Below are positions 1 through 32,795 of a stretch of DNA of 32,795 nucleotides, one piece after another. Made by a program: the position numbers and the translations under genes. The notes below the pieces were generated by a model. It was given only the letters and a program-made list of their open reading frames with translations, did not search any database and had not been told where the DNA came from. Source of the stretch: Bacteroidales bacterium (GTDB lineage: Bacteria; Bacteroidota; Bacteroidia; Bacteroidales; JAADGE01); NCBI GenBank assembly GCA_029934265.1, contig JAOZMN010000001.1, positions 1 to 32,795 on the forward strand, written 5' to 3'. Within the stretch, counting starts at the first letter, position 1. Every line of letters starts with the position of its first letter.

Positions 1-1
1 T

Positions 2-253
2 CTTGCAAAAAATCATCTTGTAGTAGTGGTGTTTTTTGAAAATACCGAACTCAAAAAAATTACAGACCAAAGTCCTACCAATACGGAAGATATATATATC
101 AAAACGATAGCCGAAAAATTTGCTTACGAAAAACGTCTTATCGTAAAAGAACTTAAAAAGCACGCAATACATACAATTCTCACCGCTCCGGAACATCTTA
201 CCATAAATACAATAAATAAATATCTCGAACTAAAAGCAAGAGGATTGATATAA
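2..253 (+). CDS. DUF58-family protein, C-terminal fragment (gene runs off the 5' window edge)
   Basis: The frame is open from base 2 (LAKNHLVVVVFFENTELKK...). The tail ...INKYLELKARGLI resembles the conserved C-terminus of Bacteroidota DUF58 (MoxR/Bat-operon) proteins. This is recognised from memory only. Confidence 0.45.
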   Translation, partial: LAKNHLVVVVFFENTELKKITDQSPTNTEDIYIKTIAEKFAYEKRLIVKELKKHAIHTILTAPEHLTINTINKYLELKARGLI

Positions 254-262
254 ATGATATAA

Positions 263-393
263 AAGACCGGTATAAAAGGGTAATTTCCGGCAATCAGACC
301 CTTAGGGTTTGAAGTAAACAAATGTAAATAAGACATTTACATTTGTTGGTTTTTGTTAAATTAAACCCTAAGGGTCTTTTTTACACTGAACTC
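263..393 (+). mobile_element. Family A 131-bp MITE-like palindromic element, copy 1 (left terminus degenerate)
   Basis: Inner inverted repeat AGACCCTTAGGGTTT...AAACCCTAAGGGTCT and right terminus CTGAACTC. Flanked by ATATAA / ATACAA (5/6 match). The central 13-bp hairpin AACAAATGTAAAT / ATTTACATTTGTT is perfect. Confidence 0.8.
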
Positions 394-430
394 ATACAAT
401 TTTCATTCAATTATTCATTCAGTCATTTAA

Positions 431-1243
431 CTACTCAACAATAATTTCTTTTTCCGAGACATTGCAAACAGCAAAAAATCCCAAAGCACCTTCCGACATA
501 TTAGTCGGCGGATTACCTTTTTCGGTATCGAAAAGACCACCGTTCCATGTGGTTTCGGATAACACGGCTCTTATATATTTCGCATAAGCCGGACTGAGCG
601 AATATTTTCGGATTTTCAGTTTTGTTCCTTTGGTAAAAAACACTTGCTCTCTTCTTGCCGGAAATAATTGGTTAGTATCCACAGTACCAAGCACATAATA
701 ATACAATAAAGCAGTAGGAATGTTTTCGGAAGAATTTTCCGGCGTAACAGTAATTTGATACATGGCATTTTCTGATTCCGAGTAATTTACATTGCTTGTG
801 TTTATATAATACAACTCACCGTTTTCTTCTTTTTTAATTTCGATTTCCATTTTCGAGACCAAAGGCACGGCTACGGCTTGTGCTGTGTAATTTTTTTCTT
901 TATATTCTATCGAAATTGTAAAATTTCTGTTCAAAACGGCGGAAAATTTCCTTTCGGATATATATTCACCGGCTTTATATTTATTTTCAAAAAAAGGGAA
1001 ACGTTCTATTCCATTAGAAACATACACAACAGCACCCTGAATTACTCTCGGATTTTGGTCTGGCAAAATTTTAGATGCGGTAAGATAAATTTTTTGATTT
1101 TTCAGTTCGTTTGTTATCATTGCTTCCACCACAATTTTTTCCTCTACGGCGGAAGTATCATATATCCATTTAATTTCTTTTTCACAAGAAGTTAAAAATA
1201 AAAATATTATAAAAATACAAAATATTATTTTACTGAATTTCAT
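431..1243 (-). CDS. DUF4249-family lipoprotein (partner of the upstream TonB-dependent receptor)
   Basis: Lipoprotein signal MKFSKIIFCIFIIFLFLTSC. Its position directly after a CarboxypepD_reg-type TonB receptor is the usual DUF4249 context. I chose the ATG at 1243 over the TTG at 1261, because 1244-1261 is repeat-B sequence. Confidence 0.55.
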   Translation of the reverse strand: MKFSKIIFCIFIIFLFLTSCEKEIKWIYDTSAVEEKIVVEAMITNELKNQKIYLTASKILPDQNPRVIQGAVVYVSNGIERFPFFENKYKAGEYISERKFSAVLNRNFTISIEYKEKNYTAQAVAVPLVSKMEIEIKKEENGELYYINTSNVNYSESENAMYQITVTPENSSENIPTALLYYYVLGTVDTNQLFPARREQVFFTKGTKLKIRKYSLSPAYAKYIRAVLSETTWNGGLFDTEKGNPPTNMSEGALGFFAVCNVSEKEIIVE

Positions 1244-1351
1244 AATTAAGTACCCTTGCAAAAGTTATTACACATTTACTTATTTTTAATAGGTTAATTT
1301 ACAGGCATTTGCACAAATGAATGGGCAACATTAAACAGGTCGAAGACCTTA
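1244..1351 (-). repeat. Family B intercistronic element, copy B1
   Basis: On the minus strand it reads TAAGGTCTTCGACCTGTTTAATGTTGC...GTGCAAAT...AATAAGTAAATGTGTAATAACTTTTGCAAGGGTACTTAATT followed by ATG. It fills exactly the gap from the receptor stop codon to the DUF4249 start codon. Confidence 0.7.
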
Positions 1352-4054
1352 TCTGAAATTTATCTTATAGGAAACTGCCGGCACAATTCCGGTAAACGAA
1401 GTTCCGGTTGTAATATATTCATGTTCTGAAATATAATTTACCGGCACGTTAAAACCGCTTCCGTTTTCGGCTTTATTGAAATTTACCGAAACAATATTAT
1501 TACGATTAAAAACATTCACTACCGAAAAAGATAAAACTTGTTTCAAACGAGCTTTTTTATTTTTATTTATTCGCCATTCTGCTGAAACATCTGTTGTGTA
1601 ATATGCCGGCAAACGACTGTTATTACGATTGTTATAAATAGGAATAAGGTATCCGTTATAATCATAAAATTCGTCCGGAGTTGTAATCCGAAAACCTGAC
1701 ATATACACACTCGAAACATTTATCGAAATTCGTTTTGTGATATTATATGATAATACGATATTAAAATTATGAGGAATATCGTAGCGAGCCGGATATTCTT
1801 CCGAATTATTTATGCCCTCTATTTTCATAAAAGCCCTCATGTAAGAATACGAAGCTCTAAATTTAAAATTTCCTTTATTTTTTTCGATATAAAATTCCGC
1901 TCCATAAGATTTTGAATTACCGAAACGCAAATCGTTTTCCAAATTCGGATTCAGCATAATATTTGCATGATTTATAAAATCGAAAACATTTTCCGTTTTT
2001 TTGTAATATGCTTCCAATCCGTATGATATTTCTATACCTTTATACGTTAAGCCCGACGTTGTCTGATACGCATTTTCAGCTTTGATATTTTTCCCGGCAG
2101 GCAACCAAATTTCCATAGAAGTCAGCGGAGTAATCGAATTATTTATCATGTGCAAAAACTGCATATTTTTATCTGCCGAAATTAACAAAAATAGTTTCGG
2201 AATAATAGCATAATTCATTGAAAATCGGGCTTCTATGGCATTTTGAGAGTGGAATTTTTCTTTTTCGTAAATTTCTTTTGTAACACTTCCGGGAATATCA
2301 AAATTAGAGACTTCCGCATAACCATAATTCCCTCTGTTTATTAACCTTATACCGTAATTTAACGAAATTTTATTTGAAATTTTATATTTTTCACCGATAT
2401 ATCCTACCGTTTCGAATACGTTTCCCGGTATTACTGAATAATCATTCCCGAAATTACTTAAAACACCCGGTTTGAAAGTAAAAAATCCAAATGAAATGCC
2501 AAAATTCAATTTGTGTTTTTCGGACAAATAATATGTTAAATCTTCTTTAAGATTGTAATTATTGATATTTGAATTCCAAAAAATATCATAAGTTTTGGAG
2601 TAATGTAAAAAATAGTTGTACAGACTTCCGGAAGTGGTGAAATTTGAAAATATTTTATCGGAAAATTGTTTATTTATACGAAAAGAAAAAGCTGTATTTT
2701 TCCATTCCAAACCTGTTTCCGGGTTGGGCAACAATTTATCTTCACCTCTGTAAAACGAAAAATAATATTGACTTTTTCGTAAAGTTTTAAAGGTAAATTT
2801 TGTATGAAAATCAAAAAAACCAATGTCATAATCACCTTTATGTAAGATATTTAGATGTGATTTACGAAGAGTTGATGAAAATATAAGTTTATTTTTTATT
2901 ATCGGACCGTCAATAGAATAAGTGCCTGTAAAAGGACTCAGCAACACACCGCCGCCGATTTTTTCGGAATGTCCTTTTTTGGTTTGAATATCTGTAATCG
3001 AGGCAGTAACACCACCGGTTTTTATGGGGAAAGACGTTTTATAAAAAGTCATTTTATTGACAGATTCCGGTGCTATGGAAGATATAAAGCCAAGCAGATG
3101 CGAGGGCATAAAAACAGGAGCCTCGTCCAGCAAAATAAGATTATTTGTTTTGTCGCCTCCTCTTACAAAAAAAGAGGCAGCACCTCCGCCAAAAGCTCGA
3201 ACTCCCGGAGTGCTCGACACCGTTTTCAAAACATCATCTTCACCGGCAACGGTTTTGTTTCCGGCAATTTCGGAAGAATTTATTACAACATCTTGCAAAT
3301 TTCCTGAAATCAGCGTATTATCTTGGTCTTTTTCCGTTACTACAATTACATTAAGCTCTGTATTTTTTTCGGTAAGTTTTTCGCTTAAATTAATATTTTT
3401 ATTCAGACAAATATTTCTGAAAATGGAACTGAAACCAATATAAGAATATCGTATTTGATAGGTTCCTTCCGGTAATTTCAATGAAAAAAAACCGTAATTA
3501 TTTGTCGCTACACCTTTGCCGGTACCAACAACGGAAACTATTGCTCCTATAAGTACATTTTCATCATAAGCATCTTTTACATAGCCACTTATCGTAAAAT
3601 ATTTTGAATTATCTCCGGAGGAAGCTTTGTTTTTGCAAATATTCGGTTTGGGAGTAAGAACAATATATTTATCGGTTTGAATATAACTTATATTCAGCTC
3701 GTTAAATAAAATATCAAGTGTTTGATACAAATTTTTATTTCTTACGACAAAACTTATTTTTTGTTCGAGATTTATTTTCTTTTTGCTGTATGAAAAGGAT
3801 ATGGAAGTTTTTTTTTCGATTAATTTAAGTACGTTTTCTAAACTTTTATTTTTTACGTTTATCGAAATTTTATTTTCCGGATTTTTGGTTTGTGCAAATA
3901 TTTTTTGATTAGATAAAATTATAACAAAACTTAATAAACAAATAGTAATGAATATATTAAGTAATTGATTATTTTTGATTGCAGATTTATGATTTTGCTT
4001 TCGCTTGATTAATAAAGTTTTTACAAATATTATAGATACAAATAATTTTGTCAT
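1349..4054 (-). CDS. TonB-dependent receptor with STN and CarboxypepD_reg-like N-terminal domains (FecR-regulated type)
   Basis: 901 aa. It has a signal-peptide-like ...LSFVIILSNQKIFA/QT, an STN-like ISINVKNKSLENVLKLIEKKTSISFSYS, and a carboxypeptidase-regulatory-like ISGYVKDAYDENVLIGAIVSVVGTGKGVATNNYGFFSLKLPEGTYQIRYSYIGF. A long beta-rich barrel region follows. A FecR gene lies upstream and a DUF4249 gene downstream. Confidence 0.85.
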   Translation of the reverse strand: MTKLFVSIIFVKTLLIKRKQNHKSAIKNNQLLNIFITICLLSFVIILSNQKIFAQTKNPENKISINVKNKSLENVLKLIEKKTSISFSYSKKKINLEQKISFVVRNKNLYQTLDILFNELNISYIQTDKYIVLTPKPNICKNKASSGDNSKYFTISGYVKDAYDENVLIGAIVSVVGTGKGVATNNYGFFSLKLPEGTYQIRYSYIGFSSIFRNICLNKNINLSEKLTEKNTELNVIVVTEKDQDNTLISGNLQDVVINSSEIAGNKTVAGEDDVLKTVSSTPGVRAFGGGAASFFVRGGDKTNNLILLDEAPVFMPSHLLGFISSIAPESVNKMTFYKTSFPIKTGGVTASITDIQTKKGHSEKIGGGVLLSPFTGTYSIDGPIIKNKLIFSSTLRKSHLNILHKGDYDIGFFDFHTKFTFKTLRKSQYYFSFYRGEDKLLPNPETGLEWKNTAFSFRINKQFSDKIFSNFTTSGSLYNYFLHYSKTYDIFWNSNINNYNLKEDLTYYLSEKHKLNFGISFGFFTFKPGVLSNFGNDYSVIPGNVFETVGYIGEKYKISNKISLNYGIRLINRGNYGYAEVSNFDIPGSVTKEIYEKEKFHSQNAIEARFSMNYAIIPKLFLLISADKNMQFLHMINNSITPLTSMEIWLPAGKNIKAENAYQTTSGLTYKGIEISYGLEAYYKKTENVFDFINHANIMLNPNLENDLRFGNSKSYGAEFYIEKNKGNFKFRASYSYMRAFMKIEGINNSEEYPARYDIPHNFNIVLSYNITKRISINVSSVYMSGFRITTPDEFYDYNGYLIPIYNNRNNSRLPAYYTTDVSAEWRINKNKKARLKQVLSFSVVNVFNRNNIVSVNFNKAENGSGFNVPVNYISEHEYITTGTSFTGIVPAVSYKINFR
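3976..4023 (+). repeat. Family C 48-bp repeat, copy C1 (inside the 5' coding end of the TonB receptor gene)
   Basis: TGATTGCAGATTTATGATTTTGCTTTCGCTTGATTAATAAAGTTTTTA is about 44/48 identical to 23812-23859. On the minus strand it encodes about residues 12-27 (KTLLIKRKQNHKSAIK) of the receptor ORF. Confidence 0.7.
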
Positions 4055-4097
4055 GGTACTTTATACGTTTCATCAAAGAAAGTTTGTTATTTTGTCG

Positions 4098-4161
4098 GCT
4101 CAAACTTGCCGAAAGAAGAGTTAAAACCTATTAAACAAATTCTTCTTCCGACGGTTTGAGC
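4098..4161 (-). promoter_or_regulatory. Long imperfect stem-loop between the FecR stop and the TonB-receptor start
   Basis: GCTCAAACTTGCCGAAAGAAGA (4098-4119) pairs with TCTTCTTCCGACGGTTTGAGC (4141-4161). The stem is about 20 bp with a few mismatches around a ~21-nt loop. Confidence 0.4.
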
Positions 4162-4169
4162 TAATATAA

Positions 4170-5126
4170 TTAAAGAGCCGAACTTACATAAATAATTTTA
4201 CCCTCTGTTCTGATTTTAAGCGTATTATTAATTTTTAAGACCGAAATTATGACATCAAATTTTTCGTTTTTGAATGTTGATGTTAAAGTTTGATTTAAAA
4301 TTTTATCATCTTTTATTACAATTTTATATCCATAGGCTTGTTCCAACAATTCAAAAACTTCACGCAGAGTAGTTTCTTCAAAAATAAATTCTTTTGTTTT
4401 CCACGACAAGTAATTTTTACTTTTTATATTTTCGATAATGAATTTTTGTGTGTCTTTATCGACTGTTACACTTTCCCCTTTTTTCACCCTTACTTTATTC
4501 TTTTTTTGAGTATCTGAAACTTCTACTAAACCCTCTTTTACAATCACTTGTATATTGTCGCCAATATCCGATACAACAAATTTAGTCCCCAATACTTTCA
4601 CACTGTAATTATCCGTTTTTACGATAAAATTTTTCCCTTTTTTATCTTTCGTTACTTCAAAAAATGCCTTACCTTTTAACTTAACAAGTCGGCTGTTTTT
4701 TTTGTATGAAATTATCGAATTTGAAGAGAGTGTAATTTTACTGCCGTCCTGCAAAGCTTTCTCGATTATTTGATTTTCGGCTTCAAGTGTATATTCTTTA
4801 TTGATTGAAAATAAATAAAACAATCCGAAAATTATTGCGATACTTGCTGCTACACTATATGACAAAACTCTGAGTTTAACACTTTTAGCCTTCTTTTGTT
4901 GAGTTTTTTTCTTAAATAAATTCCATTCTTTATTTACATCAATATTTTTAATTTCATTCTCGGAATTATTATCTATTAAATTTACGGTTTTAGAATATTC
5001 ACTATATATCTTCTCGAATTCAGGGTCTTTTTTTACCCTGTTTAAGAATGCGACATTTTCTTGGGAGTTAAGCTCTCCATTTAACTGCCTTAATATTAAT
5101 GCTATATCTTTTTCGTCAGGTTTCAT
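4170..5126 (-). CDS. FecR-family anti-sigma factor / transmembrane sensor
   Basis: 318 aa. It has an N-terminal cytoplasmic segment, a single TM helix (VLSYSVAASIAIIFGLFYLF), and a FecR-like periplasmic domain (KGKAFFEVTKDKKGKNFIVKTDNYSVKVLGTKFVV). It lies immediately upstream of an STN-domain TonB receptor. Confidence 0.8.
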   Translation of the reverse strand: MKPDEKDIALILRQLNGELNSQENVAFLNRVKKDPEFEKIYSEYSKTVNLIDNNSENEIKNIDVNKEWNLFKKKTQQKKAKSVKLRVLSYSVAASIAIIFGLFYLFSINKEYTLEAENQIIEKALQDGSKITLSSNSIISYKKNSRLVKLKGKAFFEVTKDKKGKNFIVKTDNYSVKVLGTKFVVSDIGDNIQVIVKEGLVEVSDTQKKNKVRVKKGESVTVDKDTQKFIIENIKSKNYLSWKTKEFIFEETTLREVFELLEQAYGYKIVIKDDKILNQTLTSTFKNEKFDVIISVLKINNTLKIRTEGKIIYVSSAL

Positions 5127-5177
5127 TATTTTTTTATCTGTATAATTGTTACACCTATTTATATATATACCCTTATT

Positions 5178-6158
5178 TTATTTGTAAGTTTTTTCTATTA
5201 AACTTAAAATATCCGAAATTTCTTCCGGCTCGGTGCTTGTTAGTAATCTTAAACGAATTTCTTTAAAATTTGGTAACCCTTTGAAATACAAGGCAAAATG
5301 TCGTCTCATTTCATAAATTCCTCTTATTCCGCCTTTAATTTCGAGTGATTTTTTCAGATGTAATCTCGAAATTTTTATTTTTTCGGACAAACCCGGTTCC
5401 GGCAATATTTCACCGGTTTTCAAATAGTGTTTTATTTGTCGAAACACCCACGGTTTGCCGATTGCAGCTCTGCCTATCATTATTCCGGATACTCCGTATT
5501 TTTCAAAATGTTGTTTTGCATTTTCCGGTGTTTTTATGTCGCCGTTTCCTATTATCGGGATTTTTATTTCGGGGTCATTTGCTATTTTTCCTATTAAAGT
5601 CCAATCGGAAGTTCCTTTGTAAAGTTGTGCTTTTGTTCTGCCGTGTATTGTCAATGCTTTTATCCCTATCTGTTGTAATTCTTTTGCAACTTCTTCTATT
5701 ACAATGATTTCACTATCCCAACCGAGACGAGTTTTTACCGTTACCGGAATTTTCACGGCATTGACGATTTTCCTTGTCATTTCGTACATTTTCGGTAAAT
5801 CCCTAAGCATTCCCGAACCGGCTCCTCTGTTTGCAATCTTTTTTACCGGACAGCCGAAATTAATATCTATCAAATCAGGTTTATATTCTTCTGCTATCCG
5901 TGCCGCTTCTACCATCACATCAATATTATGACCATATATTTGTATGCCGACAGGACGCTCTTTTTCTTCAATTTCTAATTTTGAAAAACTTTTTTTCACG
6001 TTCCTGACAAGTGCTTCCGATGGGACAAATTCCGTATATAACATATCGGCTCCGTACTGTTTGCAGATATATCGAAAAGATTTATCGGTAATATCTTCCA
6101 TCGGAGCGAGTAATAACGGTTGCTCGCCAAATTCTATATTTCCTATTTTGAAACTCAC
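5178..6158 (-). CDS. dusB: tRNA-dihydrouridine synthase (DusB-like)
   Basis: 326 aa. LLAPMEDITDKSFRYICKQYGADMLYTEFV..., INFGCPVKKI, and a TIM-barrel flavoprotein pattern typical of the Dus family. Confidence 0.85.
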   Translation of the reverse strand: MSFKIGNIEFGEQPLLLAPMEDITDKSFRYICKQYGADMLYTEFVPSEALVRNVKKSFSKLEIEEKERPVGIQIYGHNIDVMVEAARIAEEYKPDLIDINFGCPVKKIANRGAGSGMLRDLPKMYEMTRKIVNAVKIPVTVKTRLGWDSEIIVIEEVAKELQQIGIKALTIHGRTKAQLYKGTSDWTLIGKIANDPEIKIPIIGNGDIKTPENAKQHFEKYGVSGIMIGRAAIGKPWVFRQIKHYLKTGEILPEPGLSEKIKISRLHLKKSLEIKGGIRGIYEMRRHFALYFKGLPNFKEIRLRLLTSTEPEEISDILSLIEKTYK

Positions 6159-6178
6159 TTTTGTGATTTGTTATTTAT

Positions 6179-6309
6179 GAGTTCAGTCTAAAAAGTAGAT
6201 TTTCTCGAAATCAGACCCTTAGGTTTTTAAGTAACAATCTACAAATCAAACATTTAGATTTGTTAAATTTTGTTAAGTCAAACCCTAAGGGTCTTTTTAT
6301 ACCGAACTC
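6179..6309 (+). mobile_element. Family A MITE-like element, copy 2
   Basis: Exactly 131 bp, from GAGTTCAGTCTAAAAAG to CTTTTTATACCGAACTC. A perfect 6-bp direct repeat ATTTAT lies at 6173-6178 and 6310-6315. Confidence 0.9.
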
Positions 6310-6342
6310 ATTTATTATTGAAGATTTTTTATAATCATAAAT

Positions 6343-6473
6343 GAGTCCGGTCTAAAAAGTATATCTCTTCGCAATCAGACCCTTAGGGTTTTAAGTAATA
6401 TACTATAAATTAGATATTTAGGTTCTTTAAATTTTGTTAAATCAAACCCTAAGGGTCTTTTTATACCGAACTC
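6343..6473 (+). mobile_element. Family A MITE-like element, copy 3
   Basis: Exactly 131 bp. A perfect 6-bp direct repeat ATAAAT lies at 6337-6342 and 6474-6479. It sits 33 bp from copy 2. Confidence 0.9.
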
Positions 6474-6478
6474 ATAAA

Positions 6479-8053
6479 TCAAATAAGTTTTCCTTTTTCG
6501 GGATAATCTATATTATAATGCAGTCCTCTGCTTTCTTTTCTTTTTGCAGCCATTTCGATTATCAGATATGCGACATTAATGGCATTGCGAAGGCGACAAA
6601 TTTTAAATGAAACTTTAGATTTATTATACTGTTTTTCGGTTTCTCGGTTTAAAATTTCAAGTCGAGACATCGCTCTTTTTAAACGCAAATTAGAACGAAC
6701 AATTCCCACATAATTAGACATTATTTGTTGTAACTCTTTAAATTCTTGAGTTATAAGTATCATTTCTTCCAAATCGTTTGTCCCTTCGTCGTTCCAATTA
6801 GGTATTTCATTATTGATTTTTATTTTACCGATTTTTTTGGCGGAAATTTTTGCCGAAATATTTGCATATACAACAGCTTCGAGTAATGAATTGGACGCAA
6901 GACGATTAGCACCATGCAAACCGGTAGCGGCAACCTCTCCGCCGGCATACAGATTTTTAATGGAAGTTCGACCTTTTTTATTAACTTTTATCCCTCCGCA
7001 GAGGTAATGTGCAGCAGGAACAACAGGAATATAATCTTTTGTAATGTCAATACCTGTTTCAAGACATTTTTTGTAAATATTCGGAAAATGTCCCTCTAAA
7101 TCTTCTTTACTTATATTTGTACAATCCAAATAAACGTATTCCGAACCGGAAATTTTCATTTCGTTATCTATCGCTCTGGCAACAATATCACGAGATGCAA
7201 GTTCTTTGCGAACATCATATTTTTGCATGAAACATTTTCCGTCGAAAGTAAGCAACTTTGCACCGAAACCTCTTATGGCTTCCGTAATAAGAAACGAAGG
7301 ACGTTCTTTTAAATTGTACAAAGCCGTTGGGTGAAATTGTACAAATTCCATATTTTCAATAATGCCTTTTGCCCTGTAAACCATAGCAATACCGTCGCCG
7401 GTAGCAATTTCCGGATTCGTGGTGGTATGATAAATATTTCCTATTCCGCCGGTGGCAATATAAGTAATTTTTGAAAGGATTGTATCAATTTCATTGGTCT
7501 TATTATTAAGGACATAAGCACCGTAACATTCAATTTTTGTTTTTTCTCTAATCACTGCATATCCCATTTGATGTTGTGTCAATAGGTCTATTGCAAAATG
7601 ATTTTCCAATATTTCAATATTCGGACAGCTTTTAATTTTTTCGACAAGTGCTCTTTGTATTTCAAATCCGGTCTTATCTTTATAATGTAATATTCTGTTT
7701 TCTGAATGCCCACCCTCTTTGGCAAGGTCAAAATCACCATCAGGTTTTGTGTCGAATTTAGTACCGTATTCTATCAATTTTTCCACCATTTCTCGACCTT
7801 CAGAAACAACCATTTCGACAACGTCTTTATTACAAAGTCCATCGCCGGCTTTCAGCGTGTCTTCTATGTGTTTCTTTTTTGAATCCGGTTTGTATGTTAC
7901 GGTTGCGATACCGCCCTGTGCATAATTTGTGTTGGTGTCGTCTATTTTTGATTTTGTAACCAAACACACTTTCCCGAATTTTGCAACTTTCAGTGCATAC
8001 ATCAAGCCGGCAATTCCGGAACCTATTACAAGAAAATCAGTTTCTTTACTCAT
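6479..8053 (-). CDS. nadB: L-aspartate oxidase
   Basis: 524 aa. FAD-binding N-terminus DFLVIGSGIAGL, then ...YAQGGIA..., HPTAL, RxxxGLHGANRLASNSLLE, which is the fumarate-reductase/NadB family pattern. nadC is nearby. Confidence 0.9.
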   Translation of the reverse strand: MSKETDFLVIGSGIAGLMYALKVAKFGKVCLVTKSKIDDTNTNYAQGGIATVTYKPDSKKKHIEDTLKAGDGLCNKDVVEMVVSEGREMVEKLIEYGTKFDTKPDGDFDLAKEGGHSENRILHYKDKTGFEIQRALVEKIKSCPNIEILENHFAIDLLTQHQMGYAVIREKTKIECYGAYVLNNKTNEIDTILSKITYIATGGIGNIYHTTTNPEIATGDGIAMVYRAKGIIENMEFVQFHPTALYNLKERPSFLITEAIRGFGAKLLTFDGKCFMQKYDVRKELASRDIVARAIDNEMKISGSEYVYLDCTNISKEDLEGHFPNIYKKCLETGIDITKDYIPVVPAAHYLCGGIKVNKKGRTSIKNLYAGGEVAATGLHGANRLASNSLLEAVVYANISAKISAKKIGKIKINNEIPNWNDEGTNDLEEMILITQEFKELQQIMSNYVGIVRSNLRLKRAMSRLEILNRETEKQYNKSKVSFKICRLRNAINVAYLIIEMAAKRKESRGLHYNIDYPEKGKLI

Positions 8054-8350
8054 TAATTTATAAAATTATGAATTTGCGAAATTTTCAAGTCGCAAATGTA
8101 ATTACTATATTTATAAATTAAGAAGTTTTAGCATGAAAATCAAAAAATATGAAGTTTTGTCATAGTATTATTATGTATGCAGTTATAATGTCATATTTTT
8201 ATAAAACGGCATAAGTATTGATAAGAAATAATTTTAAAATAAAACTATATTGCAGACAATATCAAACTTAAATTTCATATTAACGTAATGTTTTAAAAAT
8301 TAATAAATTCCGGAAATTTAAAACTTCACAAATTAAAGTACATATACAAA

Positions 8351-8941
8351 ATGGAAACTGTCGAGATAAAATCATATCAAAATCTTATAGAAAATATCAA
8401 TAACAACGAAAAATCGTTTGCATTGCTTTACAAAAAAGAATCCGAGCAAAGCGAATGCGCTTTAAGTAATTTTAACAAAGCGGCTTCCGAAAATAAAGAA
8501 GTCGGAAAATATACGGTAAACGTTGCCAAAGTTCGAGATATTCACGGAGAATTTTCAATAAAAAGTGTACCTGTTTTATTATATTTTGAGAAAAGTGAAT
8601 TTAAAAATGTAATAAAAGGTTGCAATGATGCCTCTTTTTATCTTAATTTGTTCAATGAAAATTTGTACAGTTCAAAAACGACAAATTCAGACGAGAAGAA
8701 ACAGCCGAAAGTGATTTTATATTCAACACCTTCGTGTTCATGGTGTACTCGAATTAAAAATTATTTTAAAGAACAGAATATCAAATTCAGAAATATAGAC
8801 GTTTCAAAAGACGAAAAAGCGGCAGCAGAAATGGTAAAAAGAAGCGGACAGCAAGGTGTACCGCAAACTTTAATAGGAGGAAAAATAATTGTCGGTTTCG
8901 ATAAAAATAAAATTGATAATTTACTCGGAATCAGAAGTTAA
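8351..8941 (+). CDS. Two-domain thioredoxin-fold protein: degenerate Trx-like N-domain plus glutaredoxin-like (CSWC) C-domain
   Basis: The C-terminal ~80 aa, KVILYSTPSCSWCTRIKNYFKEQNIKFRNIDVSKD...GVPQTLIGGKIIVGF, match the glutaredoxin/NrdH-like pattern. The N-domain has a Trx-like layout (VPVLLYF) but no CxxC. Confidence 0.6.
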   Translation: METVEIKSYQNLIENINNNEKSFALLYKKESEQSECALSNFNKAASENKEVGKYTVNVAKVRDIHGEFSIKSVPVLLYFEKSEFKNVIKGCNDASFYLNLFNENLYSSKTTNSDEKKQPKVILYSTPSCSWCTRIKNYFKEQNIKFRNIDVSKDEKAAAEMVKRSGQQGVPQTLIGGKIIVGFDKNKIDNLLGIRS

Positions 8942-8999
8942 AGTATTTAATCTGTTTATTTATGTTCAACGATTTTTAAATTATTAAAATTATATAAAA

Positions 9000-9287
9000 A
9001 TGAAAGAATTACAACCATTAAACGAGAATGTTCTTCTTAAAATTGAAGAAGAAAAAGGCGAACAAAAAACTGCAAGCGGAATTATCATTCCCGGAACGGC
9101 GGTTGAAAAAAACAATATTGCACAAGTTGTTGCAATCGGTAATATCGAAGATTGTGCAGTATCAATCGGCGATAATGTTCTTTACAAAGAATATTCCGGT
9201 AAGGAAGTAAAATTTGAAGGCGAAAAATTTCTTTTCGTACCTTACGAAGATTTACTTGCCAAAATCGTAGAAACCGATGCAATCTAA
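9000..9287 (+). CDS. groES: Co-chaperonin GroES (no groEL downstream)
   Basis: 95 aa. LQPLNENVLLKIEEEKGEQKTASGIIIPGTAVEKNNIAQVVAIG...GDNVLYKEYSGKEVKFEGEKFLFVPYEDLLAKI matches the Cpn10 pattern. Confidence 0.85.
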   Translation: MKELQPLNENVLLKIEEEKGEQKTASGIIIPGTAVEKNNIAQVVAIGNIEDCAVSIGDNVLYKEYSGKEVKFEGEKFLFVPYEDLLAKIVETDAI

Positions 9288-9339
9288 AGTCTGCAAGCTA
9301 TTTAACAAGGCGTACGCATTTGCGTAAAAACTTTTGTAT

Positions 9340-9470
9340 GAGTTCAGTCTAAAAAGTATATTTCTTCGCAATCAGACCCTTAGGGTTTTAAGTAAAATGC
9401 TGTAAATTAAATATTTAGATTTGTTAATTTTTGTTAAATCAAACCCTAAGGGTCTTTTTAGACCGAACTC
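9340..9470 (+). mobile_element. Family A MITE-like element, copy 4
   Basis: Exactly 131 bp. A perfect 6-bp direct repeat TTGTAT lies at 9334-9339 and 9471-9476. Confidence 0.9.
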
Positions 9471-9495
9471 TTGTATAGGTACTTAAAATTTACTT

Positions 9496-10014
9496 ATGAA
9501 AAATAAATTTTTATCTCTTGGCGGAAACTTCGGTAACCGCCTTTTTTTTATTAATGAAGCTGAACGACTTATTGCGAAAGAAAATATATCCGTTGTCGGA
9601 AGTTCGGAAATTTATCAAACTCAATCGTGGGGCTATAAGGATAAATCGTATCTTAATAAAGTTATTGAAATCAGAACAAATTTAAGTCCGAATGTTTTAT
9701 TGAAAAAACTTCAAAAAATCGAAAAAAAATTAGGTCGAAATACTAAAACGAAATCAGACATAAATGGAAAATTAATATATTCAGAAAGGACAATCGACTT
9801 AGACATACTATTTTACGGACAAGAAATTATAAATACCAAAACCTTAATTATTCCGCACCCCCGACTTCATTTACGAAATTTTGTACTTCTGCCTTTAAGT
9901 AAAATTGCAGGAAATTTCAAACACCCTTTATTTAATAAAAAAATATCTGAAATTTACAATAATTGTACGGATACATCAGAAATACAACTTTTTAAAGTCA
10001 GAGAAACGTCTTAA
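9496..10014 (+). CDS. folK: 2-amino-4-hydroxy-6-hydroxymethyldihydropteridine diphosphokinase (HPPK)
   Basis: 172 aa. LSLGGNFGNR, YQTQSWGY, RTIDLDILFYG, IPHPRLHLRNFVLLPL are canonical HPPK motifs. Confidence 0.85.
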   Translation: MKNKFLSLGGNFGNRLFFINEAERLIAKENISVVGSSEIYQTQSWGYKDKSYLNKVIEIRTNLSPNVLLKKLQKIEKKLGRNTKTKSDINGKLIYSERTIDLDILFYGQEIINTKTLIIPHPRLHLRNFVLLPLSKIAGNFKHPLFNKKISEIYNNCTDTSEIQLFKVRETS

Positions 10015-10102
10015 AAATCAATTATTTGCAGATATAATTTTATTTTTTTGCCACGAATACACGAATAAAAATACTAATATTGATTTTACGTCGTAAAAGC
10101 AC

Positions 10103-10573
10103 CTATTTGTGATAAGATTCATTTTTGATTATCGTAAAAGCTCTGTAAAGTTGTTCCAAAAATAAAATTCTTACCGGTTGATGCGAAAAAGTCATTGGCG
10201 AAAGCGATAATTTGAAATTGGCACGCTCATAAACCGATTTGCAGAAACCGTAAGCCCCGCCGATAATAAAAAACAATTTTCGTACTCCTGTAATTTGCTT
10301 ATTTTCAATGAATTTAGAGAAGTTAATCGAATTAAACATCTTTCCTTTTTCATCAAGAAGTACAACAAAATCCTTATCCGAAATTTTTGATAAAATTAAT
10401 TGCCCTTCTTTTTCTTTATAAGTAGAAACAGGCATATTTTTAGTATTTTTAATATCCTTTATCGTGCTGAAATTAAATGTTGTATAATGTTCAATCCGTT
10501 TTATGTATTCATTAATTCCCTCTTCTATATATTTTTTGGAAGTTTTCCCGATACAAATAAATTCAATTTTCAT
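10103..10573 (-). CDS. rlmH: 23S rRNA (pseudouridine1915-N3)-methyltransferase
   Basis: 156 aa SPOUT protein. ICIGK...YIKRI..., VLLDEKGK, FIIGGAYG, LSLSPMTFSHQ..R..LLEQLYRA. Confidence 0.85.
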   Translation of the reverse strand: MKIEFICIGKTSKKYIEEGINEYIKRIEHYTTFNFSTIKDIKNTKNMPVSTYKEKEGQLILSKISDKDFVVLLDEKGKMFNSINFSKFIENKQITGVRKLFFIIGGAYGFCKSVYERANFKLSLSPMTFSHQPVRILFLEQLYRAFTIIKNESYHK

Positions 10574-10643
10574 TTCAATTTTATTAATTTTGTCCTTTAA
10601 TTTTCGGCTAAAATAAATTATAAATTTTATAAAAACGATTTAC

Positions 10644-11492
10644 ATGAAAAATATTTATACCGATAAACTTATAGAAATTGCAATAGCGGAAGACATCGGA
10701 GACGGAGACCACACTTCGCTTTCCTGCATTCCTGCAACAGCACAAGGCAAAGTAAAATTACTTGTAAAAGAACAGGGAATACTTTCCGGAGTAGAAATAA
10801 CAAAAAAAATCCTGAAAAAAATCGACCCTGATTTAAAAATAGAAGTGTTTATAAACGACGGCGAAAAAATAAATGTCGGTGATATTGCTTTTGAAATATC
10901 CGGCAAGACAATTTCGATACTGCAAGCAGAACGACTTTTACTAAATTTTATGCAAAGAATGAGCGGAATTGCAACTCAAACATCAATTTATGCCGATAAA
11001 ATTAAAGACCTGAAAACCAAAGTTCTCGATACCCGAAAAACGACACCCGGACTGCGAGAGATAGAAAAACAAGCAGTGAAAACCGGCGGTGGCATGAATC
11101 ACAGAATGGGACTTTACGATATGATTATGCTAAAAGATAATCATGTAGATTTTGCCGGCGGTATCAAAAATGCCATAAATTCCGCAAATAAATATATCGA
11201 AAAAAACAATAAAAATATCAAAATCGAAATCGAAGTACGAAATTTTGATGAGCTTAATCAAGTACTTGAAACCGGTAATGTACACAGAATAATGCTCGAT
11301 AATTTTACTGTCGAAGATACAAAAAAAGCAGTAGATTTAATTTCCGGTCGTTACGAAACAGAATCTTCCGGCGGAATTACGCTCGAAACTTTAAGAGAAT
11401 ACGCTCTTTGCGGAGTCGATTTTATTTCGATAGGTGCTTTGACACATCAAATAAAAAGTCTTGATTTAAGTTTGAAAGCAGTTAGTAATTAA
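10644..11492 (+). CDS. nadC: Nicotinate-nucleotide diphosphorylase (carboxylating) / quinolinate phosphoribosyltransferase
   Basis: 282 aa. EDIGDGDHTS, AERLLLNFMQRMSGIAT, VLDTRKTTPGLR, KTGGGMNHRMGLYDMIMLKDNH, IMLDNF. Confidence 0.9.
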   Translation: MKNIYTDKLIEIAIAEDIGDGDHTSLSCIPATAQGKVKLLVKEQGILSGVEITKKILKKIDPDLKIEVFINDGEKINVGDIAFEISGKTISILQAERLLLNFMQRMSGIATQTSIYADKIKDLKTKVLDTRKTTPGLREIEKQAVKTGGGMNHRMGLYDMIMLKDNHVDFAGGIKNAINSANKYIEKNNKNIKIEIEVRNFDELNQVLETGNVHRIMLDNFTVEDTKKAVDLISGRYETESSGGITLETLREYALCGVDFISIGALTHQIKSLDLSLKAVSN

Positions 11493-11527
11493 CAATTTAC
11501 AAAGAACAATTAACACACATAGATAAA

Positions 11528-12184
11528 ATGAATAAAACTATAATTTCCCCCTCGTTACTTTCCGGTGATTTTGGAAATTTGCAAGCTGACTGCCAAAAAA
11601 TAAATAAAAGTAATGCCGATTGGTTTCATCTTGACATAATGGACGGCGTATTTGTCCCTAATATTTCTTTCGGCTTACCGGTAGTTTCGGCAATAAAAAA
11701 ACACGCCGAAAAACCATTGGACGTACACCTTATGATTGTCGAGCCGGACAGATATGTAGAGGGATTCAAAAAAGCCGGAGCCGATTATCTTACTGTTCAT
11801 TATGAGGCTTGTACGCACTTGCACCGAACTTTGCAACTGATAAAATCTTTCGGAATGAAAGCCGGAGTTTCTCTAAATCCGCACACGCCGATTTCTTTGC
11901 TCGAAGATATTATTGTTGATATAGATTTGGTATTGCTGATGTCTGTAAATCCCGGTTTCGGCGGACAAAAGTTTATAAAAGAAACTTATGATAAAATTAA
12001 AAAACTGAAAAAACTTATTACCGAAAAAAATACAAATACAATTATCGAAATAGATGGCGGCGTAAACGATAAAAATGCAAAAAAACTTACAGAAGCAGGT
12101 GCAGATGCTCTCGTTGCGGGAAATTATATTTTCAAACACGAAAATTTTAACGAAGCCGTAAATTCACTTAAGAGTTCAGTGTAA
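11528..12184 (+). CDS. rpe: Ribulose-phosphate 3-epimerase (last three codons and stop lie in MITE copy 5)
   Basis: 218 aa. ISPSLLSGDF, HLDIMDGVFVPNISFG, DVHLM, MSVNPGFGGQKF, EIDGG. The stop TAA at 12182-12184 lies inside the repeat that starts at 12172. Confidence 0.9.
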   Translation: MNKTIISPSLLSGDFGNLQADCQKINKSNADWFHLDIMDGVFVPNISFGLPVVSAIKKHAEKPLDVHLMIVEPDRYVEGFKKAGADYLTVHYEACTHLHRTLQLIKSFGMKAGVSLNPHTPISLLEDIIVDIDLVLLMSVNPGFGGQKFIKETYDKIKKLKKLITEKNTNTIIEIDGGVNDKNAKKLTEAGADALVAGNYIFKHENFNEAVNSLKSSV

Positions 12185-12302
12185 AAAGTATATTTTTCCA
12201 AAATCAGACCCTTAGGGTTTTAAGTAATAAGCTGTAATTCAGATATTTAGATTTGTTAATTTTTGTTAAATCAAACCCTAAGGGTCTTTTTATACCGAAC
12301 TC
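12172..12302 (+). mobile_element. Family A MITE-like element, copy 5 (inserted into the 3' end of rpe)
   Basis: Exactly 131 bp. A perfect 6-bp direct repeat ACTTAA lies at 12166-12171 and 12303-12308. Confidence 0.9.
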
Positions 12303-12321
12303 ACTTAAATTTTAAACAATT

Positions 12322-12813
12322 TTGAACAAAGCAATATTTTTAGACAGAGACGGAGTCATAAACGACCCGAAAGATTATTATTATGTAAAAAATATTGATG
12401 AATTTCATCTGAATAAACATATTATAAATTCGTTAAAAGAATATTTATCAGCCGGCTATATCCTTATAATCATAACAAATCAAGGCGGAATTGCCAAAGG
12501 CTTGTATTCTGAAAGTCAGTTAAATGAAATTCATAAATATTTAAACAATATTCTTCTTGAAAACGAAATAAAAATAACGGAAATTTATTACTGTCCGCAT
12601 CACGAAACAAAAAGTAAATGCTTATGCCGAAAACCAAATTCTTTGCTTCTCGAAAAAGCAATGGCACGTTTTAACATCAACAAATCAAAATCCGTTTTTA
12701 TAGGTGATTCTGAAAGAGATATTCTTGCCGGCGAAAAAATTAATTTAAAAAGTATTTTAATTAAAAAAAACAGTATGTTACCGACTGTAAATGAAATATT
12801 TACAGAAATCTAA
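12322..12813 (+). CDS. gmhB: D-glycero-beta-D-manno-heptose-1,7-bisphosphate 7-phosphatase-like HAD-IIIA phosphatase
   Basis: 163 aa. FLDRDGVIN, ITNQGGIAKG, zinc-finger-like CPHHETKSKCLCRKP, FIGDSERD. The start is TTG, and an in-frame stop lies 6 nt upstream. Confidence 0.75.
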   Translation: MNKAIFLDRDGVINDPKDYYYVKNIDEFHLNKHIINSLKEYLSAGYILIIITNQGGIAKGLYSESQLNEIHKYLNNILLENEIKITEIYYCPHHETKSKCLCRKPNSLLLEKAMARFNINKSKSVFIGDSERDILAGEKINLKSILIKKNSMLPTVNEIFTEI

Positions 12814-12827
12814 AAATTCACTCTTAC

Positions 12828-12856
12828 CAATCCGACCACACCAAGTGGTCGGATTG
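12828..12856. terminator. Perfect 12-bp hairpin between convergent gmhB and carB
   Basis: CAATCCGACCAC-ACCAA-GTGGTCGGATTG. There is no strong T-tract on either side, so its function as a bidirectional terminator is inferred from position only. Confidence 0.5.
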
Positions 12857-12868
12857 ATACCAAAAACT

Positions 12869-15800
12869 TTAATATTCATCACTGCTTTTTATCGACAATT
12901 CATTAATATCTATTTTAATAAACGAATAAATAAAAGCACTTGCTAATCGTGCGTTTGTAATCAGCGGAACATTAAAATCTATCGCACTTCGGCGAATAGT
13001 GTAATCGTTGTTTAATTCTCCTTCGCTCAGGTTTTTGGGGATATTCACGACAAAATCCACAATTTTATTTTTGATTAATTCCAAACAGTTCGGAGTTTTA
13101 TTTTCATCGGGCCAATATGCTGTTTTTACTTCGATATTATTTTCACGCAAAAAATTAGCCGTGCCGGGAGTTGCATAAAGTTCAAGACCTTTTTCCTGCA
13201 TCATTCTACTGCTGTTTATCAACTCCATTTTGGAACGCACCGGACCGGTGGAAAGCAAAACGCCTTTTTTAGGAATTTTATAACCTACCGACAGCATGGC
13301 TTTAAGAATTGCATCGTAATAACTGTCTCCAATACAGCCGACTTCGCCGGTGGAAGACATATCGACACCCAAAACAGGGTCGGCTTTTGCCAAGCGTGAA
13401 AATGAAAATTGAGAGGCTTTTATCCCGATATGGTCTAAATCGAAAATAGATTTTTGCGGAATTTCATAATCAACTTCAAGCATTACTTTTGTTGCAAGTT
13501 CTATTAAGTTTGTTTTCAGGACTTTCGACACAAAAGGCATACTTCGAGATGCTCTTACATTACACTCGATAACTTTAATATCGTTGTCTTTTGCAAGAAA
13601 TTGCATATTAAAAGGACCGCTTATTTGCAATGCTTGGGCAATTTGTTTTCCGATTTTTTTAATTCTTCTTATCGTTTCAAAATACAATTTTTGAGGCGGA
13701 AACACCATAGTTGCATCACCGGAATGAACGCCGGCAAATTCGATATGCTCCGAAAGTGCATAAGTTATCATTTTTCCCTTATCGGAAACAGCATCAATCT
13801 CAATTTCTTTAGCATTTTCGATAAATTCGCTTACAACTACCGGATATTGTTTTGAAACTTTTGCCGCCATCAGCAAAAAATGTTCTAATTCCGATTTATT
13901 GGAAACCACGTTCATAGCCGCACCGGAAAGCACGTAAGACGGTCGGACAAGTACCGGGAATCCGACTTCTTCCACGAAAACGTTTATGTCTTCTATGCTC
14001 GTGAGTTCCTTCCATCGAGGCTGGTCGATATTGAGCCGGTCGAGCATTGCAGAAAATTTTTGTCTGTTTTCTGCTCCGTCTATATTTTCGGGTGAAGTTC
14101 CGAGTATTTTAATTCCTTGTGTGTGAAGACGTACCGATAAATTGTTAGGTATCTGACCGCCCACCGAAACTATAACTCCTTTGGGATTTTCGAGTTCTAT
14201 AATATCCAAAACTCGTTCGAGTGTTAATTCATCAAAATATAATAAATCACATACATCGTAGTCGGTGCTTACGGTTTCGGGATTGTAATTTATTACTATC
14301 GAGCGGTAGCCCGATTTATTTACTGTGTTCAAAGCATTTACCGTACACCAGTCAAACTCTACACTGCTGCCAATTCGATACGCACCCGAACCAAGCACTA
14401 CAACAGATTTTCCGTCATTTGCAAATTCTACATCATGCTCAGTTCCGGAATAAGTAAGATACAAATAATTTGTTTGTGCAGGGTATTCTGCCGCAAGTGT
14501 ATCTATCTGTTTTACAAAGGGTAATATGTTTTTTGATTTTCGATATTTTCTTACTTTCAATAAACTTTCGGAAATATCGTTTTCATCGGATTTCAACACA
14601 AAACGAGCTATCTGAAAATCAGAAAAACCTCTTATTTTGGCTTCTTTAAGAAGTTCTGTATGTAGATTTTCAATTTTATTGAAAGAAATAAGTTTTGTAT
14701 GAATATCGAAAATATTTTTCAGTTTTTCGAGAAACCAACGGTCGATTTTTGTAAGCTCGTAAATTTGTTCTACCGTATAGCCTTCGTTAAAAGCGTTTGC
14801 GATAGAAAAAATACGCATATCGGTCGGATTTGTCAATTCTTTTTCAACATCTGCAAAGTCCAAATCTCTGTTTCCTACGAAGCCGTGCATTCCTTGCCCT
14901 ATCATTCGCAAGCCTTTTTGTATTGCCTCTTCAAAGTTTTTTCCGATAGCCATAACTTCGCCTACGCTTTTCATACTGCTTCCTATTTCTTTGGAAACTC
15001 CGTTGAATTTATTCAAATCCCAACGAGGAATTTTACAGACAACATAATCGAGTGCCGGCTCAAAAAACGCCGGTGTAGTTTTCGTTACCGAGTTTTTAAT
15101 TTGATGAAGTCCGTAACCCAAACCAAGTTTTGCGGCAACAAAAGCAAGCGGATAACCTGTTGCCTTAGAAGCCAATGCACTTGAGCGTGAAAGTCTTGCA
15201 TTAACTTCAATAACTCTGTAATCTTCAGAATACGGGTCGAGAGCATACTGCACATTGCACTCTCCGACAACGCCAAGCCTGCGAATAATTTTTATCGCCA
15301 ATGCTCTAAGTTTATGATATTCACTGTTTGTAAGAGTTTGCGAAGGAGCTATAACTATACTTTCGCCTGTATGTATTCCGAGCGGATCGAAATTTTCCAT
15401 ATTACAGACTGTTATACAATTATCGTATTTGTCTCTGACAACTTCGTATTCTACTTCTTTCCAGCCTTTTATGGACTCTTCTACAATTATTTGATTTGAA
15501 AAAGAAAGTGCATTTGCCGCCGTTTTTTCTAATTCGTCATCATTGTTACAAAAACCGCTTCCTTGTCCGCCAAGCGTAAATGCTGCACGGATTATAAGCG
15601 GATAGCCAAGTTTGCCGGCGGCTTTTCTTGCATCTTCGATATTTGTAACAGCAATACTTTGCGGTGTTTTTACATCAATTTCTCTAAGGATATTTGCAAA
15701 AACTTCACGGTCTTCGGTATCCATAATGGTTTGCACAGGCGTTCCGAGAACTTCGATTTTATATTTATCGAAAATGCCGGTTTGATACAATTCTACTCCG

Positions 15801-16114
15801 CAATTTAAAGCGGTCTGACCGCCGAAAGCAAGTAAAATTCCTTCCGGTTTTTCTTTTTTGATGACTTCTTCAACAAAATGCGGTGTTACCGGCAGAAAAT
15901 AAACTTTATCGGCAATGTCTTCGCTTGTCTGCACCGTTGCAATATTCGGATTTATAAGAACGGTTTTTATACCTTCTTCTTTTAAGGCTTTCAAAGCCTG
16001 CGAACCTGAATAATCAAACTCTCCGGCTTCACCGATTTTTAAAGCTCCGGAGCCTAATATTAATACTTTTTTCGGAAGATTTTTTAATGTGGATTTATAT
16101 GTTGAGTTTTTCAT
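12869..16114 (-). CDS. carB: Carbamoyl-phosphate synthase large subunit
   Basis: 1081 aa with duplicated ATP-grasp halves (ILGSGALKIGEAGEFDYSGSQA... and VLGSGAYRIGSSVEFDWC...) and an MGS-like C-terminal domain. Confidence 0.95.
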   Translation of the reverse strand: MKNSTYKSTLKNLPKKVLILGSGALKIGEAGEFDYSGSQALKALKEEGIKTVLINPNIATVQTSEDIADKVYFLPVTPHFVEEVIKKEKPEGILLAFGGQTALNCGVELYQTGIFDKYKIEVLGTPVQTIMDTEDREVFANILREIDVKTPQSIAVTNIEDARKAAGKLGYPLIIRAAFTLGGQGSGFCNNDDELEKTAANALSFSNQIIVEESIKGWKEVEYEVVRDKYDNCITVCNMENFDPLGIHTGESIVIAPSQTLTNSEYHKLRALAIKIIRRLGVVGECNVQYALDPYSEDYRVIEVNARLSRSSALASKATGYPLAFVAAKLGLGYGLHQIKNSVTKTTPAFFEPALDYVVCKIPRWDLNKFNGVSKEIGSSMKSVGEVMAIGKNFEEAIQKGLRMIGQGMHGFVGNRDLDFADVEKELTNPTDMRIFSIANAFNEGYTVEQIYELTKIDRWFLEKLKNIFDIHTKLISFNKIENLHTELLKEAKIRGFSDFQIARFVLKSDENDISESLLKVRKYRKSKNILPFVKQIDTLAAEYPAQTNYLYLTYSGTEHDVEFANDGKSVVVLGSGAYRIGSSVEFDWCTVNALNTVNKSGYRSIVINYNPETVSTDYDVCDLLYFDELTLERVLDIIELENPKGVIVSVGGQIPNNLSVRLHTQGIKILGTSPENIDGAENRQKFSAMLDRLNIDQPRWKELTSIEDINVFVEEVGFPVLVRPSYVLSGAAMNVVSNKSELEHFLLMAAKVSKQYPVVVSEFIENAKEIEIDAVSDKGKMITYALSEHIEFAGVHSGDATMVFPPQKLYFETIRRIKKIGKQIAQALQISGPFNMQFLAKDNDIKVIECNVRASRSMPFVSKVLKTNLIELATKVMLEVDYEIPQKSIFDLDHIGIKASQFSFSRLAKADPVLGVDMSSTGEVGCIGDSYYDAILKAMLSVGYKIPKKGVLLSTGPVRSKMELINSSRMMQEKGLELYATPGTANFLRENNIEVKTAYWPDENKTPNCLELIKNKIVDFVVNIPKNLSEGELNNDYTIRRSAIDFNVPLITNARLASAFIYSFIKIDINELSIKSSDEY

Positions 16115-16182
16115 TTTTCTATATTTTAAAATTTCAGGTTTACAATGTATTTAACTGATAAAACGTAGATACATAAAGGAAA

Positions 16183-16800
16183 TTAGATTGTTATACTTTT
16201 ATTAATTTGTTCAATTATGTCATCTCTTACTATTTTTAATCTTTTCTTACTGTTAGTTTCACTTCCTTCTGGTAATTCATTATTTTTTATACTGTTTAAA
16301 CCTTGTGGTCCTAAATGTCTTCTTATTCTAATAAATTTAGCATTAATACTTAATTTTTCTTCAATAAGCCCAGCTTTATTTCCAAAAAGTATTACATATT
16401 GGTTAATATCTTTGAGTTCATTATATAATCGTTTAATATTACCACGAGCTTCAATGTCTTTATTGCTTGCTTCACTTTTGTTATCTCTATCTCTATATAA
16501 AGGTTTCGGATAAGCATTTGTTATTCTATACTTATACCTGTTAATTCTAAGCTTGTTCTCTTGACTTATATTAGGACTTTCAGGAAAAAGTTTATTTTTG
16601 GGACTTTCTAATAATTTGATTAATTCTTCCAAGTTTGCTCCAGTATCACCGACAACAGGCTTGTTATCTCCATTATACAATTCGAGTCTTCCGGGTGCAC
16701 TAAATACAAAAGCGACTTCCTTGTATTCACCCTCATTGTAATAACAGCAATTTTTTCTTATTGGTTCTTTCATAATACTTGATTTAATTTTATATTCCAT
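16183..16800 (-). CDS. Divergent uracil-DNA-glycosylase-superfamily protein (family-4-like motifs, no Fe-S cysteines)
   Basis: AFVFSAPGRLELYNGDNKPVVGDTGANLEELIKLL versus the family-4 pattern GEAPGxxEDxxGxPFVGxAGxLL. YRITNAYPKP versus ITNxVKCRPP. YVILFGNKAG versus the central LG strand. RRHLGPQGLN versus HPSPL-type motif B. The internal ATG at 16773 overlaps the upstream stop as ATGA and may be the real start (196 aa). Confidence 0.6.
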   Translation of the reverse strand: MEYKIKSSIMKEPIRKNCCYYNEGEYKEVAFVFSAPGRLELYNGDNKPVVGDTGANLEELIKLLESPKNKLFPESPNISQENKLRINRYKYRITNAYPKPLYRDRDNKSEASNKDIEARGNIKRLYNELKDINQYVILFGNKAGLIEEKLSINAKFIRIRRHLGPQGLNSIKNNELPEGSETNSKKRLKIVRDDIIEQINKSITI

Positions 16801-17186
16801 TCTGTTAGTTCAAATCCATATTTATTAAATAAATTTAATTCTACAGGTGTTAATAAAATAATAATTTCTCTGTATGTAGCCATAAATATTTTTTTATTAT
16901 CAGCTTGAATAATAAAAGCAGGACAAGTAAATTCATTTATCAATGTATCTTTCCAGTCTTTTTCAATAATATTGTAGATGTAGTCATTAAATTTATAATG
17001 ATAACACAAATACATTTCTTTTTCAGTTACTAAGAATGGTTTTTGAGATATAGATGTTTTATAGGATTTTATATTTCCAAAAATGGAATTGTCAAATGTT
17101 GATTTTGTTATATCTATTTCTCTTGTTGGTATCATATCGACTACGATTATTTCATCACCTGTGTTTTTAATATAGGCAATAAACAT
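16770..17186 (-). CDS. Hypothetical protein with no recognisable family (upstream partner of the UDG-like gene)
   Basis: The ORF spans 16770-17225 from a TTG; the first ATG is at 17186 (MFIAYIKNTGDEIIVVD...). It is on the same strand as carA/carB. Its stop TGA (16770-16772) overlaps an in-frame ATG of the next gene. No motif recognised. Confidence 0.5.
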   Translation of the reverse strand: MFIAYIKNTGDEIIVVDMIPTREIDITKSTFDNSIFGNIKSYKTSISQKPFLVTEKEMYLCYHYKFNDYIYNIIEKDWKDTLINEFTCPAFIIQADNKKIFMATYREIIILLTPVELNLFNKYGFELTEWNIKLNQVL

Positions 17187-17251
17187 ATTCCAAACTTTTT
17201 CAATATCTAAGCCGGAAAAAAACAAATTTTCTGATATGTAATATTTTTTAT

Positions 17252-18337
17252 TTATTTTTTATTTTTTTCTACCATTTCAATAAAATCATCAAACAAAAAC
17301 ATTGTATCTGTCGGACCTCCGGTTGCTTCGGGGTGAAATTGTGTTGAAAAAAACGGTTTTGTTTTATGTTTCATTCCTTCGTTTGTATCATCGTTCAGAT
17401 TTACAAACAACGGTTGCCAATCTTCGGAAAGTGTATCGTTGTCGATAGCAAAACCGTGGTTTTGAGAACTGATATACGCTTTATTCGTATTGCAAAGCAA
17501 AACCGGCTGATTATGACTTCGATGTCCGTATTTAAGTTTGTAGCTTTTTGCTCCCGAAGCCAATGCCATAAGCTGATTGCCAAGACAAATTCCGAAAATA
17601 GGTGTATCTTTTTCTATCACTTTCGATAAATTATTTATGGTTGCTTCGCATTTTACAGGGTCGCCGGGACCGTTGGTTATAAAAAGTCCGTCATATTCTT
17701 CTTTTGTAAAATCATAATCCCAGGGAACACGTATTACTGTTGAATTTCTTGCAGTTAATTCTCTTATAATGTTGTTCTTAACACCACAATCGACAAGCAT
17801 TATTTTATTTTTGCCTGTTCCGTAAGTTATAATTTCTTTTGTGCTGACTTGTGCTACAAGATTATCTTTATTAGGGTCATAAAAATCGGTATCCTGTTCG
17901 TTTACAATGATTTTGCCAAGCATTGTACCTTTTTCACGCAGTATTTTTGTTAAAGCTCTTGTATCTATAGCATAAATTCCGGGTATTTTGTTGGTTTTAA
18001 GCCAATTATCAAGACTTTCATTTGCGTTCCAATGGCTGTATTCATACGAATAGTCGGAAATAACCAAGCCTGATATTTGTATTTTATCGGATTCAAAATC
18101 GGTAAGAAGTTTATCTTCTGTTTTTTTCTTGGGAATACCGTAGTTGCCTATAAGCGGATAAGTCGCCACAAGTATCTGACCTTTATAAGAGGGGTCTGTA
18201 AGACTTTCCGGATAGCCTGTCATTGCGGTATTAAATACAACTTCGCCGGCGGAGCTTCCTGCATATCCAAATGATTTTCCCTTTAAAATAGTTCCGTCTT
18301 CAAGGACTAATTTTGCTGTTTTATTCATGCTTTTCAT
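17252..18337 (-). CDS. carA: Carbamoyl-phosphate synthase small (glutamine amidotransferase) subunit
   Basis: 361 aa. LVLEDGTILKGKSFG, FNTAMTGYPESLTDPSY, GICLGNQL (catalytic Cys), FSTQFHPEA. Confidence 0.95.
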   Translation of the reverse strand: MKSMNKTAKLVLEDGTILKGKSFGYAGSSAGEVVFNTAMTGYPESLTDPSYKGQILVATYPLIGNYGIPKKKTEDKLLTDFESDKIQISGLVISDYSYEYSHWNANESLDNWLKTNKIPGIYAIDTRALTKILREKGTMLGKIIVNEQDTDFYDPNKDNLVAQVSTKEIITYGTGKNKIMLVDCGVKNNIIRELTARNSTVIRVPWDYDFTKEEYDGLFITNGPGDPVKCEATINNLSKVIEKDTPIFGICLGNQLMALASGAKSYKLKYGHRSHNQPVLLCNTNKAYISSQNHGFAIDNDTLSEDWQPLFVNLNDDTNEGMKHKTKPFFSTQFHPEATGGPTDTMFLFDDFIEMVEKNKK

Positions 18338-18556
18338 TTTTTCTGCAAAGATAAAAATAACAATGAATAAAATGAATATCTTTTAAAATTTATGTATAAT
18401 TATTCAAAAAATATATAAATACATGGTTGGCTTATTTATAACTTCACAACCTAACAGACTGTAATCACTGACAAATAATAAAATTATCACAACACCGACA
18501 CTATGTATAATTATACAGTCATTTTACCTGTATCAAAAAAATATTATACTTTGTAT

Positions 18557-18687
18557 GAGTTCAGTCTAAAAAGTAGATTTTCTCGAAATCAGACCCTTAG
18601 GGTTTTAAGTAATAAGCTATAAATCAAATATTTAGATTTGTTAAATTTTATTAAATCAAACCCTAAGGGTCTTTTTATACCGAACTC
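18557..18687 (+). mobile_element. Family A MITE-like element, copy 6
   Basis: Exactly 131 bp. A perfect 6-bp direct repeat TTGTAT lies at 18551-18556 and 18688-18693. Confidence 0.9.
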
Positions 18688-19112
18688 TTGTATTAAATTT
18701 CAATACAATCCTATGAAAACAAAATCACAAATCGACAGTCAAAAATAGCAAATCACTTGTACTGATTTATTATTTTTCAATAAATCTACAAATCTAAATA
18801 TGTTGTATAATATGTTTATTTATTTCAATATTATAAAACGCTAAATTACAGCACATAGGAACGTAAGCATTAGACCCAAATCACGAATTATGACTCAAAT
18901 CATTAAAAGATGTGCTATAGAACACACATCTATATTTTTAAATATTCTATTTTTGTGAAATAGTATTGCAAATTAGAGTCTGATATATAAATATTTATAT
19001 ATTTAGTTTTTTTACCTTAAAATATGTCAAAAATCTTAATTACGGAAGTTGCAATATTAAATGTGTAAAAGTATTATAAAAAGGTCAGTTAAGCCAAATT
19101 AATAATGATAAG

Positions 19113-21362
19113 ATGAAAACCAACAGACGAGAATTTATTAAAATATCATCAATGGGAATGGGAGCTTTAGCCTTAGCAACAACACCTGTTCTTGGTTGGG
19201 TACCCGGTTTTTTAAAAGATGACTACACAAATCCGGACGATTCAAAAGCAAAGCGTTATGCAAACTATTGTGAAGTATGCTTTTGGAATTGTGCAGGTTG
19301 GGTATATACCGATGAAAAAGATAAAATTTGGAAAATAATCGGTAACGAAGACGACCCTCACAGCAACGGACGTTTTTGCCCTCGAGGAACCGGCGGAGTG
19401 GGAATGTATAACGACAACGACCGACTTAAAACTCCGCTTAAACGTGTAACAGACGAATCCGGCAAACAAACTTTCGTTAAAATTTCTTGGGAAGAAGCAT
19501 TTGATACCATTGCAGAAAAAATGACCGAAATTAAAGATAATTACGGTTCTGAAAGTTTTGCATTATTCAAACACGGTTCAAGCGGTAAACATTTTGCACA
19601 ACTATTAAAGGCTTACGGTTCCAAAAACATTGCAGCTCCGGCTTATGCTCAATGTAAAGGTCCCAGAGAAGAAGCATTTAAAGTTACATTCGGGCACCCG
19701 CTTCACTCACCCGAACCTCTCGACATCAGAGATACAAAATGTTTAGTACTTATAGGCTCTCATCTTGGCGAAAATATGCACAACGGACAAGTTCAAGAAA
19801 TGTCCGAAGCTATTGGGAAAGGTGTAAATATTATTACGGTTGACCCTCGTTTTTCAACTGTTGCAAGCAAATCTAAATTTTGGTTACCGATAAAACCGGC
19901 AACTGACCTTGCATTATTATTGGCTTGGATACACGTAATAATAAATGAAGAAATATACGACCAAAAATATGTCGAAAAATATACTTTCGGATTAGAATCG
20001 CTGAAAAAACACGTTGAAAATTACACTCCGGAATGGGCTGCGGGAATTACAACGCTTTCGGCACAAGACATAAGAGATACTGCCAAAGAAATGGCAAACG
20101 CTTCTCCGGCAGTAATAGTACATCCGGGACGACACGTTACTTGGTACGGAGATGACACCCAACGTTTGAGAGCCGTTGCAATACTTAACGCTTTACTTGG
20201 TTCGTGGGGACGAAGAGGCGGATTTTTCATGCCGGAAAAAGCAAAATTACCTAAATATCCCGAACCCAAAGCTCCAAAACCAAAATGGTCTTGGAGAGAC
20301 ATTTCTCCCGGTAAATATCCACTTGCAGGAACCGGTGTTACAAACTTATTAATAGACGCTTCGCACCCGGATTACGAAGGAGACCATAAAATAAAAGCAT
20401 GGTTTATAGCCGGAACAAATTTAATCGCAAGTATTCCGGATATAAAAAGAACACTTGATGCTCTTAATAATCAAGAATTTGTAGTAGTCGTAGATACAAT
20501 GCCGGCTGAAATAACCGGTTATGCAGATATAGTTCTGCCGGAATGTACATATCTTGAAAGATATGACAGTCCGAGACTTGCACAACACAGAGAGCCGAAT
20601 ATTGCTCTTCGAGTTCCTGCCGCCGAACCACGATTTGATTCAAAACCGGGCTGGTGGATATGCAAAGAAATTGCAACAAGAATAGGAAAAGGAGACTTTT
20701 TCGATTATAAAGACTTTTCGGAAGTTATCGACTGGCAACTCAAACAAGTAGGCACATCTCTTGAAGAGATGAAAAAAATCGGAGTTAAAAAATTAAACAG
20801 AAAATATGACGATTTATATTTCCTTGAAGATGAAGAAATAGAATTTCATACAAATACAGGAAAAATAGAATTGTATTCAACAACAATGGAAGCAAACGGT
20901 TTCGACCCGATGCCAAAATATACAGCACATCAAGAATCTTCGGAAGGATTTTACAGATTGATATACGGAAGGACGCCGGCTCATACTTTCAGCAGAACAA
21001 CCAACAACCCTAACTTAACAGCACTTAAAGCCGAAAACGATTTATGGGTAAATCCGAAAGTTGCATCGGAATGGGGTTTTAAAAACGGACAAAAACTTTG
21101 GTTACAAAATCATCAAGGTAAAGTTTCCGAGTTTCCGATAAAAATCAGAATAACCGAAAGAATACGTTGGGACTCAGTATTTACCGCTCACGGTTTCGGA
21201 CGAACCGACAAAAGACTCACAAGAGGATACGGGCGAGGAATAAGTGATTCGGAAATGGTATCCGATGTAAAAATAGATAAGGAAACAGGAAGTACGGGAA
21301 TGAGAAATAATTTTGTTACATTTCTGACAGAAAAACCGAATACAGCAAAAAAAGAAAGCTAA
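19113..21362 (+). CDS. Tat-exported molybdopterin oxidoreductase catalytic subunit, PsrA/PhsA (polysulfide/thiosulfate reductase)-like
   Basis: 749 aa. Twin-arginine signal NRREFIKISSMGMGALALA. N-terminal Fe-S motif CEVCFWNCAG...(x27)...CPRG. Bis-MGD family architecture. DmsB-type and NrfD-type subunits follow. Substrate is not determinable from sequence. Confidence 0.8.
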   Translation: MKTNRREFIKISSMGMGALALATTPVLGWVPGFLKDDYTNPDDSKAKRYANYCEVCFWNCAGWVYTDEKDKIWKIIGNEDDPHSNGRFCPRGTGGVGMYNDNDRLKTPLKRVTDESGKQTFVKISWEEAFDTIAEKMTEIKDNYGSESFALFKHGSSGKHFAQLLKAYGSKNIAAPAYAQCKGPREEAFKVTFGHPLHSPEPLDIRDTKCLVLIGSHLGENMHNGQVQEMSEAIGKGVNIITVDPRFSTVASKSKFWLPIKPATDLALLLAWIHVIINEEIYDQKYVEKYTFGLESLKKHVENYTPEWAAGITTLSAQDIRDTAKEMANASPAVIVHPGRHVTWYGDDTQRLRAVAILNALLGSWGRRGGFFMPEKAKLPKYPEPKAPKPKWSWRDISPGKYPLAGTGVTNLLIDASHPDYEGDHKIKAWFIAGTNLIASIPDIKRTLDALNNQEFVVVVDTMPAEITGYADIVLPECTYLERYDSPRLAQHREPNIALRVPAAEPRFDSKPGWWICKEIATRIGKGDFFDYKDFSEVIDWQLKQVGTSLEEMKKIGVKKLNRKYDDLYFLEDEEIEFHTNTGKIELYSTTMEANGFDPMPKYTAHQESSEGFYRLIYGRTPAHTFSRTTNNPNLTALKAENDLWVNPKVASEWGFKNGQKLWLQNHQGKVSEFPIKIRITERIRWDSVFTAHGFGRTDKRLTRGYGRGISDSEMVSDVKIDKETGSTGMRNNFVTFLTEKPNTAKKES

Positions 21363-21460
21363 GGTCTTCGACCTGTTTAATATTGCTTACACACTCGTGC
21401 AAATATTTATAAATAAGTAAATGTATATTTTTTTTGTAAGAGTACTTTTTCAAAAATTCC
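21360..21460 (+). repeat. Family B intercistronic element, copy B2
   Basis: It starts with the psrA-like stop codon: TAAGGTCTTCGACCTGTTTAATATTGC...GTGCAAAT...AATAAGTAAATGTATATTTTTTTTGTAAGAGTACTT. The first 27 nt are nearly identical to B1. Confidence 0.7.
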
Positions 21461-21513
21461 TTAAAGTGAATTAAAAAAAAGCAGAAGTCGATTAATTCAA
21501 AATTTAGAATAAT

Positions 21514-22047
21514 ATGAGATACGGAATGGCAATAGATACAAGAAAATGCGTTGGTTGTGCAGACTGCGTAGTGGCTTGTCAGACTGAAAACAATATACCC
21601 ATAGGCTACACCAGAGATTGGATAGCGGAACTTAATGAAGGCACATATCCGAATCTTCATCTCGAAATACGCTCCGAACGATGTAACCATTGCGAAAACA
21701 CCCCTTGTGTACGAACCTGCCCTACCGGAGCAAGTCATATCATTTTGGGAGGTATAGTAAAAGTTACACATGAAGAATGTATCGGTTGCGGGGCGTGTAT
21801 TCAGTCATGTCCTTACGATGCCAGATATATGCACCCCGATGGTTATGTCGATAAATGTACATTCTGCGACCACAGAGTTGCAAACGGACAAGAACCGGCC
21901 TGCGTATCGGTCTGCCCGACACATTGTATGTATTTCGGTGATTTAGACGACCCAAACAGTGAAGTCTCAAAAGTTGTTGCTGCAAATAAAATAAAAACTC
22001 TGGCTCCGGAAGCCGGAACAAAACCTCAAATTTTTTATTTGGTATAA
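21514..22047 (+). CDS. 4Fe-4S dicluster electron-transfer subunit (PsrB/DmsB type, four cluster motifs)
   Basis: 177 aa. CVGCADCVVAC, CNHCENTPCVRTCP, CIGCGACIQSCP, CTFCDHRV...ACVSVCP. Confidence 0.85.
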   Translation: MRYGMAIDTRKCVGCADCVVACQTENNIPIGYTRDWIAELNEGTYPNLHLEIRSERCNHCENTPCVRTCPTGASHIILGGIVKVTHEECIGCGACIQSCPYDARYMHPDGYVDKCTFCDHRVANGQEPACVSVCPTHCMYFGDLDDPNSEVSKVVAANKIKTLAPEAGTKPQIFYLV

Positions 22048-22135
22048 GCACAAGAACTTACGAAATTTTATATTTTTTCGATTTAATAAAAACATTTCGG
22101 CGTAAGCCGGTTATCAATTATCAATTTATATCGTT

Positions 22136-23155
22136 ATGAGAGAAGAATTAATAACAAGTGGCAGAATGAACTTGAATATCGACCCTGTTTTGCACATTTG
22201 GCACTGGCAAATCCCTGTATATTTATTTCTTGGCGGTCTTGCGGCAGGTTTACTTTTTTTTGCGGCATACTATACAATAATAGGAAAAGAAAAAAAATTC
22301 ACTACAGCCGTAAAATTTGCTCCGGTATTAGCTCCGGTAGCAATTATTCTCGGACTTATAGCACTTTTACTCGACCTTAAACACCCTGCGTATTTCTGGC
22401 AACTATATACAACAGTGCATTTAGAATCTCCGATGTCATGGGGTGCTTGGGTACTAATGTTTATAATGCCTATATCTATGTTGTGGGTAGCTTCTTATTT
22501 TAAAGAAATTTTCCCTAAATTCGATATAAACCAAAATATCGTAGGGAAAATGCTGAAAAAAGTAATCGTTAAAAATGACAATAAAGAAGGTGCAAACTGG
22601 GACTGGAAATTTGAAATTATACGAAAATTTGAAATTAATTTCATCAAAAACAGAAAACCGGTAGCATGGGTAATGCTTATTCTTGCAGTAATTCTCGGAG
22701 TTTATACCGGAATATTACTTTCGGCATTTAATGCACGACCGTTATGGAACTCTTCAATACTCGGACCATTATTTTTAACTTCCGGACTTTCAACTGCGGC
22801 GGCAACAATTATGTGGATGTCCGATAATCACGAAGAAAAACGTACTTTCAGCAAAATAGATTTAATGCTTATTGTAATTGAACTGTTTTTAATAACACAC
22901 TTATTTATGGGATTCTTAGCAGGTTCAGAAGCAAAAGTACAAGCCGCTCAATATTTTCTCGGAGGTGAATTTACCGTTACTTTTTGGATAAATGTTGTAA
23001 TTATCGGTTTGATAGTTCCTGCAATACTTGAAACACTTGAACTTTTAAAATTCAAATTACCGGTAATGGTACCTGCTGCAATGATATTATGGGGTGGCAT
23101 GATATTCCGCTTTATAATGGTAGAAGCCGGACAAGTAACTCGTTTTCTATATTAA
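22136..23155 (+). CDS. NrfD/PsrC-type integral-membrane quinol-interacting subunit
   Basis: 339 aa with about 8-9 hydrophobic helices. It has the WxWxIPxYLFLGG-like opening (WHWQIPVYLFLGGLAAG) typical of the NrfD family, and follows the A and B subunits. Confidence 0.8.
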   Translation: MREELITSGRMNLNIDPVLHIWHWQIPVYLFLGGLAAGLLFFAAYYTIIGKEKKFTTAVKFAPVLAPVAIILGLIALLLDLKHPAYFWQLYTTVHLESPMSWGAWVLMFIMPISMLWVASYFKEIFPKFDINQNIVGKMLKKVIVKNDNKEGANWDWKFEIIRKFEINFIKNRKPVAWVMLILAVILGVYTGILLSAFNARPLWNSSILGPLFLTSGLSTAAATIMWMSDNHEEKRTFSKIDLMLIVIELFLITHLFMGFLAGSEAKVQAAQYFLGGEFTVTFWINVVIIGLIVPAILETLELLKFKLPVMVPAAMILWGGMIFRFIMVEAGQVTRFLY

Positions 23156-23275
23156 GGTCTTTAACCTTTTTAATAAGGCAAAGCCATGTTTATAAATCAT
23201 TAATAATTAAAAAGTTACACAAGATATAATGTGTAAAGACTTTTATAAAGGTACTTAATTAAAAAAAATTAACCG
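23153..23275 (+). repeat. Family B intercistronic element, copy B3
   Basis: It starts with the psrC-like stop: TAAGGTCTTTAACCTTTTTAATAAGGCAAAGCC...AATGTGTAAAGACTTTTATAAAGGTACTTAATTA. It ends a few nt before the ATG at 23276. By eye it is roughly 80% identical to B4. Confidence 0.7.
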
Positions 23276-23794
23276 ATGGAAAATAAAAAAAAGTATATGA
23301 ATCCCTACCTTGCCGGTGTTTTACTGGGAATGTTAATTATAATTTCATTCATTTTAACTCGTGAAGGTTTGGGAGCGAGCGGTGCTTTTAAAAGAACTGC
23401 GGCAAAAATAGAACAAGCTGTAGCTCCCGGATATATCAACAATCCGGATACATATTTTCATAAATATGTCAAAAACGGGAAAGAGCCTTTAAACAACAGA
23501 TTAGTATTTATGATAATCGGCGTTTTTGTAGGGGGTTTTTTATCAGGTGCTGTTAACAGAAGACTGAAATTAAAAATTGAACATTCTCCTAAGATTACAA
23601 AAAAAACAAGAGGGATTGCTGCATTAATCGGCGGAATATTATTCGGAATAGGAGCATCGTTCGGTAGAGGTTGTACGAGCGGAGCCGGACTCGACGGAAT
23701 GGCTGTTATGGCAACTTCAGGTTTTATTGTAGTAGCGGCAATTTTCGGTGGAGGCTACTTATTTGCTTATTTTGTCAGGAAATTATGGATATAA
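23276..23794 (+). CDS. YeeE/YedE-family sulfur-transport membrane protein (half-size, first of pair)
   Basis: 172 aa and polytopic, with the conserved GRGCTSGAG motif of the sulphur-transport (YeeE/YedE) family. Confidence 0.7.
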   Translation: MENKKKYMNPYLAGVLLGMLIIISFILTREGLGASGAFKRTAAKIEQAVAPGYINNPDTYFHKYVKNGKEPLNNRLVFMIIGVFVGGFLSGAVNRRLKLKIEHSPKITKKTRGIAALIGGILFGIGASFGRGCTSGAGLDGMAVMATSGFIVVAAIFGGGYLFAYFVRKLWI

Positions 23795-23811
23795 AAGGGA
23801 TTGATGATTTG

Positions 23812-23859
23812 TGATTGTATATTTATGATTTTGCTTTCGCATGATTAATAAAATTTTTA
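23812..23859 (+). repeat. Family C 48-bp repeat, copy C2
   Basis: TGATTGTATATTTATGATTTTGCTTTCGCATGATTAATAAAATTTTTA is about 44/48 identical to C1. Confidence 0.7.
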
Positions 23860-23876
23860 CCGGCTAAGTCAGATTT

Positions 23877-23985
23877 TAAGGTCGTTGACCTTTTTAATAT
23901 GGCAAAGCCATATTAGAAAATCATTAATAATTAAAACGTTACACAAAGTACAATGTGGGAAAACTTTTGTAAGACTACTTACAAT
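23877..23985 (+). repeat. Family B element, copy B4 (not attached to a stop codon)
   Basis: TAAGGTCGTTGACCTTTTTAATATGGCAAAGCCATATTAG...CATTAATAATTAAAACGTTACACAAAGTACAATGTGGGAAAACTTTTGTAAGACTACTT. Confidence 0.65.
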
Positions 23986-24119
23986 ATCTTAAAGTCATAA
24001 TAGTTAATTACAAAAATACAGTATAATTTTTTTTGTAACAATGGTTAATCTAAGAGCTTAGAACCGACAAACAGATAATTATAAATTCCCGTTAAATTCG
24101 GGTTAAATAAAAAATAAAA

Positions 24120-24716
24120 ATGGGACCTTTTTTTACTTCAGGAGATGAATTCAGCTATGTTATAGCTTTAATAATAGGTATAGGTTTTGGTTTTGTACTC
24201 GAATCCGGAGGCTTTTCAACTTCAAAAAAACTTGCCGGAGTATTTTACGGATATGATTTTACCGTTATCAGAGTATTTTTTACGGCTGCCATAACAGCGG
24301 CTATAGGACTTTTTTACTTTGACTACCTCGGCTGGGTTGATTTCTCGGCATTGTATATAAATAAATTTTTTATCGGCTCAAGCATAGTAGGAGGTCTTAT
24401 AATGGGACTCGGGTTTGTTATCGGAGGATATTGTCCGGGGACAAGTGCTTGTGCGGTAGGCATAGGTAAAATTGATGCCATGATATACCTTGCCGGCGTG
24501 ATTATCGGAGCAATGATATTCGATTTATTTTATCCCCTTTACGGAAGTTTTTACAAAAGCGGGAATATGGGTGCATCTTCAATATACGAACTGCTCGGAA
24601 TGTCCAAAGAATTATTTTTATTGATTTTTGTAGTATTTGCCGCCGTTACTTTTTATTTTACGACCGGCTTACAGCATAAAATAACAAAAAAAATGAATAA
24701 AAAAAATGAGCAATGA
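24120..24716 (+). CDS. YeeE/YedE-family sulfur-transport membrane protein (second of pair)
   Basis: 198 aa and polytopic, with a GGYCPGTSAC motif at the position of the conserved Cys of the YeeE/YedE family. Confidence 0.65.
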   Translation: MGPFFTSGDEFSYVIALIIGIGFGFVLESGGFSTSKKLAGVFYGYDFTVIRVFFTAAITAAIGLFYFDYLGWVDFSALYINKFFIGSSIVGGLIMGLGFVIGGYCPGTSACAVGIGKIDAMIYLAGVIIGAMIFDLFYPLYGSFYKSGNMGASSIYELLGMSKELFLLIFVVFAAVTFYFTTGLQHKITKKMNKKNEQ

Positions 24717-24764
24717 ACAATAAATAATGAACAATTTTAAAACTATAATTTCAAATTTGTAAAA

Positions 24765-25427
24765 ATGGAAGAAGTAAAACAATCAAAAAAAAGATATATT
24801 TTAGTATCCGTAATTTTCATACTACTTGCTTTATTGCTGTTTTTATTGCCGGAAAAATATGATTTAAAACAAAAACAAGTTTGGGAACTTCTACGAGAAC
24901 TAAACAGTAATACAAGGTTTGTTACAACGGATTATGTTGCTCAAAAAATAATTAACAAAGAGCCTGCTTATAAATTGATAGACGTTAGAAATGAAAATGA
25001 TTTTAAAACATTTTCATTACCCGGAGCAATAAATATACCTATCAAAAACATACTCGATAAAGACAAAAAAGGAAAATACAAATATGAAGATATTCTTAAA
25101 AACGATGAAAATACCATTAATATTTTCTATTCAAACGGAACTATATATGCAAATCAAACCTTACTTATACTAAGCAGAATGAATTACAAAAATAATTATG
25201 TAATGAAGGGTGGTTTGAACAAATGGTTTGAAACAATTATAAATCCACGCAAACCGCAAAAAACGGCAGCCGAAAGTAAACACATACTATACAGAAATAG
25301 AAAAGCTTACAGTATATTTTTTACCGGAGGAGGAGTACAAAGCGAAACATCACCGGAAACGCCAAGTCAAACACCTAAAGTTGCACCAAAAAAAGAAAGT
25401 CCGAAAGAAGACGAGGGAGGCTGTTGA
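24765..25427 (+). CDS. Membrane-anchored rhodanese-homology-domain protein with C-terminal ...EDEGGC tail (catalytic-loop Cys apparently replaced by Ser)
   Basis: N-terminal anchor KKRYILVSVIFILLALLLFLL. Rhodanese pattern LIDVRNENDFKTFSLPGAINIP ... INIFYSNGTIYANQTLLILSRMNY..VMKGGLNKW. S/T/P/K-rich tail ending EDEGGC-stop. Confidence 0.7.
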   Translation: MEEVKQSKKRYILVSVIFILLALLLFLLPEKYDLKQKQVWELLRELNSNTRFVTTDYVAQKIINKEPAYKLIDVRNENDFKTFSLPGAINIPIKNILDKDKKGKYKYEDILKNDENTINIFYSNGTIYANQTLLILSRMNYKNNYVMKGGLNKWFETIINPRKPQKTAAESKHILYRNRKAYSIFFTGGGVQSETSPETPSQTPKVAPKKESPKEDEGGC

Positions 25428-25470
25428 TTTACGATTGATGATTTTGCTTAGTTGTATTGAAAATTAAAAT
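25425..25470 (+). repeat. Family C repeat, copy C4 (diverged; first 3 nt are the stop codon of the rhodanese gene)
   Basis: TGATTTACGATTGATGATTTTGCTTAGTTGTATTGAAAATTAAAAT aligns with C1-C3. Confidence 0.5.
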
Positions 25471-25520
25471 AATTTACAAAAATTTTTACACATTTACTTA
25501 TAATACTCTGAAAATTTTAA

Positions 25521-25560
25521 AAATCAAAATTTCAAAATTTCAAAACTTCAGAACTTCAAA
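25521..25560 (+). repeat. Five tandem octamers immediately upstream of the second rhodanese start codon
   Basis: AAATCAAA ATTTCAAA ATTTCAAA ACTTCAGA ACTTCAAA, then AATT and the ATG at 25565. Confidence 0.7.
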
Positions 25561-25564
25561 AATT

Positions 25565-26227
25565 ATGGAAGAAAATAACAATAATAATTTCGACTACAAA
25601 AACATATCAAAAAAATTGCCGGCACTCGGTATAATAACTGTTGTTTTTTTTGTATTATCATTGATATTTATGAAACAACTCGACCTTAAATATCAAAAAA
25701 CGGTAGAAGAAACATTAGAAATAATATTAGAACGAAATGATATTATACGCCCGGAAAAATTTATGGAAATATATTATAACGACAACAAATTATATCAATT
25801 TATCGACTTACGTTCAGCCGCCGACTACGTAAACGGACACTTACCCGGAGCAATAAATATTCCCATAAGTAAAGTTTTAGATGAAGAATACCAAGAAATT
25901 CTTAATCAAGATAAAAAAATAAATATTTTATATTATTCCGACCAATGCGGTTCGTGTGCCCCATGGATGATTTTGATGCAAATCGGATATAAAAACAATA
26001 AAATTCTTCAAGGAGGTTATGATTATGTCAAGAAAAATATAATTGACAACTTTTCACCAATGAGTGGCAGTTATTCCGGTGAAAAAGCAAAATATGATTA
26101 CGCAAAAATAATGAAAGAAAAAGGAGGAAACAAAACAAGCACTTCCGAAAGTGATACTCCTGCCAAAACAACGGCACCCGTTAAGACAAACAAAAAGAAA
26201 GAAGTAGAAGAAGAGGGAGGTTGCTAA
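25565..26227 (+). CDS. Membrane-anchored rhodanese-domain protein, paralogue 2, with C-terminal ...EEEGGC tail
   Basis: I chose the ATG at 25565, because the TTG-initiated extension from 25457 is repeat/low-complexity DNA. TM anchor LPALGIITVVFFVLSLIF. FIDLRSAADYVNGHLPGAINIP ... INILYYSDQCGSCAPWMILMQIGY..ILQGGYDY. Low-complexity tail ending EEEGGC-stop. Confidence 0.7.
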   Translation: MEENNNNNFDYKNISKKLPALGIITVVFFVLSLIFMKQLDLKYQKTVEETLEIILERNDIIRPEKFMEIYYNDNKLYQFIDLRSAADYVNGHLPGAINIPISKVLDEEYQEILNQDKKINILYYSDQCGSCAPWMILMQIGYKNNKILQGGYDYVKKNIIDNFSPMSGSYSGEKAKYDYAKIMKEKGGNKTSTSESDTPAKTTAPVKTNKKKEVEEEGGC

Positions 26228-26241
26228 ATTATTGAATATTT

Positions 26242-26372
26242 GAGTTCGGTATAAAAAGACCCTTAGGGTTTGATTTAATAAAATTTAACGAATCTAAATA
26301 ATTGACTTACAGTCTTTTAATTAAAACCCTAAGGGTCTGATTGTGAAAAAATATACTTTTTAGACTGAACTC
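26242..26372 (-). mobile_element. Family A MITE-like element, copy 7 (inverted orientation)
   Basis: Exactly 131 bp. Flanking 6-mers ATATTT / ATTTTT match 5/6. Confidence 0.85.
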
Positions 26373-26379
26373 ATTTTTT

Positions 26380-26425
26380 TGATTGTGGATTTATGATTCT
26401 ACTTACTGTTGATTAAATTATAAAA
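26380..26425 (+). repeat. Family C repeat, copy C3 (diverged)
   Basis: TGATTGTGGATTTATGATTCTACTTACTGTTGATTAAATTATAAAA aligns with C1/C2. Confidence 0.5.
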
Positions 26426-26430
26426 TCTCG

Positions 26431-26478
26431 AAAAAATGCCGACAGAGTCTTTGCGACCTTCCGGCATTTTTTTTTTTA
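26431..26478. terminator. Rho-independent-type terminator (A-tract, hairpin, T-tract)
   Basis: AAAAAATGCCG-(20 nt loop)-CGGCATTTTTTTTTTT. The 6-bp stem ATGCCG/CGGCAT is flanked by an A-run and an 11-nt T-run. Confidence 0.5.
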
Positions 26479-26547
26479 AATTTTTTTTTCCGTTAATTCG
26501 ATAACTTTTTCTAAATTTGAATTTTATTTAACAACTAAGCTCAATAA

Positions 26548-27324
26548 GTGTCAAGTTTAAAATTCATTAAAGAAGAAAAAAACGAAAACCTTAATGCCCC
26601 TCAAGCAAGTATTCAGCATCGGGATATTATATTAAGAAAAAGTTTTCTGAAAAAATTATATCGAGAATGGTACAATTCCTTCCTTGCCGAAATAAAAAAT
26701 CTGCCGGAAGGCAAAATTGTGGAAATAGGTTCCGGAGGCGGATTTATTAAAGATATGAATCCCAAAATAATCACTTCCGACATTATCAAACTGCCGGGTT
26801 GCGACATGATTTTTTCCGCACACAAAATGCCCTTTGAAAATAAAAGCCTCTCGGCAATATTCATGCTCGATGTATTGCATCATATTCCTAACGTAAACAG
26901 TTTTTTTGCCGAAGCGATGCGTTGCCTGAAACCGGGTGGAGAATTATTTATGCTCGAACCGGCAAATACAAAATTCAGCCGATTTATCTATAAAAATTTT
27001 CATCATGAACCGTTTCTTCCTGAAGCAAAAAATTGGAACTTTCCCTCTTCCGGACCGCTATCCGATGCAAACGGTGCAATTCCTTGGATAGTTTTTGAAC
27101 GAGATAAAGAAAAATTCTTAGAAAAATATCCCGATTTTCAAATAAAAAGCATAAACAAGCACACACCTTTCCGATACCTAATAACCGGAGGTTTATCTTA
27201 TAAATCGTTAGTACCGGGATTTTGCTTTTCTTTTGTAAGTTTTCTTGAACTTTTATTGAAGCCTGTCTATAAATATATTGCAATGTTTCAAACAATAAGA
27301 ATAGTAAAGAGGGGTTTGGTTTAA
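26548..27324 (+). CDS. Class I SAM-dependent methyltransferase (substrate unknown)
   Basis: 258 aa. Motif I VEIGSGGGF, LKPGGELFMLEP. GTG start. Confidence 0.65.
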   Translation: MSSLKFIKEEKNENLNAPQASIQHRDIILRKSFLKKLYREWYNSFLAEIKNLPEGKIVEIGSGGGFIKDMNPKIITSDIIKLPGCDMIFSAHKMPFENKSLSAIFMLDVLHHIPNVNSFFAEAMRCLKPGGELFMLEPANTKFSRFIYKNFHHEPFLPEAKNWNFPSSGPLSDANGAIPWIVFERDKEKFLEKYPDFQIKSINKHTPFRYLITGGLSYKSLVPGFCFSFVSFLELLLKPVYKYIAMFQTIRIVKRGLV

Positions 27325-27370
27325 TTATTGTTACTCTTAAATCCAAGCAAAATACTAAATTCAAAATAGA

Positions 27371-29506
27371 ATGCTGAAAAAAATCATAATATTTATCACA
27401 GGGATATTATTGTCAATGCAAATATTTGCACAAACCGACAATAAAATCGACAGCTTAAAATCTTTAATTCAAATACCGGACAATATGTCAAATATTGCTC
27501 GATACAATGAATTGGCATGGGCATTAAGAAGTTTAGACCCCGCCGAATCACTTACTTACAGCAAAAAAGCAATAAAACTATCTAAAAGATATAAAGATTA
27601 TGTCGGACTTTCACGCTCTTATTCTTATGCCGGAGTGGCAAAACGAAATGAAGGCTATTTTGTTGATGCTTTGGGATATTACAAACTCGGACTGGAAACT
27701 GCATTAAAACACAAACTTGGCGAACAAGCAGGATATGCTCATATAAATTTCGGAAACTGGTACGTCTATACCGAAGATTTTGAAAAAGCATTTAATCATT
27801 TGAATATCGCTTTAAATATTGCAAGAAAAATAAAAAACGAAAAAATGATTGCCTATTGCGTACTCAATTTAGGACGGGCACAATTAATGATTAAAAATCC
27901 GGCAAAAGCATTACCGTTTTTTAAGCAAGCATTAAAAATAAGAACAAAGTTAAACGATATTGAAGGGAAAGCATCATGCTACAAAAATATAGGAGATGCT
28001 TATATACTTAAAAGCAAATTTAAAACTGCCAAACAATATTTAGACAGCTCTTTAATGGTTGTAAATAAAGATTTAGATAAAGATTTATTAAGTGAAATTT
28101 ACAACAAACTTGCAGTTGTTCACAGTTCTTTCGGAAAATACAATAAAGCTGTTGCTTATGCCGATTCTTCACTTATAGCGGCAAAAATAACCGGAAATAT
28201 TTCAATTATAAGTTTAGCATATCAAACTTTTTCCGAAATTTACAAGAAAAAAAGAAATTACGGAAAATCATTTGAATATTTAGACCTTGTAAGAAAATAC
28301 GAAAAACAGCTTTACGAGGAAAGTATGAAAGGTAAAGTTTCTAACGTAAAATATGAAGCAGAAAAAAAACGTACTAAAATTGAATTTGAAAAAAAGAAAC
28401 TGCAAATAAAAAATCAAAAACTTGAAAATCGAAAAAAAAATACTTTTTTAATCGGAATGGTTATAATAATTATGTTGATACTTATTATTATGACAGTTCT
28501 TACCAAGTTAAATATCGACAAGAAAAAAGCAAACAGAAAATTAGAATTTCAACAAGTTGAAATTCAAGAAAAAAACATAGAACTTATTGCTCAAAATGAA
28601 GAAATTAACGCCCAAAAAGAAGAAATTCAAACACAAAAAGAACTCGTTGAAGACCAAAGAGATTTAATTTCCGGCAAGAAAGATAAAATCGAAGCACAAA
28701 AACTTTTGGTAGAACAACAAAGAGATAAGATTACAATTCAACAGGAATTAATGAAAGACAGCATTCGTTATGCTCGCAGAATCCAGCGTGCAATGCTTAC
28801 CCCTAAACAATATACAGATAAATTATTACCCCAAAATTTCATTCTTTATTTACCAAGAGACATCGTAAGCGGCGATTTTTATTGGTACAAACAAATTGAC
28901 AATAAAATAATAGCCATAGCCGGCGATTGTACCGGACACGGAGTTCCCGGAGCATTTGTCAGTATGCTTTTAATGTCATTTTTGAACGATATTATAAATA
29001 AACAAAAAATAATCAAACCCGACCAAGTACTTGAAGAACTTCGTGCGAACATAAAAAAATCATTACGACAAAGTCTCGAAGCAAATGACAGTCAGGACGA
29101 TGGAGCTGATATGGCATTATGTATTATCGACAAAGATACTCTCGAAATGGAATTTGCGGGAGCAAATAATCCTGTTTTTATTATTCGCAACAGCGAACTT
29201 ATAATTCATAAAGGAACAATAAACCCGGTAGGAATATATTTTAGAGAAATCCCGTTTAAAAGTGTACAAATTCAACTTGAAAAAGACGACATTATATATA
29301 TGTTTTCCGACGGATATACCGACCAATTCGGAGGTAAAGACAACAGAAGATTTATGACAGCTCGTTTCAAAAAACTTTTATTGGAAATACATAAATTACC
29401 AATGAAAGAACAAAAAGACATACTCGAAAAAGCCTTAATGGAATGGCAAGGAAATTTTAAAAGAGTCGATGATATTTTGATAACAGGAATTAAAATTGAT
29501 TTTTAA
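27371..29506 (+). CDS. TPR-repeat sensor / coiled-coil / PP2C-type (SpoIIE) protein phosphatase
   Basis: 711 aa. Signal peptide ...SMQIFA/QT, multiple TPR-like repeats, a TM helix FLIGMVIIIMLILIIMTVL, a Q/E/K-rich coiled coil, and a SpoIIE-type domain (SGDFYWY, AGDCTGHGVPGAFVSM, DGADMAL, FSDGYTDQ). Confidence 0.8.
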   Translation: MLKKIIIFITGILLSMQIFAQTDNKIDSLKSLIQIPDNMSNIARYNELAWALRSLDPAESLTYSKKAIKLSKRYKDYVGLSRSYSYAGVAKRNEGYFVDALGYYKLGLETALKHKLGEQAGYAHINFGNWYVYTEDFEKAFNHLNIALNIARKIKNEKMIAYCVLNLGRAQLMIKNPAKALPFFKQALKIRTKLNDIEGKASCYKNIGDAYILKSKFKTAKQYLDSSLMVVNKDLDKDLLSEIYNKLAVVHSSFGKYNKAVAYADSSLIAAKITGNISIISLAYQTFSEIYKKKRNYGKSFEYLDLVRKYEKQLYEESMKGKVSNVKYEAEKKRTKIEFEKKKLQIKNQKLENRKKNTFLIGMVIIIMLILIIMTVLTKLNIDKKKANRKLEFQQVEIQEKNIELIAQNEEINAQKEEIQTQKELVEDQRDLISGKKDKIEAQKLLVEQQRDKITIQQELMKDSIRYARRIQRAMLTPKQYTDKLLPQNFILYLPRDIVSGDFYWYKQIDNKIIAIAGDCTGHGVPGAFVSMLLMSFLNDIINKQKIIKPDQVLEELRANIKKSLRQSLEANDSQDDGADMALCIIDKDTLEMEFAGANNPVFIIRNSELIIHKGTINPVGIYFREIPFKSVQIQLEKDDIIYMFSDGYTDQFGGKDNRRFMTARFKKLLLEIHKLPMKEQKDILEKALMEWQGNFKRVDDILITGIKIDF

Positions 29507-29515
29507 AATAATATT

Positions 29516-29905
29516 ATGGAAAATTTAATAGACACCTTAAAAGCCGAACACCAAGTAATAGTAAAAACTCTACAAGAAGTAAATTTGTTAGGAATAGGAC
29601 ATAAAGCCGGACAAGAAAAATTATTGCAAGCAAAAGAATATTTATTGGCACACCTGAAAAAAGAAGACAAATTTCTATACCCTGTTTTAGAAAAAAAAGC
29701 TGAAAAATCAGAAGAAATTAAAGAACTTTTAATACGTTTTGAAGACGAAATGTTGAAAATTTCACAAGACGCTCTTGATTTCTTTAAAAAATACAAAACC
29801 GGATGTGAAGGATTTGGATTTGCAAAAGATTACGGAAAACTGATTTTTTCATTGCAAAACAGAATAAGAAAAGAAGAAATATATCTTTATTCGGAATACG
29901 ATTAA
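29516..29905 (+). CDS. Hemerythrin-like (HHE cation-binding) small protein, tentative
   Basis: 129 aa, predicted helical. LKAEHQVI and LLAHLKKEDKFLYPVL resemble H...E motifs of hemerythrin-like domains. It starts 10 nt after the SpoIIE-phosphatase stop. Confidence 0.35.
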   Translation: MENLIDTLKAEHQVIVKTLQEVNLLGIGHKAGQEKLLQAKEYLLAHLKKEDKFLYPVLEKKAEKSEEIKELLIRFEDEMLKISQDALDFFKKYKTGCEGFGFAKDYGKLIFSLQNRIRKEEIYLYSEYD

Positions 29906-29971
29906 CATTTTTTATCATTTTTTAAATGAAAATTTACAATCTTTTAAATTTAACTTCGTTTCCTGAATATT

Positions 29972-31387
29972 GTGAACAAGAAACGTAAAAGATTAATATA
30001 CATAATATCCGATGCCCTCACGGCAACAACTGCTTGGGTACTGTTTTATATTTTCAGAAAAATATATATAGAATCCGGTGGCTACGGCTATAAAGTCCCA
30101 CTGATTTTCAATGAAAGTCTTAATATTGCTATATTTGCAATTCCCCTATTTTGGCTTAGCATATATTTTATTTCCGGATATTACCGAAATGTATATCGAA
30201 AATCCAGACTCAAAGAACTTTGGCTTACATTTTCCTCTTCACTCACCGGCTTGGTTATATTGTTTTTTGCATTAATTATCGACGATGTCGTTTTTTCGTA
30301 CAAACATTATTACGCATCGGCTTCTTTTCTTTTTATTTCACATTTTACACTTACATATATTTTTCGCTTGTGTATTACAACAAATAACATAAAAAAAATT
30401 CGCACAGGAAAAATAAGTTTTAATACCTTGATGATAGGCAGTAACGGCAAGGCTTTTAAATTATATAAAGATTTGATGTTCGGAAAAGATTATCAGGGGA
30501 ATAAATTTGTCGGTTTTATTAATATGAATAATAATCCCGAAGATATTTTATCCGAATACATTCCTCATTTGGGAAATTTCGATAACCTAAGAAGTATCGT
30601 TGAAGACAAAAAAATTGAAGAAGTTATTCTTGCAATAGAAAGTTCAAAACATGAAGATATTGAACAAATACTTTTCAAACTACAGGGTACAGATGTATTA
30701 ATCAAAGTATTACCAAGCTTGATAGACTTACTTACCGGACAAATAAGAATTTCAGGATTTATCGGACAGCCTTTAATGATAATATCTCACAGAATAATGC
30801 CCCCTATACAAGCCGTACTGAAAAAAATCATAGATATTTTACTTTCGGCAATCGCAATTATTTTGCTGTCTCCTTTTTTACCGATAATTTCAATTTTGAT
30901 AAAGCAAAGTTCAAAAGGCAGTATTTTTTTCAAACAAGAACGTATAGGAAAAAACGGCAAACCATTTATGATATACAAATTCAGGTCGATGATAATCGAA
31001 GCAGAAAGCGGTACACCCCAACTTTCATCGGAAGACGACAGCAGAATAACAAGTTTTGGAAAATTTATGCGAAAAACTCGAATTGATGAAATTCCTCAAT
31101 TTTTCAATGTTCTAAAAGGCGATATGTCGTTGGTAGGACCTCGCCCCGAACGACAATATTACATTGATAAAATTGTTCAAACTGCCCCTTATTATCTTCG
31201 CTTACTCAGAGTAAAACCCGGCATAACATCTTGGGGACAAGTAAAATACGGATATGCCGAAAATATAGAACAAATGTTGGAAAGATTAGATTACGATATT
31301 CTATATATCGAAAATATGTCTTTGTATTACGATTTTAAAATCGCAATTTATACTATAAAAACAATACTTAAAGGTTCAGGAAAATAA
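29972..31387 (+). CDS. Polyprenyl-phosphate glycosyl-1-phosphate transferase (WbaP/bacterial sugar transferase family)
   Basis: 471 aa. N-terminal TM helices. The C-terminal catalytic domain has KFRSM, DSRITSFGKFMRKTRIDEIPQFFNVLKGDMSLVGPRPE, KPGITSWGQV. GTG start. Confidence 0.85.
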   Translation: MNKKRKRLIYIISDALTATTAWVLFYIFRKIYIESGGYGYKVPLIFNESLNIAIFAIPLFWLSIYFISGYYRNVYRKSRLKELWLTFSSSLTGLVILFFALIIDDVVFSYKHYYASASFLFISHFTLTYIFRLCITTNNIKKIRTGKISFNTLMIGSNGKAFKLYKDLMFGKDYQGNKFVGFINMNNNPEDILSEYIPHLGNFDNLRSIVEDKKIEEVILAIESSKHEDIEQILFKLQGTDVLIKVLPSLIDLLTGQIRISGFIGQPLMIISHRIMPPIQAVLKKIIDILLSAIAIILLSPFLPIISILIKQSSKGSIFFKQERIGKNGKPFMIYKFRSMIIEAESGTPQLSSEDDSRITSFGKFMRKTRIDEIPQFFNVLKGDMSLVGPRPERQYYIDKIVQTAPYYLRLLRVKPGITSWGQVKYGYAENIEQMLERLDYDILYIENMSLYYDFKIAIYTIKTILKGSGK

Positions 31388-31388
31388 T

Positions 31389-31524
31389 AAGTTAAGTCTA
31401 AAAAGTAGATTTTCTCGAAATCAGACCCTTAGGGTTTTAAGTAACAATCTGCAAATCAAATATTTAGACTTGTTAAATTTTGTTAAATCAAACCCTAATG
31501 GTCTATTAAACTTAAATCGAACTC
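31389..31524 (+). mobile_element. Family A MITE-like element, copy 8 (degenerate, 136 bp; right end forms the 3' end of fcl)
   Basis: AAGTTAAGTCTAAAAAGTAGATTTTCTCGAAATCAGACCCTTAGGG...AAACCCTAATGGTCT...CGAACTC. There are point changes and a 5-nt indel relative to other copies, and no matching flanking 6-mers. Confidence 0.75.
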
Positions 31525-32630
31525 GCCTCTGTATAATTTCCGTAAACTTTGCTTAAACCGTCCTTTAACTCTGTTTTGTATTTCCAGCCGTACCGCTCCA
31601 ATTTACCGACATCTAACAATTTACGTAAAGTTCCGTCCGGCTTTGAACTGTCCCATACTATTTCACCGTCATAATTTACAATTTCGGTTTTAATCAATTC
31701 GGCAAGTTCTTTTATCGAAATATCTTTACCTGTACCTATATTTATATGAGTATTACGAATTTGCGTATCGGTTATCGGAAATTTAGGCTCTGTAATATTA
31801 TAATCCGATTTTAAAATATCACCGAAATCGAGTTTTTCCGTCAGATAAACGCAAGCATCGGCAAGGTCGTCGGAGTGTAGAAATTCTCTCTTCGGTTTTC
31901 CGGTTCCCCATAAGGTAATTCTATCTTCAAAGATACCGTATTTATTAAGAATTTTTATTATTTCCGACCTTTCGAAATTACCGGTAATTCCTTGTATAGG
32001 ATTTTTATTCAAATCTTTTCTTACAGCCTCAAAATCATTTGAAATAAGGCATTTACCAATGTGCATCTTTCTGATTAAAGCCGGCAAAACGTGCGATTTT
32101 TCAAGGTCGAAATTATCATTTTTACCGTACAAATTTGTCGGCATTACCGATAAAAAATTTGTACCGTACTGAATATTAAAACTTTCAATAGTTCTTATTC
32201 CCGCAATTTTCGCAATAGCATAAGGTTCGTTAGTATATTCCAAAACATCGGTAAGCAAATGATGTTCCTGCATAGGTTGCGGACAATTTTTGGAATAAAT
32301 ACAAGAACTTCCCAAAAAAAGCAATTTCTTAACTTTATTTTTATGACATTGTCCGATTATATTATTCTGAATTTGTAAATTATCAATAATAAATTCGGCT
32401 CTGTAATTATTATTTGCAATAATTCCTCCCACTTTTGCCGCAGCAAGAAAAACATACTCAGGTTTATTTTTCTTAAAGAAATCCTCAACCTGTTTACTGT
32501 CTCTCAAATCACATTCCGAAAAAGACGCATAAATAATATTTTCGTAACCTTTGGATTGTAAATTTCGCATGATGGCACTTCCAACCAAACCGGTATGCCC
32601 CGCAATGTATATTTTTGAATTTTTATTCAT
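31512..32630 (-). CDS. fcl: GDP-L-fucose synthase (GDP-4-keto-6-deoxy-D-mannose 3,5-epimerase/4-reductase)
   Basis: 372 aa. IYIAGHTGLVGSA, LAAAKVGGI, YAIAKI (YxxxK), PTNLYG, which is the short-chain dehydrogenase Fcl pattern. The last codons (..ASSI-stop) lie in MITE copy 8. Confidence 0.85.
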   Translation of the reverse strand: MNKNSKIYIAGHTGLVGSAIMRNLQSKGYENIIYASFSECDLRDSKQVEDFFKKNKPEYVFLAAAKVGGIIANNNYRAEFIIDNLQIQNNIIGQCHKNKVKKLLFLGSSCIYSKNCPQPMQEHHLLTDVLEYTNEPYAIAKIAGIRTIESFNIQYGTNFLSVMPTNLYGKNDNFDLEKSHVLPALIRKMHIGKCLISNDFEAVRKDLNKNPIQGITGNFERSEIIKILNKYGIFEDRITLWGTGKPKREFLHSDDLADACVYLTEKLDFGDILKSDYNITEPKFPITDTQIRNTHINIGTGKDISIKELAELIKTEIVNYDGEIVWDSSKPDGTLRKLLDVGKLERYGWKYKTELKDGLSKVYGNYTEASSI

Positions 32631-32745
32631 AAATTAAAGTTTTTATAAAAGAACCGATAAGTTCTCCAAAAAAAGCAAATTTAAAAATAATAAATGATTT
32701 TAAAATATTTTTATTTATCAGACCCTTCATAAAAAAATAAATAAA

Positions 32746-32795
32746 GAGTTCGGTCTAAAAAGACCCTTAGGGTTTGATTTAACAAAAATTAACAA
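32746..32795 (-). mobile_element. Family A MITE-like element, copy 9 (inverted, truncated by the window end)
   Basis: GAGTTCGGTCTAAAAAGACCCTTAGGGTTTGATTTAACAAAAATTAACAA matches the right arm of the family read in reverse. Confidence 0.8.

Follow-up and report, generated by a model that had tools for sequence, protein, structure and literature searches.

A short element of about 131 bp recurs in the first 32,795 nucleotides of contig JAOZMN010000001.1 of an uncultured Bacteroidales bacterium, a stretch of DNA that was analyzed as a whole and is called here the window. One could thus wonder what this element is, how it has spread and which enzyme could have moved it. Using repeat detection and an nhmmer profile, we found nine copies in these 32.8 kb (Table 1), the full copies having E-values between 1e-33 and 7e-41. 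The sequence-only reading of this DNA had already listed nine copies at these coordinates, seven of them exactly 131 bp long, and both approaches recovered them; the nhmmer census that it had proposed, run here over the window, returned the same nine. This corresponds to one copy per 3.6 kb and to 26% of the intergenic DNA of the window. All copies are located between genes or clip the 3' end of a gene, and two of them have rewritten such ends. Copy c5 is inserted in the final codons of rpe, where the element provides the end residues and the stop codon (..KF* becoming ..KSSV*), and the right end of c8 runs 13 nt into ORF 31512-32630 (minus strand) at its 3' end. Copy c3 lies downstream of c2 with a gap of 33 bp. 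The flanks of the nine copies are unique and mutually unrelated over the 32.8 kb. The cut-off of c9 at the contig end is typical of an assembly break inside a repeat. One more copy was found on a separate 17.4-kb NCBI contig (17,433 bp, encoding P0241), so that the family consists of multiple dispersed copies. The longest open frame across the element is 43 codons, and the element is thus small and non-coding, as are MITEs (about 50-1000 bp).

Table 1. Copies of the element in the window and dissection of copy c6, the copy nearest to the consensus.
Feature	Position	Strand	Length	Flanking hexamers	Remarks
c1	263..393	+	131 bp	ATATAA/ATACAA (5/6)	Divergent subfamily, 76-80% identity to c2-c7; left terminus decayed; inner hairpin intact; central 13-bp hairpin perfect
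c2	6179..6309	+	131 bp	ATTTAT at 6173-6178 and 6310-6315
c3	6343..6473	+	131 bp	ATAAAT at 6337-6342 and 6474-6479
c4	9340..9470	+	131 bp	TTGTAT at 9334-9339 and 9471-9476	Gap between groES-like and folK-like genes
c5	12172..12302	+	131 bp	ACTTAA at 12166-12171 and 12303-12308
c6	18557..18687	+	131 bp	TTGTAT at 18551-18556 and 18688-18693	Nearest to consensus; divergent promoter region
c7	26242..26372	-	131 bp	AAAAAT/AAATAT (5/6)	Inverted
c8	31389..31524	+	136 bp	Duplication lost	Degenerate; two mutated termini; 5-nt insertion by the right end
c9	32746..32795	-			Inverted; first 50 nt only, the rest cut by the contig end
c6 left terminal inverted repeat	18557..18573	+			GAGTTCAGTCTAAAAAG; type with A at position 7, spacer-bearing end
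c6 left-arm-only segment	18574..18590	+	17 nt		7/17 columns variable in c2-c7; folds as a bulge or side hairpin
c6 inner inverted repeat, 5' arm	18591..18605	+			AGACCCTTAGGGTTT
c6 centre	18606..18657	+	52 nt		Left half variable; right half conserved, ATTTAGATTTGTTAAATTTTRTTAAATC, including TAGATTTG
c6 inner inverted repeat, 3' arm	18658..18672	+			AAACCCTAAGGGTCT; runs into the T5 of the right terminus
c6 right terminal inverted repeat	18671..18687	-			GAGTTCGGTATAAAAAG read inward; type with G at position 7

The organization of the element is that of a terminal-inverted-repeat MITE. Inverted termini of 17 bp, GAGTTCRGTNTAAAAAG, are present at both ends of c2 to c7, and the terminus pattern GAGTTCRGTMTAAAAAG, with up to three mismatches, occurs 15 times in the window when 0.77 occurrences would be expected by chance. 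The termini enclose a spacer found in one arm, the left, and a 15-bp inner hairpin, with a centre that varies between copies and a right half that is conserved. The architecture described in the sequence-only reading, with its termini, left-only segment, inner repeat AGACCCTTAGGGTTT/AAACCCTAAGGGTCT and variable centre, is thus borne out, the left-only segment measuring 17 nt.

The flanks of the copies tell how the element has spread. Five copies, c2 to c6, are bordered by perfect 6-bp direct repeats that directly abut the GAGTTC termini, and in two others, c1 and c7, the flanking hexamers match at five positions out of six. At such spacing, a 6/6 match has a probability of 0.0012, which gives a P of about 1e-13 for five perfect pairs out of eight and confirms a claim made from the letters of the window. 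As these hexamers are direct rather than inverted, the element does not extend into them. They are target-site duplications whose length is fixed and whose sequence varies, which argues for transposition with a staggered cut and therefore for a MITE rather than a REP-type repeat. This identity, which the sequence-only reading had favored, is further supported by the unrelated flanks, by the IS-like termini and by the existence of sister elements that share the termini only. Altogether, these data support the conclusion that the element is a non-autonomous MITE that has spread by transposition, and neither a REP-type repeat nor a local duplication. Since the copies diverge from each other by 5-15% (up to 25% in the whole copy set), this activity may be old.

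As had also been claimed, the window encodes no transposase: none was detected by Pfam scans of its 28 ORFs, and tblastn with seven IS982-family transposases returned nothing significant. The nearest relative that we found shows 79% identity in CarB and no synteny with the window, and the carB loci of the nearest relatives (58 kb) contain no copy of the family. The family is new, with no match in Rfam, in the searched literature, in the GTDB representative genomes or in the JGI metagenomes. In particular, the exact 30-nt right end gave no match in either of the last two collections, and a literature search with the terminus strings gave none. A BLAST search of one copy against plasmids returned AT-rich noise only.

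The termini nevertheless point to a known group of transposases. They match the core of the inverted repeats of IS982 cluster II in the same register, at 14 positions out of 17 for ISLbp3 and up to 16 out of 17 for the locus L061, whose end we read as ACCT-GAGTTCGATATAAAAAAAG and which is compared here with GAGTTCGGTATAAAAAG. The published ends of this family (PMC7335449, Fig. S1) are ACGT-GAGTTCGGCCTAAGGAG for ISLbp3, ACCT-GAGTTCGGGATAAG for IS1592 and ACGT-GAGTTCGATTAGAC for ISCca4, a Bacteroidota element with a 6-bp duplication, and we read ACCT-GAGTTCGGTTTATATAA at the end of a Persicobacter IS982 copy. Cluster II, which comprises IS1592, ISLbp3, ISCca4, IS195 and copies from Persicobacter, Phocaeicola and viral contigs, has in common with the window element the core GAGTTCG(G/A)..TAA, and its members are common in Bacteroidota, the phylum of the window host. 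The family makes duplications of 2-10 bp, a range that includes the 6 bp observed here, and a 6-bp duplication is on record for ISCca4, ISCaa5, ISAba6 and ISAlw20. In the cluster-II copies that we read, the duplications are of 5-8 bp, with 6 and 7 the most frequent, and lie in AT-rich, roughly symmetric targets. On the other hand, the members of cluster II are about 1 kb long and code for a DDE transposase, their ends start with AC(C/G)T, 4 nt outside the end of the window element, and their targets are of the TA..TA type whereas those of the window element are AT..AT. The subgroups ISLll1, IS1187 and ISRa1 of the family were also considered as a source of the termini and rejected, their ends being unrelated; IS1187, used as the seed of a protein search, brought up its own close relatives and nothing else.

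We propose that the element is a MITE moved by a transposase of, or close to, IS982 cluster II, which we regard as the probable explanation in view of the terminus match. In this scheme, the transposase would bind the 17-bp inverted termini GAGTTCRGTNTAAAAAG and insert the element at AT-rich hexamers of the approximate form ATNNAT, and the repair of cuts staggered by 6 bp would then generate the 6-bp direct repeats. The most likely helper would be a DDE transposase that belongs to, or is related to, the group that contains IS195/ISPg3, ISCca4, IS1592 and ISLbp3, as the core of the inverted repeats of this group is the same sequence. Copies would build up in intergenic spacers and now and then take the place of the final codons of a gene, and the long-hairpin shape would be a by-product of the imperfect palindrome. 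This scheme predicts that the 3' end of rpe before insertion carried a single hexamer, ...TTCACTTAA-ATTTTAAAC.

One feature does not fit easily with this proposal. The 5'-AC end is a hallmark of the IS982 family, present in 57 of its 69 registered members, and the tip AC(C/G)T is absent from all copies of the window element and from its sister MITEs, in which the duplications likewise abut GAGTTC directly. All 21 autonomous cluster-II copies whose ends could be defined bear this outer 4-nt tip; 5 of them came from plasmid records and 16 from viral contigs, where 31 loci were examined. The sequence-only reading had suggested a search for an autonomous IS with matching termini; unfortunately, no such tipless IS was found among the 5 plasmid-record copies and the 31 viral-contig loci. 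One could then assume that the MITE is moved by a transposase from outside IS982, either undescribed or of another family, whose ends would start at GAGTTC and whose duplications would always be of 6 bp, the likeness to cluster-II ends reflecting distant common ancestry or convergence. Such a helper would account for the missing tip, which the published ends and all the autonomous copies with definable ends possess, for the uniform 6-bp duplications and AT..AT targets, as opposed to 5-8 bp and TA..TA in cluster II, and for the lack of an IS982 remnant in any of the MITE-bearing loci. However, the same-register match GAGTTCG-R-NN-TAA-R, at 14-16 positions out of 17 to several cluster-II ends, is too long for chance, and a 6-bp duplication falls within the range of the IS982 family. 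We thus consider a helper foreign to IS982 unlikely, although it deserves to be kept in mind.

Additional light on the IS982-like helper could come from elements that resemble that of the window. Eight metagenome contigs carry nine elements of 116-142 bp that have these termini around unrelated interiors. Bacteroidota account for at least two of the contigs, L032 and L033, as judged from the T9SS sorting domains that they encode. In three families, position 7 of the terminus is A at the spacer-bearing end and G at the other end, a pattern that would fit their origin by deletion from a single IS type whose left and right ends differ slightly. No transposase, of the IS982 type (PF13612/PF01609) or otherwise, was found among the genes neighboring the sister MITEs. 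A 519-bp element in the contig of the nearest relative (L026) has degenerate ends of the same type and a perfect 6-bp duplication, ATTAAT. A possible transposase remnant in it, a match to 'DIHYLK' of ISRa1, was rejected (E value of 0.39, with a profile score no better than those of 200 shuffles). A scan of viral contigs for single termini gave 11 matches; the three that we read (L001, L010 and L004) fall within or next to coding sequence and show none of the features of the element, and for all 11 the profile matched nothing past the terminus and no credible second terminus was found within 4 kb. A tentative hypothesis, which we find somewhat doubtful, would be that the family of the window, the sister families (at least four) and the 519-bp element form a 'tipless' superfamily that has the cluster-II core without the AC(C/G)T tip. 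If this were true, it would reveal an undescribed lineage of IS982-related transposases that cut 4 nt further in or, alternatively, it would mean that IS982-type transposases read the internal core and tolerate the loss of the 'AC' tip. Given its extreme density and the inner hairpin that stays intact in decayed copies, the window family might perhaps, in addition, have been recruited to act as hairpins or terminators between genes.

A parallel can be drawn with MITE239 and MITE700 of Porphyromonas gingivalis, which are moved by ISPg3 (IS195), a member of the IS982 family. Like the window element, they are non-coding, have inverted termini and reside in a Bacteroidales host, and the family of their helper leaves duplications whose length varies (2-10 bp). 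The ends of MITE239 and ISPg3 read ACGT-GAGTTCGATATAAAGG, and the terminus core GAGTTCG-R-TATAAA is shared, as seen by comparing ACGT-GAGTTCGATATAAAGGAA of MITE239 with GAGTTCGGTATAAAAAG of the window element. However, these MITEs are larger (239 bp and about 720 bp), their interiors are unrelated to that of the window element and both bear the outer ACGT tip that is missing here. They are present in 5-14 copies per genome, compared with nine copies in 33 kb, and their helper IS is known in the same genome, whereas none was found in the window for the present element.

Correia elements (CREE) of Neisseria offer another comparison. They are about 100-155 bp long, palindromic and very dense between genes, as is the window element, and they can potentially affect the transcription of their neighbors, a property that could be envisaged for the window element as well. 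Unlike it, they have 26-bp termini of unrelated sequence, duplicate a TA dinucleotide and live in another phylum.

Another possibility is that the host has co-opted the copies as structured intergenic elements, such as terminators, RNA-stability hairpins or outward promoters, with selection keeping the inner hairpin. Both strands fold as a long hairpin (-35 to -44 kcal/mol, z of -5.4 to -8.3), and in plus-oriented copies a T5 run comes after the 15-bp stem. Although c1 is decayed and 76-80% identical overall, its two inner arms have not changed, and those of c8 carry one change. The copies represent, as mentioned above, 26% of the intergenic DNA. A 19-mer made of the inner arm and the T-run retrieved from GTDB, among the matches listed, plain short-loop terminator hairpins of other phyla and never the element. 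Lastly, TAGATTTG in the conserved right half fits TAnnTTTG, which we take to be the -7 promoter motif of Bacteroidota. On the other hand, no orientation bias relative to genes is apparent, since three copies are in sense orientation, four in antisense and one between divergent genes, while c9 has no upstream gene in the contig. For the terminator role hinted at in the sequence-only reading, the hairpin and T-run are real, but a preferred orientation relative to neighboring genes is lacking. The same reading had seen a sign of selection on structure in a G/C pair of changes in c1; however, c1 belongs to a divergent subfamily and is the only copy with a perfect central hairpin, which is not conserved in c3, c4, c5 and c7. 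It had also suggested looking for covariation, of which there is none, and the conserved stems contain not a single compensatory substitution. Rfam gave no match at gathering thresholds, and a permissive search gave plant miRNA-hairpin matches only, at 18-26 bits for thresholds of 72-95. As covariation is absent, the central hairpin is not kept across copies and the copies face either way relative to genes, neither a selected structure nor a terminator role is borne out. Moreover, the centre is structurally unconserved, and the termini and inner repeat would be just as well conserved if intact elements alone get copied. Co-option by the host thus appears quite improbable to us.

Finally, the copies are palindromic, intergenic and abundant like REP/BIME repeats spread by a RAYT (IS200/IS605-like) enzyme, and the proximity of c2 and c3 (33 bp) could suggest a local segmental duplication or an assembly artefact, but these explanations are hardly credible: REPs have neither target-site duplications nor DDE-type inverted termini, while the window element has clear 6-bp duplications (P of about 1e-13), termini matching those of a DDE IS family and no RAYT or Y1 transposase in the window, and the unique flanks, the 5-25% divergence and the copy on another contig rule out the local duplication that the sequence-only reading had itself raised, as well as an artefact.

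We thus come back to a MITE probably moved by an IS982-like transposase, which is real but fairly ordinary bacterial mobile DNA, its density being the main point of note. Bacterial MITEs are well known, but few have been described in Bacteroidota outside Porphyromonas. If the density of the window holds genome-wide, this organism would, to our knowledge, be among the most MITE-laden bacteria described, and such a density would explain the fragmented assemblies of its lineage. The shared 17-bp ends provide a simple handle to annotate a whole group of non-autonomous elements. As for the missing 'AC' tip, it poses a concrete question on how the poorly studied IS982 transposases recognize and cut their ends.

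Repeat finding, a MAFFT alignment and an nhmmer profile of the eight full copies recovered exactly the nine copies of the element listed by the sequence-only reading, c1 to c9 (see table). The terminus motif, with up to three mismatches, occurs 15 times in the window for 0.77 expected from shuffles. The truncation of c9 is the usual result of an assembly breaking off inside a repeat.

Coordinates of the copies and of the other features discussed (window positions unless stated; hexamers in element orientation)
Feature	Position	Length	Flanking 6-bp repeat or remark
c1	263-393	131 bp	5/6 match
c1 termini	263-279, 377-393
c2	6179-6309	131 bp	ATTTAT
c3	6343-6473	131 bp	ATAAAT
c4	9340-9470	131 bp	TTGTAT
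c5	12172-12302	131 bp	ACTTAA
c6	18557-18687	131 bp	TTGTAT
c7	26242-26372 (-)	131 bp	5/6 match
c8	31389-31524	136 bp	lost; degenerate copy
c9	32746-32795 (-)	50 nt	cut at contig end
Host-gene ends supplied by copies	12166-12184, 31512-31524
Epimerase-like ORF	31512-32630 (-)
TAGATTTG, example in c6	18632-18639
AAACCCTAAGGGTCTTTTT, example	18658-18676	19 nt
AT-rich intergenic repeat	3959-4024, 23795-23860, 26363-26428	~66 nt	TTTTTGATTGyAgATTTATGATTTTGCTTTCGCwTGATTAATAAA
Direct repeat	23149-23257, 23873-23981	109 nt	83% identical
Half-size Sulf_transp genes	23276-23794, 24120-24716
Inverted pair	1297-1354, 21357-21414	58 nt	79% complementary
Long element, contig L026	15517-16035	519 bp	ATTAAT

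The 6-bp direct repeats reported around c1 to c7 were all found again, perfect in five copies. A 6/6 match at such spacing has a probability of 0.0012 in the window, and five among eight copies give P about 1e-13. Since the hexamers vary between copies and are direct rather than inverted, they are not a hidden extension of the element. Such target-site duplications (TSDs) are the signature of staggered-cut DDE transposition. They exclude REP/RAYT-type spread, in agreement with the earlier preference for a MITE over a REP-type repeat, and segmental duplication is excluded by the same pattern. The insertion targets are AT-rich and roughly symmetric (ATNNAT-like). The element is thus a new MITE family from an uncultured Bacteroidota lineage, and the main proposal of the sequence-only reading was right.

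The proposed architecture was likewise confirmed: terminal inverted repeats GAGTTC(A/G)GT(C/A/G)TAAAAAG, a 17-nt spacer confined to the left side, an inner inverted repeat AGACCCTTAGGGTTT/AAACCCTAAGGGTCT and a 52-nt centre with a variable left and a conserved right half. Among c2-c7, which are 85.5-94.7% identical in pairs, most variable columns belong to the spacer, where 7 of 17 vary, and to the centre, with 11 of 26; little changes in the termini (3/17 and 1/17) or in the inner arms (1/15 and 0/15). Copy c1 reaches only 76-80% identity and has its terminus variants swapped with respect to the other copies, the spacer end having the G-type GGTAT and the opposite end the A-type AGTG, with an unchanged interior orientation. 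This swap argues that c1 represents a separate, divergent subfamily and not a decayed copy of the main family.

All copies lie in intergenic spacers, mostly 1-52 nt from a gene end, and occupy 1,103 of the 4,311 intergenic bases of the window (26%); the MITE is unusually dense locally. Two of them provide the last codons and the stop of host genes, the terminus GAGTTCAGTSTAA reading ..S-S-V/I-stop in one frame. Copy c5 is inserted in the last codons of rpe, which now ends in ..NSLKSSV-stop with a stop codon coming from the terminus; in silico removal of the element and one hexamer gives ..NSLKF-stop. Copy c8 reaches 13 nt into the 3' end of the epimerase-like ORF.

A selected RNA or DNA structure, or a terminator role for the copies, had also been suggested. 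Each strand, as RNA, folds into one long hairpin (-35 to -44 kcal/mol, z -5.4 to -8.3) with paired termini, a bulged spacer and the inner repeat as a 15-bp stem, followed in the plus orientation by U5. Such a role is unlikely but conceivable, since the inner hairpin stays unbroken even where a copy has decayed; neither covariation, nor conservation of the centre, nor orientation supports it. The two conserved stems, 28 pairs in all, show no compensatory change in the eight-copy alignment; every pair is invariant or broken, so that covariation is uninformative. A perfect central 13-bp hairpin is seen only in c1 (z -3.6). In c2 it is moderate, and c3, c4, c5 and c7 do not surpass shuffled sequence, so the hairpin belongs to one divergent copy and is not a conserved structure. 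Relative to incoming transcripts, the order "hairpin then T-run" is seen in three copies and the opposite in four, a split that gives no sign of selection for termination; a further copy has divergent genes on its two sides, and upstream of the truncated c9 the contig has no gene.

Two other observations concern the interior of the element. The 19-mer AAACCCTAAGGGTCTTTTT, made of an inner-hairpin arm and the T-run, recurs in GTDB genomes of unrelated phyla (loci L012-L024), among the matches listed in Anaerolineae (at least four loci in one MAG), Chloroflexia, Rikenellaceae and another Bacteroidota MAG. Most of these listed loci show a perfect hairpin with a short loop, AGACCCTTAGGGTTT-nnnn-AAACCCTAAGGGTCT, and Ts after it, which is a plain terminator shape. 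In addition, the conserved right half holds TAGATTTG (TACATTTG in c1), at the same position in c1, c2, c4, c5 and c6. This octamer agrees with TAnnTTTG, the -7 motif of Bacteroidota promoters, and points towards the right end of the element; a -33 TTTG at the usual distance is missing in most copies. It is a possible outward promoter.

The window is a complete contig of 32,795 bp with a GC content of 29-40%. Its gene content is that of an ordinary Bacteroidota-type chromosome: a SusC-like TonB receptor (STN and CarboxypepD_reg domains), FecR, DUF4249, dus, nadB, groES, folK, nadC, rpe, carA/carB, a polysulfide-reductase-like operon, rhodanese genes and sugar transferases. It holds no tRNA gene and no Rfam match at gathering thresholds, a permissive search returning only far-sub-threshold plant miRNA hairpins. 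The best CarB match anywhere, from uncultured Bacteroidetes/Bacteroidales MAGs, is only 79% identical, so the organism is without close sequenced relative in the collections searched.

Three other repeats were observed in the window. The AT-rich one, whose other two copies are 88% and 61% identical to the first and whose third directly adjoins c7, may be a shared regulatory or promoter region. The 109-nt repeat precedes each of two adjacent half-size Sulf_transp genes, which suggests a duplicated leader or regulatory region of a split sulphur-transporter pair. The 58-nt inverted pair contains a small hairpin, AGGTCTTCGACCT; one arm lies immediately downstream of the SusC-like gene, the other at the 3' end of a molybdopterin oxidoreductase gene. 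It is a possible second example of a small, repeated terminator-like element.

Judging by public data, the MITE family is lineage-specific. A search for the exact 30 nt of its right end gave no match in 185,579 GTDB representative genomes or in 241 million JGI metagenome records, and no copy lies in ~58 kb around carB in contigs of the three nearest relatives. Confinement to the window region is contradicted by a protein search with element-encoded peptides, which retrieved a single 44-aa called "protein" on a different, 17,433-bp NCBI contig. Its C-terminal 32 residues correspond to the minus-strand frame of the element (94% identical to the query); its flank-encoded N-terminal part has no counterpart in the window, and no window copy is an exact match to the protein.

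A wider group was revealed by scanning metagenomes for any 116-146-bp stretch bounded by two termini, with 15 bases fixed per side and a free interior. Nine elements of 116-142 bp were found on eight contigs (host GC 28-47%), two of which encode T9SS sorting domains and are thus from Bacteroidota. Their interiors, in at least four groups, are unrelated to the window family, only L028 being faintly similar overall (nhmmer E 9e-9). Positions 16-17 (AG), outside the enforced pattern, are mostly conserved too, and several elements share with ours the one-sided spacer and the long inner stem abutting a T-run. Shared termini with free interiors are the classic sign that the transposase recognises the termini. 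In three families, position 7 is A at the spacer-bearing end and G at the opposite one, as would be expected if all derived from one IS type whose left and right ends differ slightly. The nearest relative, "Bacteroidetes bacterium 4572_117" (L026, also L027), carries a 519-bp non-coding element whose ends are degenerate forms of these termini (GAGCCTAGTCTAAAAAAG ... CTTTTCAGACTGGACTC) and which has a perfect TSD; it is probably a longer, decayed member of the group. A 24-residue match to an IS982-type transposase within it was discarded, as it did no better than shuffles against the profile of that transposase family.

A parallel can be drawn with MITE239 of P. gingivalis and its helper ISPg3 (IS195), whose ends read ACGT-GAGTTCGATATAAAGG (PMC4596501). 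IS195 is a registered IS982 member, and the inverted repeats of IS982 cluster II share AC(C/G)T-GAGTTCG(G/A)..TAA, as in ISLbp3 (ACGTGAGTTCGGCCTAAGGAG), IS1592 (ACCTGAGTTCGGGATAAG) and Cardinium ISCca4 (ACGTGAGTTCGATTAGAC) (PMC7335449). The family makes duplications of 2-10 bp, 6 bp being recorded for ISCca4, ISCaa5, ISAba6 and ISAlw20. From plasmid records we read four cluster-II copies of Bacteroidota (Persicobacter, Phocaeicola, Adhaeribacter, B. finegoldii), and a transposase profile led to 31 more loci in viral contigs. Their ends confirmed the common inverted-repeat core; the closest end, ACCT-GAGTTCGATATAAAAAAAG of L061, is identical to the window GAGTTCGGTATAAAAAG at 16 of 17 positions. 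The ends of the ISLll1, IS1187 and ISRa1 subgroups are unrelated, which makes the resemblance specific to cluster II. The targets of these cluster-II copies are of the TA..TA type with TSDs of 5-8 bp, most commonly 6 or 7, whereas those of the window are ATNNAT-like with 6 bp. All 21 cluster-II copies with definable ends (L039-L074) have TA on both flanks, their duplications being TA-N(1-4)-TA (TATTTA three times, TAAATTA, TAGGATA, TAATATTA). In the ISLbp3-like L062, the inverted repeat could run 8 nt past the registered "AC" end, or the duplication could be a palindromic 8 bp.

The AC(C/G)T tip is present in 21/21 autonomous copies with definable ends, of which 5 come from plasmid records and 16 from viral contigs, and the published ends have it too. 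Neither the window element nor any of the nine metagenome elements has it, nor does the 519-bp element; in all of them the TSDs adjoin GAGTTC directly. A model with four arbitrary flanking bases carried along by the element does not fit, as its flanks vary between copies and form direct 6-bp repeats. "AC" ends are a hallmark of IS982 (57/69 members), and strict membership fails on that feature. No autonomous element starting at GAGTTC was found among the cluster-II copies from plasmid records and viral contigs, and no IS982 remnant in any MITE-bearing locus. We lean slightly towards an IS982-like helper, that is, the autonomous IS supplying the transposase. Judged by sequence, the ends tie the window MITE family to IS982 cluster II, minus the terminal tip. 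The interest of the family lies in its local density, in the group of elements sharing its termini and in the puzzle of its "tipless" ends.

What the first reader, a model, noticed from the sequence alone, without database searches (positions are those of the whole stretch)
16115..17251. CpG-depleted two-gene cassette wedged between carA and carB
carA (17252-18337) and carB (12869-16114) are on the same strand but are separated by 1137 bp carrying two extra same-strand ORFs. By hand count, 16183-17225 contains about 10 CpG dinucleotides in ~1040 bp. Flanking carB lines such as 13201-13380 carry 3-4 CpG per 60 nt, so the cassette is depleted roughly fivefold. Codon choice also shifts away from the CCG/TCG/ACG/CGG-rich usage seen in the flanking genes. 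An imperfect direct repeat brackets the insert: TTTTCTATAT at 16115-16124 and TTTTCTGATAT at 17227-17237. This is weak evidence in AT-rich DNA. Together these suggest a horizontally acquired insert that is probably co-transcribed with a housekeeping operon.
Basis: partly seen in the sequence, partly recalled or inferred. Interest (0 to 1): 0.8.

Follow-up and report, generated by a model that had tools for sequence, protein, structure and literature searches.

The report
Foreign glycosylase gene pair splitting carA–carB
A 1.1-kb piece of foreign DNA has landed exactly between two housekeeping genes (carA and carB) of a Bacteroidota bacterium. It carries a conserved pair of genes: a small acidic protein of an undescribed family and a divergent uracil-DNA-glycosylase-fold enzyme, which looks like a mobile DNA-surveillance, defence-type or toxin–antitoxin-like module.

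Summary
carA (17252-18337) and carB (12869-16114) are split by 1137 bp carrying two same-strand genes. Region 16183-17225 has exactly 10 CpG (o/e 0.56, against 1.46 for the contig and 1.50 for carB), and it is the most deviant stretch of the contig.

In 69 of 80 related loci carB follows carA directly, usually within about 110 nt. None carries these genes, so this is an insertion.

The claimed flanking direct repeat is not a target-site duplication. One copy is ORF-A coding sequence and the other is the native carB leader.

- **ORF-B** is a basic, divergent UDG-superfamily protein with a family-4-like motif A (SAPG in place of GEAPG) and no Fe-S cysteines.
- **ORF-A** is not an orphan. It belongs to a rare family of acidic ~160-aa proteins with no Pfam or structural match.

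An ORF-A homologue sits directly upstream of a UDG-fold gene, overlapping it or a few to 17 nt away, in six independent contexts. These involve three mutually unalignable UDG subfamilies, often near IS elements, HipBA or nucleotide-metabolism genes.

The best reading is a horizontally acquired two-gene glycosylase module riding on the carAB transcript. A defence-type (Brig-like) or toxin–antitoxin-like function is inferred, not shown. Here the ORF-A start codon is ATA, overlapping the carA stop.

The parts
17252..18337 (-). carA, the carbamoyl-phosphate synthase small subunit. It is a native host gene and its stop TAA is at 17254-17252.
   Evidence: Pfam CPSase_sm_chain 1.2e-53 and GATase 1.4e-50. 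It is 55-73% identical to carA of 80 genomes. CpG o/e is 1.29.
16770..17255 (-). ORF-A, a 161-codon acidic protein of an undescribed family that partners with UDG-fold genes. The codon aligned with the homologues' ATG is ATA (17255-17253), which overlaps the carA stop. The mechanically listed ORF starts at TTG 17225. The stop TGA is at 16772-16770.
   Evidence: Exhaustive phmmer found 18 homologues of about 160 aa. The alignment shows an N-terminal KYYIS motif that in the window is encoded upstream of the TTG. The 5' 30 nt are 25/30 identical to L088, with ATG changed to ATA. The AF2 model has pLDDT 91 and no Foldseek match in PDB or BFVD. No Pfam hit in any member. pI 4.5-5.5.
16183..16800 (-). 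ORF-B, a basic and divergent UDG-superfamily protein. The likely start is ATG 16773, which forms an ATGA overlap with the ORF-A stop and gives 196 aa. The alternative start is ATG 16800, giving 205 aa.
   Evidence: 10 homologues at 34-44% identity, of which 9 of 11 family members hit PF03167. The AF2 model has pLDDT 81, and the top PDB folds are UdgX/family-4 UDG, TDG and MUG (E 4e-5, TM 0.55). The profile against PDB aligns motif A to the S. tokodaii and T. maritima family-4 UDGs. pI 9.4.
16115..16182 (-). A 68-nt spacer between the ORF-B stop and the carB start. The last ~15-20 nt look like the native carA-carB spacer or carB leader.
   Evidence: Similar to spacers of relatives, for example L012 ...gaaaaatagaaaatc and L026 aaaataaaaaattacc. 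No significant RNA structure (z = -0.49). No terminator-like site.
12869..16114 (-). carB, the carbamoyl-phosphate synthase large subunit. It is a native host gene.
   Evidence: Pfam CPSase_L_D1/D2/D3, ATP-grasp and MGS. CpG o/e 1.50.
18346..18353 (-). Candidate Bacteroidetes-type -7 promoter box (TATCTTTG) just upstream of carA. It is the nearest such motif on the coding strand upstream of the cassette and carB.
   Evidence: The pattern scan finds no TAnnTTTG on the minus strand between here and carB. This is a consensus match only, not evidence of function.

Best explanation
A ~1.1-kb horizontally acquired two-gene module has been inserted precisely into the short carA-carB spacer of a Bacteroidota chromosome.

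The module encodes:
- ORF-A, a ~160-aa acidic protein of a rare, undescribed family. It has a confidently predicted alpha/beta fold with no known structural neighbour. Its invariant residues are aromatic or hydrophobic, which suggests a binding partner rather than an enzyme.
- ORF-B, a ~196-aa basic protein with the uracil-DNA-glycosylase fold. Motif A resembles family 4 but reads F-S-A-P-G instead of G-E-A-P-G. A YRITN Asn motif and a motif-B-like His are conserved, and there is no Fe-S cluster.

Shown:
- The two genes are a conserved, tightly juxtaposed pair that moves between genomes.
- ORF-A-family genes sit directly upstream of three unrelated UDG subfamilies.
- The cassette keeps a donor-like AT-rich, CpG-poor signature.

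Inferred:
- The cassette has no promoter or terminator of its own and is transcribed from the carA promoter.
- It is translated by coupling. The carA stop overlaps the ORF-A start position, and the ORF-A stop overlaps the ORF-B ATG.
- ORF-B flips out and excises a non-canonical or modified pyrimidine, creating abasic sites, as the Brig1/2/3 anti-phage glycosylases do.
- ORF-A binds and controls the glycosylase or assists it.
- Because the ORF-A start codon is ATA here, expression of the pair is probably low and depends on re-initiation after carA.
For: Insertion:
- carA is followed directly by carB in 69 of 80 related loci, and none has ORF-A or ORF-B.
- A different small gene (23S_rRNA_IVP) occupies the same spacer in L017 and L018, so the site is permissive.

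Foreign composition:
- Searches show the deviation from the contig.
- The cassette resembles the flanks of other carriers (delta* 0.084-0.100) more than its own contig (0.173).

Conserved pair, with an ORF-A homologue directly followed by a UDG-fold gene:
- L087.
- L088 and L089.
- L092, with PF03167 at 1.4e-9.
- L102-L107 on Mb-size contigs, with an ATGA overlap and PF03167 at 1.3e-8.
- The three UDG types do not align with each other.

UDG fold and motifs.

ORF-A: new fold or family, and acidic.

Mobile, defence or toxin-antitoxin neighbourhoods of homologues:
- HipBA plus IS transposases.
- IS66 TnpB, and WYL plus an AAA ATPase.
- A STAND NTPase plus AlbA_2.
- KfrA plus IS3, and RadC.
- An HD dGTPase-like gene, a MazG-like gene and a C5 DNA methylase.

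Precedent: UDG-superfamily glycosylases Brig1, Brig2 and Brig3 give anti-phage defence, sit in AT-rich horizontally transferred regions, and Brig3 works in a two-gene overlapping operon with BapA (PMC11078745; bioRxiv 10.1101/2025.10.29.685425; PMC13160076).

No internal promoter or terminator signals.
Against: - No biochemical or phage data exist for this family. The window's own ORF-B does not reach any Pfam or NCBIfam threshold (E 0.04-0.06 for family-4 models), and PADLOC finds nothing.
- The window is not a defence island. All neighbours are housekeeping genes and there is no integrase or transposase.
- More distant ORF-B relatives occur without ORF-A. Some ORF-A homologues have no UDG next to them (L090, L091, L093, L100). 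The partnership is therefore frequent but not obligatory.
- The ORF-A canonical start is lost (ATA), so the module may be poorly expressed or decaying here.
- Motif A lacks the acidic or amide residue used by characterised UDG families, so catalytic competence is unproven.
- Sequence relatedness to Brig1, Brig2 or Brig3 could not be tested because no sequences were at hand.
Confidence: 0.6

Rival explanations
1. Type II toxin-antitoxin-like addiction module. ORF-B is a toxic DNA glycosylase that removes normal or common bases. ORF-A is its acidic protein inhibitor (antitoxin), encoded upstream and translationally coupled. The pair persists and spreads as a selfish element that can sit inside operons.
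For: - Upstream acidic (pI 4.5-5.5) and downstream basic (pI 9-11) small proteins, with ATGA overlaps.
- Sporadic distribution next to HipBA and IS elements.
- ORF-A has no conserved catalytic-type residues.
- Insertion into a housekeeping operon without any mobility gene.
Against: - ORF-A has no recognisable DNA-binding (HTH/RHH) domain, which is typical of type II antitoxins.
- One conserved 'antitoxin' pairs with three unrelated UDG subfamilies. This is the opposite of the usual pattern of fast-evolving, cognate-specific antitoxins.
- ORF-B relatives exist alone.
- ORF-A has lost its ATG here while ORF-B is intact.
- ORF-A has no fold similarity to the known UDG inhibitors Ugi, p56 or SAUGI.
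Confidence: 0.2
2. Mismatch or deamination repair module linked to cytosine methylation. ORF-B would be a T:G/U:G (TDG/MUG-like) glycosylase that, with ORF-A, repairs deaminated 5-methylcytosine for a mobile methyltransferase system. The CpG depletion of the cassette would reflect a past life in CpG-methylating genomes.
For: - One ORF-A homologue lies 5 nt downstream of a C-5 cytosine DNA methylase (L100).
- TDG and MUG are among the ORF-B structural matches.
- The cassette and most homologous loci are CpG-poor, with o/e 0.45-0.85.
Against: - There is only one methylase association, and that locus shows no UDG gene before the contig ends.
- The window has no DNA methyltransferase near the cassette.
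- The CpG depletion is equally explained by a donor genome signature, since whole carrier contigs such as L104 and L089 have o/e of about 0.6.
Confidence: 0.08
3. Inactive remnant. The module was acquired but is decaying or silenced in this genome. ORF-A has lost its start codon, so it has no present function beyond spacing carA from carB.
For: - ATA replaces the family's ATG.
- The next in-frame starts (TTG 17225, ATG 17186) would delete predicted strand beta1, which carries the invariant Y5 and Y6.
- ORF-B translation appears coupled to ORF-A (ATGA overlap).
Against: - Both reading frames are intact over 161 and 196-205 codons in 23-28% GC DNA, where stop codons are frequent.
- All family-invariant residues are retained.
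- ATA overlapping the carA stop could still serve for termination-reinitiation. That is an inference from general knowledge of non-canonical starts.
- A single-base assembly error cannot be excluded.
Confidence: 0.12
4. Not foreign. These would be lineage-specific native genes whose odd composition merely reflects low expression or amino-acid content.
For: AT-rich non-coding stretches of the contig also have lowered CpG o/e, for example 18338-19112 at 0.78.
Against: - Recoding with host codon usage predicts 3-fold more CpG.
- No other gene on the contig is below o/e 1.10.
- The pair is absent from all 80 related loci but present in unrelated contexts elsewhere.
Confidence: 0.02

Closest known systems
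Brig3-BapA, together with Brig1 and Brig2: UDG-superfamily anti-phage DNA glycosylases (PMC13160076, PMC11078745, bioRxiv 10.1101/2025.10.29.685425)
   Same: - A UDG-fold protein far diverged from the repair UDGs. The nearest solved relatives are family-4-type UDGs, and the A1 profile's best PDB hit (4zbx, an S. tokodaii family-4 UDG) comes from the archaeon whose UDG the Brig1 paper names as its best structural match.
- It is encoded in AT-rich, horizontally moving DNA.
- Brig3 is in a two-gene operon with an overlapping accessory gene.
- Relatives lie near defence, toxin-antitoxin and transposase genes.
   Different: - Sequence relationship to Brig1, Brig2 or Brig3 was not testable here.
- The accessory gene is upstream rather than downstream. 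It is ~160 aa and acidic, has no ASCH-like beta-barrels and no conserved catalytic Asp, and has no structural neighbour.
- Motif A is FSAPG.
- The window locus is a housekeeping operon, not a defence island.
- No phage phenotype is known.
Family 4 uracil-DNA glycosylases and UdgX (PDB 4zbx, 1ui0/1ui1, 1vk2, 6ail)
   Same: - Overall fold (Foldseek E 4e-5, TM about 0.55).
- The motif A region aligns: FVGEAPGenEdkeGrPFvGaAG against FvFSaPGekEkkqgrPvaGdTG.
- A YxxTN-type Asn motif and a motif-B-like His are conserved.
   Different: - Glu/Gln of GE(A/Q)PG is replaced by Ser.
- Phe of the PF(V/I)G segment is replaced by Val, Ala or Leu.
- The four Fe-S cysteines are absent.
- Only 13-15% identity.
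- The distribution is sporadic and linked to mobile elements rather than housekeeping.
Type II toxin-antitoxin cassettes
   Same: Two small overlapping genes, acidic upstream and basic downstream. They are mobile, sit next to other toxin-antitoxin systems and IS elements, and can insert in operons.
   Different: There is no DNA-binding antitoxin domain. No UDG-fold toxin is known (a search for such a paper found none). The partner is more conserved than the enzyme.
Protein inhibitors of UDG (Ugi, p56, SAUGI)
   Same: A small acidic protein genetically tied to a UDG-fold enzyme.
   Different: There is no fold or sequence similarity. ORF-A is larger and only moderately acidic. Those inhibitors are phage- or SCCmec-encoded and are not paired with their target gene.

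Membership tests
UDG superfamily (Pfam PF03167 / CL0408-type fold) | Alpha/beta fold with a central parallel beta-sheet shared by UDG families 1-6 | tested here: met
   The AF2 model (pLDDT 81, pTM 0.82) gives Foldseek top hits that are all UdgX/family-4 UDG, TDG and MUG, with E down to 3.6e-5 and TM 0.55.
UDG superfamily (Pfam PF03167 / CL0408-type fold) | Significant match to the family HMM | tested here: inconclusive
   The window protein itself has no PF03167 hit. NCBIfam family-4 models reach only E 0.04-0.06. However, 9 of 11 family members match PF03167 at E up to 1, with the best at 3e-7. The family profile hits family-4 UDG 4zbx at E 0.002.
UDG superfamily (Pfam PF03167 / CL0408-type fold) | Motif A (G-x-x-P-G/Y type, carrying the water-activating or leaving-group residue) and motif B (His-containing loop) | tested here: inconclusive
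   Motif A is present in position but reads F-S-A-P-G, with Ser invariant. A nearly invariant His162 followed by G-L-N lies where motif B is expected. Residue roles were not verified structurally.
Family 4 UDG (UDGa) / UdgX | GE(A/G/Q)PG motif A | tested here: not met
   Ser replaces Glu in all 11 family members.
Family 4 UDG (UDGa) / UdgX | Four conserved cysteines binding a 4Fe-4S cluster | tested here: not met
   There is no conserved Cys column in alignment A1.
Brig-type anti-phage DNA glycosylases (Brig1/2/3) | UDG-fold glycosylase that excises a modified phage base and blocks phage replication | not testable with these tools
   The fold criterion is met. Activity and phage phenotype need experiments.
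Brig-type anti-phage DNA glycosylases (Brig1/2/3) | Sequence homology to Brig1, Brig2 or Brig3 | not tested
   No Brig sequences were available. The family motifs SAPG, YRITN and GDTG are absent from the supplementary text of the three papers, which is uninformative.
Brig-type anti-phage DNA glycosylases (Brig1/2/3) | Location in defence islands or mobile, AT-rich regions | tested here: inconclusive
   The window locus is AT-rich and foreign but sits in a housekeeping operon. Homologues lie near HipBA, IS elements, a STAND NTPase, AlbA_2, WYL, KfrA and RadC. PADLOC gives no hit.
Brig3-BapA two-gene system | Accessory ASCH-like double beta-barrel hydrolase encoded downstream of the glycosylase and overlapping it | tested here: not met
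   ORF-A is upstream, is ~160 aa, and has an alpha/beta model with no PDB or BFVD neighbour and no Pfam ASCH hit.
Type II toxin-antitoxin | Two small co-translated genes, with a labile acidic antitoxin upstream of a basic toxin | tested here: met
   pI 4.5-5.5 against 9-11. ATGA overlaps in the window and in L102-L107, and a 4-nt GTGA overlap to the longest (GTG-initiated) ORF in L089.
Type II toxin-antitoxin | Antitoxin with a DNA-binding domain; toxicity of the toxin neutralised by the antitoxin | tested here: not met
   No HTH, RHH or AbrB domain was found in any of 18 ORF-A members. Toxicity and neutralisation are not testable here.
Known UDG inhibitor proteins (Ugi, p56, SAUGI) | Fold or sequence similarity to a known inhibitor | tested here: not met
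   Foldseek against PDB gave no hit with E < 0.4. The profile against PDB sequences gave none.
Integron gene cassette | attC recombination site at the 3' end and an intI integrase with attI nearby | tested here: not met
   No integrase or transposase is on the 32.8-kb contig. The 68-nt 3' spacer has no significant hairpin (z = -0.49). Only a low-information GTTAAAT string is present, seen by eye.
Transposon / IS insertion | Terminal inverted repeats and a target-site duplication | tested here: not met
   No significant terminal inverted repeats were found. The proposed direct repeat is explained by coding sequence and the native leader.

The most novel reading that the evidence does not exclude
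The ORF-A family would be a dedicated, previously unrecognised partner of UDG-fold glycosylases. It would be a conserved acidic adaptor or regulator that is combined with interchangeable, rapidly diversifying UDG-fold effectors, with at least three subfamilies seen so far.

Together these would form a new two-component base-excision immunity or addiction system. The system is small and promoterless enough to parasitise core operons such as carAB. The CpG-poor signature of the cassettes could additionally reflect a link to cytosine-modification biology.
Probability: 0.35. Interest if true: 0.65.

Novelty: new variant of a known kind. Interest (0 to 1): 0.52.

Why it matters
Anti-phage DNA glycosylases of the UDG fold (Brig1-3) were recognised only in 2024-2026. 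Most were found as single genes, and one accessory protein (BapA) is known. This locus points to a rare, unannotated gene pair with these features:
- The partner has a new, confidently predicted fold, is conserved, and is attached to three different UDG subfamilies. That gives a concrete, cloneable two-gene candidate for a new glycosylase-based defence or toxin-antitoxin mechanism.
- Such modules can insert without any mobility gene into the middle of an essential biosynthetic operon and use its promoter. Defence-island-based searches would miss this location.
- The compositional contrast (CpG o/e 0.56 inside a 1.46 genome) is a clean example of an unameliorated transfer.

If the function turns out to be ordinary repair or the module is dead, the finding reduces to a tidy case of operon-internal horizontal transfer.

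Tried and rejected
- **Target-site duplication or transposon ends.** Rejected. The repeat is at chance level. One copy is ORF-A coding sequence conserved in L088, and the other is the native carB leader. There are no terminal inverted repeats.
- **ORF-A as an orphan gene.** The word-indexed search found only the protein itself. The exhaustive HMMER search then found 18 homologues.
- **Phage or plasmid origin.** There were no tblastn hits for ORF-A, ORF-B or two distant ORF-A homologues in 50,697 phage and 72,556 plasmid records. IMG/VR gave none either.
- **Known defence models.** PADLOC and PHROGs gave only noise.
- **RNA elements.** No Rfam family and no tRNA is on the contig. No structured RNA or terminator is in the 3' spacer.
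- **Sigma-70-type promoter scan.** Matches were fewer than in shuffles and uninformative for Bacteroidota. The full Bacteroidetes -33/-7 pattern occurs at chance level and not near the cassette.
- **Known UDG inhibitor or ASCH (BapA-like) fold for ORF-A.** Rejected by fold and profile searches.
- **Integron cassette.** There is no intI and no convincing attC.
- **Assembly chimera.** Unlikely, because both junctions are exact at the carA stop and the carB leader. It could not be tested with reads.
- **First alignment for locus search.** It was too diverse and was replaced by a six-sequence alignment.
- **Profile-profile comparison of the three UDG types.** No significant similarity.
Full report
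**1. The observation**

The window is a single 32,795-bp contig. Its carA and carB products most resemble those of Bacteroidales, Prolixibacteraceae and other Bacteroidota metagenome-assembled genomes. The best carA match is 73% identical, from 'Bacteroidetes bacterium 4572_117'.

Pfam confirms carA at 17252-18337(-) and carB at 12869-16114(-). The 1137 bp between them holds two same-strand ORFs, at 16770-17225 and 16183-16800.

CpG statistics counted by program:

| Region | CpG count | CpG per kb | o/e |
|---|---|---|---|
| 16183-17225 (1043 bp) | 10 | 9.6 | 0.56 |
| carB | 174 | 53.6 | 1.50 |
| carA | 45 | 41.4 | 1.29 |
| whole contig | 1271 | 38.8 | 1.46 |

- The five lowest of all 1043-bp windows all overlap the cassette.
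- Gene by gene, the two ORFs have o/e 0.49 and 0.60, against 1.10-1.94 for the other 25 genes. NCG codons are 1/48 against 7-35%, and GC3 is 0.17 against 0.20-0.35.
- This is not an amino-acid effect. The same two proteins recoded with host codon usage would carry 10.8±2.7 and 21.5±3.7 CpG, while 3 and 7 are observed (z = -2.9 and -4.0). Host genes lie at z = -0.7 to +5.9.
- The dinucleotide-signature distance of the cassette to the rest of the contig is 0.173, which exceeds all 294 other windows (mean 0.076, max 0.148). The tetranucleotide distance is in the top 2%.

The compositional claim is therefore confirmed.

**2. The claimed flanking repeat**

- The repeat finder does not report them.
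- The 11-mer pattern occurs about as often as in shuffled sequence.
- The left copy (17227-17237) encodes the family-conserved motif Y-I-S-E-N of ORF-A. Its DNA is 25/30 identical to the 5' end of the homologue in L088.
- The right copy (16115-16124) is the A-rich leader immediately before the carB ATG. It resembles the short carA-carB spacers of relatives such as L012 (...gaaaaatagaaaatc) and L026 (aaaataaaaaattacc).

**3. It is an insertion**

I fetched 80 loci encoding close relatives of this carA, using one genome per species.
- In 69 of them carB follows carA on the same strand.
- In 42 loci where stop and start could be placed automatically, the median gap is about 20 nt, with a range of about -50 to +111 nt.
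- The exceptions are two loci with about 490 nt and two parsing artefacts.
- None of the 80 loci encodes a relative of either cassette ORF (tblastn).
- The two loci with about 490 nt (L017 Prolixibacteraceae, L018 Draconibacterium) carry a different small gene in the same spacer, a PF05635 '23S rRNA-intervening-sequence' four-helix-bundle protein. The spacer is therefore a tolerated landing site.
- The rest of the window is ordinary chromosome: Dus, NadB-like, NadC, Rpe, HPPK, RlmH-type SPOUT, a HAD phosphatase, a Psr/Phs-like molybdopterin oxidoreductase operon, rhodaneses and polysaccharide genes. It has no integrase or transposase.

**4. ORF-B**

- The word-indexed search found ten homologues at 34-44% identity, all rare. 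Two carry a weak precomputed PF03167 hit.
- Scanned individually, 9 of 11 family members match PF03167 (best 3e-7). The window protein itself reaches only E 0.04-0.06 against NCBIfam family-4 UDG models.
- The family alignment has invariant polar residues typical of an enzyme: F-x-F-S-A-P-G-x-x-E...P-x-x-G-x-T-G-x-x-L, Y-R-I-T-N, an invariant Glu110, N-x-x-R, G-x-K-A and a nearly invariant His162.
- A profile search of PDB sequences aligns the first block to motif A of the family-4 UDGs of Sulfolobus tokodaii and Thermotoga: FVGEAPGenEdkeGrPFvGaAG against FvFSaPGekEkkqgrPvaGdTG.
- The AlphaFold2 model (pLDDT 81, pTM 0.82) matches UdgX and family-4 UDG, then TDG and MUG (E down to 3.6e-5, TM about 0.55, 13-15% identity).
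- ORF-B is therefore a UDG-superfamily protein, but it is not a family-4 member. The Glu of GE(A/G)PG is Ser, the Phe of the PF(V/I)G segment is Val/Ala/Leu, and there are no conserved Fe-S cysteines.
- The family is basic, with pI 9-11.
- By comparison with the homologues' N-termini and the ATGA overlap with the ORF-A stop, the likely start is ATG 16773 (M10 of the listed ORF).

**5. ORF-A**

- The word-indexed search returned only the protein itself. An exhaustive HMMER scan of 1.84 billion representatives found 18 homologues of about 160 aa at 23-48% identity.
- All homologues begin M-x-K-Y-Y-I-S/E. In the window the same motif (K-I-N-K-K-Y-Y-I-S-E-N) is encoded in frame upstream of the TTG that the ORF lister used.
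- The codon aligned with the homologues' ATG is ATA at 17255-17253, overlapping the carA stop TAA at 17254-17252. A single G-to-A change would convert an ATGA stop/start overlap into the present ATAA.
- The next in-frame starts would remove predicted strand beta1, which carries the invariant Tyr5 and Tyr6. ORF-A is therefore either initiated inefficiently at ATA by re-initiation after carA (an inference), or defective, or the base is an assembly error.
- The AF2 model is confident (pLDDT 91, pTM 0.86). It has no neighbour in PDB or BFVD (best E 0.4 and 0.16), no Pfam hit in any member and no PDB sequence relative.
- All members are acidic, with pI 4.5-5.5.
- The invariant residues are aromatic or hydrophobic plus one Gly and one Asn. 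This fits a binding protein better than an enzyme.

**6. The two genes are a conserved pair**

An ORF-A homologue is directly followed by a UDG-fold gene in five further independent contexts:

| Locus | Arrangement |
|---|---|
| L087 | 17-nt gap; UDG is 44% identical to ORF-B |
| L088 | 4-nt gap |
| L089 | 4-nt overlap (GTGA) to the longest, GTG-initiated ORF |
| L092 | 1-nt gap; a 259-aa PF03167 protein with an IIAQDP...PHPKAHS signature, E 1.4e-9 |
| L102-L107 | one locus seen on 18 contigs up to 3.8 Mb; ATGA overlap; a 202-aa PF03167 protein with VGDNPG...CHPSYG, E 1.3e-8 |

- The three UDG types do not align with one another by BLASTP or hhalign, whereas their ORF-A partners are 25-48% identical.
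- Given that a genome has only a few UDG-fold genes, six adjacencies cannot be chance.
- The partnership is not obligatory. Some ORF-A homologues sit next to other genes:
  - a convergent DUF429-like gene (L090);
  - an AAA ATPase with WYL and DnaB_C genes (L091);
  - IS66 TnpB (L093);
  - a C-5 cytosine DNA methylase (L100);
  - a MazG/PRA-PH-like pyrophosphohydrolase (L101);
  - an HD dGTPase-like gene, which precedes the pair in L088.
- More distant ORF-B relatives occur alone, near a STAND NTPase and AlbA_2 (L004), KfrA plus IS3 (L094), RadC (L096), or among ordinary genes (L001).
- In L102-L107 the pair lies beside a HipBA toxin-antitoxin and several IS transposases.
- Neither family was found in phage, plasmid or IMG/VR collections.

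**7. Source of the composition**

- Most homologous cassettes, and the contigs that carry them, are AT-rich and CpG-poor. Examples are L089 at o/e 0.57, L104 at 0.61 and L101 at 0.55.
- The window cassette's dinucleotide signature lies 0.084-0.100 from the flanks of L089, L104 and L088, which is about the within-genome level. It lies 0.173 from its own contig.
- The simplest explanation of the CpG depletion is an unameliorated donor signature, which implies a fairly recent transfer from a CpG-poor, low-GC lineage.

**8. How it most likely works**

Shown:
- A foreign, conserved, tightly juxtaposed gene pair sits precisely between carA and carB.
- Neither a terminator-like site nor a Bacteroidetes -7 box (TAnnTTTG) lies on the coding strand between the box at 18346-18353, just upstream of carA, and carB.
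- The 68-nt spacer before carB is unstructured.

Inferred:
- The pair is transcribed as part of the carAB message and translated by coupling.
- ORF-B excises a non-canonical pyrimidine, which is suggested by the conserved Asn of YRITN, the motif-B-like His and the loss of the stacking Phe. It thereby generates abasic sites.
- The acidic ORF-A binds the basic glycosylase as a regulator, inhibitor or adaptor.

Precedents:
- UDG-fold Brig1, Brig2 and Brig3 restrict phages with modified cytosines or thymidines. They are found in AT-rich, horizontally transferred DNA.
- In the case of Brig3, the glycosylase acts with an overlapping accessory gene, bapA (PMC11078745; bioRxiv 10.1101/2025.10.29.685425; PMC13160076).

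The arrangement here differs from those precedents. The accessory gene is upstream and non-enzymatic in appearance, has a new fold, and is shared among different UDG subfamilies.

A toxin-antitoxin-like reading (glycosylase toxin, acidic inhibitor) is the main rival. A link to cytosine methylation repair is a weaker one. The ATA start raises the possibility that the module is nearly silent here.

**9. Verdict**

What is new beyond that reading is that the 'extra ORF' belongs to a real, conserved partner family of UDG-fold proteins. The function remains inferred.

I rate the finding as a new variant of a known kind (UDG-fold mobile or defence glycosylases with an accessory gene). It is of moderate interest and directly testable.

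Noticed in passing
window 17250-17261 (- strand): The ORF-A codon aligned with the homologues' ATG is ATA (17255-17253), overlapping the carA stop TAA (17254-17252). One G-to-A change would turn an ATGA stop/start overlap into ATAA. The A-run GAAAAAAATAAAAAATAA also places ORF-A in the -1 frame directly after a TAA in that frame, so -1 slippage would fuse CarA to ORF-A. This is untested and thought unlikely.
   Followed up: partly
L017:7113-7472 and L018:7127-7543: In a Prolixibacteraceae and a Draconibacterium genome the same carA-carB spacer holds a different inserted gene, a PF05635 23S_rRNA_IVP four-helix-bundle protein. This indicates the spacer is a recurrent landing site for small genes.
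   Followed up: partly
L007:2872-9232 and L008:5980-7850: The two closest carA homologues (72-73% identity) are not followed by carB. In L007, carA is followed by a GNAT-like gene and an argG-like gene, which may mean an arginine-cluster carA paralogue.
   Followed up: no
window 1-32795: The contig as a whole has a marked CpG excess (o/e 1.46). It is concentrated at the codon position 3-1 boundary and in NCG codons. That excess is what makes the CpG-poor cassette stand out.
   Followed up: partly
window 18338-19112: A 775-bp, 23% GC intergenic region lies between divergently transcribed carA and a molybdopterin oxidoreductase gene. It has the second-lowest CpG o/e on the contig (0.78) and several TAnnTTTG boxes on both strands.
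   Followed up: no
window 19113-26227: A Psr/Phs-like operon (molybdopterin oxidoreductase, 4Fe-4S protein, NrfD) is followed by two half-size sulphur-transport genes and two rhodanese genes. This looks like a sulphur-compound respiration cluster.
   Followed up: no
L100:1-914; L101:176-1270; L088:3181-5353: ORF-A homologues also lie immediately downstream of a C-5 cytosine DNA methylase (L100) and of a MazG/PRA-PH-like pyrophosphohydrolase (L101). In L088 the pair follows an HD dGTPase-like gene. This suggests a wider link to nucleotide or DNA-modification biology.
   Followed up: partly
L102-L107 (for example L104:4741-8220): The ORF-A/UDG pair of a Mb-scale genome sits about 640 nt downstream of a HipB-HipA toxin-antitoxin pair and upstream of three IS (DDE_Tnp_1/DUF772) transposase genes. 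The called ORF-A product there (204 aa) has a probably spurious 42-aa N-terminal extension.
   Followed up: partly
window 16217-16513 (+): A 98-codon antisense ORF lies inside ORF-B. It is Leu/Ser/Phe-rich and is most likely a shadow ORF of the AT-rich coding strand.
   Followed up: no

What the first reader, a model, noticed from the sequence alone, without database searches (positions are those of the whole stretch)
16183..16800. Divergent UDG-superfamily protein: candidate modified-base glycosylase (Brig1-like defence?)
The 196-205 aa product keeps the order and spacing of family-4 uracil-DNA-glycosylase motifs. These are SAPG...E...G..P.VG.TG.NLEELIKLL (motif A region), YRITNAYPKP (ITNxVKCRPP region), YVILFGNKAG, and RRHLGPQGLN (motif B, His-containing loop). 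It differs in three ways. The acidic residue before APG is Ser. The four Fe-S cysteines of family 4 are absent, the only cysteines being an N-terminal CC pair. There is a long basic/acidic insertion after the ITN motif. The UDG superfamily includes members repurposed for antiphage defence; Brig1 excises glucosyl-hydroxymethylcytosine from phage DNA. A divergent UDG on a foreign cassette is therefore a plausible defence or toxin glycosylase rather than a housekeeping Ung. An alternative link is that carAB feeds pyrimidine synthesis, so a uracil-related role cannot be excluded.
Basis: partly seen in the sequence, partly recalled or inferred. Interest (0 to 1): 0.8.

Follow-up and report, generated by a model that had tools for sequence, protein, structure and literature searches.

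The report
Mobile iron-free UDG-like glycosylase gene
The gene is real and encodes a divergent uracil-DNA-glycosylase-fold enzyme from a small, uncharacterised, horizontally mobile family that landed between two housekeeping genes; it may be an anti-phage or mobile-element enzyme, but it is not a relative of Brig1 and its target base is untested.

Summary
The ORF at 16183-16800 (-) is real. Its likely start is the ATG at 16773, giving 196 aa.

**What it is.** The protein has the UDG fold. Its closest relatives are family-4 UDG and UdgX, but only remotely. It belongs to a discrete family of about 600 sequence clusters that no curated model names.

**Family signature:**
- [F/L]-S-x-P-G-x-x-E
- P-[VAI]-x-G-x-T-G-x-N-L
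- Y-R-I-T-N
- N-x-x-R
- G-x-K-A
- H-[LT]-[GS]
- no conserved cysteines

**Mapping onto T. thermophilus UDGa.** The family keeps the uracil-reading Asn (N95), the thymine-gating Glu (E40) and the leaving-group His (H162). The motif-1 Gly-Glu becomes Phe-Ser, and the stacking Phe becomes Val. This favours a uracil-type substrate over glucosyl-hmC.

**Relation to named defence enzymes.** Profile comparison with Brig1 is negative. Brig2 could not be compared.

**Origin.** The gene and an orphan 151-aa ORF, joined by an ATGA overlap, form an AT-rich 1.1-kb insertion. About 65 relatives have carB directly after carA at this junction.

**Family context.** Members are sporadic, have no constant partner gene, and often sit beside CRISPR, Gabija-like, STAND, AIPR or plasmid/conjugation genes. 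Some are fused to nuclease-like or defence-type domains.

**Verdict.** An accessory, conflict-associated glycosylase is likely. A defence role is plausible but unproven.

The parts
16183..16800 (-). UDG-superfamily glycosylase-like ORF (205 aa from the first ATG)
   Evidence: ORF listing. Homologues at E<=2.5e-31. UDG fold by AlphaFold2 plus Foldseek. Pfam UDG hit in 9 of 11 family members.
16183..16773 (-). Probable true coding sequence (196 aa). Its ATG at 16773-16771 overlaps the TGA stop of ORF151 as ATGA.
   Evidence: Sequence read directly. Family alignments start only around residue 16-20.
16681..16704 (-). Motif 1: F33-S34-A35-P36-G37-R38-L39-E40. It corresponds to G40-E41-G42-P43-G44-x-x-E47 of T. 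thermophilus UDGa.
   Evidence: HMM and hhalign alignments. Conservation is S 135/139, P 135, G 137, E 136. Residue roles are taken from PMC5387724 and PMC9796141.
16639..16659 (-). P48-V-V-G-D-T-G54 loop. V49 takes the place of the uracil-stacking F54 of family 4.
   Evidence: Alignments. Conservation is G51 135/139, T53 135, G54 137; position 49 is V/A/C/I/L and never aromatic in the top counts.
16516..16530 (-). Y91-R-I-T-N95. N95 corresponds to N80 of T. thermophilus UDGa, which reads N3 and O4 of uracil.
   Evidence: hhalign. N95 is invariant, 139/139. Role from PMC5387724.
16429..16440 (-). N121-I-K-R124, a family-specific invariant pair of unknown role
   Evidence: N 137/139 and R 138/139. 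It lies at the start of helix 119-129 in the model.
16372..16383 (-). G140-N-K-A143 at the end of a core beta strand
   Evidence: G 138/139, K/R 126/139, A 124/139. Strand 135-139 in the model.
16294..16317 (-). Motif 2: H162-L-G-P-Q-G-L-N169. H162 is the presumed leaving-group His (H155 of T. thermophilus UDGa).
   Evidence: H 137/139 and L168 108/139. The correspondence is inferred from motif order and fold match, not from a residue-level alignment.
16770..17225 (-). ORF151: an orphan upstream ORF (151 aa from TTG, or 138 aa from the ATG at 17186), mildly acidic (pI about 5), translationally coupled to the glycosylase gene
   Evidence: ORF listing and sequence. No homologue among 5.8 billion proteins or in any family locus. 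No Pfam, NCBIfam or meaningful PADLOC hit. The AlphaFold2 single-sequence model is unusable, pLDDT 32. pI.
16115..17251 (.). 1,137-nt AT-rich insertion between the carA stop and the carB start. It carries ORF151 and the glycosylase gene.
   Evidence: carB follows carA directly (reading-frame gap no more than about 80 nt) in about 65 relatives. None has either inserted gene. GC is 0.23-0.28 and GC3 0.17, against GC3 0.29-0.32 in carA and carB. No terminator-like site was found in the scanned region, 15900-18600.
17252..18337 (-). carA (carbamoyl-phosphate synthase small subunit), upstream flank
   Evidence: ORF translation. 58-72% identical homologues are each followed by carB.
12869..16114 (-). 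carB (carbamoyl-phosphate synthase large subunit), downstream flank
   Evidence: ORF translation. tblastn identity of 64-83% in relatives for full-length matches of the 350-aa probe.

Best explanation
The ORF encodes a monofunctional DNA glycosylase. It belongs to an unnamed clade of the UDG superfamily that resembles family-4 UDG but has no Fe-S cluster.

**Inferred mechanism**
- The enzyme flips a pyrimidine out of DNA into a pocket.
- The pocket is lined by motif 1 (F33-S34-x-P36-G37), E40, V49, N95 and H162.
- N95 reads the N3-H/O4 edge of a uracil-type base.
- The S34 backbone and H162 contact O2, and H162 stabilises the leaving base.
- E40 limits what fits at position 5.
- The family-4 stacking Phe is replaced by a small aliphatic residue.
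- The most likely substrate is therefore uracil or a close uracil/thymine analogue. The product would be an abasic site.

**Shown here**
- The fold.
- The existence of the family.
- The conserved residues and their correspondence to family 4 up to N95.
- The absence of conserved cysteines.
- The gene arrived, with an orphan and translationally coupled ORF, as an AT-rich insertion into an otherwise conserved carA-carB junction.
- The family is sporadic, has no constant partner, and often lies in defence islands or on plasmid and conjugative elements. Some members are fused to nuclease-like or defence-type domains.

**Inferred only**
- Catalytic activity.
- The substrate.
- The biological role, which I take to be conflict-related: restricting phage or foreign DNA that carries a non-canonical pyrimidine, or serving a mobile element. 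I do not think it is core repair.
For: **Fold and family**
- AlphaFold2 model: pLDDT 81, pTM 0.82.
- Foldseek against PDB: UdgX and family-4 UDG first, then TDG and MUG.
- Pfam UDG hit in 9 of 11 members.
- NCBIfam family-4 models are weakly hit by 26 of 60 members, best 1e-6, far below their cut-offs.
- The family is discrete, with 628 clusters.

**Active site**
- Correspondences are S34/E41, E40/E47, V49/F54 and N95/N80.
- Residue roles come from mutational work on T. thermophilus UDGa and on DR0022.
- These residues are 97-100% conserved across 139 members, and no column has more than 49% Cys.

**Insertion**
-; the ATGA overlap is seen.

**Accessory, conflict-type context**
- Only 19 loci were found among 185,579 species genomes, across Bacteroidota, Actinomycetota and several proteobacterial orders.
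- Cas3 lies next to L013, and WYL next to L014.
- A GajA-like gene lies in L017 and an IetA-like AAA ATPase in L014.
- STAND plus SLFN/AlbA_2 genes lie in L004.
- AIPR, WYL and AAA genes lie in L033.
- TnsA, Dam methyltransferase and NOV_C genes lie in L009.
- KfrA lies next to the gene in L007 and L026.
- A PD-Lambda-3_A-like/UDG fusion sits beside the relaxase and T4SS genes of a conjugative element.
- One member has a BnzA-like N-terminal fusion.
- For scale, Getz et al. report mobile-element genes in 41-42% of 20-kb windows around defence glycosylases, against 2-8% around Fpg, EndoIII, UNG and MutY and below 0.1% around Tag and AlkA.
Against: - No activity has been measured for any member.
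- Motif 1 lacks both the universal Gly and the family-4 Glu, and the stacking Phe is lost, so catalysis could be weak or the substrate unexpected.
- The H162 correspondence rests on motif order and fold, not on a residue-level alignment.
- The window itself shows only housekeeping genes among the 12 ORFs I scanned or read; about 15 other ORFs of at least 100 aa were not scanned.
- Several family loci are also housekeeping (L001; L029).
- My count of defence or mobile neighbours (about 9-11 of 24 loci within three genes) has no matched background. It uses crude ORF calls in GC-rich DNA.
- No member was found in IMG/VR, INPHARED or PLSDB. The plasmid link therefore rests on a few metagenomic and draft contigs.
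Confidence: 0.5

Rival explanations
1. It is an ordinary accessory repair enzyme: a back-up uracil or deaminated-base DNA glycosylase with no role in phage or plasmid conflicts. It happens to be spread by horizontal transfer.
For: - The uracil-recognition residues of family 4 are retained (N95, E40, H162).
- Bacteria often carry several UDG paralogues, for example four in D. radiodurans.
- The window and some other loci are housekeeping in character.
- JGI names two members 'uracil-DNA glycosylase'.
Against: - The distribution is very sparse and patchy.
- The gene arrived by insertion with foreign base composition.
- Defence and mobile-element genes recur nearby, and some members carry defence-type fusions.
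- Housekeeping glycosylases rarely lie near mobile elements (2-8% or less).
Confidence: 0.3
2. It is a member or functional twin of Brig1, excising glucosyl-hydroxymethylcytosine from T-even-like phage DNA.
For: - Both have the UDG fold, with family-4 UDG as the nearest solved structure.
- Both are stand-alone proteins lacking Fe-S cysteines.
- Some family members lie in defence islands.
Against: - hhalign of the 60-sequence family profile against the published Brig1 protein gives probability 0.2%. BLASTP gives E=0.36.
- Brig1 has a GLNPG motif, and N145 and E147, which Hossain et al. chose for mutagenesis, lie in LNFELYPWHS. This family has FSxPG and RITN instead.
- The invariant Asn that reads N3-H/O4 argues for a uracil-type base rather than a cytosine-type base.
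Confidence: 0.03
3. ORF151 and the glycosylase form a toxin-antitoxin or effector-immunity pair. The glycosylase damages the cell's own DNA unless ORF151 holds it in check.
For: - The small, mildly acidic upstream ORF overlaps the basic (pI 9.4) glycosylase gene by ATGA. This is a typical two-gene addiction-module layout.
- Both genes arrived together.
Against: - ORF151 has no homologue anywhere, and none next to any other family member.
- No recurrent partner gene exists in 23 loci.
- The family appears to be mostly stand-alone proteins.
- ORF151 gave no usable model or domain hit.
Confidence: 0.07
4. The UDG fold has been put to another use in this family. Examples are a DNA-binding or sensor module without excision, or a base-exchange or modification enzyme working with partner domains such as radical-SAM/SPASM or methyltransferase.
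For: - Motif 1 departs from every characterised family: Phe/Leu-Ser instead of Gly-Glu/Gln/Asn.
- The stacking Phe is lost.
- Some members are fused to radical-SAM plus SPASM and to a class-I methyltransferase.
- The family has its own invariant N121 and R124, of unknown role.
Against: - The His and Asn needed for excision are essentially invariant.
- Families 2, 3, 5 and 6 also lack an acidic motif-1 residue yet are active (and general knowledge of those families).
- In the listed top 150 hits the stand-alone form outnumbers the fusions.
- The radical-SAM fusion sits in an uninformative context.
Confidence: 0.07
5. The gene has a role linked to carAB and pyrimidine synthesis, as the first reader suggested as an alternative.
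For: Only its position and orientation between carA and carB, with no terminator-like site detected.
Against: - None of about 70 carA-carB loci from relatives carries it.
- None of the other family loci contains carA or carB next to it.
- Other genomes carry unrelated small genes at the same junction. The site looks like a landing pad rather than a functional unit.
Confidence: 0.02

Closest known systems
Family 4 uracil-DNA glycosylase (UDGa; e.g. T. thermophilus 1UI0, S. tokodaii 4ZBX, T. maritima 1VK2)
   Same: - Nearest relatives by sequence profile and, together with UdgX, by fold.
- Same motif order.
- Shared P-G and gating Glu in motif 1, the G-x-x-G loop, the I-T-N Asn, and a motif-2 His.
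- Similar size, about 190-205 aa.
   Different: - Motif 1 starts Phe/Leu-Ser instead of Gly-Glu.
- The stacking Phe is replaced by Val, Ala or Ile.
- There are no Fe-S cysteines.
- There is no K-C-R-P-P-x-N segment, so no clear equivalent of the water-positioning N89.
- Motif 2 reads H-[LT]-[GS] rather than H-P-[SA].
- Scores are about 13 bits against cut-offs of 125-250.
- Distribution is sporadic and linked to mobile elements.
UdgX (M. smegmatis covalent uracil-DNA binding UDG)
   Same: Best Foldseek matches (E about 4e-5, TM 0.55). Its distribution in bacteria is also sporadic (abstract of PMC10776899).
   Different: - No GEQPG motif.
- No R-loop KRRIH or conserved His after the ITN motif.
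- UdgX has an Fe-S cluster.
- TIGR03914 is hit weakly by only 4 of 60 members.
DR0022-like 'acid' UDG of Deinococcus radiodurans
   Same: It is the only described UDG group whose motif 1 does not begin with Gly (it has Leu). This family has Phe or Leu there. Both are family-4-like in the Asn and His motifs.
   Different: DR0022 keeps the Glu (L-E-A-P) and has Ala at the gate position, which allows hmU excision. This family has Ser and keeps the gating Glu.
Brig1 (anti-phage glucosyl-hmC DNA glycosylase; Hossain et al. 2024)
   Same: A stand-alone, Fe-S-free UDG-fold protein that is sporadically distributed. Some relatives lie in defence islands.
   Different: - No detectable sequence or profile similarity.
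- Different motifs: GLNPG and LNFELYPWHS against FSxPG and RITN.
- Brig1 acts on a cytosine derivative, whereas this family keeps the uracil-reading Asn.
Brig2 (integron-borne UDG-like defence enzyme against phages with modified thymidines; Getz et al. 2025 preprint)
   Same: - UDG fold.
- More than 500 homologues in several phyla, including Bacteroidota.
- Found in AT-rich regions of likely recent acquisition.
- About 41% lie near mobile elements or defence genes.
- It targets uracil/thymine-type bases. This is the closest match in lifestyle.
   Different: Unknown. The Brig2 sequence and its homologue list were not retrievable. The six of my eight RefSeq (NZ_) locus accessions that I searched for are absent from the held part of their tables. 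That check is weak, because the stored file was truncated.

Membership tests
UDG superfamily (Pfam PF03167; alpha/beta UDG fold) | [quoted passage not shown] | tested here: met
   AlphaFold2 model with pLDDT 81. The top 33 Foldseek PDB hits are all UDG-superfamily proteins (UdgX, family 4, TDG, MUG) at probability 0.93-1.0; TM is 0.53-0.57 for the UdgX and family-4 entries and 0.40-0.48 for TDG and MUG.
UDG superfamily (Pfam PF03167; alpha/beta UDG fold) | Significant match to the Pfam UDG model | tested here: inconclusive
   The window protein itself gives no Pfam hit. However, 9 of 11 close homologues do (best 3e-7), and P0059 passes the gathering score (25.4 against 24.3 bits).
Family 4 UDG (UDGa) | Motif A/1 G-E-[AG]-P-G | tested here: not met
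   The motif is F-S-A-P-G. Across the family it is [F/L]-S-[CAV]-P-G, with Ser in 135 of 139.
Family 4 UDG (UDGa) | Four cysteines binding a [4Fe-4S] cluster | tested here: not met
   Only C18 and C19 are present in this protein. No alignment column has more than 49% Cys across 139 members.
Family 4 UDG (UDGa) | Asn of I-T-N that hydrogen-bonds N3 and O4 of uracil (N80 in T. thermophilus) | tested here: met
   hhalign pairs N95 with N80. N95 is invariant, 139/139.
Family 4 UDG (UDGa) | Motif B/2 His (H-P-[SA]) that stabilises the leaving uracil | tested here: inconclusive
   A His at the expected place is conserved in 137 of 139 members, but within H-[LT]-[GS]. The equivalence is inferred from motif order and fold, not from an alignment.
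Family 4 UDG (UDGa) | Aromatic residue stacking on uracil (F54) | tested here: not met
   The aligned position is V49. The family has V, A, C, I or L there.
Family 4 UDG (UDGa) | Score at or above the curated cut-off of TIGR00758 or NF040953 | tested here: not met
   13.2 and 13.5 bits against cut-offs of 125.3 and 250. The best family member reaches only E about 1e-6.
UdgX | G-E-Q-P-G motif and R-loop K-R-R-I-H with the cross-linking His | tested here: not met
   There is no Glu-Gln in motif 1. No conserved His or basic loop follows ITN. The features are as listed in the abstract of PMC10359453.
Brig1 family | Detectable homology to Brig1 | tested here: not met
   hhalign of A2 against Brig1 gives probability 0.2% and E=0.37. 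BLASTP gives E=0.36. The Brig1 sequence came from the paper's supplement, which was read by machine and may contain small errors.
Brig1 family | Excision of alpha-glucosyl-hmC and protection against T-even phages | not testable with these tools
   This needs biochemistry and phage challenge.
Brig1 family | Location in defence islands | tested here: inconclusive
   Not in this window, among the ORFs scanned. Several family loci are in defence or mobile contexts, but no matched background rate was computed.
Brig2 family | Detectable homology to Brig2 | not testable with these tools
   The sequence was not held. The six locus accessions searched are absent from their held tables, which is weak evidence only.
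DR0022-like UDG | Motif 1 L-E-A-P with a non-Gly first residue | tested here: not met
   The first residue is non-Gly (F or L), as in DR0022, but Glu is replaced by Ser. No direct sequence comparison was possible.

The most novel reading that the evidence does not exclude
This is a third, independent UDG-fold family of stand-alone antiviral or anti-plasmid glycosylases, after Brig1 and Brig2. It derives from family-4 UDG by loss of the Fe-S cluster. It would target uracil-type bases in invading DNA, such as dU, hmU or hypermodified-thymine phage genomes. Being unlike Ung, it might escape Ugi-type inhibitors. In some members the domain is fused to a PD-(D/E)xK-like nuclease domain, which could cut at the abasic sites it creates. 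Here it would ride with an orphan partner gene into a housekeeping operon.
Probability: 0.3. Interest if true: 0.65.

Novelty: new variant of a known kind. Interest (0 to 1): 0.5.

Why it matters
DNA glycosylases have only recently been recognised as anti-phage effectors (Brig1 in 2024; Dag families, Brig2 and Brig3 in 2025-26). Each new family reveals which phage base modifications bacteria can read.

This family has a clear sequence signature and about 600 clusters. Its active site keeps the uracil-reading residues but rebuilds motif 1 and drops the Fe-S cluster. It also shows repeated links to defence islands, plasmids and a conjugative element.

It is small, acts as a single gene, and is easy to test. 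If it restricts uracil- or modified-thymine-DNA phages, it would add a defined specificity to glycosylase-based immunity and give a new reagent for detecting such bases.

If it turns out to be plain repair, it would still be a new Fe-S-free branch of the UDG superfamily, of interest for how catalysis works without the motif-1 Gly-Glu pair.

Tried and rejected
1. **Direct family scans of the window protein.** Pfam, PADLOC and NCBIfam gave nothing except weak family-4 hits. phmmer against PDB gave nothing.
2. **Brig1 kinship.** I recovered the sequence from the paper's supplement and compared it. The result was negative.
3. **Brig2 kinship.** The sequence and homologue tables were truncated in the held supplement. 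Searches for genus names and accession numbers found nothing. This remains unresolved.
4. **ORF151.**
   - No homologues.
   - No copy in any family locus.
   - The single-sequence AlphaFold2 model was unusable, pLDDT 32.
   - I did not run a fold search on it.
5. **Conserved partner gene.** An all-against-all BLAST of 120 neighbours found only a KfrA pair (L007/L026) and one syntenic pair between related genera (L014/L016).
6. **Phage or plasmid carriage.** No hit in INPHARED or PLSDB with two different members. No hit in IMG/VR either.
8. **Exact-sequence look-up of the window protein's contig.** Not on record.
9. **Rfam and tRNA scans of the window.** Empty.
10. **Flanking repeats or target-site duplications around the insertion.** Only weak AT-rich matches appeared, which I judged to be chance.
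11. **Sigma-70 promoter scan.** No more sites than in shuffled sequence, and probably not applicable to a Bacteroidota-like genome. No terminators were found.
12. **Literature search by motif strings.** Irrelevant hits only.
13. **N-terminal domain of P0059 against PDB by sequence.** Nothing found.
14. **pVip hits of the radical-SAM fusion.** I judged these to be generic radical-SAM similarity, because the fusion also has a SPASM domain.
Full report

The window contains an ORF at 16183..16800 on the minus strand encoding 205 aa. The only cysteines are C18 and C19.

The ORF lies between carA (17252..18337) and carB (12869..16114), on the same strand. A 151-aa ORF (16770..17225) lies just upstream of it.

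Reading the DNA shows that the TGA stop of the 151-aa ORF overlaps an in-frame ATG of the glycosylase gene as ATGA, at 16773-16770. The 196-aa form is therefore the likely product, and the two genes look translationally coupled.

The gene is not a chance ORF. It has ten homologues at E from 2.5e-31 to 3.5e-8. A profile built from them finds 628 clusters (E<=1e-3) among 1.84 billion cluster representatives, 516 of them at E<=1e-10.

**2. What fold and family?**

The window protein alone gives nothing in Pfam or PADLOC, and nothing in PDB by sequence. NCBIfam gives only two weak family-4 UDG hits over residues 23-64, at 13 bits against cut-offs of 125 and 250.

Family-level evidence is clear:
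- 9 of 11 members hit Pfam UDG PF03167, best E=3e-7.
- The family profile matches family-4 UDG structures in the PDB, 4zbx at E=0.001-0.002.
- 26 of 60 members weakly hit the NCBIfam family-4 models, best 1e-6.
- An AlphaFold2 model built on the alignment has pLDDT 81 and pTM 0.82.
- Its top 33 Foldseek matches in PDB are all UDG-superfamily proteins. UdgX and family 4 come first (E about 4e-5, probability 1.0, TM about 0.55), followed by TDG and MUG.

The UDG fold is therefore established. Membership of family 4 is not.

The profile retrieves hundreds of clusters rather than the very large family-4 population. This shows that the group is discrete.

**3. The family signature, and what it implies**

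I aligned 139 members. The conserved residues are:

| Element | Sequence | Conservation (of 139) |
|---|---|---|
| Motif 1 | [F/L]-S-[CAV]-P-G-x-x-E | S 135, P 135, G 137, E 136 |
| Loop | [RK]-P-[VAI]-[AS]-G-x-T-G-x-N-L | G51 135, T53 135, G54 137 |
| Motif 3 | R-Y-x-Y-R-I-T-N | N 139 |
| Charged stretch | [RK]-[TS]-E | E 128 |
| Family-specific pair | N-x-x-R | N 137, R 138 |
| Strand end | G-x-K-A | G 138 |
| Motif 2 | H-[LT]-[GS]-x-x-x-L-N | H 137 |

No column has more than 49% Cys. The window protein carries all of the signature residues, so it shows no sign of decay.

I mapped these residues onto T. thermophilus UDGa using HMM and hhalign alignments. I supplied the T. thermophilus sequence from memory. 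Its numbering agrees with the paper and with the 1ui0 segment printed.

| This protein | T. thermophilus UDGa | Role in UDGa |
|---|---|---|
| F33 | G40 | first residue of motif 1 |
| S34 | E41 | backbone contacts O2 of uracil |
| P36-G37 | P43-G44 | motif 1 |
| E40 | E47 | blocks thymine from the pocket |
| V49 | F54 | stacks on uracil |
| N95 | N80 | bidentate bonds to N3 and O4 of uracil |

The roles come from mutational work (PMC5387724; PMC9796141). That work also identifies H155 as the residue stabilising the leaving uracilate, and N89 as positioning the water.

The family thus keeps the base reader (Asn), the gate (Glu) and a His at the expected motif-2 place. The His correspondence is inferred from motif order and fold only. 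The family replaces the Gly-Glu pair and the stacking Phe, and it has no obvious N89 equivalent.

In DR0022, Ala at the gate position allows hmU excision, and changing it to Glu abolishes that activity. I infer a uracil-type substrate, possibly plain uracil. The altered stacking residue leaves room for surprises.

The Asn-to-His spacing is 67 residues here against 75 in T. thermophilus UDGa, and the stretch is conserved across the family.

**4. Is it Brig1-like?**

I took the published Brig1 protein sequence from the supplement of Hossain et al. 2024. I compared it with the 60-sequence family profile and with the window protein:
- hhalign gives probability 0.2%.
- BLASTP gives E=0.36.

Brig1 has a GLNPG motif. 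Its mutated residues N145 and E147 lie in LNFELYPWHS. None of this is shared, so the two are separate branches of the same fold.

Brig3 has an AAG-like fold and is irrelevant here.

Brig2 (Getz et al. 2025 preprint) is a UDG-like, integron-borne enzyme active against phages with modified thymidines. It has more than 500 homologues in several phyla. These lie in AT-rich, mobile-element-rich contexts. This is the closest match in lifestyle.

The Brig2 sequence and homologue lists were cut from the held supplement. The six of my eight RefSeq (NZ_) locus accessions that I searched for do not occur in what is held. Kinship with Brig2 remains open.

**5. Is it on a foreign cassette?**

Yes. I searched metagenome contigs with the window's CarA and obtained 80 loci with 58-72% identical CarA.
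- In about 70 loci with enough downstream sequence, carB follows carA.
- In about 65 of them the two reading frames are no more than roughly 80 nt apart.
- None contains a relative of the glycosylase or of the 151-aa ORF.

In the window, the distance from the carA stop to the carB start is 1,137 nt.

The insert has GC 0.23-0.28 and third-position GC 0.17. carA and carB have third-position GC of 0.29 and 0.32.

No terminator-like site was detected in the scanned region, 15900-18600. carB is therefore probably transcribed through the insert. This is an inference.

I found no convincing flanking repeats.

Two relatives, L036 and L039, carry an unrelated small four-helix-bundle gene at the same junction. 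The site seems to tolerate small insertions.

The ORFs I scanned elsewhere in the window are those of an ordinary Bacteroidota-like chromosome:
- a FecR and STN/CarboxypepD_reg TonB-dependent receptor pair
- Dus, NadB and NadC
- a molybdopterin oxidoreductase with NrfD
- a SpoIIE phosphatase
- a sugar transferase and an epimerase

No defence or mobile-element genes appeared among the 12 ORFs I scanned or read; about 15 other ORFs of at least 100 aa were not scanned.

**6. The 151-aa ORF**

- It has no homologue among 5.8 billion proteins.
- It has none in any locus that holds a family member.
- It has no domain hit.
- Its single-sequence model is unusable, pLDDT 32.
- It is mildly acidic (pI about 5), while the glycosylase is basic (pI 9.4).

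A partner role such as inhibitor, immunity protein or regulator cannot be excluded. Nothing supports one beyond the ATGA overlap.

**7. Where else is the family found?**

A scan of one genome per species (185,579 species) with two strict peptide patterns found 19 loci. They come from:
- Saprospiraceae and Bacteroidales
- several Actinomycetota
- Nitrosomonas
- Rhodanobacter and Dyella
- several Burkholderiales

This is a patchy distribution.

Among 120 neighbours (three genes on each side in 23 loci), no Pfam family recurs more than twice. BLAST finds only two recurring neighbours.

Many neighbourhoods are of the defence or mobile type:

| Locus | Neighbouring genes |
|---|---|
| L013 (Nitrosomonas) | type I-E Cas3 and a UvrD-like helicase |
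| L017 (Ramlibacter) | GajA-like gene |
| L014 (Rhodanobacter) | WYL and an IetA-like AAA ATPase |
| L004 | NB-ARC STAND protein and an SLFN/AlbA_2 protein |
| L033 | AIPR, WYL/WCX and AAA |
| L009 | TnsA-like, Dam methyltransferase, NOV_C and DUF4268 |
| L007 and L026 | KfrA immediately downstream (56% identical); a transposase also in L007 |

Further PADLOC hits (PD-T4-1, PDC-S11) and a Tn3-type transposase domain appear in loci I did not pin down.

Other loci are plainly housekeeping (L001; L029).

Roughly 9-11 of 24 loci have such neighbours within three genes. I have no matched background for this count. Getz et al. report mobile-element genes in 41-42% of 20-kb windows around defence glycosylases. 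The figures are 2-8% around Fpg, EndoIII, UNG and MutY and below 0.1% around Tag and AlkA.

No member was found in IMG/VR, INPHARED or PLSDB.

**8. Domain fusions**

In the listed top 150 hits most members are stand-alone proteins of 170-210 aa. Some are fused:
- **P0059 (349 aa).** Its N-terminal domain matches PD-Lambda-3_A at 5e-17. It contains a PD...ExK-like signature (IPDLIIHKRG...IMEFK), which is my reading of the sequence. The gene sits directly upstream of MobC, relaxase, coupling protein and T4SS genes of a conjugative element.
- **P0121 (692 aa).** It has a BnzA-like N-terminus, E=2e-12.
- **P0099, P0105 and P0106 (about 590 aa).** These have an N-terminal radical-SAM plus SPASM module. 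P0099's cluster has 23 near-identical members on many gut-type contigs, but the context is uninformative.
- **P0134.** It carries a class-I methyltransferase.

The nuclease-like and defence-type fusions fit a role in attacking foreign DNA. The radical-SAM and methyltransferase fusions keep open a link to base modification.

**9. Best explanation and rivals**

My main reading is an accessory, horizontally mobile, Fe-S-free, family-4-like DNA glycosylase acting on a uracil-type base. Its role would lie in conflicts with phages or other mobile DNA rather than in core repair.

My separate estimates for each step are:
- UDG-fold protein: about 0.95
- active glycosylase: about 0.75
- uracil-type substrate: about 0.55
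- conflict or defence role: about 0.4-0.45

Rivals:
- Plain accessory repair UDG: 0.3. The uracil-reading residues and some housekeeping contexts favour it. Rarity, the insertion, and the neighbours and fusions count against it.
- Toxin-antitoxin pair with the orphan ORF: 0.07.
- UDG fold put to another use or to a modification role: 0.07.
- Brig1-type hmC enzyme: 0.03.
- Pyrimidine-metabolism role: 0.02.

**10. Novelty and score**

The kind is known: UDG-superfamily glycosylases, some of them defence enzymes. This branch has its own signature, and no curated model or paper that I could find describes it. It may be Brig2's family, or one of the ten untested integron UDG-like clusters of Getz et al.

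I rate it a new variant of a known kind, with interest 0.5. A specialist would not be astonished after Brig1 to Brig3 and the Dag enzymes. The family is nonetheless well defined, testable with simple assays, and chemically informative.

Noticed in passing
L036:5315-5665 and L039:5127-5543 (loci from the carA scan): Two relatives carry an unrelated small four-helix-bundle gene (the kind known from 23S rRNA intervening sequences). It sits exactly at the carA-carB junction where the window has its two-gene insert. The junction seems to be a recurrent landing site for small genes.
   Followed up: partly
P0059; L114:145-1194, with neighbours to 9194: This protein fuses a PD-Lambda-3_A-like N-terminal domain, carrying a PD...ExK-type signature, to the UDG-like domain. 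It is encoded directly upstream of MobC, relaxase, coupling protein and T4SS genes of a conjugative element. It may pair a glycosylase with a nuclease.
   Followed up: partly
P0099, P0105, P0106; L029:8001-9776: These proteins of about 590 aa have a radical-SAM plus SPASM module fused to the UDG-like domain. P0099's cluster has 23 near-identical members on more than 30 contigs. The context is housekeeping, next to ABC-transporter genes. The function is unexplained.
   Followed up: partly
L007:1116-2935 and L026:501-2232: The UDG-like gene is immediately followed by a kfrA-type plasmid gene (56% identical between the two). One locus is a metagenome contig and the other is from Massilia eurypsychrophila. 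L007 also carries an rve transposase.
   Followed up: partly
P0121 (692 aa) and P0134 (456 aa): Two further fusions of the UDG-like domain. One has a BnzA-like N-terminus plus an RNA-polymerase-alpha-CTD-like helix-hairpin-helix region. The other has a C-terminal class-I methyltransferase.
   Followed up: no
window 16770-17225 (-): The 151-aa ORF coupled to the glycosylase gene has no homologue in any searched collection. It could be a de novo or fast-evolving partner gene, or not a gene at all.
   Followed up: yes
window about 3500-5000 and about 8000-9000: Two further dips in GC, to 0.26-0.28. These are comparable to the dip at the insert and lie around the FecR-like gene and upstream of the 196-aa ORF at 8351-8941.
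   Followed up: no
window 19113-23155 (+): A molybdopterin oxidoreductase and an NrfD-type membrane subunit lie in a row. This resembles an alternative-complex-III or polysulfide-reductase-type cluster. Together with the FecR/STN-type TonB receptor pair at 1349-5126, it fits a Bacteroidota-like host.
   Followed up: no
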